This document shows positions 1 to 64,000 of a DNA stretch of 64,000 bases, piece by piece (the stretch's first letter is position 1; every line of letters begins with the position of its first letter). The DNA lies in contig CBDCNQ010000005.1 of NCBI GenBank assembly GCA_965219445.1, positions 512,001-576,000 of the forward strand, read 5' to 3'. The notes under the pieces are model-generated. The model had not been told where the DNA came from, searched no databases, and saw only the letters and a list, made by a program, of their open reading frames with translations. This stretch comes from Longimicrobiales bacterium. Lineage in GTDB: Bacteria > Gemmatimonadota > Gemmatimonadetes > Longimicrobiales > Gaopeijiaceae. The position numbers were made by a program, and so were the translations under genes.

Positions 1-2704
1 CCTGATCGTCGAACCGCCCCAGGAATTCCAACTGCCCATCTGAGCGCCACCGCACACGATCCCCCGTCACGTACAAACGCTCCCCCCTCTCGCCAAACGG
101 GTTCGGCACGAACCGCTCCGCTGTCAGGCCTGCTCGACCCCAGTACCCCCGAGCTAAACCCGCACCTCCGATGTACAACTCGCCCGCCACACCCACCGCC
201 ACCAACTGCATCCCCCCGTCCAGCACGTACAACGTCCATCCCGGTAATGGACGGCCGATCGCGCTGTGTCTCGTTGCACTCTCCTTAACATCCAATCTCT
301 TGAGCGTACTGTGGACAGTCGCTTCTGTGATCCCGTACATATTGCACAAGATCAGGTCGCTGTCCGCACGCTCCCGAAGCCAATCCTGAGTGCTCGTTAC
401 GTCCAGCGCTTCACCGCCCAGCACCACATATTTCACGCCACTTAGAAACGCCTCATCGCACTGACCATCGACGTTCCTGAGCTCCATGAACGCCGAAGGC
501 GTTTGGTTGACGATAGTAATTCCCTCGTCGCGAATAAACTCACCAAACGCTGTCGCCGACCTGCTTACCCAGAACGGCACAATGACCAGTCGAGATCCGT
601 GAAGCAGCGCGCCCCATATCTCCCACACGGAAAAGTCGAACGCATAGGAGTGGAATAGCGGCCAAGTATCCGATTCATCGAACCGAAAATGATGATCCGT
701 GGCCCTGAAGAGCCCCGCCACTGCACCGTGCGGGATCAGAACACCTTTCGGGGTACCCGTGGAGCCGGAGGTGTAGATGATATAGGCCAGGTTCTCGGGA
801 TCGACCGGCACCTGCAGATTCATCGTATCCGCGGTATCGAAGATCGGCTCCTCTCGATCGAGGTACACGACTTCCACGGCCAGTGACGGTACCCGGTCCA
901 CCAGACGCCGCTGCGTCAGTAATACCTCGACCTCACTGTCCTCCGCCATGAATGCCCGCCGCTTCGGCGGATAGTCAGGATCTAGTGGCACATACGCTCC
1001 GCCCGCCTTCAATGCCCCCAACATCCCCACTACCAACTCCATCCCACGCTCTACACACAGCCCTACCCGTACTTCCGGACCCACACCCAGCCGCCTCAGT
1101 TGATGCGCAACCTGATTCGCCCGCTCGTTCAGCTCTCTGTACGTATACCGCTCCCCCTCACACTCCACTGCAATCCCTTCCGGCGTTCGCTCCACCTGCC
1201 CTTCGAACAGCTCGTGAACACTCGCCTCCGGATACGATACCCCCGTCTCGTTCCACTCCTCCAACAGCTGCCGACGCTCGTCTTCACCCAGCATCGCCAT
1301 CTCATAAATCGGACACTCCACATCCTCCACCACACTCTCCAACAACCGCCCGTAATGTCCCATCATCCGCTCGATCGTCGCGCTATCGAACAGGTCCGTG
1401 CTGTATCCACAGCTGCCCACAACCGACCCGTCCTCCTTCTCCACAAGCATCGCAACCAGATCGAACTTGACGGACCGCCCTTTCGGGAGGGCGAAAGGGT
1501 ATCCGAACGAGGACCTTGCTTCAGAATGAGGTCGTACAGCTCTGAATCCAACAAACACCTGGAAGACCGGATTGTACGCCGGACTCCGTTCGACGTTGAG
1601 CTCCTCCACCAGCTTCGCGAACGGCAGATCCTGATGCTCGTACGCCTCCAGCGTCGTCTCACGAATCCGTCGCAGCACCTCCCGGAAGCTCGGCTCCCCC
1701 GACAGATCCGTCCGTAGCGCTAGCGTGTTGGTGAAGAACCCGATCAGTCCTTCGAATTCCTCTCGGCTACGGTTCGCGATCGATGTCCCGACGACGACAT
1801 CTTCCTGTCCCGAATACCGAGCCATCAGAACCTTGAACGCCGCCAGCAACACCATGAACAGCGTCGCACCTTCTTCCCGACCCAAAGCCCGCAAACCCTC
1901 CACCACCTCCGCTGGGATATCGAACCGCTCGCGCCCCCCTCGGTGACTCTGAACCGCCGACCGGGCTCGATCCGTCGGCAACTCCAACAACTCCGGAGCC
2001 CCCGATAACTTCCCCTTCCAGTACGTCAGCTGCCTCGCTAGCTCCCCACCCTCCAACCACTCTCGCTGCCACATGGCGTAGTCCGCATACTGCACCGGTA
2101 GCTCAGGCAATGGTGACGTCGCCGAACCACCCCCGTACGCCTCGTACAGCACACTCAACTCCCGGAACAGTACATCCATGCTCCATCCATCACTCACAAT
2201 GTGATGCATCGACAGAAGCAGGACATGCTCCGAATCGGACAACCTCAATAGCTCCGCCCGGAACAGTGGCCCTCGCTCCAGATCGAAGCCCCGCCCCGCC
2301 ATCTCCTCCGCCCGCTGCCGAATCTCCTCCTCCAACTCCGCCCCACCCAGACCCGTCAGATCCTCCCGCGGTAACTCCCACCCCCCAGCCTCTCCCACCA
2401 CCTGCCAAGGCTCCCCGTCAATCTCCACAAACGTCGTTCGCAACGACTCATGCCGACCGATCACCTCCCCAATCGCCCACTCTAACCCCCCAACATCCAA
2501 CACCCCAGACAGACGAACTCCAGATCTTAGTTTATACGCGTCGATTGTCTCACCTAGGGAATGTAGAAACCACAGGCCCGACTGGAGCGCACTAGTCGGT
2601 GCGAGGCGGATAGTGTGAGGCAGCCCGAGAAGTTCAGCGAAATCGACTCGTTTCACGGTGCCATTATAGTAGATGGTTTCTCTTCGCCGTTCCTGAAGAG
2701 GCAT
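1..2704 (-). CDS. NRPS gene 3 (C-A..., runs off the left edge); A domain predicted to activate Thr
   Basis: Not in the ORF track because it has no stop in the window; translated by hand from ATG 2704 (GTG 2722 possible). C-domain start APTSALQSGLWFL, MHHIVSDGWS, A3 YTSGSTGTPKG, FDFSVWEIWG, NQTPS, NMYGITEATVH. Pocket code read by eye as DFWNVGMVH(K), Thr-type. Confidence 0.9.
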   Translation of the reverse strand, partial: MPLQERRRETIYYNGTVKRVDFAELLGLPHTIRLAPTSALQSGLWFLHSLGETIDAYKLRSGVRLSGVLDVGGLEWAIGEVIGRHESLRTTFVEIDGEPWQVVGEAGGWELPREDLTGLGGAELEEEIRQRAEEMAGRGFDLERGPLFRAELLRLSDSEHVLLLSMHHIVSDGWSMDVLFRELSVLYEAYGGGSATSPLPELPVQYADYAMWQREWLEGGELARQLTYWKGKLSGAPELLELPTDRARSAVQSHRGGRERFDIPAEVVEGLRALGREEGATLFMVLLAAFKVLMARYSGQEDVVVGTSIANRSREEFEGLIGFFTNTLALRTDLSGEPSFREVLRRIRETTLEAYEHQDLPFAKLVEELNVERSPAYNPVFQVFVGFRAVRPHSEARSSFGYPFALPKGRSVKFDLVAMLVEKEDGSVVGSCGYSTDLFDSATIERMMGHYGRLLESVVEDVECPIYEMAMLGEDERRQLLEEWNETGVSYPEASVHELFEGQVERTPEGIAVECEGERYTYRELNERANQVAHQLRRLGVGPEVRVGLCVERGMELVVGMLGALKAGGAYVPLDPDYPPKRRAFMAEDSEVEVLLTQRRLVDRVPSLAVEVVYLDREEPIFDTADTMNLQVPVDPENLAYIIYTSGSTGTPKGVLIPHGAVAGLFRATDHHFRFDESDTWPLFHSYAFDFSVWEIWGALLHGSRLVIVPFWVSRSATAFGEFIRDEGITIVNQTPSAFMELRNVDGQCDEAFLSGVKYVVLGGEALDVTSTQDWLRERADSDLILCNMYGITEATVHSTLKRLDVKESATRHSAIGRPLPGWTLYVLDGGMQLVAVGVAGELYIGGAGLARGYWGRAGLTAERFVPNPFGERGERLYVTGDRVRWRSDGQLEFLGRFDDQ

Positions 2705-2734
2705 CGAATGGAGGTCGGACACGGGCTATCTAGC

Positions 2735-5527
2735 CTAGACATCCGGTGCACCTTGATCGGGCCTAACCCTTTTTCCCCTCACCTTCTCGATCACAAGCGC
2801 TTTCGCAGATTCGTCGAGTGCGGCCAGTCTCCGCTCGATGTCTTGCTCCAACCTCGTCTGCTTGGCGGTTACGGTGCTCGTCCTATAAGGGATGCTGATG
2901 ATATGCTGCCCCAATGACGCCACATCCGGGTGTTCGAACACTGCCACGAGGGAGACCTCCACACCAAGCTGGCTTCGGATACGCGTCTGGACCCGCGTGG
3001 CCAGAAGCGAATGGCCACCGAGTTCGAAGAAGTTGTCATGGATCCCGATTTCCTCGACCCCGAGAACCTCGCTCCAGATCTCGGCGATCACCTTTTCGAC
3101 CCGCGTCCGAGGCTCCACGTACTCGGCGAGTCCATCTCTTTGGTTCGTCGGCTCCGGTAGGCTGGCCCGGTCGATCTTGCCACTCGGGTTCAGTGGCAAC
3201 TCGTCCAGTGCCACCAAATAGTTCGGCACCATGAACTCAGGAAGTCGATCGCGCAGATACCGACGCACTTCGCCCGTCCCATCCGCCCTTCCCTCCAACA
3301 CCACATACCCAACCAGTTTTCGGTCCCCCTCCTCGTCCTCCTGCACTACCACCACCGCGTCACGCACCCGCTCGTGACCCATCAGCACCGACTCGACCTC
3401 GCCCGGCTCGATCCGAAATCCTCGCACCTTCACCTGATCGTCGAACCGCCCCAGGAATTCCAACTGCCCGTCTGAGCGCCACCGCACACGATCCCCCGTC
3501 ACGTACAAACGCTCCCCCCTCTCGCCAAACGGGTTCGGCACGAACCGCTCCGCTGTCAGGCCTGCTCGACCCCAGTACCCCCGAGCTAAACCCGCACCTC
3601 CGATGTACAACTCGCCCGCCACACCCACCGCCACCAACTGCATCCCCCCGTCCAGCACGTACAACCTCGTATTCGCAATCGGCTTACCAATCGGTGGGAG
3701 GGAGTGACCACCAAAATCCTCAATCCGCATCCGCCACTGGGTTACAACGTGCGTTTCGGTGGGCCCGTAGTGATTCACGATGTGGGAGCAGAAGGCATGG
3801 AGGAGCTGGCGGTGGAGGTCAGCGGAAAGAGTCAGCCGTTCTCCGGCGAACACGATTGTCTCCAAAGCCAACCCGTGACGGCCCTGCTCTCTCACGAGAT
3901 CACATAGATGCCTAAACTTCGATGGGGTCGTGAATATCCACGACCTTAGTTTCTCAGAGCTCTTGCCGAGAACCTCTGCCACCCGGGCCAACTCTGCATC
4001 CTCGCTTGCGTTCAGGCATCCCCCGGCCAGCAGAGGGGTGATAACCTCCTGAACCGATACATCAAAGCTCACCGTAGACGTCTGCCATACGTGAATTGGC
4101 GCCTCGGAGGCAAGCACCGATACCTGCCACTGCAAGAGATTGGCTAATCCGACGTGCCGGTACGAAACGCCTTTCGGGGTACCCGTGGAGCCGGAGGTGT
4201 AGATGATATAGGCCAGGTTCTCGGGATCGACCGGCACCTGCAGATTCATCGTATCCGCGGTATCGAAGATCGGCTCCTCTCGATCGAGGTACACGACTTC
4301 CACGGCCAGTGACGGTACCCGGTCCACCAGACGCCGCTGCGTCAGTAATACCTCGACCTCACTGTCCTCCGCCATGAATGCCAGCCGCTTCGGCGGATAG
4401 TCAGGATCTAGTGGCACATACGCTCCGCCCGCCTTCAATACCCCCAACATCCCCACTACCAACTCCATCCCACGCTCTACACACAGCCCTACCCGTACTT
4501 CCGGACCCACACCCAGCCGCCTCAGTTGATGCGCAACCTGATTCGCCCGCTCGTTCAGCTCTCTGTACGTATACCGCTCCCCCTCACACTCCACTGCAAT
4601 CCCTTCCGGCGTTCGCTCCACCTGCCCTTCGAACAGCTCGTGAACACTCGCCTCCGGATACGATACCCCCGTCTCGTTCCACTCCTCCAACAGCTGCCGA
4701 CGCTCGTCTTCACCCAGCATCGCCATCTCATAAATCGGACACTCCACATCCTCCACCACACTCTCCAACAACCGCCCGTAATGTCCCATCATCCGCTCGA
4801 TCGTCGCGCTATCGAACAGGTCCGTGCTGTATCTACAGCTGCCCACAACCGACCCGTCCTCCTTCTCCACAAGCATCGCAACCAGATCGAACTTGGCAGT
4901 GTGACTGTCTGTCGAAACCGACGTCGCCTCCAGTTCACCCAGCTTGAGCGCTCGCTTCTCCGGACTGCGGAGCGTGAACATCACCTGGAAGACCGGATGA
5001 TGTGCCAGACTCCGTTCGACGTTGAGCTCCTCGACCAGCTTCTCGAACGGCAGATCCTGATGCTCGTACGCGTCTAGCGTCGTCTCACGAACCCGTCGCA
5101 GCACCTCCCGGAAGCTTGGCTCCCCCGATAGATCCGTCCGTAGCGCTAGCGTGTTCAGGAAGAACCCGATCAGTCCTTCGAATTCCTCTCGGCTACGGTT
5201 CGCGATCACAGTCCCGACGACGACATCTTCCTGTCCCGAATACCGAGCCATCAGAACCTTGAACGCCGCCAGCAACACCATGAACAGCGTCGCACCTTCT
5301 TCCCGACCCAAAGCCCGCAAACCCTCCACCACCTCCGCTGGGATATCGAACCGCTCGCGCCCCCCTCGGTGACTCTGAACCGCCGACCGGGCTCGATCCG
5401 TCGGCAACTCCAACAACTCCGGAGCCCCCGATAACTTCCCCTTCCAGTAATCCACTTGTTTGCCTAACTCACGCTGCCGGTTCTGGCCCTCCATGTCGGC
5501 ATCCTCCGCCAAGATCTGCCGATTCAT
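2735..5527 (-). CDS. NRPS gene 2: half C domain (C-terminal lobe only)-A-PCP; A domain predicted to activate Pro or a Pro analogue
   Basis: 930 aa. Begins at YWKGKLSGAPELLELPTD with no HHxxxDG. FDVSVQE, NHYGPTETHVV give pocket code DVQFVAHVV(K), Pro-type. PCP DNFFELGGHSLL. Confidence 0.92.
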   Translation of the reverse strand: MNRQILAEDADMEGQNRQRELGKQVDYWKGKLSGAPELLELPTDRARSAVQSHRGGRERFDIPAEVVEGLRALGREEGATLFMVLLAAFKVLMARYSGQEDVVVGTVIANRSREEFEGLIGFFLNTLALRTDLSGEPSFREVLRRVRETTLDAYEHQDLPFEKLVEELNVERSLAHHPVFQVMFTLRSPEKRALKLGELEATSVSTDSHTAKFDLVAMLVEKEDGSVVGSCRYSTDLFDSATIERMMGHYGRLLESVVEDVECPIYEMAMLGEDERRQLLEEWNETGVSYPEASVHELFEGQVERTPEGIAVECEGERYTYRELNERANQVAHQLRRLGVGPEVRVGLCVERGMELVVGMLGVLKAGGAYVPLDPDYPPKRLAFMAEDSEVEVLLTQRRLVDRVPSLAVEVVYLDREEPIFDTADTMNLQVPVDPENLAYIIYTSGSTGTPKGVSYRHVGLANLLQWQVSVLASEAPIHVWQTSTVSFDVSVQEVITPLLAGGCLNASEDAELARVAEVLGKSSEKLRSWIFTTPSKFRHLCDLVREQGRHGLALETIVFAGERLTLSADLHRQLLHAFCSHIVNHYGPTETHVVTQWRMRIEDFGGHSLPPIGKPIANTRLYVLDGGMQLVAVGVAGELYIGGAGLARGYWGRAGLTAERFVPNPFGERGERLYVTGDRVRWRSDGQLEFLGRFDDQVKVRGFRIEPGEVESVLMGHERVRDAVVVVQEDEEGDRKLVGYVVLEGRADGTGEVRRYLRDRLPEFMVPNYLVALDELPLNPSGKIDRASLPEPTNQRDGLAEYVEPRTRVEKVIAEIWSEVLGVEEIGIHDNFFELGGHSLLATRVQTRIRSQLGVEVSLVAVFEHPDVASLGQHIISIPYRTSTVTAKQTRLEQDIERRLAALDESAKALVIEKVRGKRVRPDQGAPDV

Positions 5528-8500
5528 TGTGACTGTTCCCGACTCCCCAATCGCTTGAGAAGTTCCTCAGCAAACGTTGGATCAAGAGAATGCATCTGAC
5601 TTGCAATCTCATCAATCATTCCTGCCTGATCACGCGTGGCAGGCGACGGCACCGATGACACATCTCGCAGAGGGCGACTCATTGCGTGCATCTCATAAAT
5701 CGGACGCTCCACATCCTCCTCCACACTCTCCAACAACCGCCCGTAGTGTCCCATCATCCGCTCGATCGTCGCGCTATCGAACAGGTCCGTGCTGTATCTA
5801 CAGCTGCCCACAACCGACCCGTCCTCCTTCTCCACAAGCATCGCAACCAGATCGAACTTGGCAGTGTGACTGTCTGTCGAAACCGACGTCGCCTCCAGTT
5901 CACCCAGCTTGAGCGCTCGCTTCTCCGGACTGCGGAGCGTGAACATCACCTGGAAGACCGGATGATGTGCCAGACTCCGTTCGACGTTGAGCTCCTCGAC
6001 CAGCTTCTCGAACGGCAGATTCTGATGCTCGTACGCGTCTAGCGTCGTCTCACGAACCCGTCGCAGCACCTCCCGGAAGCTTGGCTCCCCCGATAGATCC
6101 GTCCGTAGCGCTAGCGTGTTCAGGAAGAACCCGATCAGTCCTTCGAATTCCTCTCGGCTACGGTTCGCGATCACAGTCCCGACGACGACATCTTCCTGTC
6201 CCGAATACCGAGCCATCAGAACCTTGAACGCCGCCAGCAACACCATGAACAGCGTCGCACCTTCTTCCCGACCCAAAGCCCGCAAACCCTCCACCACCTC
6301 CGCTGGGATATCGAACCGCTCGCGCCCCCCTCGGTGACTCTGAACCGCCGGCCGGGCTCGATCCGTCGGCAACTCCAACAACTCCGGAGCCCCCGATAAC
6401 TTCCCCTTCCAGTACGTCAGCTGCCTCGCTAGCTCCCCACCCTCCAACCACTCTCGCTGCCACATGGCGTAGTCCGCATACTGCACCGGTAGCTCAGGCA
6501 ATGGTGACGTCGCCGAACCACCCCCGTACGCCTCGTACAGCACACTCAACTCCCGGAACAGTACATCCATGCTCCATCCATCACTCACAATGTGATGCAT
6601 CGACAGAAGCAGGACATGCTCCGAATCGGACAACCTCAATAGCTCCGCCCGGAACAGTGGCCCTCGCTCCAGATCGAAGCCCCGCCCCGCCATCTCCTCC
6701 GCCCGCCGCCGAATCTCCTCCTCCAACTCCGCCCCACCCAGACCCGTCAGATCCTCCCGCGGTAACTCCCACCCCCCAGCCTCTCCCACCACCTGCCAAG
6801 GCTCCCCGTCAATCTCCACAAACGTCGTTCGCAACGACTCATGCCGACCGATCACCTCCCCAATCGCCCACTCTAACCCCCCAACATCCAACACCCCAGA
6901 CAGACGAATTCCCTTCGACACGGTGTAAAACGCATCGCCAGGATACATACGATCCAAAAACCACAGCCGCTCCTGTGCGCGCGAAAGCCACAAACGCTCC
7001 TCGCCCGGGGCTCGCCTCACCCCGCCCTCCTCGACGACCAGCCCACACTCGGCATCCTGCGCAAGAGACGCCACCTCAGGGCTCTCGAACATCCTCCGGA
7101 GCGGGACCTCCACACCAAGCTGGCTTCGGATACGCGTCTGGACCCGCGTGGCCAGAAGCGAATGGCCACCGAGTTCGAAGAAGTTGTCATGGATCCCGAT
7201 TTCCTCGACCCCGAGAACCTCGCTCCAGATCTCGGCGATCACCTTTTCGACCCGCGTCCGAGGCTCCACGTACTCGGCGAGTCCATCTCTTTGGTTCGTC
7301 GGCTCCGGTAGGCTGGCCCGGTCGATCTTGCCACTCGGGTTCAGTGGCAACTCGTCCAGTGCCACCAAATAGTTCGGCACCATGAACTCAGGAAGTCGAT
7401 CGCGCAGATACCGACGCACTTCGCCCGTCCCATCCGCCCTTCCCTCCAACACCACATACCCAACCAGTTTTCGGTCCCCCTCCTCGTCCTCCTGCACTAC
7501 CACCACCGCGTCACGCACCCGCTCGTGACCCATCAGCACCGACTCGACCTCGCCCGGCTCGATCCGAAATCCTCGCACCTTCACCTGATCGTCGAACCGC
7601 CCCAGGAATTCCAACTGCCCATCTGAGCGCCACCGCACACGATCCCCCGTCACGTACAAACGCTCCCCCCTCTCGCCAAACGGGTTCGGCACGAACCGCT
7701 CCGCTGTCAGGCCTGCTCGACCCCAGTACCCCCGAGCTAAACCCGCACCTCCGATGTACAACTCGCCCGCCACACCCACCGCCACCAACTGCATCCCCCC
7801 GTCCAGCACGTACAACCTCGTATTCGCAATCGGCTTACCAATCGGTGGCTCTTTAGAGCCACGCTCGCAGCGAGCTGACGTTACATTGACAGATGCCTCG
7901 GTTGGACCGTAGAGATTGAACATTCGACGACCCGTCCCCCATCTCCGAACCAATTCCTCGGGGCAACGTTCTCCGCCAACCAGCAGCGTCGTCAGATCTT
8001 CGAATTCGACCTCCGGTAGGTGGCTGCACACGGTAGGTGGCAACTTGGCGTTCGTGATGCAGTGCTTGCGCAAGAAGTCGACAAGCCCCCGTCCGGGCAG
8101 CAGGGCCTCTCCCACCGCAATATGCAAGGTAGCCCCCGAGTGGATCGCCATCGAAATCTCTGCAATCGCCGCGTCGAAGCCAAACGACGCAAATTGGAGG
8201 ACCGCCGTCCTCGGTCCCGTGTCGAACCTGTCTATCCGATCCAAACTCACATTGGATATGCCCCTGTGCGGGATCAGAACACCTTTCGGGGTACCCGTGG
8301 AGCCGGAGGTGTAGATGATATAGGCCAGGTTCTCGGGATCGACCGGCACCTGCAGATTCATCGTATCCGCGGTATCGAAGATCGGCTCCTCTCGATCGAG
8401 GTACACGACTTCCACGGCCAGTGACGGTACCCGGTCCACCAGACGCCGCTGCGTCAGTAATACCTCGACCTCACTGTCCTCCGCCATGAATGCCAGCCGC

Positions 8501-9624
8501 TTCGGCGGATAGTCAGGATCTAGTGGCACATACGCTCCGCCCGCCTTCAATACCCCCAACATCCCCACTACCAACTCCATCCCACGCTCTACACACAGCC
8601 CTACCCGTACTTCCGGACCCACACCCAGCCGCCTCAGTTGATGCGCAACCTGATTCGCCCGCTCGTTCAGCTCTCTGTACGTATACCGCTCCCCCTCACA
8701 CTCCACTGCAATCCCTTCCGGCGTTCGCTCCACCTGCCCTTCGAACAGCTCGTGAACACTCGCCTCCGGATACGATACCCCCGTCTCGTTCCACTCCTCC
8801 AACAGCTGCCGACGCTCGTCTTCACCCAGCATCGCCATCTCATAAATCGGACACTCCACATCCTCCACCACACTCTCCAACAACCGCCCGTAATGTCCCA
8901 TCATCCGCTCGATCGTCGCGCTATCGAACAGGTCCGTGCTGTATCCACAGCTGCCCACAACCGACCCGTCCTCCTTCTCCACAAGCATCGCAACCAGATC
9001 GAACTTGGCAGTGTGACTGTCTGTCGAAACCGACGTCGCCTCCAGTTCACCCAGCTTGAGCGCTCGCTTCTCCGGACTGCGGAGCGTGAACATCACCTGG
9101 AAGACCGGATGATGTGCCAGACTCCGTTCGACGTTGAGCTCCTCGACCAGCTTCTCGAACGGCAGATCCTGATGCTCGTACGCGTCTAGCGTCGTCTCAC
9201 GAACCCGTCGCAGCACCTCCCGGAAGCTTGGCTCCCCCGATAGATCCGTCCGTAGCGCTAGCGTGTTCAGGAAGAACCCGATCAGTCCTTCGAATTCCTC
9301 TCGGCTACGGTTCGCGATCACAGTCCCGACGACGACATCTTCCTGTCCCGAATACCGAGCCATCAGAACCTTGAACGCCGCCAGCAACACCATGAACAGC
9401 GTCGCACCTTCTTCCCGACCCAAAGCCCGCAAACCCTCCACCACCTCCGCTGGGATATCGAACCGCTCGCGCCCCCCTCGGTGACTCTGAACCGCCGACC
9501 GGGCTCGATCCGTCGGCAACTCCAACAACTCCGGAGCCCCCGATAACTTCCCCTTCCAGTACGTCAGCTGCCTCATCACTCGTTGCATGTCAGAAGGTCG
9601 CGATTTCGGCCTGGCGGAGCGCAT
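5524..9624 (-). CDS. NRPS gene 1: half C domain-A-PCP-C
   Basis: 1366 aa. N-terminal half C domain, A domain (FDAAIAEI, NLYGPTEASVNV), PCP GGHSLL, full terminal C domain with MHHIVSDGWS. 4-nt ATGA overlap with gene 2. Confidence 0.92.
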   Translation of the reverse strand: MRSARPKSRPSDMQRVMRQLTYWKGKLSGAPELLELPTDRARSAVQSHRGGRERFDIPAEVVEGLRALGREEGATLFMVLLAAFKVLMARYSGQEDVVVGTVIANRSREEFEGLIGFFLNTLALRTDLSGEPSFREVLRRVRETTLDAYEHQDLPFEKLVEELNVERSLAHHPVFQVMFTLRSPEKRALKLGELEATSVSTDSHTAKFDLVAMLVEKEDGSVVGSCGYSTDLFDSATIERMMGHYGRLLESVVEDVECPIYEMAMLGEDERRQLLEEWNETGVSYPEASVHELFEGQVERTPEGIAVECEGERYTYRELNERANQVAHQLRRLGVGPEVRVGLCVERGMELVVGMLGVLKAGGAYVPLDPDYPPKRLAFMAEDSEVEVLLTQRRLVDRVPSLAVEVVYLDREEPIFDTADTMNLQVPVDPENLAYIIYTSGSTGTPKGVLIPHRGISNVSLDRIDRFDTGPRTAVLQFASFGFDAAIAEISMAIHSGATLHIAVGEALLPGRGLVDFLRKHCITNAKLPPTVCSHLPEVEFEDLTTLLVGGERCPEELVRRWGTGRRMFNLYGPTEASVNVTSARCERGSKEPPIGKPIANTRLYVLDGGMQLVAVGVAGELYIGGAGLARGYWGRAGLTAERFVPNPFGERGERLYVTGDRVRWRSDGQLEFLGRFDDQVKVRGFRIEPGEVESVLMGHERVRDAVVVVQEDEEGDRKLVGYVVLEGRADGTGEVRRYLRDRLPEFMVPNYLVALDELPLNPSGKIDRASLPEPTNQRDGLAEYVEPRTRVEKVIAEIWSEVLGVEEIGIHDNFFELGGHSLLATRVQTRIRSQLGVEVPLRRMFESPEVASLAQDAECGLVVEEGGVRRAPGEERLWLSRAQERLWFLDRMYPGDAFYTVSKGIRLSGVLDVGGLEWAIGEVIGRHESLRTTFVEIDGEPWQVVGEAGGWELPREDLTGLGGAELEEEIRRRAEEMAGRGFDLERGPLFRAELLRLSDSEHVLLLSMHHIVSDGWSMDVLFRELSVLYEAYGGGSATSPLPELPVQYADYAMWQREWLEGGELARQLTYWKGKLSGAPELLELPTDRARPAVQSHRGGRERFDIPAEVVEGLRALGREEGATLFMVLLAAFKVLMARYSGQEDVVVGTVIANRSREEFEGLIGFFLNTLALRTDLSGEPSFREVLRRVRETTLDAYEHQNLPFEKLVEELNVERSLAHHPVFQVMFTLRSPEKRALKLGELEATSVSTDSHTAKFDLVAMLVEKEDGSVVGSCRYSTDLFDSATIERMMGHYGRLLESVEEDVERPIYEMHAMSRPLRDVSSVPSPATRDQAGMIDEIASQMHSLDPTFAEELLKRLGSREQSQ

Positions 9625-10076
9625 CGAACTGCCAAGGGTTCCGTGTGGCGTCGGGTCGACTCACTAGAAAGGGGCCCCACAAACTCTCGCTCTCGCCCCC
9701 GAGTTGAACCCTCTCGCGAGACCAATTCAGCCTTCCCAGTGGTGGTATTTGCAAGCCGCAAGCTCCTGACCTTGGATCGCAGAAAACGCGGATGAATCGA
9801 CCGGGTATCATGTAGAAAGGCAGCAGGCCCTCCAATCCGCTCCGGCAAATTGACGATACTTGCTCCCGCGGGCGGTCCGAGACATGCCGGCCGGAGTGCG
9901 CTGAGCCTGCCTGTCCAATAGCTCGTGTAGAAGAAGGTTTCTCCGCATCCGTCACATCACGTCAAATGCACCGCGGAGCCGCCATCGCCGCCTCGCGATC
10001 GTAGGTCATGTCTCCCGACCGGAAGCCCTCCCGAAGCATGGACGGCACAAACTTTTCACGTCCTAGGAGGCTTGGA

Positions 10077-10292
10077 TCACGCACCCTCCGGAGTTGATTC
10101 CTCCATCTTCCGTCGCAGCGAAAGTGGGCGCATATCGGTCCACACTTCGCTGATATAAGCCAGGCACTCCTCCTTGCTCCCCCGCTTCCCTGCATCCCGC
10201 CACCCAGGAGCGTTTTCACGCTCCGCGAACCAGATGGAGTACTGCTCCTCTTGGTTGATCACAACTCGATAGACCCTGCCCTCTTCACTCAT
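10077..10292 (-). CDS. mbtH: MbtH-like protein
   Basis: NQEEQYSIW...PGWR...[17 protein letters not shown] is the MbtH signature; start taken at ATG 10292. Confidence 0.95.
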
Positions 10293-10533
10293 ACGATCTC
10301 CTCGACGATCAGGTTCCAAAGACCCTGGCTAGCCCGTTCAATGATCTGGGCCGCACCGACGGCCCATCAACCGACGCGTCCTGCCTCCTTGAAACCACGA
10401 AGATTTAGACTCCAGACTGCCGGCTCGAAACTTGGCGACACACACGGCCGCGTCTCTATGAACAGACGCTGCCAAGGTACTGATCTGCCCCCCAAAGCGG
10501 TACCCCCGTCCAATGCCAGACCAGCAGCCGCCC

Positions 10534-10886
10534 TTACAGTTGAGGCAACCTGAGAAACCAAGATGATGGCTTGATCGTCTCCAGAGCGAGTGGGAGACGA
10601 TCGCAGCCAGGGTGTGGCCGGGTGGTATTTCGCAGCCGCAGCCCCTGCTCAACCAGCACCTCAGCCTCGGCCAGTGAATAGCAGATCTCCCCGTTCAAGA
10701 ACTTGTTTCTCAACCTTCGCTTGAAGCTCTCGACGTAGCCACTTAGCCGAGGACTCCCCGGCTCGATGTATAACGTCTGGACACCTGGCCCGGCAAAAAA
10801 CACCACCGGACCAGTTTGGCGGTGAACTCAGGCCCATTGTCGGAGCGCAGATTGTCGGGCGGACCATGCCGCGCGAACCAATTGGC
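10534..10886 (-). pseudogene. IS3-family transposase (integrase core) remnant
   Basis: LRSDNGPEFTA and LYIEPGSP..GYVESF..RLR in shifted frames. Confidence 0.8.
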
Positions 10887-12257
10887 TGTCAACGCCGATT
10901 GAAAATGTCACACTTCGACGGCGGGTGACGAGCCTCTCGATCGTCGTTTTTTCCTTTGCTCTTGCCCTCGTTTTGCGGGGGGGGGGGCTCCGCAGGAGGC
11001 GAGTGGAGCCCTTTGGAGAGCTCGGTGCGATAATGCATCCGGTAGCTGTTACCGCGGAGGTTGACGATGTGGCAGTGGTGCGGAGCCGGTCGAGGAGTGC
11101 TGCGGCCATGACCTCGTCGCCCAGAACCTCGCCTCACTCCTCGAAGCCCTTGTTGGACATGAGCACGGTGGATGTGTACTCGTAGCGCCGGTTGATCAAG
11201 TGGAAGAAGAGCATGGCGCCGGTCTGACTGACCGGTAGGTAGCCAATTTCGTCCACGACCAGGAGCGCGGGATAAGTCAGGGCCTTGAGGCGGTGACCGA
11301 GCCGGCCCGCGGCCTTGGCTTCTTCGAGAGAGGTGATGAGGTCGGCCGGAGCGCCGTTGTAGACACTGCTTCCGCTCCGGGCTGTAGCAGTGGCCAGGCT
11401 GATCGCCTGATGCGTCTTGCCGACGCCCGGAGGGCCGAGGAAGATCACGTTCTCCTTGCGTGCCAGGAACCCGAGCGCGGCATGGACGGGCGTTGGGCCT
11501 GCATGCGCGGATCCGGAAGCCATGATGGCTCGCGAAGCGTAGGAACTCGGCGTTCTCGATACGGCGACCTCCCATGGCTCGCTCATCCTTGATGACTACG
11601 ACGTTCATCTGGTCGAACAGTAGCTCGTGGGGCACACCGCCAAAGAACGAGAACGCCTCTTCAAGACCCTCGAAGACATGCATCGTCTTCCTGAAGAAAA
11701 ACTGTAGCCACACAGGACGCGGGAGAAGCCCAGCACGGCCAGGAACGCATAACGCTTGCCCTAGTGCAGCCGAAAGTCCGCGAAGTCGACCTGACCCTGG
11801 TGGCCCAGCGGCGTCTCAAAGCGGACTACCGGATCCTCAGGCGCCGGGGGCGGACCTTGCGCACTTACTCCTTAAGTTATGTGTATCCACCCCGATGCCT
11901 GCCGCTCGGGTCTCTTCGAGAGCCAGATCGCTGTGAGTCGCGGGTAGGTCTCCAAGGGTACTTCGATGATGCCTGTGTCGGGATCCAGCTTGGTGGACTT
12001 CGGCGATCGAGGCCCCTAGGGGACCGGTTCGTCGTCCGGTCCCGATCCGATCCCCCGGCCTCGATCTCAGCGATAGATCGTGCGTCGATCGAGCTAGGAT
12101 CAAAGGCATCATAGGGGCATGGCGACCGCTACCGGTACCGATCAGCAGCGAAGCAGCCCGAAGACGAAGAGGCGTTCTCCTCCGGGAGCGGGTGCGCGTT
12201 CATCATTATTCGCGCAAGCAAGCAACCCAACCCGTCCTACCCAAGAGGAGGATGCCC

Positions 12258-13313
12258 ATGGAGAGGTATATCGGACTCGACGCACACGCGTCGAGCTGCA
12301 CGCTGGGGATTGTAGGCCCCAGCGGCAAGCGCTTGGGCTCGCAGGTGGTGGAGACGAACGCGCGGGCGCTGATCGAGGTGCTGCGAGGGATTCCGAGGAA
12401 CCGGCACTTATGCCTGGAAGAAGGGACGCTGTCGGGGTGGCTGTACGAGGTGCTGAAGCCGCACGTGGAGGAGCTGACGGTGGCGGGGGTCGGCAAGAGC
12501 CGGGGCCCGAAGACCGACAAGCTGGACGCGTTTGCCCTGGCGGAGAAGCTGCGGATCGGATCACTGGAGACGACGGTCTACAAGAACCGGGGCCAGTTCA
12601 GGCGGCTGGGGGAACGGGCGAAGAGCTACGACTTCTTGGTCGGCGACACGGTGCGGGTGAAGAACCGGCTCAAGAGCGTGCTGCGCTCGAGAGGAGTGGC
12701 CTACGGCGCGGGGCGCTCGGTCTACTTAAAGCGCGACCGGGAGGAGTGGTTGGCCAAGCTGCCGGAAGCGAGCAGGACGACGGCCGGGTTGCTGTACGAG
12801 GAGCACGACGCACTCGTGGCATTGAGGGCGAAGGCCGAGAAGGCGTTGCTGGCGGAAGCACGCAAGCATCGAGAGTGGCATGTGCTGAAGACGTGCCCGG
12901 GTCTGGGTCCGATCCGGACGGCGGAGCTCCTGCCGGTGGTGGTGACGCCGTACCGGTTCCAGAGCCGGAGCAGGTTCTGGGCGTACTGCGGACTGGGCGT
13001 CGTGATGCGGAGCTCGTCGGACTGGGTGCGGGGTCCGGGTGGGCGGTGGGTAAGGGAACCGGTACAGCAGACGCGGGGGCTGAATCGGAACTTCAACCAC
13101 ACGCTGAAGCGTGTGTTCAAGGGCGCAGCGACGACGGTGATCGGTCGGGCCGAGGACGAGCCCTTGTACCGCCACTACGAGCGACTCCTGGAGGGGGGCA
13201 CGAAGCCGAATCTGGCGAAGCTGACGATCGCGCGTCAGCTCGCCTCGATCGTGCTAGCGGTGTGGCGCACGGGCGAAGCGTACGACCCCAAGAGACTGGA
13301 AGCGACGGAGTAA
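12258..13313 (+). CDS. IS110-family DEDD recombinase/transposase
   Basis: YIGLDAH, CLEEG and KTDKLDA (DEDD RuvC-like domain); C-terminal PGLGP..AYCGL..RSSS; GAGGAGG RBS before ATG 12258; frame intact. Confidence 0.95.
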   Translation: MERYIGLDAHASSCTLGIVGPSGKRLGSQVVETNARALIEVLRGIPRNRHLCLEEGTLSGWLYEVLKPHVEELTVAGVGKSRGPKTDKLDAFALAEKLRIGSLETTVYKNRGQFRRLGERAKSYDFLVGDTVRVKNRLKSVLRSRGVAYGAGRSVYLKRDREEWLAKLPEASRTTAGLLYEEHDALVALRAKAEKALLAEARKHREWHVLKTCPGLGPIRTAELLPVVVTPYRFQSRSRFWAYCGLGVVMRSSSDWVRGPGGRWVREPVQQTRGLNRNFNHTLKRVFKGAATTVIGRAEDEPLYRHYERLLEGGTKPNLAKLTIARQLASIVLAVWRTGEAYDPKRLEATE

Positions 13314-13698
13314 ACCGGCCTGGGATCGGCGAGCGTGGGGTCGAAAGCGGTCACAACATGGGGTCCGACGAAACGGAAGCGAACCGGTTACAGGGGACAG
13401 CATCCATACACACCGTGGGCCGGGGCAGAGAGCCCAAGCCCCCACTCAAAGGCTATGCACCCCTGGAGAGCCGAACGAAGCGATGGGCCACAGAGTCCCA
13501 GATAGAAGGATGGTTCCCGCTCCAGAGCGGAGAACGCGACGGCTGTGAACGTCTTCCGGACTGCGATGCGGACCCTGCGAGCGCACCCCTCCCCACCCTG
13601 AGTCGTCGACCGGGCAATCCAAACCATGCGGACGCCGACGGTCAAAAAATGAGCCGACGGCGCGTGGGGAAGGTGCGTCTTGACCGCCAGCCCCATAG
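13314..13698 (+). ncRNA. Putative bridge/seek RNA region of the IS110 element (guide loops at about 13391-13517)
   Basis: An internal loop carries TACACACC (reverse complement of the target right flank) and TCAAAGG (target left flank plus core). A second loop carries ATAGAAGG (donor left flank plus core). Exact RNA ends are unknown. Confidence 0.8.
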
Positions 13699-13789
13699 AA
13701 GGGTGTGTAAAAAGAGAGGCGACGTACCTTTGCGCTGAGATTTAAACCAGCGAGCCCGGGTGACAGCCCGGGGAAAGGAACGTCGCCTC

Positions 13790-15035
13790 ATGAGAGAGGA
13801 TATCGCGGGACCCCAGGGTGCGTCCAGCAGGCTGATGTGGGAGACGCTCGAGGGGATGGTTAGGGAGAAGGCGCAGGAGTTCATCCAACAGATCATGGAG
13901 GAGGAAGTCACGGAGTTGTTAGGCCGGGAGAGGTCAGAGCGCAGGAGTACGGTGGACTCGGCCGAGGGCTACCGCAACGGATATGGCAAGCCGAGGCGGT
14001 TGGCGATGAGCTCGGGCACGATCACACTCCGACGCCCTCGGGTTCGGGGCGTCGAGGAGCGGTTCGAGAGTCGGGTGCTGCCGTTGTTCGCGAGGCGGAC
14101 GAAGGAGCTGGGCGCTCTGCTTCCGGAGCTGTATCTGCACGGACTGGCAGAGGGAGACTTCGAGCTGGCGATGCGGGGACTGCTAGGCGAGGGGGCACCG
14201 CTGTCGAAGTCTTCGATTCGGAGACTGCGGGCGGGATGGACGGCGGAGTTCGAGGAATGGAGCCAGCGTCGCCTGGAGGGCCGTGAGGTCGTCTACGTAT
14301 GGGCGGACGGGATCTACGTGAAGGCAGGGCTCGAGCGGGACAAGGCGGCGCTGCTGGTGGTGCTGGGCGCGATGCGAGACGGGACGAAGGAGGTGTTGGC
14401 CCTGAGATCGGGCTACCGAGAGTCGGTCGAGTCCTGCTCCGAGGTGTTGCGGGATCTGAAGGCACGCGGCATCGAGGCGCCCCGGCTTCTGATGGCGGAC
14501 GGTAACGCGGCGATCTGGGGCGCAGTACGGGCAGGTATGGCCTGAGGCGGGCGAGCAACGGTGCTGGAACCACAAGATGAGGAACGTGCTGGACCGGCTG
14601 CCGCAGCGGGAGCAGAGCGAGGCGAAGGATCTTCTCAGGGCCGTGGTCTACGCACCGAGCCGGGCCGAGGCTGTGAAGGCCCGCGAAGTGTTCGCCAGGC
14701 GCTACAGGCCGTGGTATCCGAAGGCGGTGGACGTACTCGAGGACGACTGGGAGCGGATGGTGGCGTTCTACGACTTCCCCGAGGATCACTGGAAGCATCT
14801 ACGCACGACGAACGTGGTCGAGAGCCCGTTCGCTGCGCTACGGCTCAGGACGACGGCGGCGAAGCGATTCAAGCGGGTCGAGAGCGCTACGGCGCTGATC
14901 TGGAAGTTGCTCTTGGTGGCCGAGAAGCGGTTCCGAAGGCTCGACGCTCCTCACCTCCTCAAGGACGTGTTTGAAGGAAGGAAGTTCGAAGACGGAAAGC
15001 CCGTCTCAACCCAACAGCGGAAGAATGCCGCCTGA
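13790..15035 (+). pseudogene. IS256-family transposase, frameshifted near 14530
   Basis: GYRNGY, YVWADGIY, LMADG, then QRCWNHKMRN and LRTTNVVES in the next frame. Confidence 0.88.
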
Positions 15036-15324
15036 TACGTTTACACACCTATTGACCCAACCTCCGTCGATCAACGCCCAGGTCACTCGCCAGGGCTGCC
15101 TTCGACATGCCTTGTTCGAGATAGTGTCTGAGCAACACATGCTCCTCTGTTCCGTACATCGCGCCTCCGACGTGTGGGTAGAGTCGCAAAGATGGAGGAT
15201 CGACGCGTGGGCGCTCAGTTAGTAGAGCTTACGCTCGGCGCCTCGCAGCCCGACCTACAGGACCGCGGAGTGTGACATTTTCGTCCGCCACTTCTGTGTA
15301 AGCGCTTAGTCCGCCGCTAACGAT

Positions 15325-15480
15325 TAGCGAGTGCAAACTCCTCGAGCAGAAAAGCTCGCGGAACCAGCTCGAGGCGCGGATGGCCGTGTTGGACTTCATC
15401 GAGGCCTAGTATGATCCCCACCGATGACACTCCGCTCTCGGGCATGGGTCACCCCTTGATTACGACAAGGAAGCACACAC
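15325..15480 (+). pseudogene. IS3-family transposase C-terminal remnant
   Basis: EARMAVLDFIEA*YDPHR*HSALG resembles the IS3 OrfB C-terminus, with stop codons. Confidence 0.65.
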
Positions 15481-15514
15481 CGCACCTATCGATAACCCCA
15501 GCATCGAGGTAGCC

Positions 15515-16855
15515 TTGAAGCACTTACGGGTCCGCCCGCTCAAAGGACCAATCGGTGGAAGCATCGAAGTGCCCAGATCCAAACCGGAAACCCAGCGCGC
15601 CATCCTGGCCGCCTCTCTTGCGGAGGGCTCGTCGATCATCCATGGCGATCTAAGGTGTGAGGAGACTCTGGCCATGCGGACGGCGGTGTCGGCGCTTGGG
15701 GCTCATGTGAAGGTAGATCACGGTGCCCTGTGGGTAACAGGAACATCACGGCCGGCCGCGCCGGCATCAGTGATACATTGCGGTGGTTCTGCGCTGGTGT
15801 TTCGTACAATGCTTGCGCTTGCATCATATAGTGGGGCGCCGACCATTCTGAGTGGAGACCACACGCTCCGATTGCGGCCGATGGCACCACTTTTCAGTTC
15901 GCTAGGTGAACTAGGGGCGGTGGTGGAGGAAATCTCGGAAGCCGGATGCGCCCCGGCAGTCAATTGGGGCAGGGGGCTGCGCGGCGGACACGCGTATCTG
16001 CCACCCGACGTAAGCTCACAGTTCCTCACGGCGCTTTTGTTTGCCGCGCCGCTTGCCGAGCGTAGGCTCATTCTCTCCGTAGGACAGCCTTTGCGTTCAC
16101 GATCGTACGTTGATCAAACGATCGTTGCTCTAGCACGTGCTGGTATCACGGTCGAAGTGTCCTCCTCCAATAGTATCTACTGTGTCGAGCCGGGACCGTA
16201 CAGGCCTTTTGAGGTAGGAATCGGCGGCGATTTCACATCCGCGTCATACCTGATGCTGCTTGCATCCCTTTTCCCTGGCAGTTCTTTGACCTTGAGGGGG
16301 CTCGAGGAGGATAGCCTCCAGGGGGAGCGACTCATGCTGGACGCTTTGGAGGCAGTCGGCGCAAAAGTGGGTTTCAACCGAAAGGACGAATGCCAGATTG
16401 AGGTCTCCAATGAACTCCAAGGAGACCTGGAACTAGACCTGTCTAATGGGCCGAATGTGTTCCCGACACTCGCGGTATTGGGTGCCTTCATACCTGGCAC
16501 AACGGTGCTTGTCGGAGCGCGACTAACGAACGATCACAAGTGTCCGAGGATCACCGCGGTGGCGGAGGAGCTGAGGCGCTTCGGGGTCAAATTGTCGCTG
16601 ATCTACGATGGAAACAGCTTGGACGGGTTGCGGATTCAGGGTCGTCGAGACTACAAGGGAGACGCCATACTTGATAGCCACGGTGACCACAGATTGCTAA
16701 TGGCCTTGGCGGTTGCGTGTACTCGAATGTCGAGAGCTACGTCGGTGACGGGATCCACTCTGGTCGCTCAGTCCTACCCGAACTTCTATAGGCATCTCAC
16801 AAGACTGGGAGTGCAACTCGCCGATGAACCGTTGCTGACTCCACCGGCAAGCTAG
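15515..16855 (+). CDS. EPSP-synthase/enolpyruvyl-transferase-fold protein, divergent from AroA
   Basis: 446 aa; PRSKPETQRA, LRLRPM, VSSQF, GDFTSASY, HGDHR, SYPNF. Several AroA catalytic positions are altered. Confidence 0.85.
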   Translation: MKHLRVRPLKGPIGGSIEVPRSKPETQRAILAASLAEGSSIIHGDLRCEETLAMRTAVSALGAHVKVDHGALWVTGTSRPAAPASVIHCGGSALVFRTMLALASYSGAPTILSGDHTLRLRPMAPLFSSLGELGAVVEEISEAGCAPAVNWGRGLRGGHAYLPPDVSSQFLTALLFAAPLAERRLILSVGQPLRSRSYVDQTIVALARAGITVEVSSSNSIYCVEPGPYRPFEVGIGGDFTSASYLMLLASLFPGSSLTLRGLEEDSLQGERLMLDALEAVGAKVGFNRKDECQIEVSNELQGDLELDLSNGPNVFPTLAVLGAFIPGTTVLVGARLTNDHKCPRITAVAEELRRFGVKLSLIYDGNSLDGLRIQGRRDYKGDAILDSHGDHRLLMALAVACTRMSRATSVTGSTLVAQSYPNFYRHLTRLGVQLADEPLLTPPAS

Positions 16856-16979
16856 ATTTGTCCCATCGTGACCCGACTTAGATTGAATCCGATCTCCTTC
16901 GTGCTCGGAAATTGACTCTTCTTCCAGCATCGCCCGAAACTAGGCCTTACCCTCTGTGAGTGGCGGATTATTTCGACTT

Positions 16980-17660
16980 TAGGATCTGTACAGATCCGGA
17001 TAGCAACGGCTAACCAGAGACCGTCTCGCTTGACCATTGGTGAACTGCCAATCATCTGCGAAGGACTTGATCGACCCCGGCTGTATACTCAACCGACACG
17101 GATCCCCCGAGAATGTCAGCTTATCGAAGGGGATCCGCAATACCGAGGCCGCGAGCCTTTGAGTAGGCCTCCTTGAGAGTCCAAAGTACCGTGAATCGGT
17201 CCAGCCGGTGGCGCGGCCGGTAGCTTTACGAAATCGTCAAACTCGATGCTACGCAGCACTGTGCCAGCTAAAGCGTGTATGTCGGAGACCTGGCCTTTGG
17301 CTTGCACGTCGATCCCGCAATCGATTTCGGTGGTAACGACGCAGGCTACATGCCTGGCCGTGTGAGAGATATTGAATCTCATCCTAGGGGTCAGAACCGG
17401 ATGGGCGATCTCTGGACGCCCCGTGTGAAGTTCGTCGAAGCTCCATGACGAAACGGCACTCAGGGACAACATGTTGTCAGAGCGGCGCCGCGCGAGCGTG
17501 GGGCTGGGGCTCTAGGGCAGGCATGATCCGTCATCTTCGCAGGGAATCTCCCCGGGAACAGCGTACGAGGGATGTGTCCGGGAGCGAAGGCCAAGGGAAG
17601 TTGATGTTCGTCCCGCGACTCTGCGTCCGAAACCCGACCCGACCCGAGTGAGCCATGGCA
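16980..17660 (-). pseudogene. Sfp-type 4'-phosphopantetheinyl transferase with multiple frameshifts
   Basis: FNISHT and GIDVQ in the 17116-17472 frame; WTLKEAYSKARGLG in another frame; boundaries approximate. Confidence 0.8.
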
Positions 17661-17674
17661 TGGGGACCCGAACT

Positions 17675-18619
17675 CTAGCAGGCCTTGAAATTGTATCCCC
17701 GTGTCGTCGCAGTCACCGAACGATTGTGGTGATAGTCGTCGCGACCACTCACCAGTACGACGCCGTACTTTTCGAGATTGACCCTGTCACCGAACTCCTC
17801 TAGGAACATCGTGTCCGGATAGACTGCTACGCATGGCGGGACGTACCGCGCTGCGAATCCGAGACGCATCATTCGTGTCTTCCCTGCATGAGGATGCGAC
17901 GCATGCATCAGTGTGGACCAGAACATCACCGCTTCCCCCGGGCGCATCACGATTGATACAGCCAGCGATTCATCAGGCATCCACTCAGGATCCAACTGCA
18001 ACTCACGGTAGTCATATCCAAAAAACCCCCTCCGGACTCCGCGCTTATCGATCATGTTTATGTCCTGCGGCGAGTAATGCATGCCCTTCGACTCGTCGTA
18101 GAACATCCGCTCATGCGTGCCGGGCACGAATTGGAGGCAACCCGTCTCCTCATTCGAGTCCGTGAACGCCGTCCATACAGTGATGGTCCCTCCGAATTTC
18201 TTGAGGTGTTCCGGCCAGACGATCTGAGGCTTGCCCGAAGCATTCGCAAACGTGTCTGCCTGGTGCCAGTCCGTACCTTCGTCGCCGGGATACTTGGCAA
18301 AGAACTCAGTGCGCCAGCAAACGATGTCCGGACCTAATGCGCCCTGCACCCGGCTGATAATCCCCGGGTGACAAACATGGTCCGCAAGTAGCTCACAGTC
18401 GAGATGGCGATCGTAGTTCATGATGGTACTCTTCGGCGAAGAGTGGTTCTGCCCCGAGTAAACCGCGAAAGTCCGATCGAGTAGCTCAATGCGCTGTCGC
18501 TGCCAGCGGGTCCGCATCTCCTCCGGCTCATAGAGCTTGAATGGCCCGAGATACCCCTGCTCCTGGAATCGCGCGTGATCCTCCGCAGTCAGTGCACCCA
18601 ACATGTCAGTGTCGCTCAT
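17675..18619 (-). CDS. syrB2: SyrB2-like non-heme Fe(II)/2-oxoglutarate carrier-protein-dependent halogenase
   Basis: [39 protein letters not shown] and FWSTLMHAS closely follow SyrB2 as recalled. HQA replaces HxD/E, giving the halide-binding site. Confidence 0.93.
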
Positions 18620-18730
18620 TGTTCACCCTTCCTTCCACCCTGGCGGGAACAGGACTCGTGTCGCCGTGCACCCCTTAGAATAACGACTGGAGCGTGTGGC
18701 GTCATCCTGATCCCTTGAGCACTGGGCAGC

Positions 18731-19579
18731 CTAGTGGTACATGAACTGACCGCCGTTGACGTGAAGGGCCTGACCAGTGATGAAGGATCCGCCATCACCA
18801 GCGAGAAACACGCAGGCCATGGCGACGTCCTCGACGCGTCCGATTTTTTTCATCGGTATCTGCCGGAGACGTATCTGCAACCAGTCCCTTGGATACTGGC
18901 TCCAATCTCGCTCCGTGTCGATCGATCCCGGAGAGACTGTGTTGGCCGTTATGCCACAGGCTGCGAACTCGATCGAAATAGCCTTTGTGAGAGCGTGTAA
19001 CCCTGCCTTGGAGACGATGTTGTGCGCACGGGCCTCGATGTGCCCCGCAAAGCCGTCCTCACCGGCAATATGGATGATCCGTCCCCGCCTGGATTCTATC
19101 ATTCCGGGGAGGACAGCCCTAGCGAGGTAGAACGCCGCGTTGAGGTTGGTGTTAAGCGTGTCGTTCCAGTCCTTCAACGAAATCTCGAGAAACGGCTGAC
19201 GCCGCCGTTTCCCGACGTTCGAGACTGCAATGTCCACCCTTCCGAAACGGCGCTCCGCCGCATCAACCATCTTTAGGACTTGATCCGGGTCACCGACGTC
19301 GGCGAGATGTTTCACCGCCACGCCACCGTCTTCTCCGATCTTCCGCACGACTTGATCCAGCGCGGCCACGTCGCGGCGCCCGTTAACAACGATGTTCGCG
19401 CCAGCACGAGCCAGACCCAATGCTATCGCCCGACCAATGTTCCGACCAGCGCCAGTCACGATGGCAGTCCGTCCTGCCAGCTGCGGCCCTCCACCGTTGT
19501 CTCCAGGCGAATCTGTCAACCCGCTCCCTGTGGCAGTCACGCGCTTATAGCCTTCTCTGATATGACCCTCGAGGAACAT
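18731..19579 (-). CDS. Short-chain dehydrogenase/reductase (FabG-like)
   Basis: TGAGRNIG Rossmann motif and NTVSPG; the catalytic YxxxK appears as NIVSK. Confidence 0.9.
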   Translation of the reverse strand: MFLEGHIREGYKRVTATGSGLTDSPGDNGGGPQLAGRTAIVTGAGRNIGRAIALGLARAGANIVVNGRRDVAALDQVVRKIGEDGGVAVKHLADVGDPDQVLKMVDAAERRFGRVDIAVSNVGKRRRQPFLEISLKDWNDTLNTNLNAAFYLARAVLPGMIESRRGRIIHIAGEDGFAGHIEARAHNIVSKAGLHALTKAISIEFAACGITANTVSPGSIDTERDWSQYPRDWLQIRLRQIPMKKIGRVEDVAMACVFLAGDGGSFITGQALHVNGGQFMYH

Positions 19580-19609
19580 CGTGGTCGCGCGGAAAGATCC
19601 ATGGACGTC

Positions 19610-20953
19610 TCAGCAGCCGACCAACCGCGCATATTCCTTGATCGAGCCGACATCGAAGTTCTGCAGCGCGTCGAACAGCGACGCCGTGTTCCCTTGGCCC
19701 AGAACGGGCTCGACGAGTTGCTCGAACTTCGCCTTGACTTGCCTCCAGTTCATGGGGTTCTGAGGATCACCCGGCGCCACGGATTTGCCGGACTTCAGTG
19801 ACGTGTCATCGGCCAGGCGGACCTCGATCCAGGCGGAACTTCTATCACATGTGTCGTCTGTCAGCAGCTCTGTTCGCTGCACCAGAGCGCGGAGAGTCGG
19901 GTCCAGCACCTTTTCGTCTGAGAAGTCGGCCACGGTTCCTCGATGGCCGGTAAGGCCAAGTGCAGCGCAGTACGCGGCGGAAAATTTTCCTTCGAGGCCG
20001 GTCTCCGGCGCCATCTTACCCGCGATGCACCGTGTCACGGGGCTGATCCAGATCCGGATCCCAGATATTTCTCTCCCCTTCACTTGATTGGATAAGTCGA
20101 GCGCGGATTCAATCACTGGGTGGGTCAGTCTGCAACATGCGTACAGTTTAGGGGCGTTCTGCATCAGCTCCCAGTCTCCGTGGGGATTGAACACCTGAAC
20201 TGGTACGGACCTATCCTGCACCAGCGCGGTTACCAAAGGTCCTGCCGGCTCCAATACGTCGGCGGCGGCTACGAAGCCTTGCGCAGCAAGCTCAGCTGCG
20301 ATTACACCATTCATCGCTGCCTTGCCGGCATGTAGTGGCTTCGCCATGGTGCCGAAAGAGGCAACCAGACCGCCCGTCTGTGTTGCGGCCGCTCCTAGGG
20401 CGTTCCGAATGCCGTCTTCATCTAGGTTGAGTACGATGCCCGCGGCAGCCGCCGACGCAAGACATCCCAGCACTCCGGTCGAATGCAGACCTCGAATGTT
20501 CAGGGCGGGACCGAGGCCATTGCGGCCGAGCCTCGCACCGATCTCGAACCCTCCGATGAACGCAGAGAGGATGTCTCGTTCTTCGGCTCCCGTATGTAGC
20601 CCTAGAGCGAGCGCCACGCTCCACACGGGGTTGCTGAGATGCGCGGCAGAGCTGGCGTGCGTGTCGTCGTAGTCGAGAGAGTGGCCCATTGTTGCGTTCA
20701 CGAGCGCGGCCGCGACGGGAGCTACGCGTCCACCGCATAGGATTTGCGCCTCTCCGCTGGTACTCCAGCCGAGGGCGACCTGGCGGGCGAACTGCGCTGC
20801 TGGCTCCGCGTGCCCTCCGATCGCGACCCCGATGCTATCAGCGAGGCTCCGGCGCGCGACGTCAACAACCTCGGGAGGGAAGCTCATTTCCTTTACCGAA
20901 GCGACAAACCGACTCGCGACTTCGGTGCTCGTGGAACTTGAATTTGATTTCAC
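19610..20953 (-). CDS. MmgE/PrpD family protein
   Basis: NATMGHSLDYDDTH..AHLS, GLHSTG, KPLHAG, KLYACC..TH, KFS, GDPQNPM. GTG 20953 is preferred over the track start at 21136. Confidence 0.9.
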   Translation of the reverse strand: MKSNSSSTSTEVASRFVASVKEMSFPPEVVDVARRSLADSIGVAIGGHAEPAAQFARQVALGWSTSGEAQILCGGRVAPVAAALVNATMGHSLDYDDTHASSAAHLSNPVWSVALALGLHTGAEERDILSAFIGGFEIGARLGRNGLGPALNIRGLHSTGVLGCLASAAAAGIVLNLDEDGIRNALGAAATQTGGLVASFGTMAKPLHAGKAAMNGVIAAELAAQGFVAAADVLEPAGPLVTALVQDRSVPVQVFNPHGDWELMQNAPKLYACCRLTHPVIESALDLSNQVKGREISGIRIWISPVTRCIAGKMAPETGLEGKFSAAYCAALGLTGHRGTVADFSDEKVLDPTLRALVQRTELLTDDTCDRSSAWIEVRLADDTSLKSGKSVAPGDPQNPMNWRQVKAKFEQLVEPVLGQGNTASLFDALQNFDVGSIKEYARLVGC

Positions 20954-21375
20954 TGGTTTTCGGGGGCAGGACGTTTGTGAAGAGGCGAACGCCAGTTGCT
21001 GGCATCTGATAGGACACACGCCGACTGGTCCGCGCACCGATGGGAAACGCTGATCGTTCTGAGAATCGTCAACATTACATAGCTCAAGCGGCGTGCAAGT
21101 CCAGCCGGCGTTCGAGATCGCGAGTTGCCGCCGCAACTTCGCCTCCCATCATATCGAGAACCAATATCTTAGCAATATAGGGAGATGACCAATGTCGCTG
21201 ATAAGCTCAAGACCTTAGTCGAAAGCCACCACGAACAACGCAAAGACTGTGGGCAAATGGCGAATCGATAGCGCGCGCACCGAGTCCCTTGTGCCCCGAT
21301 GTAATCAAGCCTAAGATCCGGCTTACTACAAGGTAGTACTGAAGGTCGAAGGCCGCTGGGAAGGGAGATCGAAGC

Positions 21376-22509
21376 ATGATCCGTATCGTGGATAGCACGC
21401 TTCGGGAGGGCTGTCAGTCGGCCGCGGGTCGCTTCACCATCGAGCAAAGCCAGGAGATCGCGCGGCTCTTGCGAGCCGCCGGGGTCGACATGATCGAGTG
21501 TGGTCACGCGAGCATCGATGCGGAAGAGCTGCGGAGAATTGCCGCAGTGACAGAAGTCGTCGGGAACGTGCCAGTCCTCTCACACGCGCGTGCCTGTCCC
21601 TTGGATGTTGATCGTGCAGCAGAGAGCGGGGCCTCTTGGGTGGGGATTTTTCTCGGCTGCAACAGCCTCACCCGGAAGGCTCGGCTGCCAGGAAGAAGCC
21701 GAAGAGAACTCCTGAGGATGGCGCGGGAGAGCGTGTCTCGGGCACGCCGCCGTGGTCTTCAAATACGCTTTACTGTGGAAGACGCGAGTCGGACACCTCT
21801 TGACCTGATGCTAGATCAGTTTCGGGTAGCACTTGAGTCCGGGGCGGATCGCCTTTGCATTGCGGATACAATCGGCCTGTTGGAGCCGCCATTGACTAGC
21901 AAAGTTGTTTGCGAGTTCCGCGAGAGGTTCCCGGAGGTCCCCTTGGAAGTGCACATGCACGACGACCGTGGGTTAGCATTGGCGAACGTTCTTGCGGCGG
22001 TAGACGCCGGAGCCACATGGGTTTCCACCTCTGTGAACGGTCTGGGCGAACGTGCGGGCATCACTGATCTCGCAGCCCTTGAGCTTAACCTTCACGTCCG
22101 GGGGGACCGACTGCTCACCTGTGGGGAGTCCCTTCAAGAGCTGAGCCGGCGTGTCGGTGCTTACTCGCGGTCCAGGCCGGATTTCCGCCGGCCGGTAGTT
22201 GGTCGGGATGCGTTCACACACGCCAGTCGCCTTCATCGGCTTGCAATGCAACGGGACACTTCAGCATACGAGCTGGTGGACCCCGCGATCGTGGGCAGGT
22301 CTCGCATAATTGAGCTGCCGGAGTCTCGTTCGGAGGAGGCAGTGACGGCGCGGCCTTCAACCAACGGCACGTCTCGGTCGGTGAGTTCGCCACCGCGGGA
22401 ACAGCACTCGAGATTCGGATCGAAGAAGCCTTCTCGCGTAGTCGGAGACGGTGAAGACCGGGCGCGGTCGCCCGGCGATGTGAAGCAAAGGCCGATGCCG
22501 TCCTTTTAA
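21376..22509 (+). CDS. Homocitrate synthase/LeuA-like DRE-TIM acyl-CoA:2-oxoacid condensing enzyme
   Basis: DSTLREG, IADTIG, HMHDD, NGLGERAG; no LeuA regulatory domain. Confidence 0.9.
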   Translation: MIRIVDSTLREGCQSAAGRFTIEQSQEIARLLRAAGVDMIECGHASIDAEELRRIAAVTEVVGNVPVLSHARACPLDVDRAAESGASWVGIFLGCNSLTRKARLPGRSRRELLRMARESVSRARRRGLQIRFTVEDASRTPLDLMLDQFRVALESGADRLCIADTIGLLEPPLTSKVVCEFRERFPEVPLEVHMHDDRGLALANVLAAVDAGATWVSTSVNGLGERAGITDLAALELNLHVRGDRLLTCGESLQELSRRVGAYSRSRPDFRRPVVGRDAFTHASRLHRLAMQRDTSAYELVDPAIVGRSRIIELPESRSEEAVTARPSTNGTSRSVSSPPREQHSRFGSKKPSRVVGDGEDRARSPGDVKQRPMPSF

Positions 22510-22784
22510 GTACCTACCTGTGGATACGCTCCTCGGCTGGAGCAAGAATGACTTGAGCGACGCTGCTCAGACGAGGGGGTGCCGAGCCTGTTCGAGTGGC
22601 CGGAAGAGTAGAGACGGGCTTTGAGACTCCTGGGGAGGGCGATCCGAGGTGTCGGTGCATGGCTCGGAGTTGGGGATAGATTCTTCCGTTCCCAGATCGG
22701 GGATCCTGCTTTGCTTCGTTTAGTCCAGCCAATGAGTCGGAGTAGACGAACGGTGGGTCAGACGCCTGATGATGGGAAGTTGAG

Positions 22785-25700
22785 GTGACAATGACTACAG
22801 GGAAAGTGATCCGGAACGCAGCGACGCCGGAGACTCTCGAGGTGGAGGTACCGGAGAACGGGATCCCGGCGTCGTGTGAGGTGATCAGGCCAGAGATGCT
22901 GCCGCTTGTGGAGTTGGATCAGACGGAGATCGAGGGGATCGTGGCGGGAGTGGAGGGCGGAGCGAGGAACGTGCAGGACATCTATGCGCTTGCTCCGTTG
23001 CAGGAAGGGATCCTGTTCCACCACCTGATGGCGGGGGAGGGGGATCCCTACCTGCTATCGCACCTGATGGGCTTCGACAGTCGAGAGCGGTTGGAAGCGT
23101 ACGTGGGGGCTTTGCAGGCAGTGATCGACCGACACGACATCTTGCGAACGGGGGTGGTGTGGGAAAGGCTCCGGGAGCCGGTACAGGTGGTGTGGCGCAA
23201 GGCTCGGCTAGTGGTAGAGAAGGTTGAGTTTGACGCGGCCGAGGGTGACGTGGCGGAGCAGCTGTGGGAGTGGTTCGATCCGAGGCAGTACAGGATGGAT
23301 GTGGGTCAAGCGCCGCTGATGCGGGCTTATGTGGCCCACGATGAGGTTCGGGGGCGCTGGCTGCTGCTGCTGCTGCGGCATCACCTCATTAGCGACTACA
23401 CGACGCTGGAGGTGCTGCAGGCGGAGATTGAGGCGCACCTTTTGGGTCGTGCGGACGTGCTACCCGTTCCGCTGCTTTTCCGGAACTATGTGGCTCAGGC
23501 TCGATTGGGCGTGAGTGCAGCGGAGCACGAGGTTTTTTTCGGGAAGCTGTTAGGCGACGTGGAGGAGCCGACGGCACCGTATGGTCTGCTGGACGTGCAG
23601 GGCGATGGGGGGGGGATCGAAGAAGCGCGGCTGAAAGTGGACGGGGCGCTGGCGGGTCGGCTGCGCGAGCGAGCGAGGAAGCTGGGAGTGAGTGCTGCGA
23701 GTCTATGTCATGTGGCGTGGGCGCAGGTACTGGCGCGTGTATCGGGCCGCGAGGACGTTGTATACGGCACGGTGTTGTTTGGTCGCATGCAGGGTGGAGA
23801 GGGATCGGACCGAGTGATGGGTCTGTTCATCAACACGCTACCGGTACGTATCGGAGTGGGTGAGGAGGGAGTGGAGGCGAGTGTGCGGCGTACGCACACG
23901 CTGCTGGCTGATCTGCTGCGTCACGAGCACGCGTCGCTGGCACTGGCGCAGCGGTGCAGTGGAGTAGAGGCACCGACGCCGTTGTTCACGGCGCTACTGA
24001 ATTACCGCCACAGCGGGGGTGGGGGGCGAGCCCGATCAGCGGAGGCACGGCGGGGCATCGAGCGGCTCAGGGGCGAGGAGCGCACGAACTATCCGCTGAC
24101 GCTGTCGGTGGACGATCTGGGCGAGGAGTTCGGGCTGACGGTGCAGGTACGGGCTTCGGTGGGGCCGATGCGGGTGTGTGCGTTGATGCATCGGGCGCTG
24201 GAGGTGCTGGTGGGCGCGCTGGAGAGTGCGCCGGATCGTGCGCTGGGGAGCCTGGACGTGCTCCCGGAGTCTGAGCGCAGACAGGTGGTGGAAGAGTGGA
24301 ACGCGACGGAGGTCGCGTTTCCGAGCGATATGTGCGTGCATGAGTTGTTCGAGACTCAGGTTAAACGCACACCCGACGCTGAAGCGGTGCTGTTTGAGGA
24401 CGAGCGTCTGAGTTATGCGGAGCTGAACGCTCGCGCGAATCAGCTGGCTCACTATCTAATAGAGGGGGGAGTGGGTCCGGACGCTCGGGTGGCGATCTGC
24501 GTAGAGCGCTCGATCGAGCTGGTGGTGGGTCTGTTGGGGATCTTGAAGGCGGGCGGCGCGTATGTGCCGCTCGATCCTGAGTACCCGGTCGAGCGGCTGA
24601 GGTACATGCTCGACGACAGTGCTCCGGTGGTGGTATTGACACAAGGGTCACAGGCGGGGCTCTTTGAGGGGCTGAGCGAGAAGGTACCGGTGCTCGAGCT
24701 CGATGCACCGCAGTGGGCGGACCGACCGGATACGAACCCGGATCGTGAGGGGGTGGGGCTGACGTCGGATAATCTGGCGTACGTGATTTACACGTCGGGC
24801 TCCACTGGTCAGCCCAAGGGGGTCATGGTCGAGCACCGAGAGCTGGTGAACTTCATCGACTGGTATCGGCGAGAATTCCGGATCTCGGAGCGCGATGCGG
24901 TCCTGATTGCAACGTCTTACAGCGCGGCCCTGACACAAAAGAACCTGTTCAGTCCGCTGTTCGCAGGCGGACAGGTGCACCTGGCGAGCGAGCCGTTCGA
25001 TCCGCAGGGTATTCTAGCGCATATCGTGGAATGCCGGATCAGCATGATGAATCTGACGTCGTCCGCGTTCCACTCGCTCATCGACGCGAGTCGGGCCGGT
25101 GAGTTTATCGGGGTGCGGCTCGTGGTCCTGAGTGGAGAGGCGACACGGCCGAGGAAGCTGATGGAGCTTGCGGAGCCCCGGCCGGAGCTCGTGAGCGTGT
25201 ACGGGTCGACTGAGGTTTTGGGGGTGGCTTACCACCGCATGTCGCCGGACCTGGAGACATACCTGGATCGGTCAGTTCTGCTGGGCGACCCGATCAGTAA
25301 CGCTCGGATCTACATCGTGGACGGTCGAGGCGAGCCGGTGCCGGTGGGAGTGGTCGGTGAGCTGTACATCGGGGGTGCGGGAGTGGCGCGTTGCTACCAG
25401 AACCGACCGGAACTGACGGCGGAGCGTTTCATCCCGGACTGGTTCAGCGGCGAAGCGCATGCACGACTGTACCGAACGGGAGACCTGGGTCGGTGGCTAC
25501 CGGACGGTACGATCGAGTTCGTGGGCCGCAACGACGATCAGGTGAAGGTGCGGGGCTATCGGATCGAGTTGGGCGAGATCGAGGCACGGCTGGGTGAGCA
25601 TGCTGCGGTACGTGAGGCTGTGGTGCTGGCTCGTGAGGATGCTCCGGGTGACAAGCGACTGGTGGCATACTACGTGGGTGAGCAGGCTGTGGGAGCGGAG

Positions 25701-27563
25701 GTACTACGCGTGCATCTACTGGAGCGCCTGCCGGAGTACATGGTTCCAGCGGCTTATATGCGGCTGGACGTGTTGCCACTGACGGCGAACGGTAAGGTGG
25801 ACCGGAGGGCGCTACCGGCGCCTGAGGGTGATGCGTATGTGAGGCGCGGCTACGAGGCACCGGTGGGCGAGACGGAGGATGCGTTGGTAGAGCTGTGGCA
25901 GGAGGTGTTGGGAGTTGAGAGAGTGGGTCGTTGGGACAACTTCTTCGAGTTGGGCGGGCACTCGCTGTTGGTGGTGACGCTGCTCGAGCGTATGCGGCGA
26001 CGGCGGCTGCATGTGGAGACGCGTGCGCTGTTCACAATGCCGACGCTGGTGGGGTTCGCGGCTGCGGTGGGTGGCGAGACTCTCGAGGTGGAGGTACCGG
26101 AGAACGGGATCCCGGCGTCGTGTGAGGTAGTCAGGCCGGAGATGCTACCGCTTGTGGAGTTGGATCAGACGGAGATCGAGGGGATTGTCGCGGGAGTGGA
26201 GGGCGGAGCCAGGAACGTGCAGGACATCTATGCGCTTGCTCCGTTGCAGGAAGGGATCCTGTTCCACCACCTGATGGAGGGCGAGGGGGATCCCTACCTG
26301 CTATCGCACCTGATGGGCTTCGACAGTCGAGAGCGGTTGGAAGCGTACGTGGGGGCTTTGCAGGCAGTGATCGACCGACACGATATCTTGCGAACGGGGG
26401 TGGTATGGGAAGGGCTACGGGAGCCAGTACAGGTGGTGTGGCGCAAGGCTCGGCTAGTGGTAGAGGAGGCGGAGTTGGATCCGGCCGAGGGTGACGTGGC
26501 GGAGCAGCTGTGGGAGTGGTTCGATCCGAGGCAGTACAGGATGGATGTGGGTCAGGCGCCGCTGATGCGGGCCTACGTGGCTCACGATGAGGTTCAGGGG
26601 CGCTGGCTGCTGCTGCTGCTGCGGCATCACCTCATTAGCGACCACACGACGCTGGAGGTGTTGCAGGCGGAGATTGAGGCGCACCTATTGGGTCGTGCGG
26701 ACGTGCTACCCGTTCCGCTGCCGTTCCGGAACTACGTGGCACAGGCGCAGCTGGGAGTGAGCGCGGCGGAGCACGAGCGGTTCTTCGGGGAGCTGTTGGG
26801 TGACGTGGAGGAGCCGACGGCACCGTTCGGTCTGCTAGACGTGCAGGGCAATGGGACGGGGATCGAGGAAGCGCGGCTCGAGGTGGAGAGGGCACTGGCG
26901 GGTCGGTTGCCGGCGAGCGCGAGGAAGCTGGGGGTGAGCGTAGCGTGCGTGTGTCATGTGGCGTGGGCGCAGGTCCTCGCGCGTGTGTCGGGTCGTGAGG
27001 ATGTGGTGTTTGGCACGGTGCTGGTCGGTCGGATGCAGGGCGGTGAGGGAGCCGACCGAGTGATGGGTCCGTTCATCAACACACTGCCGATGCGGATCCG
27101 GGTAGGTGAGGAGGGAGTGGCGATGAGCGTGCGACGTACACACACGCTGCTGGCGGACCTGCTGCGTCATGAGCATGCGTCGCTGGCGATGGCTCAGAGA
27201 TGCAGTGGAGTGCAGGCACCTACGCCGTTGTTCTCAGCGCTTCTGAACTTCCGACACCATGGGGGTGAGGGTAGGAAGGCCCACTCTCTGGAGGTGCGGC
27301 AGGCGTGGAAGGGCATCGAGAGGCTCAGAGTCGAGGAGCGTACGAACTATCCGCTGACGCTGTCGGTGGATGATCTGGGTGAGAGCTTCCGACTCACGGC
27401 GAAGGCAGAGGGTTCGGTCGGACCGAAGCGCGTGTGCTTGCTGATGCATCGTGCACTGGAGGTGCTGGTGGAGGCGCTGGAGGAGGCGCCGGAGACGGCG
27501 GTGGGGAGCCTGGACGTGCTCCCGGAGCGAGAGCGCACGCAAGTCGTGGTGGAATGGAGCTAG
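22785..27563 (+). CDS. NRPS fragment: dual E/C-A-PCP-dual E/C, truncated by IS630
   Basis: QDIYALAPLQEGILFHHLxxxxGDPY (dual E/C motif) occurs twice; HHLISD; A3/A7/A8/A10 motifs; PCP GGHSLL. It starts in an inter-module linker and ends VVEWS* at an IS630 CTAG. Confidence 0.88.
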   Translation: MTMTTGKVIRNAATPETLEVEVPENGIPASCEVIRPEMLPLVELDQTEIEGIVAGVEGGARNVQDIYALAPLQEGILFHHLMAGEGDPYLLSHLMGFDSRERLEAYVGALQAVIDRHDILRTGVVWERLREPVQVVWRKARLVVEKVEFDAAEGDVAEQLWEWFDPRQYRMDVGQAPLMRAYVAHDEVRGRWLLLLLRHHLISDYTTLEVLQAEIEAHLLGRADVLPVPLLFRNYVAQARLGVSAAEHEVFFGKLLGDVEEPTAPYGLLDVQGDGGGIEEARLKVDGALAGRLRERARKLGVSAASLCHVAWAQVLARVSGREDVVYGTVLFGRMQGGEGSDRVMGLFINTLPVRIGVGEEGVEASVRRTHTLLADLLRHEHASLALAQRCSGVEAPTPLFTALLNYRHSGGGGRARSAEARRGIERLRGEERTNYPLTLSVDDLGEEFGLTVQVRASVGPMRVCALMHRALEVLVGALESAPDRALGSLDVLPESERRQVVEEWNATEVAFPSDMCVHELFETQVKRTPDAEAVLFEDERLSYAELNARANQLAHYLIEGGVGPDARVAICVERSIELVVGLLGILKAGGAYVPLDPEYPVERLRYMLDDSAPVVVLTQGSQAGLFEGLSEKVPVLELDAPQWADRPDTNPDREGVGLTSDNLAYVIYTSGSTGQPKGVMVEHRELVNFIDWYRREFRISERDAVLIATSYSAALTQKNLFSPLFAGGQVHLASEPFDPQGILAHIVECRISMMNLTSSAFHSLIDASRAGEFIGVRLVVLSGEATRPRKLMELAEPRPELVSVYGSTEVLGVAYHRMSPDLETYLDRSVLLGDPISNARIYIVDGRGEPVPVGVVGELYIGGAGVARCYQNRPELTAERFIPDWFSGEAHARLYRTGDLGRWLPDGTIEFVGRNDDQVKVRGYRIELGEIEARLGEHAAVREAVVLAREDAPGDKRLVAYYVGEQAVGAEVLRVHLLERLPEYMVPAAYMRLDVLPLTANGKVDRRALPAPEGDAYVRRGYEAPVGETEDALVELWQEVLGVERVGRWDNFFELGGHSLLVVTLLERMRRRRLHVETRALFTMPTLVGFAAAVGGETLEVEVPENGIPASCEVVRPEMLPLVELDQTEIEGIVAGVEGGARNVQDIYALAPLQEGILFHHLMEGEGDPYLLSHLMGFDSRERLEAYVGALQAVIDRHDILRTGVVWEGLREPVQVVWRKARLVVEEAELDPAEGDVAEQLWEWFDPRQYRMDVGQAPLMRAYVAHDEVQGRWLLLLLRHHLISDHTTLEVLQAEIEAHLLGRADVLPVPLPFRNYVAQAQLGVSAAEHERFFGELLGDVEEPTAPFGLLDVQGNGTGIEEARLEVERALAGRLPASARKLGVSVACVCHVAWAQVLARVSGREDVVFGTVLVGRMQGGEGADRVMGPFINTLPMRIRVGEEGVAMSVRRTHTLLADLLRHEHASLAMAQRCSGVQAPTPLFSALLNFRHHGGEGRKAHSLEVRQAWKGIERLRVEERTNYPLTLSVDDLGESFRLTAKAEGSVGPKRVCLLMHRALEVLVEALEEAPETAVGSLDVLPERERTQVVVEWS

Positions 27564-28110
27564 TGTGGTGTCCCAGAGATAGCGGTAGACAATCTCTGGA
27601 TCTTCTGGAGAATGGAGTCAGCGGTGGCGGTCCACATGAAGGGACGGGCTTGGGAGTTATTGGTGTCGGTAAATTATCGGATCCTGTCGTTGGGCTCGCG
27701 GATGGAGGAGAACGATCCGCGCCCGATGGCTTTATGGGTAATGACGTTAAACCAGATCTCGACCTGGTTGATCCAGGAGGAGTAGGTGGGGGTGAAGTGG
27801 ACGTGATAACGGGGCCGAGCAGCGAGCCAGCGCTTGACTTTGACGTGTTTATGGGTGCTGTAATTGTCCACGACGAGGTGGACATCGAGGTCAGGGGGCA
27901 CGTTGGCGTCGACGTGCTTGAGAAAGCTAAAAAACTCCTGATGACGATGCCGTGGCGTGCACTGGGCCGGGATCTGGCCCGTGGCCACGTCGAGGCCGGC
28001 GAAGAGAGTGGTCGTGCCGTGACGGATGTAGCCATGCGTGACGCCTTTGACGCAACGCCTGGGTCTGGCTCTTCTCGTCAACCCACAGCACCATCGCCTT
28101 ATCGGGTGGG
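27560..28110 (-). mobile_element. IS630-family remnant (3' part)
   Basis: VDEKSQ, YIRHGTTTLFA, DNYSTHK, FTPTYSSWINQVE; terminus reads ISGTPH* ending in CTAG. Confidence 0.88.
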
Positions 28111-28206
28111 TTGACCCGTTGCCCGGTAGAGAGGACCCAAGTCAGGAAGGCCCCTTCCTTCCCCTTGAGTCCAGAGGCGTCCCTGAGCCGTCCGAGGTTC
28201 CGACGG

Positions 28207-30057
28207 TTATCCTCCGGATAGCACCCGGGCTGGATCTTGGCTCGCTGCATGCCGTGCCGGGCCCCAAGCGCCCCACACTGAGACGACAGAGAGGAAGGAC
28301 GTCCAGACCAAAACCCACTCCATCGGTGGAGGCGAGATTTCTGGGATCACAAGCTGGAGTCGGCCCAAGAAAACCAGTCCAAAGAAAAGACCGACTAGGG
28401 TACCCCAGGCCAAACGATTGAGGGATCGCCGAATTACGAGTGTCCTGATTCTCGCGGGCGCGGCTCCAACAGCCATCCGCAGGCCGATTTCTGCTGCGGA
28501 ACGCTCCATCGACACGCGCATCACCGCTCGCACCGCGGCCACCACAACGAACAGGGCGATCGCCGCCACCGCCAGGAGCGCCTGTCTCAGCCATGAAAGA
28601 GGAGCCCAGGACATCCTCCGGACGGTGGTAACCGTCCTCGGTGGGCCCGCAGCCATCGTGGACGGTATCAGAGCAGCCAGGCGTTCAAGGTCCGCTGCCG
28701 AGGAAGAACTCGGCCGGACGATCAACGTGGCTCGGGCCGGAGGCACTTGGAGCGCAGAGAGGTAGAGCGTCGGCCGTTGTGAGGATCGTGCCCCCATCGC
28801 CACGGCCCGGGGCTCCTCCACGACGCCGATGACGTCGAACCAATCTCCACGCGGGCCGCCGATCTGGACGCCCCTCCCGAGGGGCTCGCCCCGCTCGAAG
28901 TACGTGTCCGCCAGGCTCCTGTTGACGATCGCCACTCGGTCGGAGCCCAAGACATCGGTAAACGTAAACTCGCGACCGCTGACGATTTCATAGCCGATCA
29001 ACCCGAAGAAGCCTGGCCCCACTGCGTGATGGTCGGCAGTGGCGATCAGGAAGGGCATAGGCCACCCCCCGATGAAGCATCGACCGCATTGAGTCATCAC
29101 GATGCCGTTGGCTCCCAACCCAAGCAGCGCACCGGGACTCGCGATGCTCTCCGCCTCGATGTCGGGCCTCTCCGCCAACCCCGCGAGGAGTGATTCGTAC
29201 AGCCGGGCACGCGACGGCCCTGGCGTGGTCGCTGCAACCTCCATCGGAATCACAACCGTGTCGTCTCCCAGGACGTCGACTCCAGCGCGCGCCGGACTCG
29301 AACCGACGAGCCCCCCGATCAACACGAGTACCGAAACGGCGACGGCCACCTGGCAGACCACCGCCGCGTCCCGCCCGAACGACTCACCTCGATCTGGTAG
29401 CCCGGAACTCTGCCGAGAAAGGAAAGTAGATAGCCGCCTGTGCCTCCAGATTGCGAGCCCCGGAAGGACCGTTATGGCGATTACGACCCCCGTGGCCGCC
29501 ACCACTGCGCCGAACGTCAACGCCCCGTCGAGCAAAGACCATCCGAGCACCTGGTCCGGCCAGGTCCATCGAATGGCAACGCCCAATGAGAGCACCACGC
29601 CAAGCGCCACCGCACCGGCCCTACGCCCTCGGACCCCGACATCCCGCACAAGGTCGAGCGTAAGACGCCATCGATCGATTCCAAGAGCAGACTGAATGGC
29701 CACGGAGCGCGTCGCCGCAATACGCTCCTCCGCTAGGAGCAGGACACCACAGACCGCGGCTGCGGCCGCAGCCAGAAGAAGCGCTACGGTTAGGAGGCCC
29801 AGCAAACTTGTAAAGGCTAATTCCTGTCCGGCGGAAGCAGGAATAAGGGCCGGTGTCCACTCTCCCGGCCATCCCGGATCCGCCACCGGAGGCACCGTCA
29901 TGAGGGACCCCCGGCCCGGACCCAGCACCATCCCCGCGATCGCGCAGAGCCCGGCGGCCAGGCCTACGAAGGAGGAGACAAGGTACTTGGACGAGCGTTT
30001 CAAGCCGACTCGCCACAGGATCGAGGTCCTGCCACCGAGAACGCAACTAAGGCACAA
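28207..30057 (-). CDS. MacB/FtsX-like ABC transporter permease
   Basis: GREFT..D, VAIVNRSLA, VIGVVEE, EIGLRMAVGA, WGPARHAASQDP; start uncertain. Confidence 0.85.
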   Translation of the reverse strand: MCLSCVLGGRTSILWRVGLKRSSKYLVSSFVGLAAGLCAIAGMVLGPGRGSLMTVPPVADPGWPGEWTPALIPASAGQELAFTSLLGLLTVALLLAAAAAAVCGVLLLAEERIAATRSVAIQSALGIDRWRLTLDLVRDVGVRGRRAGAVALGVVLSLGVAIRWTWPDQVLGWSLLDGALTFGAVVAATGVVIAITVLPGLAIWRHRRLSTFLSRQSSGLPDRGESFGRDAAVVCQVAVAVSVLVLIGGLVGSSPARAGVDVLGDDTVVIPMEVAATTPGPSRARLYESLLAGLAERPDIEAESIASPGALLGLGANGIVMTQCGRCFIGGWPMPFLIATADHHAVGPGFFGLIGYEIVSGREFTFTDVLGSDRVAIVNRSLADTYFERGEPLGRGVQIGGPRGDWFDVIGVVEEPRAVAMGARSSQRPTLYLSALQVPPARATLIVRPSSSSAADLERLAALIPSTMAAGPPRTVTTVRRMSWAPLSWLRQALLAVAAIALFVVVAAVRAVMRVSMERSAAEIGLRMAVGAAPARIRTLVIRRSLNRLAWGTLVGLFFGLVFLGRLQLVIPEISPPPMEWVLVWTSFLSVVSVWGAWGPARHAASQDPARVLSGG

Positions 30058-30242
30058 AGCGTCCCAACATACGTTCCCTCGATTTTCCGACTAAGGCATC
30101 GGCGGAGGGTTGCGTTCAGAAGGGAGATGGGATCGGACATTGAGGACAAGATGCGTCTAAGACGTCTGGGGCTGCAAGCGCCCTAACCTCATCATGCCGC
30201 CCACTTCGTGCAGGTAGCCAGTCCCGGACGAGCAAGGACCTA

Positions 30243-31171
30243 CTACGTGCTCTGAAGTGCCACGGCCGGTGGGATGCGCGCGGCCTTCAAGGCGGGGATG
30301 ATGGCGCCAAGCGCCGCCACTGGGAGGAAGATCACCGCCCCTCCGACAAGGGTCAGAGGATCGAAAGGACTGACGCCGTATAGCAAAGAAGTTAGGAGCC
30401 GACCCATCGCTAAAGCCGCTAAGAGTCCGATCGCGACCCCCGCTCCCGCGAGTCGCATCCCTTGCATGAGAATCATCCTGCGCACCTTCGTGGAGTCCGC
30501 ACCCAACGCCAGGCGCACTCCTATCTCCGAGGTTCGCTGGCTCACGATGTAGGAAATAACGCCGTAAATCCCCACCGATCCCAAGAACAACGCGATGATT
30601 GCCGCTAGCACAAGCACAGACATCGTGAAGCTGGTGCGGCTCATCGAATCTGCCACCACTTCCTACATGGATCTGATGTCGCTGAGCCGTACCGATTCGC
30701 CCAGAGACCATCGCTCAGGAGCGCCACCCCGGGACCGTCGGGGACGCCCTCTTCGGCTGTCGGAAAACGGCCACGCTGGGGCAGCGTTCCGACGACTTCG
30801 AAGGCCCCGGCCGTCATCCTGATGACATCGACTTGTAAAGGCTGGCCATCCCCAGTCAGGGGAAATGGTAACCGCCCATTGTACCCGCCGAAACTGTCGA
30901 ACGCGCGGTTGTTGTTCACGAAGTGCCAATAACTGCGATCGGAGAAGGGGAACCCGGGTGTATTAACGGTCGAGGCGGACACCCTTACGAGACGGTCTGC
31001 GTCAGGATACGGAAGGGGGCGGAGCAGGACCCCATCCACGACAGAGAAGATCGCCGTGTTCGCGCCGATTGCTACGGCCAAGGTGAGGACGGCGACAGCC
31101 GTGAAGCCGCGATCTTTCAGGAGGGTGCGAAGCGCCAGCCGAACGTCTTGTAGGATGGACATAGCAGGCAA
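30243..31171 (-). pseudogene. ADOP-type ABC permease with a large internal deletion
   Basis: The N-terminus (QDVRLALRTL..IGANTAIFSVV..PLPYPD) is fused out of frame near 30685 to the C-terminus (EIGVRLALGA..IPALKAARIPP), with an in-frame TAG. Confidence 0.85.
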
Positions 31172-31245
31172 TATGCGTCTAAGGCGTGTGGCGCGGCAAG
31201 CGGGCGAGGGTTCGGGGGCTGCGAGTCAGGGTCCGAGGTGACGGA

Positions 31246-31375
31246 TGTTCGATATTGGGAATCGAGGTCCCGCGGGTGGGCACCACGGAGGGTTTGAAAG
31301 ACAGAACGACGGGTACTCTAACCACAATAGGGATAGTGGGTTACGTAGATATCCTATTATTGGCATGAACCTTTC
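31246..31375 (+). promoter_or_regulatory. Candidate activator site and sigma-54-like promoter for the efflux operon
   Basis: TGTTCGATATTGGGAA (31246-31261) resembles TGTCCGATTTTGGGAC (36386-36401). TGGCATGAACCTTTC (31361-31375) has the -24 GG, but TC rather than GC at -12. Confidence 0.35.
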
Positions 31376-31504
31376 CCAAAGAGGGGACGTGAACCTACAG
31401 ACTGATACAGTGACGCGGGGCCGAATCGAAGCGTGCGCTATGAAACATGTGAGCGTTCGACGGAGATCGAGGGTGACGCGAATGCTGGAATGGGGGAAGA
31501 GCAA

Positions 31505-32998
31505 GTGAACAGAGCGTTGACCATGACGGCGGCTTCACTTTTGGCCACAGTCACAATGGCGCTGGGGCAGGAAACGGTACGCCTCACGTTGGACGAAGCG
31601 ATCGACTTCGCCCGTGAGAACAACCCCACCTTCCTCACGACGCAGAACGACGAGGCTCAGGCCGATTGGGCCGTGAGAGAAGCCACGAGCAATCTCTTCA
31701 TTCCGTCGGTCACGGCTTTCGGGCAGGCACGGTACCGGTCTCCGGGCTTGTCGCGGATTGGGACGATCAACACGGGTGGGGTTGAGCAGGGGGCGCAATA
31801 CACGTCCTTCTATCAACTTCGAGCGACGTACACGCTGAACGGGAACACGCTGTTCGGTTTCAGCAGCGCTAAAGCGGATCGGAACGCTGCCCGCTGGCTT
31901 ACGAACGCGGCGGAATTTACGATGGGATCCGTGGTCACGCTCCAATACATGACGGCGTTGCGGGCGCGAGACCAAGTCGAAGTCGCCCGCCGACAGGTCG
32001 AGAGCTCGATGGAGAATCTCGAAATCGCACAGGCACGCGTCGATGCCCAGGCAGCCATCGTCACGGACGCCAGGCGGGCGCAGGTCCAGTTGGGAAGGGA
32101 CTCCGTTGCCCTGCTATGGGCGGAGTCGGCCCAGCGCGTAGGAACGCTCGGGCTCTTAGAGACCATCGGCCTCAATCTTGGCGCCGACGTGGAGCTGGTG
32201 AGCGAATTCGAAGTGTTTCGCCCCTCGTGGACGAGTACGGAGTTGATCTCGATCGCCCTGAAGTCCCACCCCCGGCTCAACGCGTTCGTGGCCAACGAAG
32301 GCGCTCGGCGCGCCAACCTGCGGCAAACCCGTGGCCAATATTTTCCCAACGTTTCTCTGACGGGCTCTTGGGACGGGTTTACGCAGGAGATCGAGAACGG
32401 GGAATTCAACGTCGCGGCTGCCGAAACGGGCGTTGCCCGGTCCATCGAGAACTGTAATACGTTCAACGCCATATCAGCGGGGCTGAGTTCGCCTCTGGCA
32501 GGGTTTCCCGAGGATTGTTCGGCGCTGACACTCAGCGACAAGGGCCGACAGGCGATTCTCGACGCGAACAATGTCTTCCCCTTCAACTTCACGAGCCAGC
32601 CATTCCGGGCAACGTTGAGTGTGAGTATTCCGATTTTCAACGGGTTCAGCAGGGAGCGGCAAGTGTCTCAGGCCACCAATGCACTGGAGGACGCCGAGCA
32701 TTCTCGCCGGGCGGAAGAACTACGGCTCAGGACCGCCGTGACGTCCGCGTACGACGCTCTGATGACCGCCTACACTGTGGTGCAAGTAGAGGAGCGGAAT
32801 CGGGAGGTGGCCGCCGAACAGCTGGAGCTGTCCCGCCAGCGATACGCTTTGGGTGCCGATCCTTTCCTTGTCTTGCTCGACGCCGAACGTACAATGGCGG
32901 ATGGGGAACGCGCTTATCTGGACAGTTTATACGCCTTCCATCTCGAGCTGGTGAATCTCGAAAATGCGGTGGGCCAGGGGCTCTGCCCCGAAGAGTAG
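31505..32998 (+). CDS. TolC-family outer membrane efflux protein
   Basis: Signal peptide, LTLDEAIDFARENNP, YFPNVSL, SIPIFNGF, RYALG. Confidence 0.9.
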   Translation: MNRALTMTAASLLATVTMALGQETVRLTLDEAIDFARENNPTFLTTQNDEAQADWAVREATSNLFIPSVTAFGQARYRSPGLSRIGTINTGGVEQGAQYTSFYQLRATYTLNGNTLFGFSSAKADRNAARWLTNAAEFTMGSVVTLQYMTALRARDQVEVARRQVESSMENLEIAQARVDAQAAIVTDARRAQVQLGRDSVALLWAESAQRVGTLGLLETIGLNLGADVELVSEFEVFRPSWTSTELISIALKSHPRLNAFVANEGARRANLRQTRGQYFPNVSLTGSWDGFTQEIENGEFNVAAAETGVARSIENCNTFNAISAGLSSPLAGFPEDCSALTLSDKGRQAILDANNVFPFNFTSQPFRATLSVSIPIFNGFSRERQVSQATNALEDAEHSRRAEELRLRTAVTSAYDALMTAYTVVQVEERNREVAAEQLELSRQRYALGADPFLVLLDAERTMADGERAYLDSLYAFHLELVNLENAVGQGLCPEE

Positions 32999-33064
32999 AG
33001 AAGCGAAACGTAGGCTGGGCGGCTATGGTCGTTCCGGCCGAAACTTATAAGGAGCGAGGTCTTC

Positions 33065-34321
33065 GTGGACATTGCCCGCGATCCCAAGCCGAAAACGAGA
33101 AAACGGATCATCCAGTGGTCGGTCGCGGCCGTGGCGGCGATCCTGATTATCGGGGCGTTGAGGAATCTTCAACCCGCGGCGCCCAGCGTCGATGCGGCGA
33201 CCGTTTGGATGGACACGGTTATGCACGGAACCATGGTGCGCCAGGTTCGCGGACCCGGTACGCTCGTGCCTGAGCAAATGCGCTGGGTCACCGCTCTGAC
33301 GGCCGGGCGTGTGGAGCAAATCGTCGTCTTGCCCGGAACCGTGATCGAGGAAAACACGGTGATCATCCGGATGAGCAATCCGGACGTAGACGTCGCATTG
33401 CTTCAAGCCCAACAGGCGCTCAACACGGCCGAAGCGACCCTGATTCAAACACGCTCGACCCTGGAGACGCAGCGCCTCACCCAGGCCGGGCTCCTGGCCC
33501 AGATGCGCACCCAATATGGAAATGCCCAGCGGGAGCACGCCACCAACCAGCGTCTTTACGATACGAATCCCGAGTTGGTCGCCGCGACCGAGTTGGCCAG
33601 GACCCGGGACGCGGTGGAGGAGGTACAGGAGCGAGTGCGGATTGAAGAGGAGCAGGTGGAGTTGCTCGCTGCCTCGGCCGTCGATCAGGTGGAGGCCCAA
33701 CTGATCAACATCAGCAGTTTGTCCGACATCGTCGAGTTCAACCGTGATCGAGTGGCTTCAATGGAGGTGACGGCAGGCGTTTCCGGGGTTCTGGCGGAGT
33801 TGCCGCTCGACGAAGGCCAGTGGGTTCAGTCGGGCGGGACGCTGGCCAGGGTCGTGCAGCCGGGGCGCCTCAAGGCCGAGGTCCGGATTCCCCAGACACA
33901 GGCCCAAGACATCACAGCGGGTCAGGTCGCGTACATCGACACGCGAAACGACACTATTGTGGGGCAAGTCGTGCGCATCGATCCTTCGGTACAGAACGGC
34001 ACCGTGACCATCGACGTTGCGCTTCCTGCCGACCTTCCGCGAAGCGCTCGTCCGGACCTGAGCATCGACGGCAACGTGGTGATCCAGCGGCTGGACGACG
34101 TGACGTACGTCGGACGTCCCGCATACGGCCAAGCGAATCAGCGGGTGGGCATGTTCAAGTTGGTCGAGGACGGTCAGTTCGCGGAACGCGTGAGCGTGAT
34201 GTTGGGGGCCAGCTCGGTCAACGAGATCGCAGTGATAGACGGACTGCAGGAGGGGGACATCGTGATCCTGTCGGACATGTCCAGCTGGGACGGATTCGAT
34301 CGGCTCCGTTTGAGGAACTAG
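33065..34321 (+). CDS. Efflux periplasmic adaptor (MacA/HlyD family)
   Basis: N-terminal TM segment, VRGPGTLVP, GRVEQI, coiled-coil, EGQWV..G..LARV, GLQEGD.VILS. Confidence 0.9.
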   Translation: MDIARDPKPKTRKRIIQWSVAAVAAILIIGALRNLQPAAPSVDAATVWMDTVMHGTMVRQVRGPGTLVPEQMRWVTALTAGRVEQIVVLPGTVIEENTVIIRMSNPDVDVALLQAQQALNTAEATLIQTRSTLETQRLTQAGLLAQMRTQYGNAQREHATNQRLYDTNPELVAATELARTRDAVEEVQERVRIEEEQVELLAASAVDQVEAQLINISSLSDIVEFNRDRVASMEVTAGVSGVLAELPLDEGQWVQSGGTLARVVQPGRLKAEVRIPQTQAQDITAGQVAYIDTRNDTIVGQVVRIDPSVQNGTVTIDVALPADLPRSARPDLSIDGNVVIQRLDDVTYVGRPAYGQANQRVGMFKLVEDGQFAERVSVMLGASSVNEIAVIDGLQEGDIVILSDMSSWDGFDRLRLRN

Positions 34322-35459
34322 TGTAGTGTAGCAGAAATCTTATGCCTAATAGATACATGCGGTAGATTCCTCGCATGGGACTTCCAGTGCGTAGGATTCG
34401 GTTGCGCCGAGGAGAACGCAGGCGCTTGGAGCGATTGGTGAACAAACGGACCACACCGCAACGCGTGGTCGAAAGGGCCAACATCGTTCTCTGCTCTGCC
34501 GAGGGACGGTCGTGGTCGGCGATCTGCCGGGAGGTGTGGGCGTATCGAGGCCGACGGTCACGCAGTGGCTCGACCGGTACGAGGCAGGTGGCGTTGAAGA
34601 GCTGCTCGAGGACCGACCACGCTCGGGTCGACCCCGCAAGATCACTCCGGACGACGAAGCGGAGATTGTCCGCAAGACCCTCGAGGAGAAGCCCGCAGAC
34701 GCCACGCACTGGAGTTGCCGTCTCATGGCCAAGGAAGTGGGCGTCCATCCGACCACCATCTCGCGGATCTGGCGGGCTCATGGACTACAGCCCCACCGCA
34801 TCGAGTACTTCAAGCTGTCCACTGATCCTCACTTCGTTGAAAAGTTGCGCGACGTGGTGGGTCTCTACGTCGATCCCCCGGAGCGGGCCGTTGTCTTCGC
34901 TTTCGACGAGAAGAGCCAGATCCAAGCCCTCGACCGCACCCAGCCAGGTCTTCCCCTCAAGAAGGGGCGCGCTGGAACCATGACCCATGACTACAAACGT
35001 CACGGCACGACGACACTCTTTGCTGCCCTCGACGTAGCCACCGGGGAGGTCGTCCACGAGTGCTTGCCGCGCCACCGGCATCAGGAGTTTCTGCGGTTCC
35101 TCCGCAAGATCGAGCGCAGCGTGGCTTCCGAACTCGACATCCACGTGATTCTCGACAACTACGCCACCCACAAGCATCCGGCCGTCAGGGCGTGGCTCGA
35201 CAAACACCCTCGGGTCCACTTCCACTTCATTCCCACTTCATCCTCTTGGCTCAATCTCGTCGAGCGCTTCTTCAGCGAACTCACGACTCGTCAGCTCAAG
35301 CGCCTCGCCGTCACCAGCGTGGACCAACTAATCGAGGCGATCAACCACTACATCGATCGCAGAAACGATAACCCCACACCCTTTGTCTGGACCGCCTCTG
35401 CACAATCCATCATCGCCAAGGTCAGCAAAGCGAAAGAGACTTTGGCTACACAGCACTAG
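34318..35459 (+). mobile_element. IS630-family element; transposase 34375-35459 frameshifted near 34535
   Basis: CTAG at both ends; imperfect IRs CTAGTGTAGTGTAGC / CTAGTGCTGTGTAGC; FDEKSQIQAL, HDYKRHGTTTLFAA, DNYATHK, SSWLNLVE. Confidence 0.92.
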
Positions 35460-35522
35460 GAGGGTGGCCGGCGTTCCGGCCGTTCACATTCGCCGTAGCA
35501 TCTGTGGGTTTCCAAGGGAGGG

Positions 35523-36284
35523 ATGATGGAAAACACGTTAGAGCAAGGAAACGCGTCCACGCTGATCGATCTTCAGGGCCTAAGCAAGGTGTTCTACACC
35601 GAGGAGGTGGAAACCCACGCGTTATCCGACATCCACCTGGACATCAAGGCGGGTGAATTCGTTTCGATCGCGGGGCCGTCGGGTTGCGGCAAGACAACGC
35701 TGCTGTCGATCCTCGGACTGCTGGACTCCCCGACCGGTGGGGACTATCTGCTCGACGGTGAGCCTGCGGCCAATCTCACGGCCTCACAGCGGGCGAAGAT
35801 CCGCAACCAGGCGATCGGGTTCATCTTCCAGGTGTTCAACCTGATCGGAGACCTCACGGTCTACGAAAATGTGGAGCTTCCGCTCACCTACCGCGGGATG
35901 GCTGGAGGCGAGCGCAAGGAGCGTGTGCATACGGCTCTCGAACGGGTCGGCATGGCGCACCGCATGAACCACTATCCGAGTCAGCTCTCCGGTGGTCAGC
36001 AACAGCGTGTGGCAGTGGCAAGGGCCATCGTTGGCAAGCCACTCATCCTGCTGGCGGACGAGCCGACGGGTAACCTCGACTCGAAGAACGGGAGCGCCGT
36101 GATGGACCTCATGAAAGAACTGCACGACGAGGGGGCGACGATCTGCATGGTGACGCACGATCCTCGTTACGCGACTGTGGCCGATCGTTCGGTGCACCTC
36201 TTCGACGGCCAGGTGGTGGACGAGGAGGATGCCCAGCGGGTCGAGCATGCGCAGGAGCTGGAGGAGAGCGGCTTCGACGTCTAG
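35523..36284 (+). CDS. ABC transporter ATP-binding protein (MacB/LolD-like)
   Basis: [28 protein letters not shown]. Confidence 0.95.
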   Translation: MMENTLEQGNASTLIDLQGLSKVFYTEEVETHALSDIHLDIKAGEFVSIAGPSGCGKTTLLSILGLLDSPTGGDYLLDGEPAANLTASQRAKIRNQAIGFIFQVFNLIGDLTVYENVELPLTYRGMAGGERKERVHTALERVGMAHRMNHYPSQLSGGQQQRVAVARAIVGKPLILLADEPTGNLDSKNGSAVMDLMKELHDEGATICMVTHDPRYATVADRSVHLFDGQVVDEEDAQRVEHAQELEESGFDV

Positions 36285-36313
36285 GGGAGGGGCCCGGCAG
36301 GCAGAGCGGTGTC

Positions 36314-36347
36314 GAGGGGGCCGCCTTCGGGCCGTCCCCTTCTTGTT
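36314..36347 (+). terminator. Possible intrinsic terminator
   Basis: Imperfect GC hairpin GAGGGGGCCGCC-TTCG-GGCCGTCCCCT followed by TCTTGTT. Confidence 0.4.
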
Positions 36348-36497
36348 CCGAGGGCTTCTGCGGTCCGTTGACGGGAGTCTACGGGTGTCCGATTTTGGGA
36401 CGCGTGTCTCGGTGAGAACCGTCTCTAAGATAAAGACACGTGTCATATTGAAGGCGTCCGATCGGCGATTGAGAGCGGCATACAACCCGTTGGGACC

Positions 36498-37169
36498 ATG
36501 GCGCTGATCCAGACGAAAGGCCTCGAGAAGTCCTACAACACCGGCGCGGGTGAGACCTTCGGCCTCCGGCGGATCGATCTCGAGGTGGAAGCCGGTGACT
36601 TTATCACGATCATGGGGCCCTCGGGTGCTGGAAAATCGACGCTGCTGTCGATCTTGGGCATGTTGGACGGGGATTGGCGGGGCGAGTACTGGCTCGCGGG
36701 TGAGCCGGCGCACGCCATGAAGCCTCGAGCCCGTATCGAACTCAACAAGCGCTATGTGGGGTTCGTCTTCCAGCAGTACCATCTGCTGGACGATCTCACG
36801 GTCTACGAGAACCTGGAAATTCCGCTCTCGTACCGAAACGTGAAGCGGAAGGAGCGACAGGCCATCGTTGCCGACTCCCTCGACCGGTTTCAGATCGTCG
36901 GCAAAAAGGATCTCTATCCATCGCAGCTCTCCGGGGGCCAACAGCAGCTCGTCGCCGTGGCCCGAGCGGTCATCGCCGAGCCGAAGGTCATCCTGGCCGA
37001 CGAACCGACCGGAAGCCTGCATTCGAGCCAGGGCCGCATGATCATGGATCTACTCGCCGAGCTGAACCGTGAGGGAACCACGATCATTCAGGTCACACAC
37101 AACGAGGATTACGCGGCGTACGGGCAACGCATCATTCAGCTCAAGGACGGCTGGATCGTCGACGAGTAG
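36498..37169 (+). CDS. ABC transporter ATP-binding protein (second copy)
   Basis: [22 protein letters not shown]. Confidence 0.95.
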
Positions 37170-37214
37170 CCCGCGAGGACGAGCGGCTTACGATCGAATG
37201 AGAGGCGGTAGGCG

Positions 37215-38594
37215 ATGAGCACGACGGACACCGGGCGTATCCTGGTCGCGGACGACCAAGCGGACGTTCTGGAAGCGCTCCGAATTCTCCTCAAGGCCGA
37301 GGGCTTCGAGATCGCGACCGCGAACTCGCCCCCGCTCATTCTTTCCAGCATCGAGCAGGCAGACTTCGACGCGGTCCTGATGGACCTCAACTATGCGCGG
37401 GATACGACTTCCGGCGGAGAGGGGATGGACCTCCTCACTCAGATTCGGAGCCTCGATGCCACCCTCCCGGTGTTGGTCATGACGGCCTGGGGAAGTGTAG
37501 ATGGGGCGGTAGAGGCGATGCGGCGGGGGGCACGGGACTACGTCGAGAAACCGTGGGACAATGAGCGGCTACTGAAGACACTCAGGACCCAGGTCGAGTT
37601 GGGAAGGGCTCTCCGCCGGGGTCAGCACCTGGAGGACGAAAACCGTTGGCTTCGTGGCACGGACGCGCCGGACTTCATCGCGGAATCCAAGATCATGAAG
37701 CCCGTTCTGAGGGTAATGGAGAGGGTGGGACCCTCCGAGGCCAACGTGTTGATCACCGGCGAGCATGGCACCGGAAAGGAAGTCGTGGCGCGTTGGATTC
37801 ATGCGGTATCGGGGCGTGTGAAGAATACACTCGTGGCGATCAACGCGGGCGGTTTTTCAGAGGGTGTGTTCGAGAGCGAGTTGTTCGGGCACGTGAAGGG
37901 AGCGTTCACGGACGCCAAGGCGGATCGAATCGGATGCTTCGAGTTGGCGCACCAGGGGACGCTCTTCCTCGACGAGATCTCGAATATCTCCTTGCAACAA
38001 CAGGCGAAGCTTCTGCGCGTACTCGAGACCGGGGAAATCCAGCGCGTGGGCTCGTCCAAGATCAGGAAGGTGGACATCCGCATTCTTGCGGCGACCAATG
38101 CGGATCTCACCGAGATCGTGGCCGGCGGCGAGTTCCGGGAGGATCTACTCTATCGCCTGAATACGGTGGAAATCCACCTGCCTCCACTGAGAGAGCGGAG
38201 CGAAGACATCGTGACACTCGCACTGCATTTTCTCGAACGTCATCGCGCTCGCTATAGAAACGTGGTCAGTGGTTTCGCCGAAAATGCGATACAGGCCCTG
38301 CTCGGGCACTCGTGGCCGGGAAACGTCCGTGAGCTCCAGCACGCGGTTGAGCGCGCTGTCCTCATGGCGCAGGGAGACCTCATCCATTCGGAGGACCTCG
38401 GGCTGACCCCGCGAGCCGACGGGGGTGCCCAGATGGAGCAGCTCACGCTGGACGAGGCGGAGAAGATTCTGATCGAGAGGGCGATAGACCGTAATGACGG
38501 CAACGTCTCCCGCGCCGCGAGTGAACTGGGACTCAGCCGTAGCGCCTTGTACCGGCGGCTCCAACGGTACGGAATCGGGAGCGAGTCGGAGTGA
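37215..38594 (+). CDS. Sigma-54-dependent response regulator (NtrC/AtoC family)
   Basis: REC domain, GEHGTGKE, ELFGHVKGAFTDA, LFLDEI, WPGNVREL, C-terminal HTH. Confidence 0.95.
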   Translation: MSTTDTGRILVADDQADVLEALRILLKAEGFEIATANSPPLILSSIEQADFDAVLMDLNYARDTTSGGEGMDLLTQIRSLDATLPVLVMTAWGSVDGAVEAMRRGARDYVEKPWDNERLLKTLRTQVELGRALRRGQHLEDENRWLRGTDAPDFIAESKIMKPVLRVMERVGPSEANVLITGEHGTGKEVVARWIHAVSGRVKNTLVAINAGGFSEGVFESELFGHVKGAFTDAKADRIGCFELAHQGTLFLDEISNISLQQQAKLLRVLETGEIQRVGSSKIRKVDIRILAATNADLTEIVAGGEFREDLLYRLNTVEIHLPPLRERSEDIVTLALHFLERHRARYRNVVSGFAENAIQALLGHSWPGNVRELQHAVERAVLMAQGDLIHSEDLGLTPRADGGAQMEQLTLDEAEKILIERAIDRNDGNVSRAASELGLSRSALYRRLQRYGIGSESE

Positions 38595-38615
38595 TCCGGG
38601 GGTGAAAAGCACCAG

Positions 38616-40001
38616 ATGAGCGGATGGTGGGAGCGGATTCCCCACGACTATCGCATCGTCGTGCTGTCCCTCTTCGCGGCGCTCCCGGGAATCGCCATCT
38701 CACTCGCGTTCCTTTGGACGGGTCCGTACTCCACCGGACTCCAATGGACGGCTACGGTCTTTATCCTCGGGGGTTGGGCCGGCTTCACCTACGCGCTGCG
38801 AGCGAGGGTTGTGCGTCCCCTGCAGACTCTTTCCAACATGCTCGCAGCCCTACGGGAAGGGGACTTCTCGATTCGGGTCAGGGGAGCGGGATCGAGGGGT
38901 GCGCTCGCCCTCACGTATAGCGAAGCGAACGCGCTCGAGGAGGTCCTTCGGGAGCAGCGTCTCGGAGCGGTCGAGGCCACGGCTCTGCTCCGAAAAGTGC
39001 TGGAGGAAGTCGACCTGGCGGTGTTCGCCTTCGATGAAAACGAAACCCTCCGGCTCCTGAACCGAGCGGGTGAGGCGCTGCTCGGTCAACCGAGCAAGCG
39101 AGTGATCGGCACGTCCGCCGCCGAACTCAGACTTCAGGAGACGCTCAGCGGAGTCGCGCCGCGCACGCTCGAGCTGACTCATCCCGGGGGGACGGGGCGA
39201 TGGGAGCTCCGGCGAACGGTGGTACGCCAAGAGGGCCATCCGTTGCGGCTGATCATCCTTTCGGATCTGAGCCGGGCGCTCCGAGAAGAGGAACGCCAGG
39301 CCTGGAAACGGATCATCCGGGTGCTGAGTCATGAGATCAACAACTCCTTGGCGCCCATCAAGTCGATCGCCGGAAGCCTAAAGAGTTTGACGCGGCGGGG
39401 ATCCCTGCCTCCCGATCTCGACGAGGACGTGGAAAGCGGCCTCAAGGTGATCGCCAGTCGGGTGGAGTCATTGGGTCGGTTCATGGCTTCGTACGCGCAG
39501 CTCGCGCGACTTCCTGAACCCCAGCTCGCTGCCGTCGAGGTGAACGCACTAGTGCGACGGATCGTAGCGATCGAAACCAGAGTGGAGATCTGCGTGCATC
39601 CCGGGCCGGACCTCACCGTCCAGGCGGACGCAGACCAGCTAGAGCAGCTCCTGATCAACCTCGTGCGAAATGCCGTCGACGCCGCCCTCGAAACGGCGGG
39701 CGGAGTCGAACTGTCGTGGTCCGTAGTAGGCAATCAGCTGCATGTGGTGGTCGCGGACGAGGGCCCGGGGCTGCCGGTGGACATCGGGAACCTGTTCGTA
39801 CCGTTTTACACGACCAAACCCGGCGGGAGCGGGATCGGCCTGGCCCTCTGCCGGCAGATTGCCGAGGGCCACGGGGGCACGCTGACGCTCGAAAATTCTC
39901 CCGACGGGAAGGGGGCCAGGGCCCGCCTCACCATTCCCCTGGACCTTGCCCCCGCTGAGCCCGTGGCGACGCTGGCCCTGCCGCACGATCCCCCCAGCTG
40001 A
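38616..40001 (+). CDS. Sensor histidine kinase (NtrY-like)
   Basis: Two TM segments, SHEINNSLAP, NLVRNA, DEGPG, GSGIGL. Confidence 0.93.
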   Translation: MSGWWERIPHDYRIVVLSLFAALPGIAISLAFLWTGPYSTGLQWTATVFILGGWAGFTYALRARVVRPLQTLSNMLAALREGDFSIRVRGAGSRGALALTYSEANALEEVLREQRLGAVEATALLRKVLEEVDLAVFAFDENETLRLLNRAGEALLGQPSKRVIGTSAAELRLQETLSGVAPRTLELTHPGGTGRWELRRTVVRQEGHPLRLIILSDLSRALREEERQAWKRIIRVLSHEINNSLAPIKSIAGSLKSLTRRGSLPPDLDEDVESGLKVIASRVESLGRFMASYAQLARLPEPQLAAVEVNALVRRIVAIETRVEICVHPGPDLTVQADADQLEQLLINLVRNAVDAALETAGGVELSWSVVGNQLHVVVADEGPGLPVDIGNLFVPFYTTKPGGSGIGLALCRQIAEGHGGTLTLENSPDGKGARARLTIPLDLAPAEPVATLALPHDPPS

Positions 40002-40083
40002 GGGGAACCTTTTCAAGAGTGCGCGTTTCTTCCATATACTGCTCCACGGTCAGCTCACTCGGCGACAGGCTGGAAGCCATCAA

Positions 40084-40445
40084 ATGCAATCCTTCCTCCA
40101 GGATCTGAAACACGCTCTCAAGATGTTCCGCGAGAGCCCGGGCTTCACGCTAACCGCTGTTGCGGCGCTGACGCTCGGCATCGGAGCCAACACGGCGATC
40201 TTTTCGGTGGTAAACGCCGTCGTGCTCAAACCCATCCCGTTTGCCCAGCCGGGCCGCTTGGTCCGAGTGTTGAACAGCAATAGGGAGACCGGCAATGTGG
40301 GCGGGGCAGCTTCGCCAGCGAAGTTCATGCATTGGCGCGCCCAGATCGAGGTGCTCGAGGACGTCGCGGCCTATCGGGCAACTCGCTGAATTACACAGCC
40401 GGCGACATGCCGGAACGGGTCACGGCGAACCAGGTGTCGGAGGCA
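40084..40445 (+). pseudogene. ADOP-type permease N-terminal fragment
   Basis: MQSFLQDLKHALKMF..LGIGANTAIFSVV; frameshifted and cut off. Confidence 0.85.
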
Positions 40446-40625
40446 GAGTCCGTCCGAGTCCTCGTACGGGAGAGGACTGAGCACAACCGTGTAAATCACC
40501 CCGACGACAGCCGTATTGGCACCGATGCCGAGCGCCAACGTCAAGACGACCGCTAGCGAGAAACCAGGGCGGTTGCGCGCGACTCGCCACGCGTGGTCGA
40601 GGTCGTGGAGGAAGTCGATCACCAA
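40445..40625 (-). pseudogene. ADOP-type permease N-terminal fragment (opposite strand)
   Basis: FLHDLDHAWR..PGFS..LALGIGANTA..PLPYED; cut off where it meets the plus-strand fragment. Confidence 0.8.
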
Positions 40626-40714
40626 CTCACGGCTGAAGGCATATCACCGCTGCGCGTCGATCGAAGCGGTCGATTGCCGGGCATCAGCAGCCCCGCCCGA
40701 CCCCAGCCCGGGCC

Positions 40715-41614
40715 TTGAGCGAGAAGGAACGAGACAAGGTCTTCGACACGCTGTGTTCGGAGCGATTCGTGGACCGGTCCCCGGCCGAGGTTATGGCGAC
40801 CCTGCTCGACGAAGACGTCTGCCTGTGCAGCGAACGTACGATGTATCGCGTTCTGGCCTCCCAAGTGCCAGTTCGAGAGCGCCGAGCGCAGCGGAGTCAT
40901 CCCGAATACCAGAAACCCGAGTTGATGGCGACGGGCCCGGGCCAGGTCTGGTCCTGGGATATCACACGGCTGTTGGGGCCGAGGAAGTGGAGCTACTTCT
41001 ACCTCTACGTCATCATGGACATCTTCAGCCGCTACATCGTGGGATGGATGGTGGCGGATCGGGAGAGCTCGGCCTTGGCCGGGCGCCTGATCCAGCAGAG
41101 TTGCCTGAAGCATGGCGTCCAGCCCCAGGTCCTGACCTTGCACTCGGATCGAGGAGCTCCGATGACGAGCCAATGCACGGCTCAGCTCCTCGCCGATCTC
41201 GGGGTGACCCGCTCGCTGAGCCGACCTCAGGTGTCGGATGACAATCCGTTCTCCGAGGCCCAGTTCAAGACCTTGAAGTACCATCCCTCGTTTCCTGGAC
41301 GGTTCGAGGATCAGGGCCAGGCCAAAACCTTCTGTCGCTCGTTCTTCCGCTGGTACAACGCCGAGCACCACCATGGTGGTATCTCGATGCTGACCCCCGA
41401 ACAGGTCCACTTCGGGAATGCAGATCAGGTCATCGCCGGCAGGGAGGCCGTGCTACGCGAGGCCTGGGCCGCTCATCCCGACCGCTTCGTCTCCGGTGAG
41501 CCGAAGCCCAAACCGCTCCCGGAGGCCGTCTGGATCAATCCTCCAACCCCCTCCCTCACAACACAGGAGATTGCTCTCTAATTAATTCCCAAGAGTGTCT
41601 CACTGGCGTTGACA
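40715..41614 (+). mobile_element. IS3-superfamily transposase OrfB (40715-41581), 5'-truncated element
   Basis: WSWDIT, DIFSRY, HSDRG, DNPFSEAQFKTLKY; end resembling ...GTTGACA. Confidence 0.88.
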
Positions 41615-41636
41615 GGCTCCGGTCCGGGTCCCTCGG

Positions 41637-42671
41637 GTGCGAGGTCTGGAGGGAGAGGCGCGTCTGGAGTCGTACGAGCGCTTGCACTGGGCGGCGGGCG
41701 AGGTGGACGAGGGGTTGTTCCGCAAGGTCCTGCTTGGGATCTCGTGTCGTGACTACGAGGCCGCGGTGGAGGCAGTGCCGGGGGCGATCGGGCTGTCGAA
41801 GTCGACGGTGTCGCGGGAGTTCAAGAAGGCGACCGCCAGGCAGCTGAAGGCGTTTCAGGAACGTGAGCTTACGGAGCTCGACGTCGTGGCGCTCTTCCTG
41901 GACGGCAAGACGTTTGCCAATGACGAAATCGTCGTCGCGTTAGCCGTGACGATAGGGGGAGACAAGGTGTTTGCGGGATTCGTGCAGACGGAAACGGAGA
42001 ACGCCCGGGTGATCACGAGCTTTCTGCGCTCCCTGAAGGATCGGGGACTCGATCTGTCGGCCGGAGCGCTGGTCGTGATCGACGGCGCCAAGGGGCTGAA
42101 GTCGGCAGTGACGACGGTGTTCCGGGGCCAGGTGCTTATCCAGCGCTGCCAATGGCACAAGCGAGAGAATGTGGTCTCGTACCTGCTACGCACCGAGCAG
42201 AAGGCCTGGCGTGGACGTCTGCAGCGAGCCTACGAGCGGCCCACCTACGAGGAGGCGAAGCGGGACCTGAAAGCGATGCGGGCTGAGCTGGACGAGCTCA
42301 ACCAGTCGGCGGTTGCGAGCCTGGACGAAGGGTTCGAGGAGACGTTGACCCTGCATCGACTCGGCGTGTTCCCGCTGGTTGGCCGTTCGCTGAAGACGAC
42401 CAACGTTCTCGAATCCGTGAACGCTCAAGCCGAACAGCGCTGTGGGAGAGTCGACCGATGGAGAAACTCGAACCATAAGCAGCGCTGGCTCGCCGCCGCG
42501 CTCATCGACATCGAGCCTCGGCTCAGGAGGCTACTCGGCTATCGCCACCTCCCGTCGCTCCGTGCAGCGATTCAGAAGGAACTCGGGATCATCCATCCCG
42601 ATAGCCAGACTCATGCCGCAGCCTGAGCGTCCGGAGGTCACTCGAGTTTCAACTAGCTTTGGGATTGACTC
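41637..42671 (+). mobile_element. IS256-family transposase (41637-42626), 5'-truncated
   Basis: LFLDGK, VIDGAKGL, QRCQWHKREN, TTNVLES; probable right IR ending GGGATTGACTC. Confidence 0.88.
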
Positions 42672-42683
42672 GATCCAGAGGAT

Positions 42684-44118
42684 TGAGGTGGTCCCACTTC
42701 GTTGGACAGTCCGAGGGCGATCTTAAGGTGGATTCCGATGGTCTCCAAAGCCCTTCGGGGTTCCGCTTGAGGCTGGGTGTTCTCCTTCGAGCCCGGTTTG
42801 AATATAACCTTCGCCTTCCCGTCGGGACTGGTTCCCGATGGGAAGACGGAGGGAAGGGCCGCGCGTAGATCCCGCGACGATCGCAGGCGTCGTTGCGCCG
42901 GTTGGGTGGCGTCGCGCCGGATCGTCCTCACCACACCTCCGCGCCTTCGCGATAGGCCTCGCCCGGCGTCCGTCCGCCCAGCGACGAGTGCGGGCGCGCT
43001 TCGTTGTAGAAGTCGATCCACGAGCCGATGATGCGTTGGGCGTCGGGCCCGTCCCGGAGCTCGTAGAGGTACACCGCCTCGTACTTCAGCGACCGCCACA
43101 GCCGCTCGATGAAGATGTTGTCGAGGAAGCGGCCCCGGCCGTCCATCGAGAAGCGCACGCCCGCACCCAGCACCCGGTCGGCGAACGCCTCGCTGGTGAA
43201 CTGGGAGCCCTGATCCGTATTGAGGATCTCCGGAGCCCTCCAGCCCAGCGCGTCGTCCAGCGCCTGGACGCAGAACGACGCGTCCATCGTGTTCGACAGC
43301 CGCCAGGCGAGCACGTGCCGGGTCGCCCAGTCCATCACAGCCACCAGGTAGAAAAACCCTTGCGTCACCGGGACATAGGTGATGTCCGCGCACCACACGT
43401 GGTCCGCCCGCGAGATCGTGAGGCCCCGCAGCAGATAGGGGAAGACCCGGTGCTCCGGACTCGCCACGCTCGTGCGCGGCCGCCGGTAGGTCGCCTCCAT
43501 CCCCATCAGGCGCATGAGCCGCCGGATCCGGTGCCGGCCCGCGGCAACGCCCTCGCGGCGCAGATGCCGCATCAGCTGCCGGCTCCCGTAGAACGGATAC
43601 GCCGTGTGGAGCCCGTCCATGCGCCGCATGAGCGCCAGGTCCTCGGCGCTCTCCCCCTTCGGCCGGTAGTACTGCGACGACCGGCTCACGCCCAGCAGCG
43701 CGCACTGCCTCGAAAGACTCAGCGGTCCGTCCCGCTCGATCATCCGCCCCCGCTCCGCCCGGCTCAGCGCTTGAGCCCGCGCCGAAAAAAATCCCGCTCG
43801 ACCGTGAGCTCCCCGATCTTGGCGTGCAGGTCCCGGATCTTCGCCTCGTGCTCCAGGGCGGCCTTGCGGCCCGCGCCCCCGGCAAACACCTCCGGCAGCC
43901 CTTCGAGCAGCTGCCGCTTCCATGTGGTCACCTGGTTCGGATGAAGCTCGTGCCGCGCCGCGATCGCCTGCACGCTGTCCCGCTCGCGCAGCGCCTCGAG
44001 CGCTACCCGTGCCTTGAACTCCGCCGTGAACCGCCGTCTCTTCCTGGCCATCTCGGTGCCTCCTCTTCCGCTCTGGAATCCACCTTAACGACCTGTCCAA
44101 AAAACCGGGACCACCTCA
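42684..44118 (-). mobile_element. Complete IS3-family element (orfA 44051-43764, orfB to 42928, -1 frameshift at a T7 run)
   Basis: IR TGAGGTGGTCCC at both ends; 3-bp TSD GAT (42681-42683, 44119-44121); WCADITY, TDQGSQF, DNIFIERLW; slippery T7 at 43785-43791. Confidence 0.93.
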
Positions 44119-44249
44119 GATACTGGGGTGCGGTCCAAACACAATCTCAAAGGTGAGAAGACTCACCATACGGTCAAACTTGGGGTGATGATCGGGCGGT
44201 GGGATGGATGGAAAAGACCTCTCCACTGAGAGAGCCACACTCAAGGCTT

Positions 44250-44768
44250 TTAGTCTGACCCACTGTCCGAGTGAAGATCCAGCAGTTGTGCCGAGGGACG
44301 GTCCCTGTTTGGATCTGCGACTGATACACCGAGGGCGGGTACACTTTCCGGAAGCCCGTCAGAGAGCAGACCCATGGACAACATGGTAACTTGACGTGGG
44401 TTCACCCAATAAACCATCGCTGTCTGCTCCGACCTGTCAGGACCCGCACGTCGCAACGGTATGACTTTGGCGGGACCGTGACGCTCCTCAAGGGCAGCAC
44501 GAATGGTGCGGAAGTGGTAAGAAATGACTTCGTCTGCGGGCCGTTCAGGCAGGAGGTTAACGTAGAGAATAACTGCCACCAAGCGAGCCCAATTAGCACC
44601 ACGATAGAGAAAGACACAGAGTCCCACGGTCAGGACGAAGCGCACGCCTTGCTGCGGAGAAAGCTCCCTCCCTAAGACCGTGTTGGACCAGACAATGAGA
44701 GACCCTGATATGGTCAGCGTGGCCACAATGATCGCCAAGACAATCCGACGCCCACTCACGACTTGCAC
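44250..44768 (-). CDS. Hypothetical membrane protein, possibly a chimeric remnant
   Basis: 172 aa with hydrophobic N-terminal segments; GAGG RBS; no recognisable family. Confidence 0.35.
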   Translation of the reverse strand: MQVVSGRRIVLAIIVATLTISGSLIVWSNTVLGRELSPQQGVRFVLTVGLCVFLYRGANWARLVAVILYVNLLPERPADEVISYHFRTIRAALEERHGPAKVIPLRRAGPDRSEQTAMVYWVNPRQVTMLSMGLLSDGLPESVPALGVSVADPNRDRPSAQLLDLHSDSGSD

Positions 44769-45298
44769 ATCCTCACTGACCTGTCACCTCAACCTCTTAC
44801 GCGATGGCTTGCATATATCCTAAGGGGGGCTCAGTCCGTTTGCGGGCGTCTCCCACCTCCTGAACGACCTCCAAGTATCAAGGCAGCTCGAAACAATCGC
44901 CGTCAGAGTTCAATATGTCCTGCGTGACCTCATCAGCTATCGCTACCTTACGGTCGAGGTCGGCTATCCAAGCTGCTTCCCCGTCACCTCCGATGAGATT
45001 GTCCCAAATGGGTTCGGACAAAACAATCTGAGGCACTTAGAACCCTCTTGAAGACGCTCTTTACTGTGAGGGGGGAAGACCTAGGTGGCAAGGGATTCGA
45101 CGCAAGGAGGGAATTGTTCGGTCCACTTCACCATCCGGCCTTGGGTGGGTAAGTTTGCTGTTGAAGGAAGGTGCCGAAGCACCAAAACTGACACGAAGTC
45201 GGCAACTCGGAGAGCTGAAATTGTCTCATATAAGTTCCCATACATCGTTATAAACTAATAGGATTGACGACACGTAAACGATTGCACTACAACACTTT

Positions 45299-45339
45299 GT
45301 CACCGTAGCTCAGTTGGATAGAGCGACTGCCTCCGAAGC
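45299..45339 (+). pseudogene. 5' half of tRNA-Arg(CCG)
   Basis: GTCACCGTAGCTCAGTTGGATAGAGCGACTGCCTCCGAAGC contains the acceptor 5' strand, D arm and anticodon CCG, and is cut just after the anticodon loop. Confidence 0.8.
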
Positions 45340-45740
45340 GTTCGAGTTCATGAGAGCCAACCAGGCCGAGTTCGACGTGACGAAGATGTGCCGAGTGCTG
45401 GGTGTCTCGCCCAGCGGCTATTACGCATGGAAGCATCGTCCTCCGTCGAGTCGAGCGCTCGCAAACGAGCAGTTACTCGACCGGATCCGTGAGATCCACG
45501 CGTTTAGCCGAAAGACCTACGGCCAGCCTCGGATGTACGCCGAGCTTCGAGACGACGGCTGGGCGGTGAACCACAAGCGCGTGCGGCGCCTGATGCGACT
45601 CGACGGCCTACAGGGCGCCACACGTCGCAAGAAGTGGCGCACGACAAAGCGAAACCGGGACGCCCGGCCCGCACCGGATCTCGTCGAGCGCGACTTCCGC
45701 GTCGACAGCCCCGATCAACTCTGAGTGGCCGAAATCACCG
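45340..45740 (+). pseudogene. IS3-family OrfB N-terminal remnant
   Basis: MCRVLGVSPSGYYAW, TYGQPRM, NHKRVRRLMR, PDQL*VAEIT. Confidence 0.88.
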
Positions 45741-47495
45741 CCAGAGGTCCCCTTTGGGAGCCGCCATGTCGATGTGTGGAGTGCCATTGCCGGTCTCTTT
45801 CAACGGAGTCCAAAGACCCTGGGAGATCTCGCTCCGCAATAGCTCCCGTGCATTTTTCGCGTGATACTCGTAGGTGTCCAAGGATTTTTTCGCTGTTGCG
45901 CCGCCGAACGCTGTCTCTGGATGAAAGGAAAAGGCCCGTTCCGCTTCTTTCAAGACTCGATTAATCCGTCGATCGTAAAGGAGTGATCCTGAGACTCCAA
46001 GTGAGGCTGCAACCATGAAATTGATCGTGCTCGGCTTCCGACTCGACACGTGAGCTTCCCATTCCGAGACGATGTCCGTCGCCTCCTCGCTACTCATTCC
46101 CTTGTGCTTCCATCCATGAATTCTTCCGTCCCGGTCCCGACGAAACTCAAGGTTGTAGACTTCGGCCTCGTTCAGGATCGGAATTGTCTCATCTCGCACC
46201 TGAAACACCTGGATATTGCACGAGTCTATCTTCGCCTCCAAGACGAACGATAGTGTTTCTTCGGCCGTCTCGCGTGTTTCACCTGGGAAGCCCACAAAGA
46301 AATTTCCGGACGCATAGATGCCAGCTTCGTGCACATTTTGCACCGCAACAAACATTTTCTCCCGTGTGCTGCACTTGGCCATCGCGTCGAGCACGATGGT
46401 TGAACCTGACTCCAATCCTATCGACATCCGCCGGCAACCAGCCTCGTAGAGCATGTGAACCAGTTCTGCATTTTGAAGCTGGGCTGGATGGGCGAAGCAG
46501 GACCAAAGAACAGTGGACTTCTCCTTAATTAGCAATTTCGCAAATTTGCGCATTCGAGAAATGGGGCTCAGCATTGTCGAGTCTAGACACGCGATATTTT
46601 GAACTCCTTGCTCCTGATAATATTGAAATTCTCTGAGCAGTTGTTCGGCGCTCTTGTACCGCCACTTCTCCGATTGATTGGGGTAGCTGCAGAACTTGCA
46701 AGAAAATGGGCAACCTCTTTGTGACTCGTAGAAAATCAGATCGGGCCACTGTCTCGCACCAACGAGATTCCAACGTGGTGTGGGTGCGTCCTTGAGATTG
46801 AAGTTGGGGTCGGTCTGATTGGATACCGGTAAGCCTTGCGAGTTGCGCCACATAAGATTGGGGACGTCATCCACGTCGCGCCCCTGGTCGAGGCAGCGGA
46901 GGAGAGCCGGCAGTGCGACCTCCGCATCGGCCCGGATGGCGAAGTCAGCTCCACTCCTTGAGAACCACCCGGGATTTAGAGTTATCCCTGCCCCGCCGAG
47001 AACGACCGGAGAGTTCGGCAATTCAGCTCTAACGGCTTCGACTATCTCGGTGACCCGCTGCGTATTATATAGAAAGGTTGTTGTGATCCCGACGGCTGTC
47101 ACATCAGACGACTTGACCCCTTTTTCGGTCAATATTTCCTTCACGCGCGGGATGTCATTTCGCCCGATGCAGACCGAATTTTGACGTGCGTCCTCGAGAA
47201 TGGTGGCGATCGCAGCTGTCGTTAGCGTTTGGGCTGAAACGTTTCCCATGGGAAACAACGGAACACGTGGGTCAGACGTCAAGCGTAAGCCCTGGAGATA
47301 CTTCGCTGGAGCGTCAAGAATCGTAGTGAGAGTCACCTTGGTGCTGTGCTTCGTATCCGAGTCCACCCCGAGCCTGTCGACTGTGGCAGACCCCGCGTCG
47401 CTCAGAATTCCGAACCGCGATTGGTTGACCGCATCTCCATCGTGGAAATGATTGTCGAGGTCGGTGCATACGAAAACAAAAGTGCCATTCGACAT
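45735..47495 (-). CDS. B12-binding radical SAM protein (class B methyltransferase-like)
   Basis: PVVLGGAG B12-binding domain, RGCPFSCKFC, GLESGS, FFVGFPGET. ATG 47495 with AAGGA RBS (track start 47549). Visibly lower GC than its surroundings. Confidence 0.9.
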   Translation of the reverse strand: MSNGTFVFVCTDLDNHFHDGDAVNQSRFGILSDAGSATVDRLGVDSDTKHSTKVTLTTILDAPAKYLQGLRLTSDPRVPLFPMGNVSAQTLTTAAIATILEDARQNSVCIGRNDIPRVKEILTEKGVKSSDVTAVGITTTFLYNTQRVTEIVEAVRAELPNSPVVLGGAGITLNPGWFSRSGADFAIRADAEVALPALLRCLDQGRDVDDVPNLMWRNSQGLPVSNQTDPNFNLKDAPTPRWNLVGARQWPDLIFYESQRGCPFSCKFCSYPNQSEKWRYKSAEQLLREFQYYQEQGVQNIACLDSTMLSPISRMRKFAKLLIKEKSTVLWSCFAHPAQLQNAELVHMLYEAGCRRMSIGLESGSTIVLDAMAKCSTREKMFVAVQNVHEAGIYASGNFFVGFPGETRETAEETLSFVLEAKIDSCNIQVFQVRDETIPILNEAEVYNLEFRRDRDGRIHGWKHKGMSSEEATDIVSEWEAHVSSRKPSTINFMVAASLGVSGSLLYDRRINRVLKEAERAFSFHPETAFGGATAKKSLDTYEYHAKNARELLRSEISQGLWTPLKETGNGTPHIDMAAPKGDLWR

Positions 47496-47922
47496 GTCAT
47501 CTTCCTTGTCCAAGGTAAAACAGATTGAGATTTTATTATCCCGAGGCATTATGTCAAGGGCGCATTGTTGAGTAGCCCCGGCCAGTTACCCAGCCGGGGA
47601 TTCTGGGAATGCATGTCACGGAAAATAGGGTTTGTCACAGCATAAGCACAACGCTATCAGTCGTCGGAGGGCAGGGCAGAGGCGAGCTGACGAAGACGTT
47701 CCTTGAGAGTCGCACGAGGCAGGCGTGGCCTACTCGGGCATAGCGAACGACCGGATGCCCGGTCAAAAAAGGGGGAGAGTAAAGTGGGGCCGTCGGTCCT
47801 GTCGGTTGTCCTGTCGATTGAACCCGGCAGATCACGACATCCAGGAATTCGCGAAGGCGGCAAATCGCGCGATCCATCTAGGTTTTTCAGTCATCTTGCC
47901 GTGATCCCGACCCCGACTCAGG

Positions 47923-47967
47923 CGCCTGATAGCGTGAGGTCGGTAGTTCGAGTCTACCCAGGCCCAC
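47923..47967 (+). other. 3' part of tRNA-Ile(GAT), probable attR scar
   Basis: CGCCTGAT-AGCGTGAGGTCGGTAGTTCGAGTCTACCCAGGCCCAC: anticodon arm (one A missing), T arm and acceptor 3' strand; no 5' half upstream. Confidence 0.8.
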
Positions 47968-47978
47968 TGAGACAAGCA

Positions 47979-48014
47979 GCCCCCCCAAGCCTTTCGGTCC
48001 TGGGGGGTTTCTTC
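47979..48014 (+). terminator. Intrinsic terminator after the tRNA fragment
   Basis: CCCCCCA...TGGGGGG stem followed by TTTTCTT. Confidence 0.6.
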
Positions 48015-48557
48015 TGGATCAGACGAGGCGCCGAAATATATCCTTCTTCGTCAGAATGCTGCGTCCTCCAGCGGGAGCGCACCGGACTTCTCAGCGTGTT
48101 GTCGGCACGGGTCCTCTGTGGCACCGACGCGGAAACTTTATGCGGCTTCTCCGCCGCGTGACCCTACTCGGCGATCAGGGATCTGCGCGACCATCGCGGT
48201 GCGGTTTAGGGGAGTCACCACACCCGACGGCGTTGACGCGGATGGGCTGCTTTGCGAGGTTTAGACTCGCCGAAACTGCGGAGGTAAGCCTATCGATTAT
48301 GCTGCTGGAGAGACGAGCTTCTATTTCATTGATGTGTTTTTGTTTCTTACTTTTTGATTCCTACCAGTTTTCTCTTCTTATTATTCAGCCCTTCCGGGCC
48401 CCTATTTTTTTCTGATCTAATCTAGGCCGTCCGGCCATTTTACCTGGTTCAAGTTTTGATTTTCTGGCCGCCGTTTCTAGCGCGATCCCTTGATCGGGGT
48501 CCTTGGGAGGCGGTATCCTCAAATGAAGGCCATCGGACTCAACTGGAGGTGACTCAA

Positions 48558-49415
48558 ATGCCTTTGTCCTGGCAGTTACACGCCTTCGGAGCCACGCTTG
48601 CGATCTGCACCCTGCTCGGACGAGCGGAACAAGGTGCGGGTCAACAGCCGGGGTCTTACGGGTGGTACGTGAGCGCGAGCGGCGGGACGAACTGGAATCC
48701 CGTGATGAAGCAGGCGGGCCATAACCGGGACAATATCTGTTACCCGAATGACCTTTGCAGCGGCACGCCCGATGGCTACCGCTGGTTTTACGACCTTCCC
48801 TCGGATCTCGGTACTGCTTTTGAAGTCGCCGTCGGTCGAAATTTCGGCGACGTGCGCGTGGAGGTGTCGGTCTCCCAGCGATCGAACAACGTCGAGCAAG
48901 AGTTCACCGACATTACCTTTCTGGATGGATCTCCGATCCTGCCTAACGAAGACAGCAACTATACGTCGGCCAACACAACCAGGGTCGATGCTCTGGGTGC
49001 GCGCACGCTGTCCCTGAACGCCTATCACGACTTCGCGTTCGCAGAAAGCCGGGTCATGCTTTACCTGGGCGCCGGACTGGGCCTGTCCTTCATCGAATTG
49101 TCCGGGCTGTATTTCAGCAGCGAATATTCCTGCATCAATCCGCCGTGCGACGGTCGTCCCGCGGCGGAGTACAACAGTCTGCAGGACGTCGATCTGTCCG
49201 ACAGCGGTCTTTCCAAGCAGCTCTTTGCCGGTGCCGACTATCGTTTGGGCGACAAGCTCCTACTCGGCCTGAAGGCGTCCTACAGCTGGGTCGACGACCT
49301 TGAGGACACGAGTCCTTACGAGGTGCATCCGCTTCCTATAATGAACGACACCGAAATCAGTCGCATCAATCCCTGGTCGATGATGCTCGGCTTCAAGTAC
49401 CTGCTCGGCGAGTGA
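48558..49415 (+). CDS. Outer membrane beta-barrel protein (Opa/OmpA-TM-like)
   Basis: GGAGGT RBS, signal peptide, WYVSASGG, VRVEVS, LNAYHDF, YLGAGLG, C-terminal LGFKYLL; Cys pairs in loops. Confidence 0.85.
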   Translation: MPLSWQLHAFGATLAICTLLGRAEQGAGQQPGSYGWYVSASGGTNWNPVMKQAGHNRDNICYPNDLCSGTPDGYRWFYDLPSDLGTAFEVAVGRNFGDVRVEVSVSQRSNNVEQEFTDITFLDGSPILPNEDSNYTSANTTRVDALGARTLSLNAYHDFAFAESRVMLYLGAGLGLSFIELSGLYFSSEYSCINPPCDGRPAAEYNSLQDVDLSDSGLSKQLFAGADYRLGDKLLLGLKASYSWVDDLEDTSPYEVHPLPIMNDTEISRINPWSMMLGFKYLLGE

Positions 49416-50203
49416 GGGGTCGTCCCGACGGATATTGACATGCCACGCGTCGGTGCGGTCCGACCACTACGCGGCCAGCGCTTTGGGATCAACATTGCCT
49501 AGTTTTCCACGGTGAGCCTGCAGGGCTGTTCGGAGCGCAGACTTTGCTCGTGTGTTCTCGGCGAGTTCCCCATTGATTTGGCCGACGAGACCTCTAGTGG
49601 CCTCTCCTAGTCCGCGTCCCCTCAACCGACCCCAGCAGCTGCCTGCCGCCATATGTCCTTCGTGTGGCGCGCGACTCAGGACGCACCGGCAAGAGGGACG
49701 GGGGGCGAGCCCCCCGCCCGCGAACTCCGCTGGAGCGCGGGCATCCGGGGGATCGAAGGGGGGCGGAGCCACCCCTTGCCAGCCCCTGCCGGGGACGCGC
49801 GAAGCGTGGCCCCAAAGGCTAGGCTGGCTCTTGCACCGTAAGGTGCTCCGAGCCAGCCCGGCGGACGCCGCCGAAGCAGCGGGGAAGGGCTTCGGCTGTG
49901 ACCCGTCCAGATAGGCCTGCCCAAGCTATCTGCCGCAGTAACGCGGCTGCGGACTGCCGCAGACCCGGAACACGGCACTCCGGTTCGAAGATTCCCAGCA
50001 TCGTTCGTGCGCAGGCCGACGTCCGGTCGAGATCCGCACCCATTGACGGAGCCTTCGGCGAAGGCCGACGGGGCGTTTGGCAAGCCGCTGGCGGCGGTGT
50101 CCAACAGCCCCTGTACCGTACTGAACGTCTCTGAACGCCACAGGCATTTAGGAGGTTTTCTACGGGTTGACTTCCTTGCAAACGGCTCCTCACCGTTAGG
50201 GGC

Positions 50204-51178
50204 ATGAAGACGCTGAAGCAGCAGTTCAACTCGGCGGCGAGCGGAGCCATCGTCCACCTGCGGGGACGCGAACGGGCACTCGAGGGATTTGGCTGGGCGG
50301 GCCGTCAGGCCGAGTGGATCGCCTTGGCCTGTCTCCATGGCGGCGTGTTCACTCGGGCTCAGTGGACGAGCTTTCTGGGTTGCCACCACGAAAAGGTGCG
50401 CCGCGCCGTCCGCGTCCTCGTCGCGCAGGGCGTGGCCGTCGAAGAGGATCCGCCCGGCATCGACGGCATCGGTCGAGTGTGCCGAATCCACGCGCGCCGG
50501 ATCTACCGGGCGCTCGGCGCCGGGAACCGCCGCCGCCGCCGGATCACCTCCACGGAAGTGCTGATGCGGCGCCTGCTCTCGCTCGACTATGTGCTTGATC
50601 ATTCCCGCCTGCCTTGGCTCGCGACCGAGCCGGAGAAGGTGGCCGCCTTCGAGGCGCTCGGCATCGAGCGCCCGCTCCTGCCCCAACGGGTCTACCGGGG
50701 AGCGGCCGGGAACCTCCGGCGCTACTTCCCGCTCCGGCTGCCGGTCGCGCTGGACGCCCGGCGCGCCGTTTTCGTCTACCTCGATCCGGGCCACGAGACA
50801 GCGACGGCACTCCGCTCCTGGGGCGCGGCGCACCGCGAACTCTGGAAGGCGCTCTGGGATCGCGGCCGATCCGTCGAGGTCGTGGCCATCGTCCGGACAC
50901 CGGAGGAGGACAGCCGGGCGGAGACCGTGCTCGCCAACTGGGCGCGCGATCCCCGCCCCTCCGAATTCGACCACGGGATCGGCCGCGAGATCGACCTTAT
51001 CGACCAGGCCATCATCAAGGGGGATGTCCCGGTCCTGATGGAGTACGGAGGCTTGCAGGCCGCGATGAAGCGCAGCGTCGCGCTGACGAAGCGGGCGCGC
51101 AGGCAGGCAGGGCGGGGGCTGATGCAACGCACCGACACCTGGCGGACGGTTCGGCTTGCGGGGGCACGCTTCCGATGA
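50204..51178 (+). CDS. Conserved hypothetical protein of a mobile element (324 aa)
   Basis: High GC3 coding pattern; paralogous copies at 59514-60263 and 54114-54220 support this frame. Confidence 0.8.
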   Translation: MKTLKQQFNSAASGAIVHLRGRERALEGFGWAGRQAEWIALACLHGGVFTRAQWTSFLGCHHEKVRRAVRVLVAQGVAVEEDPPGIDGIGRVCRIHARRIYRALGAGNRRRRRITSTEVLMRRLLSLDYVLDHSRLPWLATEPEKVAAFEALGIERPLLPQRVYRGAAGNLRRYFPLRLPVALDARRAVFVYLDPGHETATALRSWGAAHRELWKALWDRGRSVEVVAIVRTPEEDSRAETVLANWARDPRPSEFDHGIGREIDLIDQAIIKGDVPVLMEYGGLQAAMKRSVALTKRARRQAGRGLMQRTDTWRTVRLAGARFR

Positions 51179-51494
51179 GAAGCCCACGCCTTGTGCCGTA
51201 CTGGAGCGTGCATGAGACGTTGGGGGTCGATGCACACAATGCACCCCTGAAGATGCGCAGACGCCGGATTCACCTATCCCGTGCGGGCGCTTGGAGTTGC
51301 GGTCGCTGCCACCCGGTCGCCGGTGCCGCACTGGGCAGCACGGACGTGGAGGGGAGCGACCCCCCCTTCGGGATGCCTGGTACGGCATCGGGGAGGGTGG
51401 ACATGTGCACGCACCTGCCACCCTCCCCGGCGGGGTCGCTCCCGTCCAGATATCCCTCCGGGAAGGGTTTTCAACGCCGCTGCCAGGCGGCGGA

Positions 51495-52877
51495 TCACCC
51501 AGTTCGCCGACCGTCCAGCCGGTGTGTCGGCGCTACCGCGAAGGACCCGGGCGGGGAGCTGGGGACAGGGCCGACCGTGGGAGGCACGGCTCCAGCTACC
51601 GGGAACGGCGGGCCGTGAGTTGGTGTTCCGGGATCCCCGGCGACGTTGGTATTTCGGAAAGCCCCGGTTCCGTGAGTCGCCTCGATCTCTTCCCCGGCCC
51701 TGAGCCGGTCCAGATAGTCGGCCCAGGCCTGCATCATGTGTCTACGCTCGGGCAGGAACGCCGTGCGGTTGTAGGCCCGGCCGTTGGGGTCCCTGACCCG
51801 GTGGGCCAGCTGGTGCTCGATGAAGTCGGGCCGGAAGCCCAGCACCTCGTCCAAGATGGTGCGCGCCATCGCCCGGAAGCCATGCGGCGTCATCCGGTCC
51901 GTCGGGATGTCCAAGGCCCGGAACGCCCCCCAAAAGGTGGTGTTGCTCATCGTCCGGTCGCGTTGCCGATAGCGCGCATTCGGGAACACGTAGCGGTGGT
52001 GCCCCGTCACGGGATGCAACTCGCGAAGGATCTCGACCGCCTGACGCGCCAGTGGGACCACATGCGGCGTGTCGGTCTTGGTCGCCGTGTAGCGCCACTC
52101 GGCTCCATCGAGGTCGATGTCGGCCCATTCGGCCTTGCGCAACTCGCCGGGCCGCACGAAGAGCAGCGGCACCAGACGCAGCGCGCACCGCACCGGCAGC
52201 GTGCCCGGGTAGCCGTCCAGGAGCCGGAGAAGCGGGCCGACCTCCTTCGGGTCGGTGATCGCCGGGAAGTGCTTCCGCTTCACCGGAGGGAAGGCTCCGC
52301 GCAGGTCCCCCGACACGTCCCGCTCCGCTCGGCCCGTTGCCACCGCATAGCGCAGCACCCGCCCACAGACCTGAAGCGTGCGATGCGCCGTGTCCAGGGT
52401 GCCGCGGGCTTCGATGCGGCGCAGCGCGGCCAGCAGCTCCGGTGCCGTGAGCTCCGCGACCGGCTTCTCTCCGATCCGAGGGAAGATGTCCCTACCCAGA
52501 TCGCGCTCGAGTCGCCGAGCGTAGCTCGCGCACCAGTTCGGCGAGTGCTTGGCGAGCCATTCAGCGGCCACGGCCTCAAAGCTGTTTCTGGCCCATTGCC
52601 GCTTCGACTGCTTCTGCGCCTTCCGGTAGGCGCTCGGGTCGATGTCCCGGGCCAGCAGCTTGCGGGAATCGTCGCGCCGCTCGCGGGCGAGCTTCAGCGA
52701 GACCTCGGGATAGATGCCCATCGAGATCCGCTTCTCCTTGTCGGCGAAACGGTACTTGAAGCGCCAGGCCTTGGTGCCGCGCGGGGCGATCTCGAGGTAC
52801 AGGCCGCGGCTGTCGTAGAGCTTGCGCGGCTTGTCGCGGGGCTTGGCCTTTCGGATGGCGGTGTCGGTCAGCGGCAT
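51495..52877 (-). CDS. P4-like tyrosine integrase with arm-binding domain
   Basis: MPLTDTAIRKAKP..LYDSRGLYL, VRPGELR, HGFRAMART, QLAH..AYNR; TGCCCCA direct repeats upstream (52907-52926). Confidence 0.93.
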   Translation of the reverse strand: MPLTDTAIRKAKPRDKPRKLYDSRGLYLEIAPRGTKAWRFKYRFADKEKRISMGIYPEVSLKLARERRDDSRKLLARDIDPSAYRKAQKQSKRQWARNSFEAVAAEWLAKHSPNWCASYARRLERDLGRDIFPRIGEKPVAELTAPELLAALRRIEARGTLDTAHRTLQVCGRVLRYAVATGRAERDVSGDLRGAFPPVKRKHFPAITDPKEVGPLLRLLDGYPGTLPVRCALRLVPLLFVRPGELRKAEWADIDLDGAEWRYTATKTDTPHVVPLARQAVEILRELHPVTGHHRYVFPNARYRQRDRTMSNTTFWGAFRALDIPTDRMTPHGFRAMARTILDEVLGFRPDFIEHQLAHRVRDPNGRAYNRTAFLPERRHMMQAWADYLDRLRAGEEIEATHGTGAFRNTNVAGDPGTPTHGPPFPVAGAVPPTVGPVPSSPPGSFAVAPTHRLDGRRTG

Positions 52878-53035
52878 GTCGGGGCACCGATTGAAGTTTC
52901 AGGAATCTGCCCCAAAACATGCCCCATAAATGACGTGGCTGTCAAGGGGTGGCACTGGACGTTCCGGAGTATGGTAAATCTCCCAACTCATTATATATCA
53001 ATGTTTATGTGTACACTAAGGAGCATTACTGCACG

Positions 53036-53812
53036 TCAATGGATGCGCCGGTACAGTTCGCTGATCCAGCGCACGAGATTCGTATAGGCTTGCTGCCAGA
53101 ACGGTTCTCGGCTCTTGCCGAAGAGCTGGTTGATGAGGGAGGCGACGCCGTAGGCGAGCGAGTAGGAGTCGAGCAGCGGATCGTCGAGCGGGTTCCACTG
53201 CAACGAGCCGTCGAGCCCGATCTCGAGGTAGTCGCCGCCGCGCCCGGCGTCGTCGAGGATGCGGCGCACGCTGTAGCAGAAGTCGCCCTTGACCTCGAGC
53301 ACCAGGGCACTGGCCCGGCGCCCGGCCCGGTCGGCTTGCCACGAGAGGAGCTGCTGGGCGAACGGGTACATGCAGGCGGTGGTCTTGCCGGAGCCGACGG
53401 CGCCGACGACGAGCACGCCCGTATACAGCCCCGTCTCGGGAACGACGAGCCAGGAGGGCCGCTCGCTCTCGCGCGGAACGACGGGATGGTGGAGCTCGCC
53501 GATCACGAGCGAGGGTGCGTCGTCCTCGGGCGAGGTGGGCCAGGCGGGCAGCCCGCCCCGGCCGCCGCCCCTTGCACGCGGCTGAAGCCACACCCTCCAG
53601 ACCGAGAGGCACACGCTCCCGGCGAGCACGACGGCGACGGCCGGGGCCGCGTAGTACCAGACGCGGATCACCGTGTGGAAGCCCGGATCATGGTAGGCGA
53701 TGAGGTCGAGCACGGGATTGCCGCCGCTGGCGGGAAAGGGCGCCCACAAGGCGTGGGCGATCGCGGCCGCCGAAGCGAGGCCCATGAGGACGAGCGTCGC
53801 CGGCCTCAGCAT
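53036..53812 (-). pseudogene. VirD4/TraG-like type IV coupling protein, N-terminal fragment
   Basis: Two TM segments, LVVGAVGSGKT, LVLEVKGDF, WNPL, EPFW; cut at the integrase leader. Confidence 0.8.
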
Positions 53813-54292
53813 CGCTGTGACAACCTTCCCGTAGGGATGGATGGACCAGGGAGCGACCCGCCGAGGGCGGGGGCAGGGCGTGTGAGAACACGACCGGCCC
53901 CACGCCCGCACCAGGGCGTCTCTGAGGGGGGTCGCTCCCTTCCCGGTCGGTGCTGCCCCGTTCGGGGCAGCCGGCCGCGCCGCGCCGTGCGCAACTGCAA
54001 GCAGGCACAAGGGATAGCAAGCCATGACCGTGTGAATCGCGACCGGGGCCATGTGTGCATCGACCCCTGACGTGTCTTGCACATCGTAGTCCTGGCGTGG
54101 CGCGTCGGCTTCCTCATCGGAACCGCGCCCGCGCGAGCCGGGCCGACTGCCAAGTGGTGGTGCGGTGGATCAGCCCCCGGCCTGCCTGCCTGCGAGCCCG
54201 CTCCTTCAGCGCGATCATTAGCCTGAGTCCGCCCTGGTTCCTGAGGATGCCCGTCCTTCACGGCCCTCCACAGGTGCTGGGACTAACATAGG

Positions 54293-54595
54293 ATGTGGTA
54301 CCGCTCTTGGGGGCAGGTCACCCCCGCGCTATGGGGCCGCATCGTCGAGCGTACTTACACATCGGCGGAACGCATGGCCATGTCAGACGCCATTTCCGCC
54401 CTCGGTAATACTACCTTCGACATTATTTATCTGAACGGTGAGGCCTTCTGGCGTAACATCCCCGCCGCCGTCTGGCGCTACAGGCTCGGAGGCTACCAGG
54501 TGCTCAAGAAGTGGCTCTCCTACCGGGAACGTGAGGTCCTCGGGCGGAAGCTTAAGGCCGAAGAAGTTCAGCATTTCACCGATACGGCACGATGA
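54293..54595 (+). pseudogene. Type ISP restriction-modification enzyme C-terminal remnant
   Basis: NIPAAVWRYRLGGYQVLKKWLSYRE is typical of the Type ISP C-terminus. Confidence 0.75.
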
Positions 54596-54692
54596 ATCGG
54601 CGCAATGCTGTTAGCGCTAGGGTAGGAGGTCTTGTACGAGCTGTTAGGCCGTAATCTCTAACCCTTCCAAACGTACTCACTATATTCCGATA

Positions 54693-57600
54693 CTACTGCT
54701 TTCCGATTTGCAAGATAGCCGCCTCTACTCGTGCAAGGGTGTCCGCCCAGGTTTCTTTGAGGGGTGCGGCAGTGAGATGAGGCTGGATCGCGCTGAAGCG
54801 TTCGTGTACCAGCACGCGCGAAAGGCGTTCGTTACGAAGGTGTTGGTTAAGCGCAGCTTTCTCGTGGGTATCGAAGCCGTGCCTCACACAATGCGCTAGC
54901 TCGGCGAGCTGCGGCGGGACAACACCAGCCTCGCTTCCGTCCGGCGATGCGGCATGTTGTTTCAGGAGGGCGGGCAAGCTGAACGCATAAGCAAGACTGG
55001 GAACAATTCTTATGATGAATTTCCGTGCGCCATCGCAAGTCTTGAGCTTCGTCGGCTCCACGCCGAGTGCGATTTCAAGCTCTCGAAGCGGACGCCCATT
55101 CATCCAGAGGCGAGTAAGTTGTTTCAATCTCGGTACAGCGTAGTTAATCCGCTCTTCACGCTTCTCCATCTGGTTGAACGGCTTTCCAAACAAACTGTCG
55201 AGATCCTCGTGACGAATTACTTGATCGAGAAGATTCGGGACGTCGGCCAGCCAAGCGAAGCAGCAGCGCCCCCATTCGGTGACTGAGGCATCTGCCGAGG
55301 GACCGGCGGAGGCGAGACGTTGGGCAAGGCTGTTAACGACATCCAACGAGAGACCGACTGTGGCCGCGATTCCGCGGTAAGTTGCCTCATCGTCGGTCTC
55401 GGTTACATGGTGCCCCAGGAGCTCCGTCGCCGCCTCGATTCGCGATTCGAGCCAGGCATGTTCTTCACGCTGGCGAGCTCGAAACCCGGCGAGTGACCGC
55501 TTGACGGACCATGAGAGGCGTTCGGCGGATTCGTCGATTGCCCCGCCGCCAGCCATCTTGGCAACGCAGTACCGCTCCAACACGCCTGCATCGGCCAGAT
55601 TCGCGTGAACGTGATCGAGCACGGCGGTCAGTGGATCGTCAATTTCGACGCATTGGTCGGACTGCCCAAATATCTGATGCAGATTTTCCCAGTGCGACCC
55701 AATCGTCGCATCATCGTAGTTAAATCCCACAATCTTGCCGGGAACGACGAGGACGATGCCGTTCGCGTTGTGGCCGGCCCGACCCGCGCGGCCGGCGGCG
55801 TTGAGAAGTTCCTGGGCCTTGAGGATTTCGCGTCGCTCCGTATCCTGGTCGAACCTACTGTCCTCTGCGATGATGACAAGCTCGCTCGGCAGATTCATCC
55901 CTTGGGCTACGGTTGACGTTGCGGTTAGGACGTCAATGCCATCCGCACGCTCGTAGAGCGCTTCGACGAGTCGGCGTTCCTCGGGCAGTAGCAACCCATG
56001 ATGAACGGCCGCGCGTGCCGCGACGCGATTCTTACTTACGCCGAGATAGAGATGTGCAGCCCCGCCCAGTTCTCGGCATGCAGTATGGTAAAGTCTTCGT
56101 TCTTCATCCGAGAGAGCAATATTCGTGGAACCGAGAAGCGCGGAGATCTTGTTCGCGGCGCTGTTGGCGTTTCGGATAGTCTGAAAAAAGACCAGCGTCT
56201 TGATGCCGGATTTTGCGGCCGCCCCAGCGATCGCTGAAGACACCACGCCGGAATTCGGGGTCAATTTCCAGAACGAGTTGATACCGAGCAGCGGTTTTTC
56301 CTCAAGGAGCGGCAAGAAAGCATAGTCGTTCCGTTCCCTCGTGGCCCAGGTCTGCTTCAGGCTGAACAACCCGAACGGCTGCGCCGGCACCGCTCGTTTG
56401 GCCGACTGCGGGATGGTCTTGGTCCGGGCACCTTTCCGGAGGCGGTGGAGCGTGGAGCGCAGATTGGCGACCTCCTGGTCCTGATAGACGACGCTGCCTC
56501 GCAATTGCCGGGTAGGCTTCCAGGACAGGGATAGGGATAGGCATCTGCGTTCTGTCAAATCCTCGATCCACTCGGCGATCTCTTCGCTGTTCTTCATCAT
56601 TGCCGAGAGCAACAGGAAGTCGGCTTCTGGTGCGAGTCGAGCGAAATTCAGCATGCAGAGCATCGCATCCAGCGCCCGGCGGTCTGATGGAGCTTCGTTT
56701 GGATGCAGGAGGTGACATTCATCAAACACTAGGAGGCCGGCCTCGGCGAGGATCGAAGCATCGAAGCTCATTCGTGCCAGGCAGGCTTCAGGTGTCATGA
56801 CAAGAATGTCCGGCGGTTTGTCCTCGACCGATGGAAAACCGGTTTGGTAGAGAAACTCGATCCGTACGTTTGCCGCCGGGAAAGCGTGCGCGAGTGAGTT
56901 TCTGGTCTGGTCTACAAGGGCATGCGTCGGGGCCAGAAAGACCACCGACCGGTGGGATAAAAGCGTTGTGCCGATCTTCAACTCAGCAAGAGTCGATTTT
57001 CCTGCCCCCGTAGGAAAACCGACGGCCGCGGATACTCCAGGGTCAAGATAGCCGCTATCAATCGCTTCGCGGTGATTACGCCAAAGAACCGGCCGCCTTC
57101 GTGCGACCCGCTCAACGTATGCCTGCCACTGGTTGGGATCGACTCCACCCGGCGCTGGAAGTGCCACCACGGCGCCACGCGACATATCGCCGGCAACAGC
57201 GAGAAGTAGGGACGCCAGATGACTGGGGCCGGGAAAAACACTCACCGGTCCATGACCCAAGCCGCCGGCATCGAAATCGACATCATAGGTGCAGAGGGAT
57301 CTGACCTTCTCGAAAATCTCAAGCGGATTCCCGCCCGAAGCCGGTGCCTGTGACCGAAGCATTTGAAGCGCGAGCGCCCGTACACCCTCAAGGATGGTAA
57401 AAAATAGGGCTGAGACAGCAGTGTCAGCCGCCGCGCCGCGCTGTCGCACCGTAGTCCTTGGCGGCAGATCAGTCTCCACTGCCATGTCTGGACGGCCCTG
57501 AGCGAGAGCCCGCAGGGCCGCGATCAGAGCGTGTTCTACAGGGTTGTCCGTCTCCGATTCAACCTGAAGCGCCATTTCTAAGGCGTCTGCCGAAGCTTCG

Positions 57601-57983
57601 GCGACGAGAAACAGCAGCATCGCGGCTATGTCCGGCGATACGCTTCGCGCATCCAGATACGATCGTTGGGCCTCCGGCGCGCGAATGCGTTCGGCGTTGA
57701 AGACAAGTTGGTGCGCTGTCGCCGCCACGAACGCCGCCGCCGCGCGATTATGTCGATCCGGGGACACGGATACCAGCGCTTCGTTGGTGAACGCGAGGCG
57801 GCGAGCCCTGGCAACCAGCTCCGCAAGCTCCCTGTTATCGACGAATTCACCGGCCCGCAATCGCAATCGCGCCGTGACGATTTGCGCGTAGAACTCGGAC
57901 AACTGGTCGGGCAAGCTAGCCCTGTCGAGTCCCTCAAGAGGTGGCGTCCTCCGGATAAGCTCGGCTGTTGACGGGTCAAACAT
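54693..57983 (-). CDS. SF2 Ski2-like DEAD/DEAH helicase (HamB-like)
   Basis: 1096 aa; PTGAGKS, DECH, LSAM, HHGLL, ATSTVAQGMNLP, AGRAGRAG. Confidence 0.9.
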   Translation of the reverse strand: MFDPSTAELIRRTPPLEGLDRASLPDQLSEFYAQIVTARLRLRAGEFVDNRELAELVARARRLAFTNEALVSVSPDRHNRAAAAFVAATAHQLVFNAERIRAPEAQRSYLDARSVSPDIAAMLLFLVAEASADALEMALQVESETDNPVEHALIAALRALAQGRPDMAVETDLPPRTTVRQRGAAADTAVSALFFTILEGVRALALQMLRSQAPASGGNPLEIFEKVRSLCTYDVDFDAGGLGHGPVSVFPGPSHLASLLLAVAGDMSRGAVVALPAPGGVDPNQWQAYVERVARRRPVLWRNHREAIDSGYLDPGVSAAVGFPTGAGKSTLAELKIGTTLLSHRSVVFLAPTHALVDQTRNSLAHAFPAANVRIEFLYQTGFPSVEDKPPDILVMTPEACLARMSFDASILAEAGLLVFDECHLLHPNEAPSDRRALDAMLCMLNFARLAPEADFLLLSAMMKNSEEIAEWIEDLTERRCLSLSLSWKPTRQLRGSVVYQDQEVANLRSTLHRLRKGARTKTIPQSAKRAVPAQPFGLFSLKQTWATRERNDYAFLPLLEEKPLLGINSFWKLTPNSGVVSSAIAGAAAKSGIKTLVFFQTIRNANSAANKISALLGSTNIALSDEERRLYHTACRELGGAAHLYLGVSKNRVAARAAVHHGLLLPEERRLVEALYERADGIDVLTATSTVAQGMNLPSELVIIAEDSRFDQDTERREILKAQELLNAAGRAGRAGHNANGIVLVVPGKIVGFNYDDATIGSHWENLHQIFGQSDQCVEIDDPLTAVLDHVHANLADAGVLERYCVAKMAGGGAIDESAERLSWSVKRSLAGFRARQREEHAWLESRIEAATELLGHHVTETDDEATYRGIAATVGLSLDVVNSLAQRLASAGPSADASVTEWGRCCFAWLADVPNLLDQVIRHEDLDSLFGKPFNQMEKREERINYAVPRLKQLTRLWMNGRPLRELEIALGVEPTKLKTCDGARKFIIRIVPSLAYAFSLPALLKQHAASPDGSEAGVVPPQLAELAHCVRHGFDTHEKAALNQHLRNERLSRVLVHERFSAIQPHLTAAPLKETWADTLARVEAAILQIGKQ

Positions 57984-58767
57984 CGGCGTCCACCATCTGC
58001 GCCGTTGCTTTCAGTGCCTTTTTCGCTATGCGTGTCATCCAGGAACGCAAATCGTCGAGATGAAGGGTCTCTGCGCGTCGGCGCGAGACACTGCCGGAAA
58101 CAACGTTGGAGTAGCCCCTGAAGAGACGCTTGCGGCCATGCATATCGCTGTAACGGTCATCGACGGTTATCGCAACGCGGAACGCCCGCGCTTGGTTCCA
58201 AAGAATTTCCTGAACCGCCTGATCGGGATCGAGCTCGGGTCTAGTCCCCAAAAGCGTACTGACCTTTGCCGTCAGGAGATTGTCGTGGGTTCCAGTCTCC
58301 AAGGCGGCAAACTCCTTCCAGACTTGGTCGCGGATCGTGTTTCTCGGGTTGATGGTGGCTTTCTCCTCGCAGATAACGACAGATTGGACTGTTTGCGTCT
58401 CTTGGTCGATGTGCACATGAAGTCCGTCAAATCCTTTCTCCGCATGCTGCATATGAGGCGGCGCGATCAGGGAGGTCTCGTTTTGAATGCGTGCGGCGAT
58501 CCAGGCGATGACCTGAAACAACCAGCCATCGCGGTGATAGGGATCCGTGCCTTGCGGCACCGAGAGAAGCTGGCGAGCTCCCTCCAGCGCCGTCGGTGCC
58601 GGCACAGCCTCAGTGAAATCGGTTGCGGCGAGGACCAGCTCTACATGACGGTATTGGCCGAGTGCAATGCGTGCCACAAGCTCGGCGAGTTCGTCGTCGT
58701 TGTCTATCGACCAATCATGGCCGGCCCACTGCTTGCCGTTCCTGATCGGTGTAAAGGAGATCGGCAT
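57976..58767 (-). CDS. PD-(D/E)xK nuclease-like protein (HamA/DUF1837-like)
   Basis: 263 aa from ATG 58767; KGFDGLH...ICEEKAT; overlaps the helicase start. Confidence 0.75.
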   Translation of the reverse strand: MPISFTPIRNGKQWAGHDWSIDNDDELAELVARIALGQYRHVELVLAATDFTEAVPAPTALEGARQLLSVPQGTDPYHRDGWLFQVIAWIAARIQNETSLIAPPHMQHAEKGFDGLHVHIDQETQTVQSVVICEEKATINPRNTIRDQVWKEFAALETGTHDNLLTAKVSTLLGTRPELDPDQAVQEILWNQARAFRVAITVDDRYSDMHGRKRLFRGYSNVVSGSVSRRRAETLHLDDLRSWMTRIAKKALKATAQMVDADV

Positions 58768-59388
58768 TTCACTGGCTCCCCGCAACGAGCTGTCCGTCCC
58801 CTGAAGACACCTTGACGGGATGCGCCTTTTCGATACCGCAGCAGGGCGGATAATAACCGGGACGTTCGGAGTCGTCGGATCGGTATAGTATTCGATAGGC
58901 CATTCCGAAACGTCGCGTTCTCCACGGACGCTTTTCTGTCTGCAAGTCGATGCGATCGATTTGGCGAGCCCCGTCGGATGAGATCTCGTCGAATTTGACC
59001 GGAAATCCCGGCTTGATCGGCGTGGGTTCACGAGATGGATTCCAGTCACCGATGCTGGTCCTTTGAAAGGACTTTGCCGGGCGTCTCGGAGTCGGAGCGT
59101 AGGGCTTGTGGTGAATCCGGCGCGCGGCCGAGCAGCGAATCCTAAAGCTCGTGCGTGGACTTGACGAGTTCTTCGAGTGCTTTCCCATGTCCCTCGTCGA
59201 TCATGTCGTCGCGCATTCTCGTCGCAAGCATGTAGGTGTAGCGGAAGGTGTTGATTCCGAGGCATGCCGTCCACCGATTCCGACGGATGCCTTCCACCCT
59301 AGAGTGACGAGTAGCGGCGTTCGGGAACCTTCGGTAGCGACCCACTCTTCCATCCTCGCAGAGGTCCCTTGAGGAGAGGAGGAAGAAG

Positions 59389-59490
59389 GTGTCGCAGAAA
59401 AGGTTGTCCATGCGGAGCATTCGAGAAGTGCCGCGCCTGGAGTACGAGCTCGGGCGCAGCCACCGGGAGATCGCCGAGGCGCTCGCGGCG
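59389..59490 (+). pseudogene. IS21 istA N-terminal remnant
   Basis: MSQKRLSMRSIREV.RL.YELGRSHREIA; strong RBS upstream. Confidence 0.65.
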
Positions 59491-59513
59491 TCCATACCCT
59501 CGTTGCACAGAGC

Positions 59514-60263
59514 GTGGCCACCGAAGAGACCGTGCCTGGCATCGCCAGCGTCGACCGCGTGTGCCGGATCCACGGGCGCCGGATCTACTGGGCGCTCGGC
59601 GTGGGGGACATCCGCCGACGCCGGATCACGTCGAGAGAAGTGCTCATGCGCCGCCTCCTCTCGTTGGATTACGTGCTCGCGCATCCCCAACTGCCATGGC
59701 TCCCGACCGAGCCTGAGAAGGTCCGGGCCGTCGAGGCACTCGGCATCGAACGCCGATTCCTGCCCTAGCGAGTCTATCGGGGAGCAGCCGGGTACCTCCG
59801 GCGCTACTTCCCACTAAGGCTGCCGGTCGCGCTGGACGCCGAACGCGCCGTCTTCGTCTACGCCGATCCGGGCCACGAAACCGCGGCGGCGCTCCGCTCC
59901 TGGGGCGCAGCACACCGCGAGCTATGGAAGGCGCTGTGGGATCGCGGTGTAAGGATCGAAGTCGTCCCTGCCGCCCGGACTTGGCAGGAGCGGAGCCGGG
60001 CGGAGACGGTGCTCGCCAACTGGGCGCGAGACCCCCGCCCTTCCGAGTTCGACGCGGAGATCAGCCTCGAGATCGACCGGATCAAGCAGGCCGTCCTCAA
60101 GGGGAATGACCTGTGGATCAAGGAGGTGTGCGGCGATCTACAGGGCGCACTCAGGCGAATGGTGGCGCTCGAGAAGCGCGCTCGCAGACAGGCTGGGCGG
60201 GGGCTGATGCACCGCACCGACACATGGCGGACGGTCCGGCTCGTGGGGGCGCGATTCCGATGA
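59514..60263 (+). pseudogene. Truncated paralogue of 50204-51178 with an internal stop
   Basis: RRRRITSREVLMRRLLSLDYVL..., TAG at 59766, ends TWRTVRLVGARFR*. Confidence 0.85.
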
Positions 60264-61004
60264 GAAGCCTACGACTTGTGCCGTACTGGAGCGTGCATGA
60301 GACGTTGGGGGTCGATGCACACAATGCACCCCTGAAGATGCGCACACGCCGGATTCACCTATCCCGTGCGGTCGCTTGGAGTTGCGTTCGTCGCCACCCG
60401 GTCGCCGGTGCCGCACTGGGCAGCACCGACGTGGAGGGGAGCGACCCCCCAGGCCGAGGGCCTGCTACGGGCGCGGGGCCAGGTGTGTTTTCACACGCTG
60501 GTTCCCGCCCTCCCCAGGGGTCGCTCCCGATCTAAGCATCCCTGGCGGGAAGGCCATAAGAGTGCCGCCGACGGGCGGATTGATGGGTCTGGCCTCTGGG
60601 TCTGCTCTCACCGGCCGCATGCGCTCTACAGTCGTCCGTGAAGCGGCGCCGATGCCCGAACTGGTCCGTGCGCCGACGGGCCGCCTCGACTTTGGTGCTG
60701 CTTCAAGGTGCATGAACTTCGCCTGCTCAGCCTCTCGGGCCACCTTGGTTCCCAGAGGCACGATTCTCGTATACCGCCATGCGTGGGGGCTCTTGGTGGA
60801 CCGATCAGGGCGGGTGGTGCGGTCACGGATGTTGACGATCCAGTCCAGGCATGGCAGGGCGGGACATCGACACTTGCGCGCACACCGACAAGGAGCGCGC
60901 TTCGCCCTACCCCTACCCCTCGGAGAATCCAGCCTTCGGAAGCCTCGGCCCGGCTCGCCGCTCACGTCGCCGAGGGCGTCGGGGCTCGTCACAACGAAGC
61001 AGAA

Positions 61005-61145
61005 GGTTGTCAACCGGCCGGCGGCGTTCGAGCAGCCGGTCGATCGCTTCGAGTTGCCGGAGAATCGGGACGGCCGCCAGCTGCCGGTCGATCTCGGCCA
61101 AGTGACGGCGGAGGATCCCGACGGCGATGTGTTGACGTACGACGT
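61005..61145 (+). pseudogene. Cadherin-like domain fragment
   Basis: NRPAAFEQ..FELPEN..LGQVTAEDPDGDVLTY. Confidence 0.55.
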
Positions 61146-61264
61146 CGGCCAGCGCCCCGCCGGTGTTGCTTGCCTGCCGCGCCTGCATTACGGTGCACAC
61201 GCGCACGTGCGGGCCATCGCCGGGCGTCCAGCCTGGTACATATCATCCACGGGAGGGCTCCACA

Positions 61265-64000
61265 GTGCTACGAACAGCAGCGGCTGCAAGTCTTTTGTTG
61301 GCCCTCGTCCAAGCGGGCGCGCTAACGGCGCAGGGCACGCTCAGTGGAACCGTAACATCCTCTGCGACGGGCACGCCCGTCGCTGGTGTGCAGGTGAGCC
61401 TGCCCGAACTGAGTAGGGGATCCATCAGTGGGGCCACCGGCACCTACGATATTCCCAACCTGCCGGCTGGTAGTCACGATGTCGTGTTCAACGTAATCGG
61501 TTATCGATCGGTGACCCAGCAGGTCACGATCGCCAACGGCGAGACCACCCAGCTGGATGTGACGCTTGAGGAGGAGGCAGTTCAGCTCGCAGGCTTGGTC
61601 GTGGTCGGCAGCCGGGCGCCGCCCAGGACGGTGACCGAATCTCCCGTCCCCGTGGACGTGGTCTCGACTACCGACCTCACTAGCCAGGGAACGGTCAACC
61701 TGCAGGACCAGCTCCGAACGGTGGTTCCGTCATTCAGCGTCAACACCCAGCCGATCAGCGACGCCTCCACCGTCGTTCGGCCGGCGATGCTGCGCAACCT
61801 GGCTCCGGACCATACCCTGGTCCTTGTCAACGGCAAGCGTCGCCACCGCTCTTCGATTATCGACTGGCACGGCGGCAACGGCGTGGCTTTCGGGTCGCAG
61901 GGACCCGACATCTCGGCCATTCCGGCCATCGCCCTGCGGCAGGTAGAAGTGCTGCGGGACGGCGCGGCCGCGCAGTACGGCTCGGACGCCATCGCCGGCG
62001 TGCTGAACTTCCAACTCAAGGACGCCGCATCCGGCGGCTCCTTGGAGTACGGCGCCGGCACGTTCGGTGACGGCGACGGCGAGGCGATGAACGTGGCCGC
62101 CAACGTCGGTCTGCCGCTGGGCACCCGCGGCTTCGCCAACCTCAGCCTGGAGTACGGCGGCTCGAACCCGACCAACCGCAGCGCGCCCCGCAGCGATGCA
62201 ATCGCGCTCATCGCCGCCGGCAACACAAGCGTGATGTCCGACACGCCGCAGGTCTGGGGCTCGCCAGACATCGACGACGATTTGAAGCTGTTCGGGAACT
62301 TCAGATACACCGCCGCCGCCGGCGTGCAGGTCTACGGCCATACCAACTACGCCAGCAAGAAGGTGACCGGCGGCTTCTTCTTCCGGAATCCGAACACGCG
62401 GGGCGGCGTCTTCAGCCTCGACAGCGGCCAGAGCCTGCTGATCGGCGACGTGCTGATGGCGAACGGGACGGGGTCGGCCAACTGCCCAACGGTGGCCATC
62501 ACCAACAACGTGGCCGATCCGGTCGCCCTGCAGCGGGTGTTCGACGACCCGAACTGCTTCTCGTTCCGCGAGCGATTTCCCGGCGGTTTCACGCCCAGCT
62601 TCGGGGGCGAGGCGCAGGACATGTCCGTGGTCGTCGGCGTGCGCGGCTTTACGGCCGAGGGGTTCAACTGGGATGTGAGCGCATCGCTCGGCGCACACGA
62701 GACCGACCTCTTCATCCAGAACACCGTTAACGCCTCACTCGGCCCCGACACGCCGACCACGTTCAACCTCGGCAGTAACCGGCAGCGCGACGTCGGTCTC
62801 AACGCCGACTTCTCCTACGCCGCGACCGACATGGTGAACATCGCGGCCGGGGCGGAATGGCGGAACGAGCAGTACCAGACCACCGTGGGCGATCCGGCAT
62901 CGTGGACGGTCGGCCCCTACGGCCGGGGACAGGGTTTCTCGGCCGGATCCAACGGATTCTTCGGTTACGGGCCGATGGCCGCCGGGACCTGGGGCCGCAG
63001 CAACGTCGCGCTCTACGGCGACATCGAGTTGAATGGGATCGAGCGCGACTGGACCGTCGGCTCCGCCGTTCGCATCGAGCACTTCGATGACTTCGGCACG
63101 ACGATGAATAGCAAGCTCTCCGGCCGCTTCCACTTCGTGCGCGCCAGCGTGAGCAGCGGGTTCCGCGCCCCGACACCGGGACAGCAGAACGGCTTCAACA
63201 TCTCGACCATCTTTGACCCGGCGCTCGGGGATCTGGTGAACAACGGCTCCATCCCGTCTACCTCGCCGTTGGCAGCACTGCGCGGCGGCCAGCCGCTCGC
63301 CCCAGAGAAGTCAATCAACTACACCGCCGGCGTCGTCTTCGATAACGGCCAGTTCACCTTCACGGCCGACTACTTCCGCATCAACGTATCGGACCGGATC
63401 GGGATCACGAGCAACTTCACCCTGACCGCCGACGAGATCGACACCCTGCTGGCCGAAGGCGTCGACGCCGCTCGCGACCTACGGCGGTTCCGGTTCTTCA
63501 CCAACGCGTTCGCGACGGCGTCGCAAGGTATCGATCTGGTATCGACCTTCACACCGCTCGCGCTGCGCGGCAACACCGTGATCAGCGCCATCTTCAACTA
63601 CACCGACACCGAGGTGACCGACAACGAGAAGGGGCTGCTCAACGACCGGCGGATGGCCGAGTTCGCCTACGCCTTGCCGCGCATCCGCTGGAACGTCGGT
63701 CTGACCCAGCAAGTCGGGCGGGTGAGCATTATCGGCCGGCTGAACTACTTCGGCGGCTGGTACGACTACGACAGCGGCTTCGCCGAGGTCTACCTGCCGT
63801 CGGGAGGCATCGAGCAGGGCTTCTTCGATGGCAAGCCGATCGTCGACTTGGAAGGGAGCATCGACCTCGTCGGCGGCGCAACGTTGGCCGTCGGCACGCA
63901 GAATGCGTTCAACACCTACCCGGACGAGAGCGCGCGGGCGATGTCCGTCGGCGAGAAGTACAGCGAATACACGCCGTGGGGCTTCAACGGCGCCTTCTAC
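61265..64000 (+). CDS. TonB-dependent receptor with N-terminal carboxypeptidase-regulatory-like domain (runs off the right edge)
   Basis: Not in the ORF track. GGAGG RBS then GTG 61265, signal peptide, GTVTSSATGTPVAG, LVVVGSR, plug motifs TLVLVNGKRRH and VEVLRDGAAAQYGSDAIAGVLN, SGFRAPT. Confidence 0.92.
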   Translation, partial: MLRTAAAASLLLALVQAGALTAQGTLSGTVTSSATGTPVAGVQVSLPELSRGSISGATGTYDIPNLPAGSHDVVFNVIGYRSVTQQVTIANGETTQLDVTLEEEAVQLAGLVVVGSRAPPRTVTESPVPVDVVSTTDLTSQGTVNLQDQLRTVVPSFSVNTQPISDASTVVRPAMLRNLAPDHTLVLVNGKRRHRSSIIDWHGGNGVAFGSQGPDISAIPAIALRQVEVLRDGAAAQYGSDAIAGVLNFQLKDAASGGSLEYGAGTFGDGDGEAMNVAANVGLPLGTRGFANLSLEYGGSNPTNRSAPRSDAIALIAAGNTSVMSDTPQVWGSPDIDDDLKLFGNFRYTAAAGVQVYGHTNYASKKVTGGFFFRNPNTRGGVFSLDSGQSLLIGDVLMANGTGSANCPTVAITNNVADPVALQRVFDDPNCFSFRERFPGGFTPSFGGEAQDMSVVVGVRGFTAEGFNWDVSASLGAHETDLFIQNTVNASLGPDTPTTFNLGSNRQRDVGLNADFSYAATDMVNIAAGAEWRNEQYQTTVGDPASWTVGPYGRGQGFSAGSNGFFGYGPMAAGTWGRSNVALYGDIELNGIERDWTVGSAVRIEHFDDFGTTMNSKLSGRFHFVRASVSSGFRAPTPGQQNGFNISTIFDPALGDLVNNGSIPSTSPLAALRGGQPLAPEKSINYTAGVVFDNGQFTFTADYFRINVSDRIGITSNFTLTADEIDTLLAEGVDAARDLRRFRFFTNAFATASQGIDLVSTFTPLALRGNTVISAIFNYTDTEVTDNEKGLLNDRRMAEFAYALPRIRWNVGLTQQVGRVSIIGRLNYFGGWYDYDSGFAEVYLPSGGIEQGFFDGKPIVDLEGSIDLVGGATLAVGTQNAFNTYPDESARAMSVGEKYSEYTPWGFNGAFY

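Follow-up and report, generated by a model that had tools for sequence, protein, structure and literature searches.

Near-identical NRPS scaffold copies around distinct specificity pockets in a Longimicrobiales bacterium: probable spread by gene conversion between modules

Organization of the NRPS locus

The window analyzed here is a stretch of 64,000 nucleotides (contig CBDCNQ010000005.1, positions 512,001 to 576,000) from a Longimicrobiales bacterium, whose 4.56-Mb genome is assembled in five contigs and contains many insertion sequences. At the left end of the window lie three A domains of an NRPS. They belong to a minus-strand operon with the order MbtH, N1, N2, N3, cysteine-synthase-like, ApgM-like, N4 and SDR, which runs 16 kb past the left window edge. 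With the part of the cluster left of the window the NRPS line totals seven modules. All four NRPS frames (N1 to N4) are open, and ATGA overlaps are found at three gene junctions of the operon.

The MbtH-like protein is encoded at 10077..10319 on the minus strand, as are all parts of N1 to N4 given below. N1 (5524..9624, 1366 aa) comprises half a C domain, an A domain with the code DAAKLGLVN, a T and a C domain, and is likely the starter gene of the line. N2 (2735..5527, 930 aa), whose start overlaps the N1 stop in an ATGA, comprises half a C domain, an A domain of the Pro type (DVQFVAHVV) and a T domain. Partial C domains ahead of starter A domains are already known from the accessible parts of two reports (10.1101/354670; PMC7253712); on the internal gene N2 such a partial domain is less expected. 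The window holds the 5' part of N3 (1..2722), which ends at contig position 508195; the whole protein of 2175 aa is organized as C-A(Thr type)-T-C-A(DSSKVGHVA)-T. N4, left of the window, has 3473 aa with three modules plus TE.

To the right of the NRPS genes we found a SyrB2-type chlorinating enzyme (above the cut-off) and homocitrate-synthase-like (HCS), PrpD-like, EPSPS and SDR genes. From the A-domain codes and their nearest neighbours, with the customary substrate labels, the line is predicted to build the heptapeptide X-Pro-Thr-(Asp-like)-Ala-Val-Thr, possibly chlorinated. X stands for the residue of an aromatic-type pocket whose lysine could bind an acidic side chain. A literature search returned no paper with the N1 or Pro code strings and no matching known compound. 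A nearby PPTase is frameshifted in both of its copies, and the activity of the predicted line is therefore uncertain. A phosphonate reading was rejected, as the sole PEP-mutase-family match is about 360 kb distant.

A separate NRPS remnant, N0 (22785..27563, plus strand, C-A-T-C), stops where the following A domain would begin, with an IS-like repeat nearby. It carries its own older repeat of 87% identity and a G excess on its coding strand.

Searches with scaffold DNA, the halogenase and the ApgM-like gene returned no intact sister cluster, so that there is no pocket with a known ancestral flank. A search of 400 other genomes of the phylum did not find the halogenase, 80 halogenase loci were free of HCS, PrpD, EPSPS and ApgM-like genes, and the ApgM-like gene gave two metagenome matches only, at 31%.

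Scaffold repeats and their boundaries

The three A domains share a nearly constant scaffold around three different pockets. The codes DAAKLGLVN, DVQFVAHVV and DFWNVGMVH given in a first-pass annotation were reproduced in an alignment of 336 A domains; for block edges and code residues we used the customary A-domain motif names and PheA numbering. The Thr-type pocket of N3 module 1 lies at 234..727, the Pro-type pocket of N2, with the longest branch among all pockets, at 3698..4169, and the pocket of N1, a member of the aromatic-type clade with a lysine at code position 4, at 7849..8265. Identity across modules ends at 233/234 and 727/728 for the Thr pocket (743/744 versus the Pro module), at 3697/3698 and 4169/4170 for the Pro pocket and at 7848/7849 and 8265/8266 for the N1 pocket, so the pocket coordinates proposed earlier are exact to the base. 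As in a subdomain swap, the variable block between A3 and the motif before A6 holds the code residues.

The scaffold copies in the window are 8266..9573 (second half of C, C-A linker, A1-A3) and 5689..7848 (A6-A10, T, a complete C domain), 4170..5449 (second half of C to A3) and 2936..3697 (A6-A10, most of T) in N2, and 728..2521 in N3 module 1 (C to A3, interrupted by an unconverted island at 1469-1555). A last copy follows the Thr pocket at 1..233 and runs on to contig position 510266. The unique N1 tail and N2 head (5450..5688), likely docking ends, and the unique N2 tail and N3 head (2522..2935) are not homogenized.

Upstream of the pockets, from the C-domain end to TPKG (663 nt), the three modules differ pairwise at 1, 2 and 3 positions; downstream, from LYVLD to the T-domain serine motif (666 nt), at 1, 0 and 1. 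Near nucleotide identity outside the pockets, as claimed at first pass, thus holds with 0-3 differences per approximately 665 nt on each side. The pocket blocks had been called unrelated; a codon alignment corrects this, as they are homologous A3-A6 segments of 39-44% identity.

Over the whole cluster, 15,552 of 27,000 nt sit in repeats of at least 90% identity, compared to none in 13 NRPS stretches from 9 related genomes, where the GC skew is at most 0.11. The paralogues differ by 0-4 positions in about 665 nt and are far closer to each other than modules of related clusters, a pattern of concerted evolution. The scaffold spans all or part of eight C-domain copies, five A-domain fronts and four A-domain ends, and several modules are only partly converted. 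In N3 module 2 and N4 module 1 it is confined to C, and in N4 module 2 it reaches as far as TPKG with unique sequence beyond. Small unconverted islands occur in the C domains of N3 module 1, N4 module 1 and N4 module 3. No scaffold is found in protein ends or the TE, whose sequence is unique. The last T domain follows the scaffold until a few residues beyond GGHSL, where unique sequence begins that continues to the TE. Four different pockets start no more than 16 nt past TPKG. Such mosaic patches are what conversion tracts leave, and a separate import of each would be far less economical.

A recombinant haplotype in a second strain

Two runs of one sample from another study (X5 and X6) contain a contig that carries MbtH and the unique start of N1, followed by the scaffold as far as window position 8501, where it is joined to unrelated sequence. 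The separately assembled ENA protein P0121 agrees with this contig in N-terminus, alleles and break, and its tail is without match in the source genome. We counted the contig and the protein as one strain. The rest of the cluster is uncovered in these runs, which at a depth of about 2.5 is not read as absence.

The stretch matched by this broken orthologue (8501..9575, minus strand) shows 26 differences in 1075 nt, densest at 9274-9322. Of these, 23 are alleles of paralogous modules of the source genome, where chance would give 0.26 per site (p=5e-11 when counted by site and 0.001 when counted by five tracts); this points to gene conversion. Blocks from different modules abut within less than 31 nt, and the haplotype is for this reason not a graph jump. 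The 26 differences are without G excess, with 6 G alleles on each side. Leaving apart the direction of tracts between the strains, exchange among paralogues is well above point mutation.

The first-pass annotation had suggested homogenization by gene conversion, and both the graded mosaic modules and the paralogue alleles in the second strain speak for it. We consider it probable that the near-identical C-A-T scaffold copies were spread by repeated gene conversion between modules, the pockets likely being spared by selection.

Branch lengths and the origin of the scaffold

Trees were calculated for 48 of the 336 A domains, with flank trees made by quick search. Every pocket clusters with its own specificity class, on long branches of 0.89-2.11 (median 0.38). 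The repeated scaffold falls into a single clade, of ordinary depth (0.56 upstream, where the median is 0.26, and 0.73 downstream), and the unconverted flanks are long-branched (2.74 and 3.25 for upstream scaffolds; further values 1.1-1.46). Pocket and scaffold trees are incongruent for these 48 of 336 domains, as the mosaic described at first pass would have it. In agreement with the order Longimicrobiales, an A domain from a genome of that order stands next to a Longimicrobium sp. protein, both on short branches.

The six pockets compared all resemble their same-code references less than these references, with at most one exception, resemble each other. The unconverted flanks reach 0.32-0.34 versus 0.54-0.55 for references. 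For three of four groups the scaffold stands at 0.50-0.52 versus 0.49-0.53, and in the comparison with the aromatic-type group it, too, was placed below all 10 members. The reference A domains were largely gathered with scaffold queries, a bias that shortens scaffold branches and from which the pocket comparison should suffer less.

A scaffold as near to the references of three of four groups as these are to one another, and unconverted flanks that are far from them, could mean that a foreign module of ordinary rate entered the eroded cluster once and then spread by conversion. This possibility, which we regard as less likely than not, makes the scaffold itself the import. It is a variant of conversion between modules that concerns the origin of the scaffold and is compatible with it. 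N0 lends it some weight as a second skewed NRPS remnant with short-branched flanks, 13 kb away. Against it stands that no close donor is seen: the best outside match to scaffold DNA is about 66% over long stretches among 60 relatives, 11 genomes of the same genus gave no match, and N0 is 70% alike. Besides the biased reference set, conversion among many copies could itself alter the rate of divergence.

Silent-site skew in repeats and in tuf

The scaffold had been described as G-rich on the coding strand, and this is borne out: 478 of 865 windows are duplicated and have a mean GC skew of +0.32, compared to +0.07 in the 387 unique windows. The G excess is confined to the repeats. Following the definition of GRINS in PMC8256042 (repeats >500 bp, >80% identical), we counted 10 regions of 630-3240 nt with mean identities of 0.97-1.00. 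All ten exceed the mean absolute GC skew of 0.15 in 150-nt windows (0.30-0.42), and all ten stay below the same value for TA skew (0.08-0.14). The TA skew is 0.09 in N0 and 0.19, above the GRINS threshold, in the tuf pair. GC and TA skew correlate with r=0.27, compared to about 0.7 in typical GRINS. Because of the low TA skew we do not file these repeats as GRINS, though they work like one.

Ranked by silent-site skew, the top long frames of the genome are N0, N1, N2, some transposases and both tuf copies. N0 and N1-N4 lie on opposite strands, and both are G-rich on the coding strand. Above a skew of 0.35 we found 44 of 305 multicopy frames versus 5 of 2155 single-copy frames, counted with a crude gene caller that places some frames, tuf included, in antisense. 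A rule that all multicopy genes are skewed fails, as many IS families are without skew.

The two tuf copies of the source genome differ at 2 positions in 1188 nt and have a G:C ratio of 140:21, compared to 131:140 in fusA of the same operon. We extended this to the phylum with 43 of 52 listed two-copy genomes and 22 single-copy genomes of at most 10 contigs, which include kin and are not independent. The mean tuf skew is +0.59 for the two-copy and −0.03 for the single-copy genomes; it is at least 0.47 in 33 of the 43 and at most 0.12 in 21 of the 22. The remaining ten two-copy genomes have a weak skew (0.05-0.36) and include a genus whose NRPS genes are also weakly skewed. Two-copy and single-copy means by family are 0.72 and −0.14 (f1), 0.40 and 0.05 (f4), and 0.42 (two genomes) and −0.01 (f5). 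Excluded from the count were 17 draft genomes with one assembled copy; in 10 of the 13 measured the copy is skewed (at least 0.43), in 6 cases at contig ends and in 4 elsewhere. In other phyla a G excess is present in 1 of 3 two-copy tuf genomes.

Loss of MutS was rejected as the cause. Both the RecA and the MutS frame are open in the source genome. MutS is present in 23 of 23 genomes tested, those with strong and those with weak tuf skew alike. A candidate cause would be that MutS corrects G:G mispairs and misses C:C mispairs. A search for NucS gave two marginal matches in short frames.

That the skew came first and promotes conversion, as proposed in PMC8256042, or that it is selected, seems unlikely to us. 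N0 could be named in its favor, being equally skewed despite the decay of its repeat to 87%, and so could one IS-type frame that has a skew of 0.76 and no detected second copy. Yet in three of three families tested tuf shows the skew as a duplicate and lacks it as a single copy, and highly expressed single-copy genes are without skew. The most economical interpretation is that in this lineage the skew is a product of conversion. The contrast between one-copy and two-copy tuf genomes in the phylum makes the order of skew and conversion, a question raised by the GRINS authors, testable.

Composition of the pockets

To compare the pockets with their surroundings we counted the nucleotides at fourfold sites (G/C/T/A). 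The scaffold gave 268/54/60/60, the unique genes of the cluster 925/820/480/427 and four pooled pockets 128/85/68/53. The pooled pockets differ from the scaffold (p=2e-9) and are inseparable from the unique cluster genes (p=0.19). The first-pass annotation had called the cassettes compositionally balanced; this is only partly so for the Thr pocket, which has a G:C ratio of 37:15, a skew between that of the scaffold and that of the unique genes.

The same annotation regarded the cassettes as foreign and swapped in. This part found no support, given a composition like that of the unique genes and pockets no less eroded than the A domains of this cluster that escaped conversion. With conversion spreading over an old, diverged cluster, the pockets would be residents and not imports.

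The corresponding scenario, a tandem amplification of one module into which foreign A3-A6 cassettes later recombined, is in our view quite improbable. It would account for boundaries that coincide with published subdomain-exchange hotspots and for the clustering of every pocket with its own class. It would also suit the recurrence of the Thr pocket with its flanks in N4 module 3 (1847 nt shared with N3 module 1 at 99.8%), which demonstrates that copying of whole modules does occur. However, a minimum of three pockets, three larger A-T segments and several short C-domain islands would have to be imported, all of them long-branched and with the composition of the tailoring genes of the cluster. 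No donor was identified among 328 references (best identity 0.37-0.52), and the genome holds no other NRPS A domain able to donate the pockets. The paralogue alleles of the second strain would be left unexplained.

Assembly

We compared window positions 1-10400 with short-read contigs from four runs of one study (X1-X4). In run X1 the pocket contigs stop 30 nt into the scaffold on either side, as branches of a De Bruijn graph would. Their depth is 3.8 for the Pro pocket (one copy), 6.9 for the N1 pocket (one copy) and 7.5 for the Thr pocket (two copies), and scaffold contigs have a depth of 19-32 with at most one difference. The depth of the N1 pocket exceeds the expectation for one copy. The other runs include contigs that cross both Thr junctions and the left one of N1; for the Pro junctions and the right N1 junction there are only 30-nt overlaps among the matches listed.

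A collapse or polishing of divergent scaffolds to a consensus is hardly credible, since contigs branch at the junctions, scaffold depth roughly tracks copy number, the copies retain private differences and the same scaffold occurs at 98% identity in the strain from another study, even if X1-X4 may include the source sample, their contigs drop rare variants and no piece covers the whole stretch. On this point, too, the first-pass annotation is upheld.

Proposed mechanism

The spread of the scaffold by gene conversion could have proceeded as follows. An old, diverged cluster would have entered the source genome horizontally, and RecA-type non-reciprocal copying would then have spread the DNA of one module patch by patch. 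Selection likely removed tracts crossing specificity pockets, protein ends or the thioesterase. Tracts would stop in the last conserved motif ahead of sequence that does not tolerate overwriting, namely TPKG, PIG/LYVLD, the T-domain GGHSL and the C-domain ends. The copying itself may push silent sites to coding-strand G in this lineage, as in duplicated tuf.

A more far-reaching version, which we advance tentatively, is that one sound module renewed a decaying line from within: base by base it replaced the eroded C, A and T scaffolds, selection kept nothing but what determines the chemistry, conversion writes G, and the skew of GRINS is a product of conversion and not its cause. On this view, what look like natural subdomain swaps would in many cases be sweeps of the scaffold read the wrong way round, and the silent-site skew would date and map conversion. 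If the spread by conversion is true, the common reading of NRPS mosaics, in which the pocket moved in, can be backwards, and composition together with branch length tells which part moved.

For engineering it could be of importance that one scaffold naturally bears three different pockets and half-bears a fourth. Several donor-acceptor pairs are predicted to share a single C sequence, which provides a test of substrate restriction by C domains and A flanks.

Comparison with known systems

The hormaomycin NRPS reportedly exchanged its A-domain recognition subdomain naturally. A-core exchange with hotspots flanking the pocket is described for hormaomycin and microcystin in the parts of PMC8097286 and PMC7486941 available to us, and our locus resembles these cases in its constant flanks, its variable A3-A6 block and its edges between A2/A4 and after A5. 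In those studies, as far as these parts go, the pocket moves in; here we favor a movement of the flanks, with the pockets staying in place, and homogenization extends to C and T. According to the same portion of PMC7486941, partial A-domain substitutions mostly failed in that system.

The accessible portion of PMC4256081 reports concerted evolution of NRPS/PKS domains for daptomycin/A54145/CDA and syringopeptin. Common to these systems and ours is a cluster-specific homogenization via internal recombination, with functional divergence shielding some domains. There, in that portion, it is seen at the domain level from trees; here tract ends within domains are located to the base, and a frozen orthologue is added.

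With GRINS (PMC8256042) the locus shares repeats of >500 bp and >80% identity within one assembly line, skew peaks at third codon positions and the attribution to gene conversion, and some GRINS lie in NRPS modules. Unlike GRINS, the TA skew is below threshold, the skew is G-only with one sign on the coding strand, and the identity is approximately 99.7%. In PKS, GRINS often extend over the AT domain, which sets specificity; the repeats described here leave the specificity region out.

The last T domain switches just past GGHSL, which is like the XUT breakpoint in the T-domain motif FFxxGGxS (10.1101/2022.12.02.518901, as far as its accessible text goes). Unlike in the XUT rule this applies to one T domain only, and the others switch later or never. 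The tufA/tufB pair offers a further parallel, as conversion holds near-identical duplicates alike according to the available parts of PMC5485169 and PMC6053082; the word "skew" does not occur in the available text of PMC6053082 or in the abstract of PMC5485169.

In the open literature, with few subscription papers and no supplements, we found no paper on pocket-sparing G-skewed NRPS repeats and none on a copy-dependent tuf skew. Hotspots flanking the pocket, concerted evolution of NRPS domains and GRINS are already in print. To these the locus adds evidence on direction, a frozen orthologue, and the occurrence of pocket-sparing repeats and a skewed tuf in one genome.

Condensation domains and read depth

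In each of the minus-strand NRPS genes N1 and N2 the opening C domain lacks its first half (window 9575-9624 and 5450-5527, respectively), and a complete C domain ends N1, directly ahead of the half C domain of N2. In the short-read run X1 the single-copy stretches at window 7819-8295 and 9545-10400 occur at approximately twice the depth of the Pro-type pocket of N2 (window 3698-4169), and this doubling is absent from run X2 of the same study. The extra depth may come from a co-occurring strain or from a partial second copy. In the gap between the MbtH gene and N1, a second strain lacks 266 nt (window 9785-10050) and carries 11 letters instead.

Chlorinating enzyme, NRPS remnant and other neighbours

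The SyrB2-type chlorinating enzyme (window 17675-18619) has a second copy with a 99% match at G000:C5:481755-484749, which lies inverted at the opposite side of the cluster, adjoins a PPTase fragment, and is interrupted by an IS identical to that at window 13700-15064. The PPTase-like gene in the window (17116-17472) is frameshifted, and both PPTase-like copies carry the identical type of frameshift. The set of EPSPS, SDR, PrpD-like and homocitrate-synthase-like genes (window 15515-22509) adjoins none of the 80 halogenase relatives examined.

Both ends of the separate plus-strand NRPS remnant N0 (window 22785-27563) fall mid-module. Its A-domain code, ALKNVSVLG, is without the usual Asp at the first position, which suggests that the substrate may be other than an alpha-amino acid. 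Further along, a B12-binding radical SAM gene (window 45735-47549) has a low GC content of 53%; its top family match is the PhpK type, with a score below the cut-off.

Strand skew outside the NRPS genes

Several multicopy transposase families, including that at window 12192-13313, show a coding-strand G excess of 0.30-0.43 at fourfold sites; in other multicopy IS families this excess is absent.

The silent sites of both tuf copies, L120 (G000:C4:681530-682720) and L121 (G000:C4:661648-662838), are likewise G-skewed (140:21), and in a phylum-wide comparison tuf skew tracks tuf copy number. The tuf pair passes the thresholds for GRINS, the published repeat class defined by length, identity, GC skew and TA skew (PMC8256042).

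Follow-up and report, generated by a model that had tools for sequence, protein, structure and literature searches.

Syringomycin biosynthesis, with SyrB1, SyrB2, SyrC and SyrE, is one of the closest known systems to the locus examined here (PMC8949500; PDB 2fct). Actinomycin G/Z, an NRPS peptide with 4-chloro-Thr and an accessory halogenase (acmG), offers a possible precedent for the route (PMC13425752), and the CytC1-3 and CmaA-E proteins belong to the same enzyme family (PDB 3gja). For sulfonated residues, it has been described as unclear where discodermin (dsc) and other sponge peptides get their cysteic acid (PMC12858407).

We analyzed a 64,000-nucleotide window of a Longimicrobiales genome (GCA_965219445.1; contig CBDCNQ010000005.1, hereafter C5, positions 512,001 to 576,000) together with the rest of the assembly. 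The locus resembles syringomycin in its halogenase family and pocket motif and in the position of Thr before the TE, but its terminal module is C-A(Thr)-T-TE, with its own Thr A domain, whereas that of syringomycin is C-T-TE, and it further differs by the absence of SyrB1 and SyrC, by seven modules, by the lack of a starter C domain and by its other residues. The actinomycin G/Z scaffold is unrelated to the peptide predicted here. Like the Val/Ile-type partners of the CytC and Cma enzymes, nrpsE module 2 has Val330 in its code and a carrier motif shared with them; in contrast to those systems, the locus has no stand-alone A or T domain, no match to CmaC, CmaD or CmaE, and a SyrB2-type pocket motif. 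One A domain has an Asp-like code in which position 236 is a small residue, as in discodermin (DSTKIGHVGK there, DSSKVGHVAK here), but the dsc producer is without recognized cysteate genes (PMC12858407), whereas a CysM-like and ApgM-like pair lies inside the NRPS operon of this cluster. Another protein matches AroA in fold and family score, yet has Asn and His-Lys at the catalytic Asp and Lys-Glu.

Organization of the Gene Cluster

An earlier note on the window had described X-Pro-Thr modules accompanied by an MbtH protein, an HQA halogenase, an EPSPS-fold protein, a DRE-TIM enzyme, an MmgE/PrpD protein and an SDR. All of these are present, with the modules encoded by nrpsB, nrpsC (Pro code) and the 5' part of nrpsD (Thr code); overall, that observation is partly confirmed and its interpretation partly supported. 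The minus strand carries the 5' part of nrpsD (1..2722 of the window; whole gene C5 508195-514722, 2175 aa), nrpsC (2735..5527), nrpsB (5524..9624) and the MbtH-like gene (10077..10319; PF03621). Between this operon and the tailoring genes lie an IS21 remnant and IS110 and IS256 elements (10828..15064), so that ~4.3 kb of IS DNA separates MbtH from the tailoring genes.

The note had called for inspection of the sequence to the left, where the cluster proves larger than the window showed, reaching ~32 kb beyond its edge on contig C5. This flank holds the remainder of nrpsD, genes for a CysM-like PLP enzyme (C5 507226-508164) and an ApgM-like metalloenzyme (C5 505946-507229), nrpsE with three modules and a TE (C5 495528-505949), a SnoaL-like ORF after nrpsE (C5 495100-495471) and a second SDR (C5 494282-495136). 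Farther out are a duplicate halogenase and PPTase remnant split by IS256 (C5 481758-484749, ~30 kb left of the window) and an intact PPTase (C5 479993-480982).

The island is rich in IS elements and was likely acquired horizontally; signs of decay include a PPTase pseudogene (a frameshifted 4'-phosphopantetheinyl transferase remnant beside the halogenase, 17116..17472, minus strand), the IS-split duplicate halogenase, a truncated nrpsA and a split permease. The assembly consists of five long contigs and is 91.8% complete. Contigs from run X1, possibly the source sample, match it with 0 differences over 15039-16990, 16961-18056 and 18700-22859, while contigs from four runs of one study stop short of spanning the repetitive NRPS genes, and the module order therefore rests on the assembly. 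The halogenase was not found in a search of 40 relatives, and a survey of titles and abstract openings, covering few subscription papers, returned no publication on this cluster or on the CysM-like/ApgM cassette.

The NRPS Assembly Line

The full line comprises nrpsB-C-D-E, with seven modules and a TE at the end. All four genes are intact ORFs, MbtH and the separate intact PPTase are present, and epimerase domains are absent. NrpsB, likely the initiating protein, has a half-C domain without HHxxxDG, an A domain for residue X (code DAAKLGLVNK), a T domain and a complete C domain; its A core is closest to those of a Longimicrobium NRPS accompanied by the EPSPS-like gene. NrpsC consists of a half-C domain, likewise without HHxxxDG, an A domain with the Pro code DVQFVAHVVK (reference Pro code DVQFIAHVVK; PMC12858407 Supplementary Table 7) and a T domain. 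NrpsD is organized as C-A(Thr, DFWNVGMVHK)-T-C-A(DSSKVGHVAK, Asp/cysteate-like)-T, and nrpsE as C-A(Ala-like)-T-C-A(Val-like)-T-C-A(Thr)-T-TE. From these specificity codes the predicted order is X-Pro-Thr-(Asp-like)-(Ala-like)-(Val-like)-Thr-TE or, with the Asp-like position read as cysteate, a putative X-Pro-Thr-Cya-Ala-Val-Thr peptide. A single Thr-type A domain had been claimed from the window; there are two, identical at 267/267 residues, the second in the terminal C-A-T-TE module of nrpsE outside the window.

The Halogenase and Its Missing Carrier

The intact SyrB2-type Fe(II)/2OG halogenase (17675..18619, minus strand) scores 429.5 bits against TIGR01762 (cut-off 226.3), and its best PDB match is SyrB2 (E 9e-130). 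Its HxA halide site is intact (H119-Q-A121, H239); H119, A121, H239, R252 and R258 are invariant in 46 aligned sequences, this one included, and it retains 150/158 conserved columns (8 departures, against 0-17 in relatives). The pocket motif, 18 letters long, is that of SyrB2, unlike those of CytC3 and of Val/Ile-partnered enzymes. In a quick tree, where its branch is long (0.8), the halogenase is nested in a nine-row clade (SH-aLRT 97) whose other members are six Thr-partnered and two carrier-only enzymes. A placement beside the Pro-partnered enzyme is rejected in AU tests (p 8e-8), as is one beside the three labelled piperazate-type enzymes (p 6e-4); grouping with Val/Ile-type enzymes and CmaB gives p-AU 0.050, no clear rejection. 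Pro had been considered as a substrate given the similarity of nrpsC to a stand-alone A-T protein, but was dropped with the rejected grouping, which involved the one Pro-partnered halogenase in the tree.

The reported absence of SyrB1 and SyrC extends from the window to the whole assembly (91.8% complete), with no such pair just outside the window or anywhere else. No stand-alone NRPS A-T protein occurs in the assembly, whose eight NRPS A domains all lie within nrpsA-E; of 14 PF00550 matches, eight fall within the five NRPS genes and the other six outside NRPS A-domain ORFs. Whole-assembly tblastn searches at E<1e-3 gave no match to a SyrC/CmaE-type transferase, with three alpha/beta-hydrolase aminoacyltransferase-type queries from halogenase loci, nor to CmaC, CmaD or a halogenase ACP. 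Among comparison halogenases, a set biased toward kin (32/49 loci came from a Streptomyces genus search), a stand-alone carrier lies within 5 kb in 51/51 and within 1 kb in 40. Here the nearest T domain is 7-10 kb from the halogenase, which shares a gene row with PrpD.

The residue before the pantetheinylated Ser offers a further comparison. It is Thr in 6/6 carriers checked from the halogenase's own subclade, and in 24/46 stand-alone halogenase carriers versus 1/65 T domains of C-containing proteins, counts in which kin sequences are not independent, which exaggerates the Fisher p, and the module regex is blind to GV-type motifs. Within this cluster the motif occurs only in nrpsE T1 and T2 (GGTS; Ala-like and Val-like modules), and the T domains of both Thr modules read GGHS. 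After the Ser, the sequence of the terminal Thr T domain is unique; nrpsD T1 is identical to the T domain of nrpsB and therefore offers no special docking surface. A SyrB1-like A-T protein fused into the line was also considered but is not supported: a quick tree placed the Thr A core among stand-alone domains, but its top BLAST matches are module domains, and an AU test gave p 0.133 (3/32 rows dropped). A complex prediction for the halogenase with nrpsE T2 scored 0.22 (mark 0.32), which is evidence neither way.

Where Chlorination Would Occur

Because the assembly lacks a stand-alone A-T protein, SyrC, CmaE and CmaC, while every comparison halogenase has its carrier, the best reading is that the enzyme probably chlorinates a residue held on a carrier domain within the line, with Thr the likeliest. 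It would dock in trans on the aminoacyl-loaded T domain before condensation. The simplest target would be the terminal Thr module; the peptide would then carry 4-chloro-Thr at its C-terminus, like syringomycin, but with neither SyrB1 nor SyrC. That Thr is the residue modified, as the earlier note proposed, is plausible at a little under an even chance: the missing carrier and the Thr-partnered clade speak for it, and the location of the Thr-before-Ser motif, away from the Thr modules, speaks against it. The same motif, together with Val330 in the nrpsE A2 code (found in 5/14 stand-alone halogenase-partnered Val/Ile-type codes and 0/7 module Val codes) and a halogenase branch long enough to leave room for a shift in specificity, would fit a CytC3-style reaction on Val or aminobutyrate at nrpsE module 2, or on the Ala-like residue of module 1. 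We regard this as unlikely, since the tree and the pocket motif favor Thr over these modules and the best matches of nrpsE A2 and of all eight T domains are elongation modules, so that no stand-alone A-T protein seems to have been absorbed. If an embedded carrier is accepted, chlorination on the line would reveal how carrier recognition is encoded, with the Thr-before-Ser motif as a testable lead, and would provide a simple tool for peptide chlorination on engineered lines.

The universal carrier of the comparison enzymes can also be turned against chlorination on the line, as it would be expected if a SyrB1-like carrier, with or without SyrC, had been lost or left behind in IS-driven rearrangement, the peptide then being unchlorinated or the NRPS in decay. 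The PPTase pseudogene, the IS-split halogenase-PPTase duplicate, the truncated nrpsA, the IS DNA before the tailoring genes and a genome short of completeness are consistent with such a loss; it is a serious rival, though we consider it less likely than chlorination on the line, given that the halogenase ORF, its catalytic residues and all four genes of the line are intact, that the assembly has five long contigs, and that contigs of run X1 match three stretches of the window without difference. Mis-positioned substrates lead SyrB2-type enzymes to hydroxylation. Among the actinomycin G/Z congeners, Thr is either chlorinated or hydroxylated (PMC13425752). Here the enzyme might similarly hydroxylate, or a cryptic chlorine might be displaced in small-ring closure, perhaps through the SnoaL-like protein encoded next to nrpsE; however, the halide site is intact, and the ring closure raised in the earlier note finds no CmaC-like support, nor is there a flavoprotein cyclase among the annotated cluster ORFs, leaving both outcomes very unlikely.

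A Candidate Route to Cysteate

The CysM-like/ApgM-like cassette is the best-supported tailoring unit of the cluster. Across 80 loci of the CysM-like subfamily, ApgM is present in 39, a GHMP kinase in 15 and both in 0, and 11/20 loci with a readable A domain have the code DxTK(M/L/F)GH(V/C)GK. The A cores of those loci are the top matches of nrpsD A2, whose own code agrees with the discodermin cysteic-acid module DscC_A8 (DSTKIGHVGK) at 7/10 positions, and taken alone also predicts Asp. Cysteoamide and JBIR-95 presumably belong with that module as the closest known systems. The CysM-like enzyme reaches 128.7 bits against the CapA cysteate synthase model NF053679, far under its cut-off of 600, and the structures nearest to it are those of CysM and O-phosphoserine sulfhydrylase.

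These patterns suggest a route in which the ApgM-like enzyme would phosphorylate serine and the CysM-like PLP enzyme would exchange the phosphate for sulfite, yielding L-cysteate for nrpsD module 2. For sulfite supply, the genome has a single PF01507 gene, located away from the cluster, and the cassette neighbors scanned have none. We propose the pair, recurrent in other NRPS loci, as a candidate new cysteate route, and the line likely incorporates its sulfonated amino acid product. The pair lends itself to a two-enzyme test and could guide genome mining for sulfonated peptides. The subfamily was not found in 400 genomes of the phylum (E<=1e-70), and halogenase, EPSPS-like, DRE-TIM and PrpD genes occur in 0/80 CysM-like loci.

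The EPSPS-Fold Protein and Other Neighboring Genes

The non-canonical EPSPS-fold protein (15515..16855, plus strand) scores 304 bits against TIGR01356 (cut-off 287), its AF2 model has a pLDDT of 94, and an Atlas search returned EPSPS clusters only. Alignments place the substitutions at the catalytic Asp and Lys-Glu, which we take to be Asp313 and Lys340/Glu341 (E. coli numbering) in the canonical enzyme. The residues found instead, N314, H341 and K342, are invariant in 66/66 sequences of the uncharacterized subfamily to which the protein belongs. A glyphosate-type resistance copy is ruled out by the replaced residues; a housekeeping AroA with canonical residues sits on contig C2. The subfamily marks a widespread ATP-grasp cluster, on which no paper was found.

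The earlier note read the unusual tailoring set as one pathway, which the comparison does not bear out: DRE-TIM, PrpD, CysK, ApgM and SyrB2-type genes occur in 0/80 EPSPS-like loci, and 8/80 give weak, PhyH-level halogenase matches only (22-27% identity). The EPSPS-fold enzyme might supply residue X, a weak link. A working pathway that joins all three elements, in which SyrB1 and SyrC were shed and chlorination takes place in trans on an elongation-module carrier, with cysteate from an unrecognized CysM/ApgM (or GHMP kinase) route common across NRPS clusters and a starter residue made by the EPSPS-fold enzyme, is doubtful as a whole.

No co-occurrence was found that ties the DRE-TIM acetyl-CoA condensing enzyme (homocitrate/isopropylmalate synthase-like; 21376..22509, plus strand), the MmgE/PrpD protein (19610..21136, minus strand) or the FabG-like SDR (18731..19579, minus strand) to the NRPS line. 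The closest solved structure to PrpD is IDS epimerase, and its two best plasmid relatives lie among transport and catabolic genes. The nrpsA fragment (22785..27563, plus strand; C/E-A-T-C/E) starts in a linker, has an A domain without Asp235, stops at a multicopy IS-like element and is likely of separate origin; together with the DRE-TIM, PrpD and window SDR genes it may be a passenger or relic. Elsewhere in the window, a B12 radical SAM gene (45735-47549) is only 22-28% identical to its counterparts in related clusters and was kept outside the cluster.

Organization and setting of the NRPS island

The contig CBDCNQ010000005.1 (C5) carries a real non-ribosomal peptide island, part-eroded by IS activity, with a carrier-less SyrB2-type halogenase and a candidate new cysteate cassette; the island has no match in the sources searched. 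The earlier note did not recognize this gene combination from a characterized pathway. In the literature searched (subscription papers mostly outside its scope), neither the cluster nor its cassette nor the EPSPS-like subfamily is described, and PMC13126170 and bioRxiv 2025.03.13.642940 contributed nothing further. The assembly comprises 4.56 Mb in 5 contigs, and the window covers C5 512001-576000. ORF and domain scans give the minus-strand transcription order MbtH, nrpsB, nrpsC, nrpsD, CysM-like, ApgM-like, nrpsE, SnoaL-like and SDR; rightward of MbtH lie ~4.3 kb of IS sequence, followed by the EPSPS-like gene, a PPTase with a frameshift, the halogenase (window 17675-18619, minus strand), an SDR, PrpD, DRE-TIM and nrpsA. 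C5 480-485 kb contains an intact PPTase as well as a second copy of the halogenase-PPTase pair, which is interrupted by IS256, and both halogenase alleles are present in contigs from one study.

GC3 is 0.61-0.72 in cluster genes versus 0.73-0.78 in two efflux genes close by, and the halogenase was not found in the 40 relatives searched, which fits a foreign island. Two cluster enzymes have their closest named relatives in Longimicrobiaceae/Gemmatimonadota. Similar exporters occur on both island flanks, with a split permease of the ADOP type, TolC, HlyD and an ABC ATPase in an IS-interrupted stretch (window 28207-36284) and a related permease at C5 487432-489912.

The assembly line

Domain scans resolve the minus-strand genes as halfC-A-T-C (nrpsB), halfC-A-T (nrpsC), C-A-T-C-A-T (nrpsD) and C-A-T-C-A-T-C-A-T-TE (nrpsE). 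HHxxxDG is kept in every complete C domain of nrpsB-E and absent from both half C domains, which open nrpsB and nrpsC. The complete C domain at the end of nrpsB makes the line continuous, in a module order given as assembled, which short-read contigs cannot confirm. Code residues were picked at what we take to be the GrsA positions. Read against reference codes from PMC12858407 (Supp. Table 7), they are DAAKLGLVNK (nrpsB, residue X), DVQFVAHVVK (nrpsC, Pro), DFWNVGMVHK (nrpsD A1, Thr), DSSKVGHVAK (nrpsD A2, Asp-like), DLFNCCLTYK (nrpsE A1, Ala-like), DALWLGGVFK (nrpsE A2, Val-like) and DFWNVGMVHK (nrpsE A3, Thr). There are thus two Thr-type A domains with identical cores, the second in the terminal nrpsE module, and not one as previously proposed. 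While the specificity cores differ between modules, long stretches of the C domains, of the sequences flanking the A domains and of some T domains share 92-100% DNA identity (window 2735-9624; C5 495528-514722), the pattern that gene conversion or the swapping of subdomains would be expected to leave.

A halogenase without a carrier

The SyrB2-like assignment stands: the protein scores 429.5 bits against TIGR01762 (cut-off 226.3), its best structure match is SyrB2, and its iron, halide and 2OG residues are all intact; hydroxylation or cryptic chlorination is improbable. In syringomycin biosynthesis, SyrB1, SyrB2 and SyrC act as the earlier note stated, in agreement with PMC8949500. The lack of a SyrB1/SyrC-like gene extends from the window to the whole assembly (91.8% complete), which has no SyrC-, CmaE-, CmaC- or CmaD-like match and 8 NRPS A domains, every one within nrpsA-nrpsE. 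We compared 51 family members in 49 loci, from Streptomyces (40 places in 401 genomes, of which 33 were kept and the 7 weakest excluded), Pseudomonas (8 of 32 places from 251 genomes), Burkholderia (1 of 2 places), plasmid records (6 of 33) and a class-wide search (3 of 4 places). A stand-alone A-T or T lies within 5 kb in all 51 and within 1 kb in 40, whereas the T domains closest to the window halogenase are 7.3 and 10.4 kb off, inside C-containing proteins; the contrast is complete, though the set is kin-biased. An orphaned halogenase is a less likely but serious alternative.

We favor, with some confidence, on-line chlorination at one or other module, and only tentatively on Thr, the 4-chloro-Thr route proposed earlier. 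Quick ML trees nest the halogenase, on a long branch, among Thr-partnered enzymes (SH-aLRT 97 in a 29-row tree, a subset of an 82-row set, with substrate labels from neighboring A codes and genes, not assays). Grouping with the Pro-partnered enzyme (p 8e-8) or piperazate-type enzymes (p 6e-4) was rejected, and with Val/Ile/CmaB types was borderline (p 0.050). PMC13425752 reports a halogenase in acmG and 4-chloro-Thr in actinomycins G/Z. The carrier motif weakens the case for Thr and points to nrpsE M1/M2: Thr directly precedes Ser in 24/46 stand-alone carriers versus 1/65 module T domains, in 17/20 Thr-type stand-alone carriers and in 6/6 checked in the halogenase's own subclade, and within the line only on nrpsE T1 and T2. 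For M2, Val330 of A2 also occurs in 5/14 halogenase-partnered Val/Ile codes and 0/7 module codes. Against this stands the tree placement among Thr-partnered enzymes, and we consider chlorination on M1/M2 unlikely.

Among stand-alone carriers, the residue before Ser (Thr, His or Asn) tracks halogenase clade (carrier alignment A4; L203-L242). The locus L233:8576-13140 (G1042) is a candidate chloroproline system, in which a SyrB2-family halogenase adjoins a discrete carrier and an A domain with a Pro-type code (DVQFVAQVVK).

A candidate cysteate cassette

The CysM-like/ApgM-like cassette lies left of the window, outside what the earlier note could see. The CysM-like protein falls in a subfamily of ~50% identity that, among structures, is nearest to CysM and O-phosphoserine sulfhydrylase, and it lies outside the CapA model. 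Among the best 80 of 141 metagenome loci (L095-L174), an ApgM-like gene is present in 39 (38 by separate query) and a GHMP kinase in 15, with no locus having both; the other 26, many on short contigs, have neither. This exclusion would fit two interchangeable routes to a phospho-amino acid. NRPS A domains occur in 25 of these 80, and the code DxTK(M/L/F)GH(V/C)GK in 11 of the 20 loci with a readable A domain, some near-duplicates. No A domains are more closely related to nrpsD A2 than these. According to PMC12858407, the module installing cysteic acid in discodermin has the code DSTKIGHVGK, predicted as Asp, in a producer without recognized cysteate genes; both this module and nrpsD A2 are Asp-like. 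Kinship and likeness together make cysteate our best guess for the putative product, at roughly even chances; it may instead be Asp itself or a different acidic beta-substituted alanine. The subfamily is frequent in NRPS loci and present in polysaccharide-type loci too.

EPSPS-fold protein and other neighbors

The EPSPS fold was correctly recognized, but the canonical catalytic residues are replaced (Asp by Asn, Lys-Glu by His-Lys) in this distinct subfamily (65 top matches at 40-48%); contig C2 encodes a canonical AroA. Of the best 80 of 109 genome loci (L003-L082), 59 combine the gene with those for a PhyH dioxygenase, a heme-oxygenase-like enzyme and an ATP-grasp ligase; at E<=1e-10 none of these partners has a match in this genome. 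A few EPSPS-like loci adjoin NRPS genes. In one Longimicrobium cluster, the A cores most similar to nrpsB A1 include the comparably odd code DSAKTGAVRK, a weak hint that the enzyme may supply residue X. The cluster formed with the three partners, for which the literature searched yielded no paper, is likely a dipeptide antimetabolite pathway. It also has DUF1611 and an aminotransferase or malic enzyme (e.g., L074:8673-17355, L243, L244), and is widespread (Streptomyces, Burkholderia, Pseudoalteromonas and others). One Longimicrobium NRPS cluster (L194-L198, L012; G426:C194) is very large, with >20 A domains, and at its end come ABC transporters, an M20 peptidase, a radical SAM enzyme and the EPSPS-like gene.

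The remaining tailoring genes proposed earlier are present, but no co-occurrence ties DRE-TIM, PrpD or the SDR to the line. DRE-TIM shares 45-47% identity with isopropylmalate-synthase-like genes of the biosynthetic kind in small clusters, and the two best plasmid relatives of PrpD lie among transport and catabolic genes. nrpsA (GC3 0.76) runs from within a linker to a multicopy IS-like element, and is therefore read as a relic; its A domain lacks the amine-binding Asp, and its C domains, of the dual C/E type, carry HHLISD. A lone B12-dependent radical SAM gene (window 45735-47549), 18 kb to the right of nrpsA, has IS elements close by, and elsewhere in the genome (C5 844150-844836) two tandem carrier domains sit in a 2147-aa open frame, probably a PKS.

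Follow-up and report, generated by a model that had tools for sequence, protein, structure and literature searches.

The window, the whole 64,000-nucleotide stretch of DNA analysed here, contains an IS110-family element with an IS1111-type layout that is inserted at an AG dinucleotide in the left inverted repeat (IR) of an IS256 element and was very probably placed there by RNA guidance. The element, 1,596 bp long, splits the left IR and leaves the 8-bp target site duplication (TSD) around its host intact. Excision of 12107-13702 restores a 25-nt left IR with an ungapped match of 20/25 to the right IR (15040-15064), and the two copies of the TSD, CGTCGATC, are identical, as the original prediction had claimed. 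Its overall reading, an RNA-guided IS110 element that parasitises IS256 ends, is supported by the location of 23/24 genome copies in left IRs and by guides that covary with their targets. The features of the locus are as follows.

12083..12090, + strand: left IS256 TSD, identical to 15065-15072
12091..12105, + strand: outer IS256 left IR, with the left target up to 12103 and the core AG at 12104-12105 (from the junctions and the intact empty form in genome G063)
12106..13699, + strand: IS110-family element between the AG cores, 1,596 bp including one core (24 left ends and as many right ends in the genome; ends kept in relatives)
12107..12112, + strand: predicted -10 box CATCAT of a circle-junction promoter, which would lie 17 nt from TTGACC once the ends join
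12111..12124, + strand: left subterminal IR, imperfect, 7 nt from the end with the core counted; aligns with the right repeat at 12 matching positions and two 1-nt gaps
12258..13313, + strand: IS110-family recombinase of 351 aa with D8, E55, D87, D90 and S253 (PF01548, PF02371; invariant residues; fold match to IS621 and ISCro4)
13385..13545, + strand, approximate extent: predicted bridge/seek RNA containing two internal loops (45-sequence consensus fold; compensatory change in 15/28 pairs)
13407..13414, + strand: top-strand guide, matching the right flank as its exact reverse complement (covariation)
13444..13451, + strand: left target guide with the core; matches the IS256 site over 6 contiguous nt and the off-target site C2:336726 over 8
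13475..13481, + strand: candidate right donor guide in the second loop; 5/7 matches to the left end of the element, in conserved columns
13502..13508, + strand: left donor guide plus core, tracking the donor end in relatives
13680..13685, + strand: predicted -35 box TTGACC of the circle-junction promoter; TTGAC also served as anchor for right ends
13685..13696, + strand: right subterminal IR, 3 nt from the end (comparison with the left repeat)
13700..13711, + strand: second core AG (13700-13701) and inner IS256 left IR, the right target (junction comparison)
13790..15035 (13790-14545 and 14577-15035), + strand: IS256-family transposase, frameshifted near 14530 (PF00872, NF033543)
15040..15064, - strand: IS256 right IR, untargeted (0/29 right IRs occupied in the genome)
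15065..15072, + strand: right IS256 TSD, identical to the left copy

The original prediction had assumed a core of four nucleotides, AAGG. Only the dinucleotide AG is common to both junctions, and in relatives, whose right ends were located by the TTGAC anchor, the base before AG at the left junction is T, C or G and the base after AG at the right junction is A, T or C (L007, L108, L110, L057). These variable neighbours rule out AAGG and leave a 2-nt core; the length of the element is the same after this correction. In two relatives (L119, L129) AA takes the place of AG at both junctions. The empty site is real, since 41 intact copies of it are present in genome G063 and loose ends were found in public sequencing runs, where the outer IR is joined to 13699 and intact empty left IRs are present. 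In one relative (L002, G061 C7:95743) three additional bases lie between the core and the right target at the right junction.

Copies of the element were counted in the 4.56-Mb assembly G000, with one diverged lone left end excluded. The genome contains 24 left and 24 right ends, and 23 of the 24 left junctions consist of the outer IS256 left IR, interrupted at the same base and in the same orientation, as expected if other copies sit in IS256 IRs. Among the right ends, 21 run on into IS256 and one more does so after a 1.9-kb intron; the remaining ones belong to an internal duplication and an off-target copy, and one copy of the element is without a right end. The target loops are identical in all complete copies (23/23). 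No intact empty 14-mer target was found in the 4.56 Mb of G000, and the five empty left IRs are all altered within the 14-mer, each in a different way. At the off-target copy (C2:336726), 8 nt match the left guide, two above the IS256 site, and 6 nt match the right guide with a shift of one base in register. When the flanks of this copy are rejoined, an open frame of 348 codons is restored, which rules out a homopolymer error at this site. The outer IR has four more matches in G000 that were left uncounted, as three seem to be due to chance and one looks like a truncated end.

Several other rearranged or mobile sequences were noted in the same genome. A group II intron-like element of 1.9 kb, with a reverse transcriptase ORF containing YADD, is present in 13 near-identical copies, one of which (C4:1169767-1171666) lies 3 nt past an IS110 right core within the same IS256 IR, and most of the others sit after stem-loops and GTG. 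Class C introns insert after stem-loops and GTG. At G000 C5:1612734 and at G062 C11:428759-429835 (L005, L218) the right end of the element is joined, through its AG core, to an AG in its own recombinase gene; this fusion duplicates the RNA-bearing 3' part, and in G062 it is accompanied by three tandem RNA copies with a spacing of 458 bp. A solitary diverged left end at C2:661602 of G000 adjoins the older target flank and is not followed by a recombinase.

The recombinase has the two domains of the IS110 family, a DEDD RuvC-like N-terminal domain (DEDD_Tnp_IS110, PF01548) and a C-terminal Tnp domain with the catalytic serine (Transposase_20, PF02371), both scoring above the Pfam cut-off. NCBIfam NF033542 (IS110) gives 112 bits, below the curated cut-off of 140, which reflects divergence and not another family, because a 42%-identical relative reaches 151 bits. 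D8, E55, D87, D90 and S253 are invariant across 24 aligned relatives, and S253 aligns with the serine loop of IS621. The predicted structure (pLDDT 86.8) has its best matches in IS621 and ISCro4 (Foldseek E 3e-13, TM 0.66-0.75). The open frame of the window copy and the five invariant residues agree with the earlier claim of an intact programmable recombinase as far as integrity is concerned. Further family traits are the fixed site and orientation, the short core and the lack of a TSD of its own (23/24 at one base). The closest relatives of the element are 95-99% identical among the matches listed, and no plasmid relative above 28% identity was present among the 15 best of 51 records.

The noncoding region downstream of the recombinase measures 386 nt, against 152 nt upstream, and contains the putative guide RNA. 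Here the original prediction had recognised an exact reverse complement of the right flank at 13407-13414, the left flank plus core at 13446-13452 and the left side of the donor at 13502-13509, all of which were found again, and the minimum free energy fold places both target strands in one internal loop, as it had also proposed. Both target motifs, in order and within 70 nt, occurred in none of 20,000 shuffles of the 3' end. Single-sequence folding was no better than shuffles (z -1.18 and -0.79), and a search of 11500-15500 against Rfam gave no match at E<=1. A consensus fold was derived from 45 of 50 candidates with less than 90% identity, five with long inserts being excluded. It has two internal loops and changes on both sides in 15 of 28 pairs; 93.9% of its cells are paired, a value reached by none of 500 shuffles and contrasting with 34-52% in slid controls, with a bias in favour of the fold, as the alignment used to infer it also served to score it. 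The left donor guide tracks the donor end (ATAGA, ATGGA or ATAGG), with one mismatch case outside the core in 60 loci. For the candidate right donor guide (5/7), guide and DNA partner are both near-invariant in relatives.

To compare guides with targets, loci of relatives were collected (at least 157, of which at least 77 came from genomes and at least 80 from metagenomes). The alignment of 3' ends comprised 111 sequences including the window; L056, L060, L134 and L138 were dropped for want of a recognisable target loop, leaving 107. Flanks were scored for 69 left and 60 right ends, representing 34 distinct left and 30 distinct right guides, with the first locus taken for each guide. Left guides matched their own flank at 4.47 of 6 positions on average (34 guides; permuted 2.35, maximum 3.12) and right guides at 6.67 of 8 (30 guides; permuted 4.13, maximum 5.07), the latter as the best of three registers, a rule applied equally to the null. 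None of 20,000 permutations, in which relatedness is retained, reached the observed scores, so that the expected covariation of guides with targets was borne out in relatives for both guides. The second core base equals the guide base in 34/34 cases, the AA-core elements included. The best register of the right guide, counting ties, was +1 in 15, 0 in 12 and -1 in 3 cases, and the right guide appears to pair either in register or one base out of it. In four close pairs (L093/L098, L084/L011, L088/L085 and L110/L111) guide and flank changed together; L092 (2/6), L124 (1/6) and L029 (4/8) are misfits. The predicted structured RNA and its target loop for both strands, which covaries with the target, correspond at the sequence level to the bridge/seek RNAs.

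The commonest target of the clade, seen in the right flanks of 40 relatives (e.g. L116, L090, L115, L129), lies at unrelated loci, and we take it to resemble an ECF-sigma promoter in many cases. A strict ECF-like motif downstream was found in 5/40, against a background of 0.9%; the motif was picked after inspection, and the ECF-promoter idea is therefore a lead.

The IS256 guide occurs in two places of a tree built from 37 recombinases. One is the clade of the window (9 rows, support 100/100), and the other is L092/L093, which lie within a group of elements that have another target (100/99); none of 200 bootstrap trees recovered a single origin of the guide. The recombinases of the window and L093 are 69% identical, with the same IS256 guide and the same IS256 site. 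L093 and its sister L098 differ at 9% of ORF bases, at 13/15 guide bases and at 8/16 inner-stem bases, compared with 3/15 guide bases and 0/16 inner-stem bases between L094 and L098. L092 has the IS256 guide and is located in the older target. Possible explanations for the shared IS256 guide in two lineages are an exchange of the whole loop or convergence.

The host IS256 encodes its transposase in two ORFs, the longest frame being 268 aa as against 423 aa in most genome copies, and one other genome copy is also frameshifted; the original prediction does not mention this frameshift. Occupied IS256s of the genome belong to at least three variants, about 100, 89 and 80% identical to that of the window. 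The commonest variant is near-identical between copies, and the resident IS110s are polymorphic (29 columns over 22 copies). The IS110 haplotypes have a mosaic appearance, and copies have exchanged many of their TSDs, which shows recombination, and the order of events is therefore blurred. In G000, 11/28 left ends of IS256 match the right flank of another copy, across contigs or strands, pointing to rearrangement between the 3-kb units or to misassembly. The split IR would likely immobilise IS256.

Five further genomes (G061-G065) were searched by pattern for occupied and empty ends; G007 repeats the coordinates of G061 and was counted once. G064 has five occupied left IRs, and 10/10 of the listed empty ends, from one IS256 lineage, are without the AG core (8 AT, 2 TA); the bodies of occupied and empty IS256s interleave at 0-16 differences. 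An off-target copy in this genome (L234) resembles the guide. In G062 two left IRs are occupied and both empty ones (2/2) are mutated, and in G061 four are occupied and the empty ends comprise intact as well as mutated ones. The guide is the same in G063, where 41 intact empty ends stand against one full copy, which has 8 amino-acid differences from that of the window. In G065 no left IR is occupied and 5/6 empty ends are intact; its sole copy (L009) has other guides, with the IS256 right IR at its left junction and a right junction that is not IS256. Saturation with only mutants left is thus seen in three genomes and absent in two with the same guide.

According to the proposed mechanism, a two-loop RNA would arise from the 3' end of the element; its first loop would pair with the two strands of the IS256 end, its second with the joined ends of the element itself. 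The element would circularise in the manner of IS621, ISEc11 and CazIS110-1, and the joined ends would build a predicted promoter (TTGACC-17 nt-CATCAT). The junction promoter would then express recombinase and RNA, the RNA would by analogy bind the recombinase, and recombination would take place at the core, again as in these three elements. No sigma-70 promoter was predicted in the linear form. A circle junction was found in none of eight sequencing runs, which does not imply its absence, as seven consist of contigs, which drop rare forms, and the raw run provided 9 reads. In a small share of one RNA run the RNA region was uncovered, and coverage was limited to 12341-12626 and 13733-13900. 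Spread would proceed in two steps, IS256 multiplying first and the element then filling the copies one by one. For CazIS110-1, the available part of the source describes a copy-out route that keeps the donor copy (10.1101/2025.10.25.684509), and a route of this kind would suit the high copy number. Site specificity, guide-target covariation, the conserved fold, the 2-nt core and the intact catalytic residues are demonstrated by sequence comparison.

It is extremely improbable that sites are chosen by protein-DNA recognition and that the loop matches are incidental. The RNA of the element is a prediction, which leaves room for this view, yet the sister elements L093 and L098, whose ORFs are 9% apart, have different loops and different targets that match their own loops, and the 69%-identical recombinases of the window and L093 share both the loops and the IS256 site. 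A further question is how the high copy number arose. The IS256 transposase could have moved IS110 and IS256 as one composite, IS110 itself having been inserted only a few times. A matching TSD surrounds the whole unit in seven occupied G000 copies, including that of the window, and in two more with 9-bp duplications (9/23), the left IR retains its outer 15 bp and the 423-aa frame is open in most IS256 copies, all of which would be compatible with such joint movement. The TSD is equally expected if IS256 moved first, however, different IS110 haplotypes reside in identical IS256 bodies, the occupied copies include three IS256 variants, and occupied and empty bodies interleave in G064. Since near-identical IS256 bodies contain differing IS110s, separate insertions are favoured, and composite transposition is considered quite unlikely.

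The mutated empty ends could be escape alleles, selected because they cannot be parasitised, in an arms race between two insertion sequences. This agrees with changes within the 14-mer in 5/5 empty ends of G000, with the loss of AG in 10/10 listed empty ends of G064 beside five occupied ones in one IS256 lineage, and with the 2/2 mutated ends of G062. Plain saturation gives the same pattern, however; no two of the five G000 alleles are alike, one of them lacks an A in a run and may reflect an assembly error, and one is also found in G065, where no left IR is occupied. Moreover, G063 with 41 and G061 with several intact empty ends are unsaturated, and the genomes are few and related. Fisher tests of allele against occupancy were set aside, since they assume that occupied sites were once intact and the copies are not independent. 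As three genomes are saturated and two with the same guide are not, selection for escape is treated as a lead, and we regard it as somewhat doubtful. Alternatively, the mutated ends might be scars, formed where imprecise excision left donor bases next to the core. Two G000 alleles (C4:1221671 and C4:199278) can be read as chimeras of left target and left donor, and in IS621 two mismatched bases beside the core are reported, in the accessible parts of the sources, to need repair in the products (PMC13626964, PMC11208158). Reciprocal conversion, however, was seen in 0 of 24 left and 24 right G000 junctions, the evidence comes down to one transition and one insertion, and the G064 alleles do not fit; this origin is improbable. 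Tentatively, and with the odds rather against it, one could extend the preferred RNA-guided reading to a hyperparasite in an arms race with IS256, which fills every matching left IR while core-mutant IS256s escape and multiply (the eight AT-core ends of G064), and which re-aims by swapping the whole target loop as a cassette between lineages (the guide shared by the 69%-identical recombinases, the replaced guide and inner-stem bases between L093 and L098), including the L009 variant with the IS256 right IR at its left junction.

Elements that insert into the ends of other mobile elements have precedents. IS4321 and IS5075 of the IS1111 group reportedly insert into the IRs of Tn21-family transposons, as Partridge and Hall (2003, referred to in PMC11208160 and PMC11187229) are said to have described. 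Like the present element they occupy the terminal IR of another mobile element and have subterminal repeats; they differ in the target, which here is the IS256 left IR, and here the guide was read out and tested by covariation. According to the accessible text on ISEc11, ISKpn4 and ISPa11, these share with our element a long 3' noncoding region, terminal extensions of 7+3, a junction promoter (predicted here) and natural reprogramming among relatives (ISEc11/ISXne4), as well as the order typical of the IS1111 group, with the top-strand match 5' of the bottom-strand match (PMC11187229), here 13407-13414 before 13444-13451. In contrast to these elements, the RNA is predicted here, the subterminal repeats are imperfect and GLGxxxRSSS replaces GLxPxxxxS(T)G (PMC11187229) as the C-terminal motif. 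IS1111 elements have perfect or near-perfect subterminal IRs of 11-13 bp at 7/3 bp from the ends; the 7+3 spacing is present here, and the repeat has 12 matches with two 1-nt gaps. The clade has GLGxxxRSSS/A where IS1111 has GL-P----S(T)G. The original assignment to the IS1111 type thus holds for the architecture and fails for this motif, and the element is filed as IS1111-like and not as a member, because its subterminal repeats are gapped and its C-terminal motif deviates.

ISEc21 of the IS110 group is similar in carrying a guide against another insertion sequence, an IS3-family transposase gene; its noncoding region lies upstream, its guide order is reversed and its target is coding, as far as the available text describes it (PMC11187229). 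With IS621 and ISCro4 the element shares the fold, the DEDD residues plus catalytic serine, the 2-nt core and the two internal loops (available parts of PMC11208160, PMC11208158, PMC13626964; PDB 8WT6-9, 9T56). These two are about 19-20% identical to the window recombinase and, in the same parts of the sources, have the core CT in place of AG/AA, the RNA in the left end and REP targets. The bridge/seek mechanism and the targeting of the ends of other elements are already published, and our element is likely a new example of this known RNA-guided insertion mechanism in a divergent clade. IS256 ends as a target of IS110 elements appeared in no title or abstract start of the literature searched; ISfinder, TnPedia, subscription papers and bioRxiv supplements lay outside this scope and may list one. 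The term IS256 is absent from the available portions of PMC13604230 and 10.1101/2025.05.14.653916 and from the searched parts of the PMC11208160 supplements.

The element offers an unusually complete natural case of the bridge/seek-RNA kind, as one genome provides 24 copies together with their target, unoccupied sites, off-targets and alleles that are non-permissive. Some 30 guides that differ naturally, each with its flanks, allow direct predictions of specificity for a divergent clade, among them the predicted rules of an AG/AA core and of a right guide that pairs one base in or out of register. The same material bears on how guides are rewritten in nature and on whether the targeting of one insertion sequence by another restrains the host element and selects escape alleles.

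In the window, the stretch directly left of IS256 (10534-11936) contains decayed fragments that are IS21-like (IstB, rve) and IS3-like (rve_3). This cluster of mobile elements is flanked on the left by an NRPS gene (5524-9624), beside which the ORF 10077-10319 presumably encodes an MbtH-like protein; the gene at 15515-16855, on the other side of the cluster, is assumed to encode an EPSP-synthase-like protein. In another genome (G005, C1, e.g. 448761-489098 and 2209163-2222451), a 40%-identical IS110 relative is present in 15 copies, many of them a few kb apart and on one strand, as if matching an array of repeated sites.
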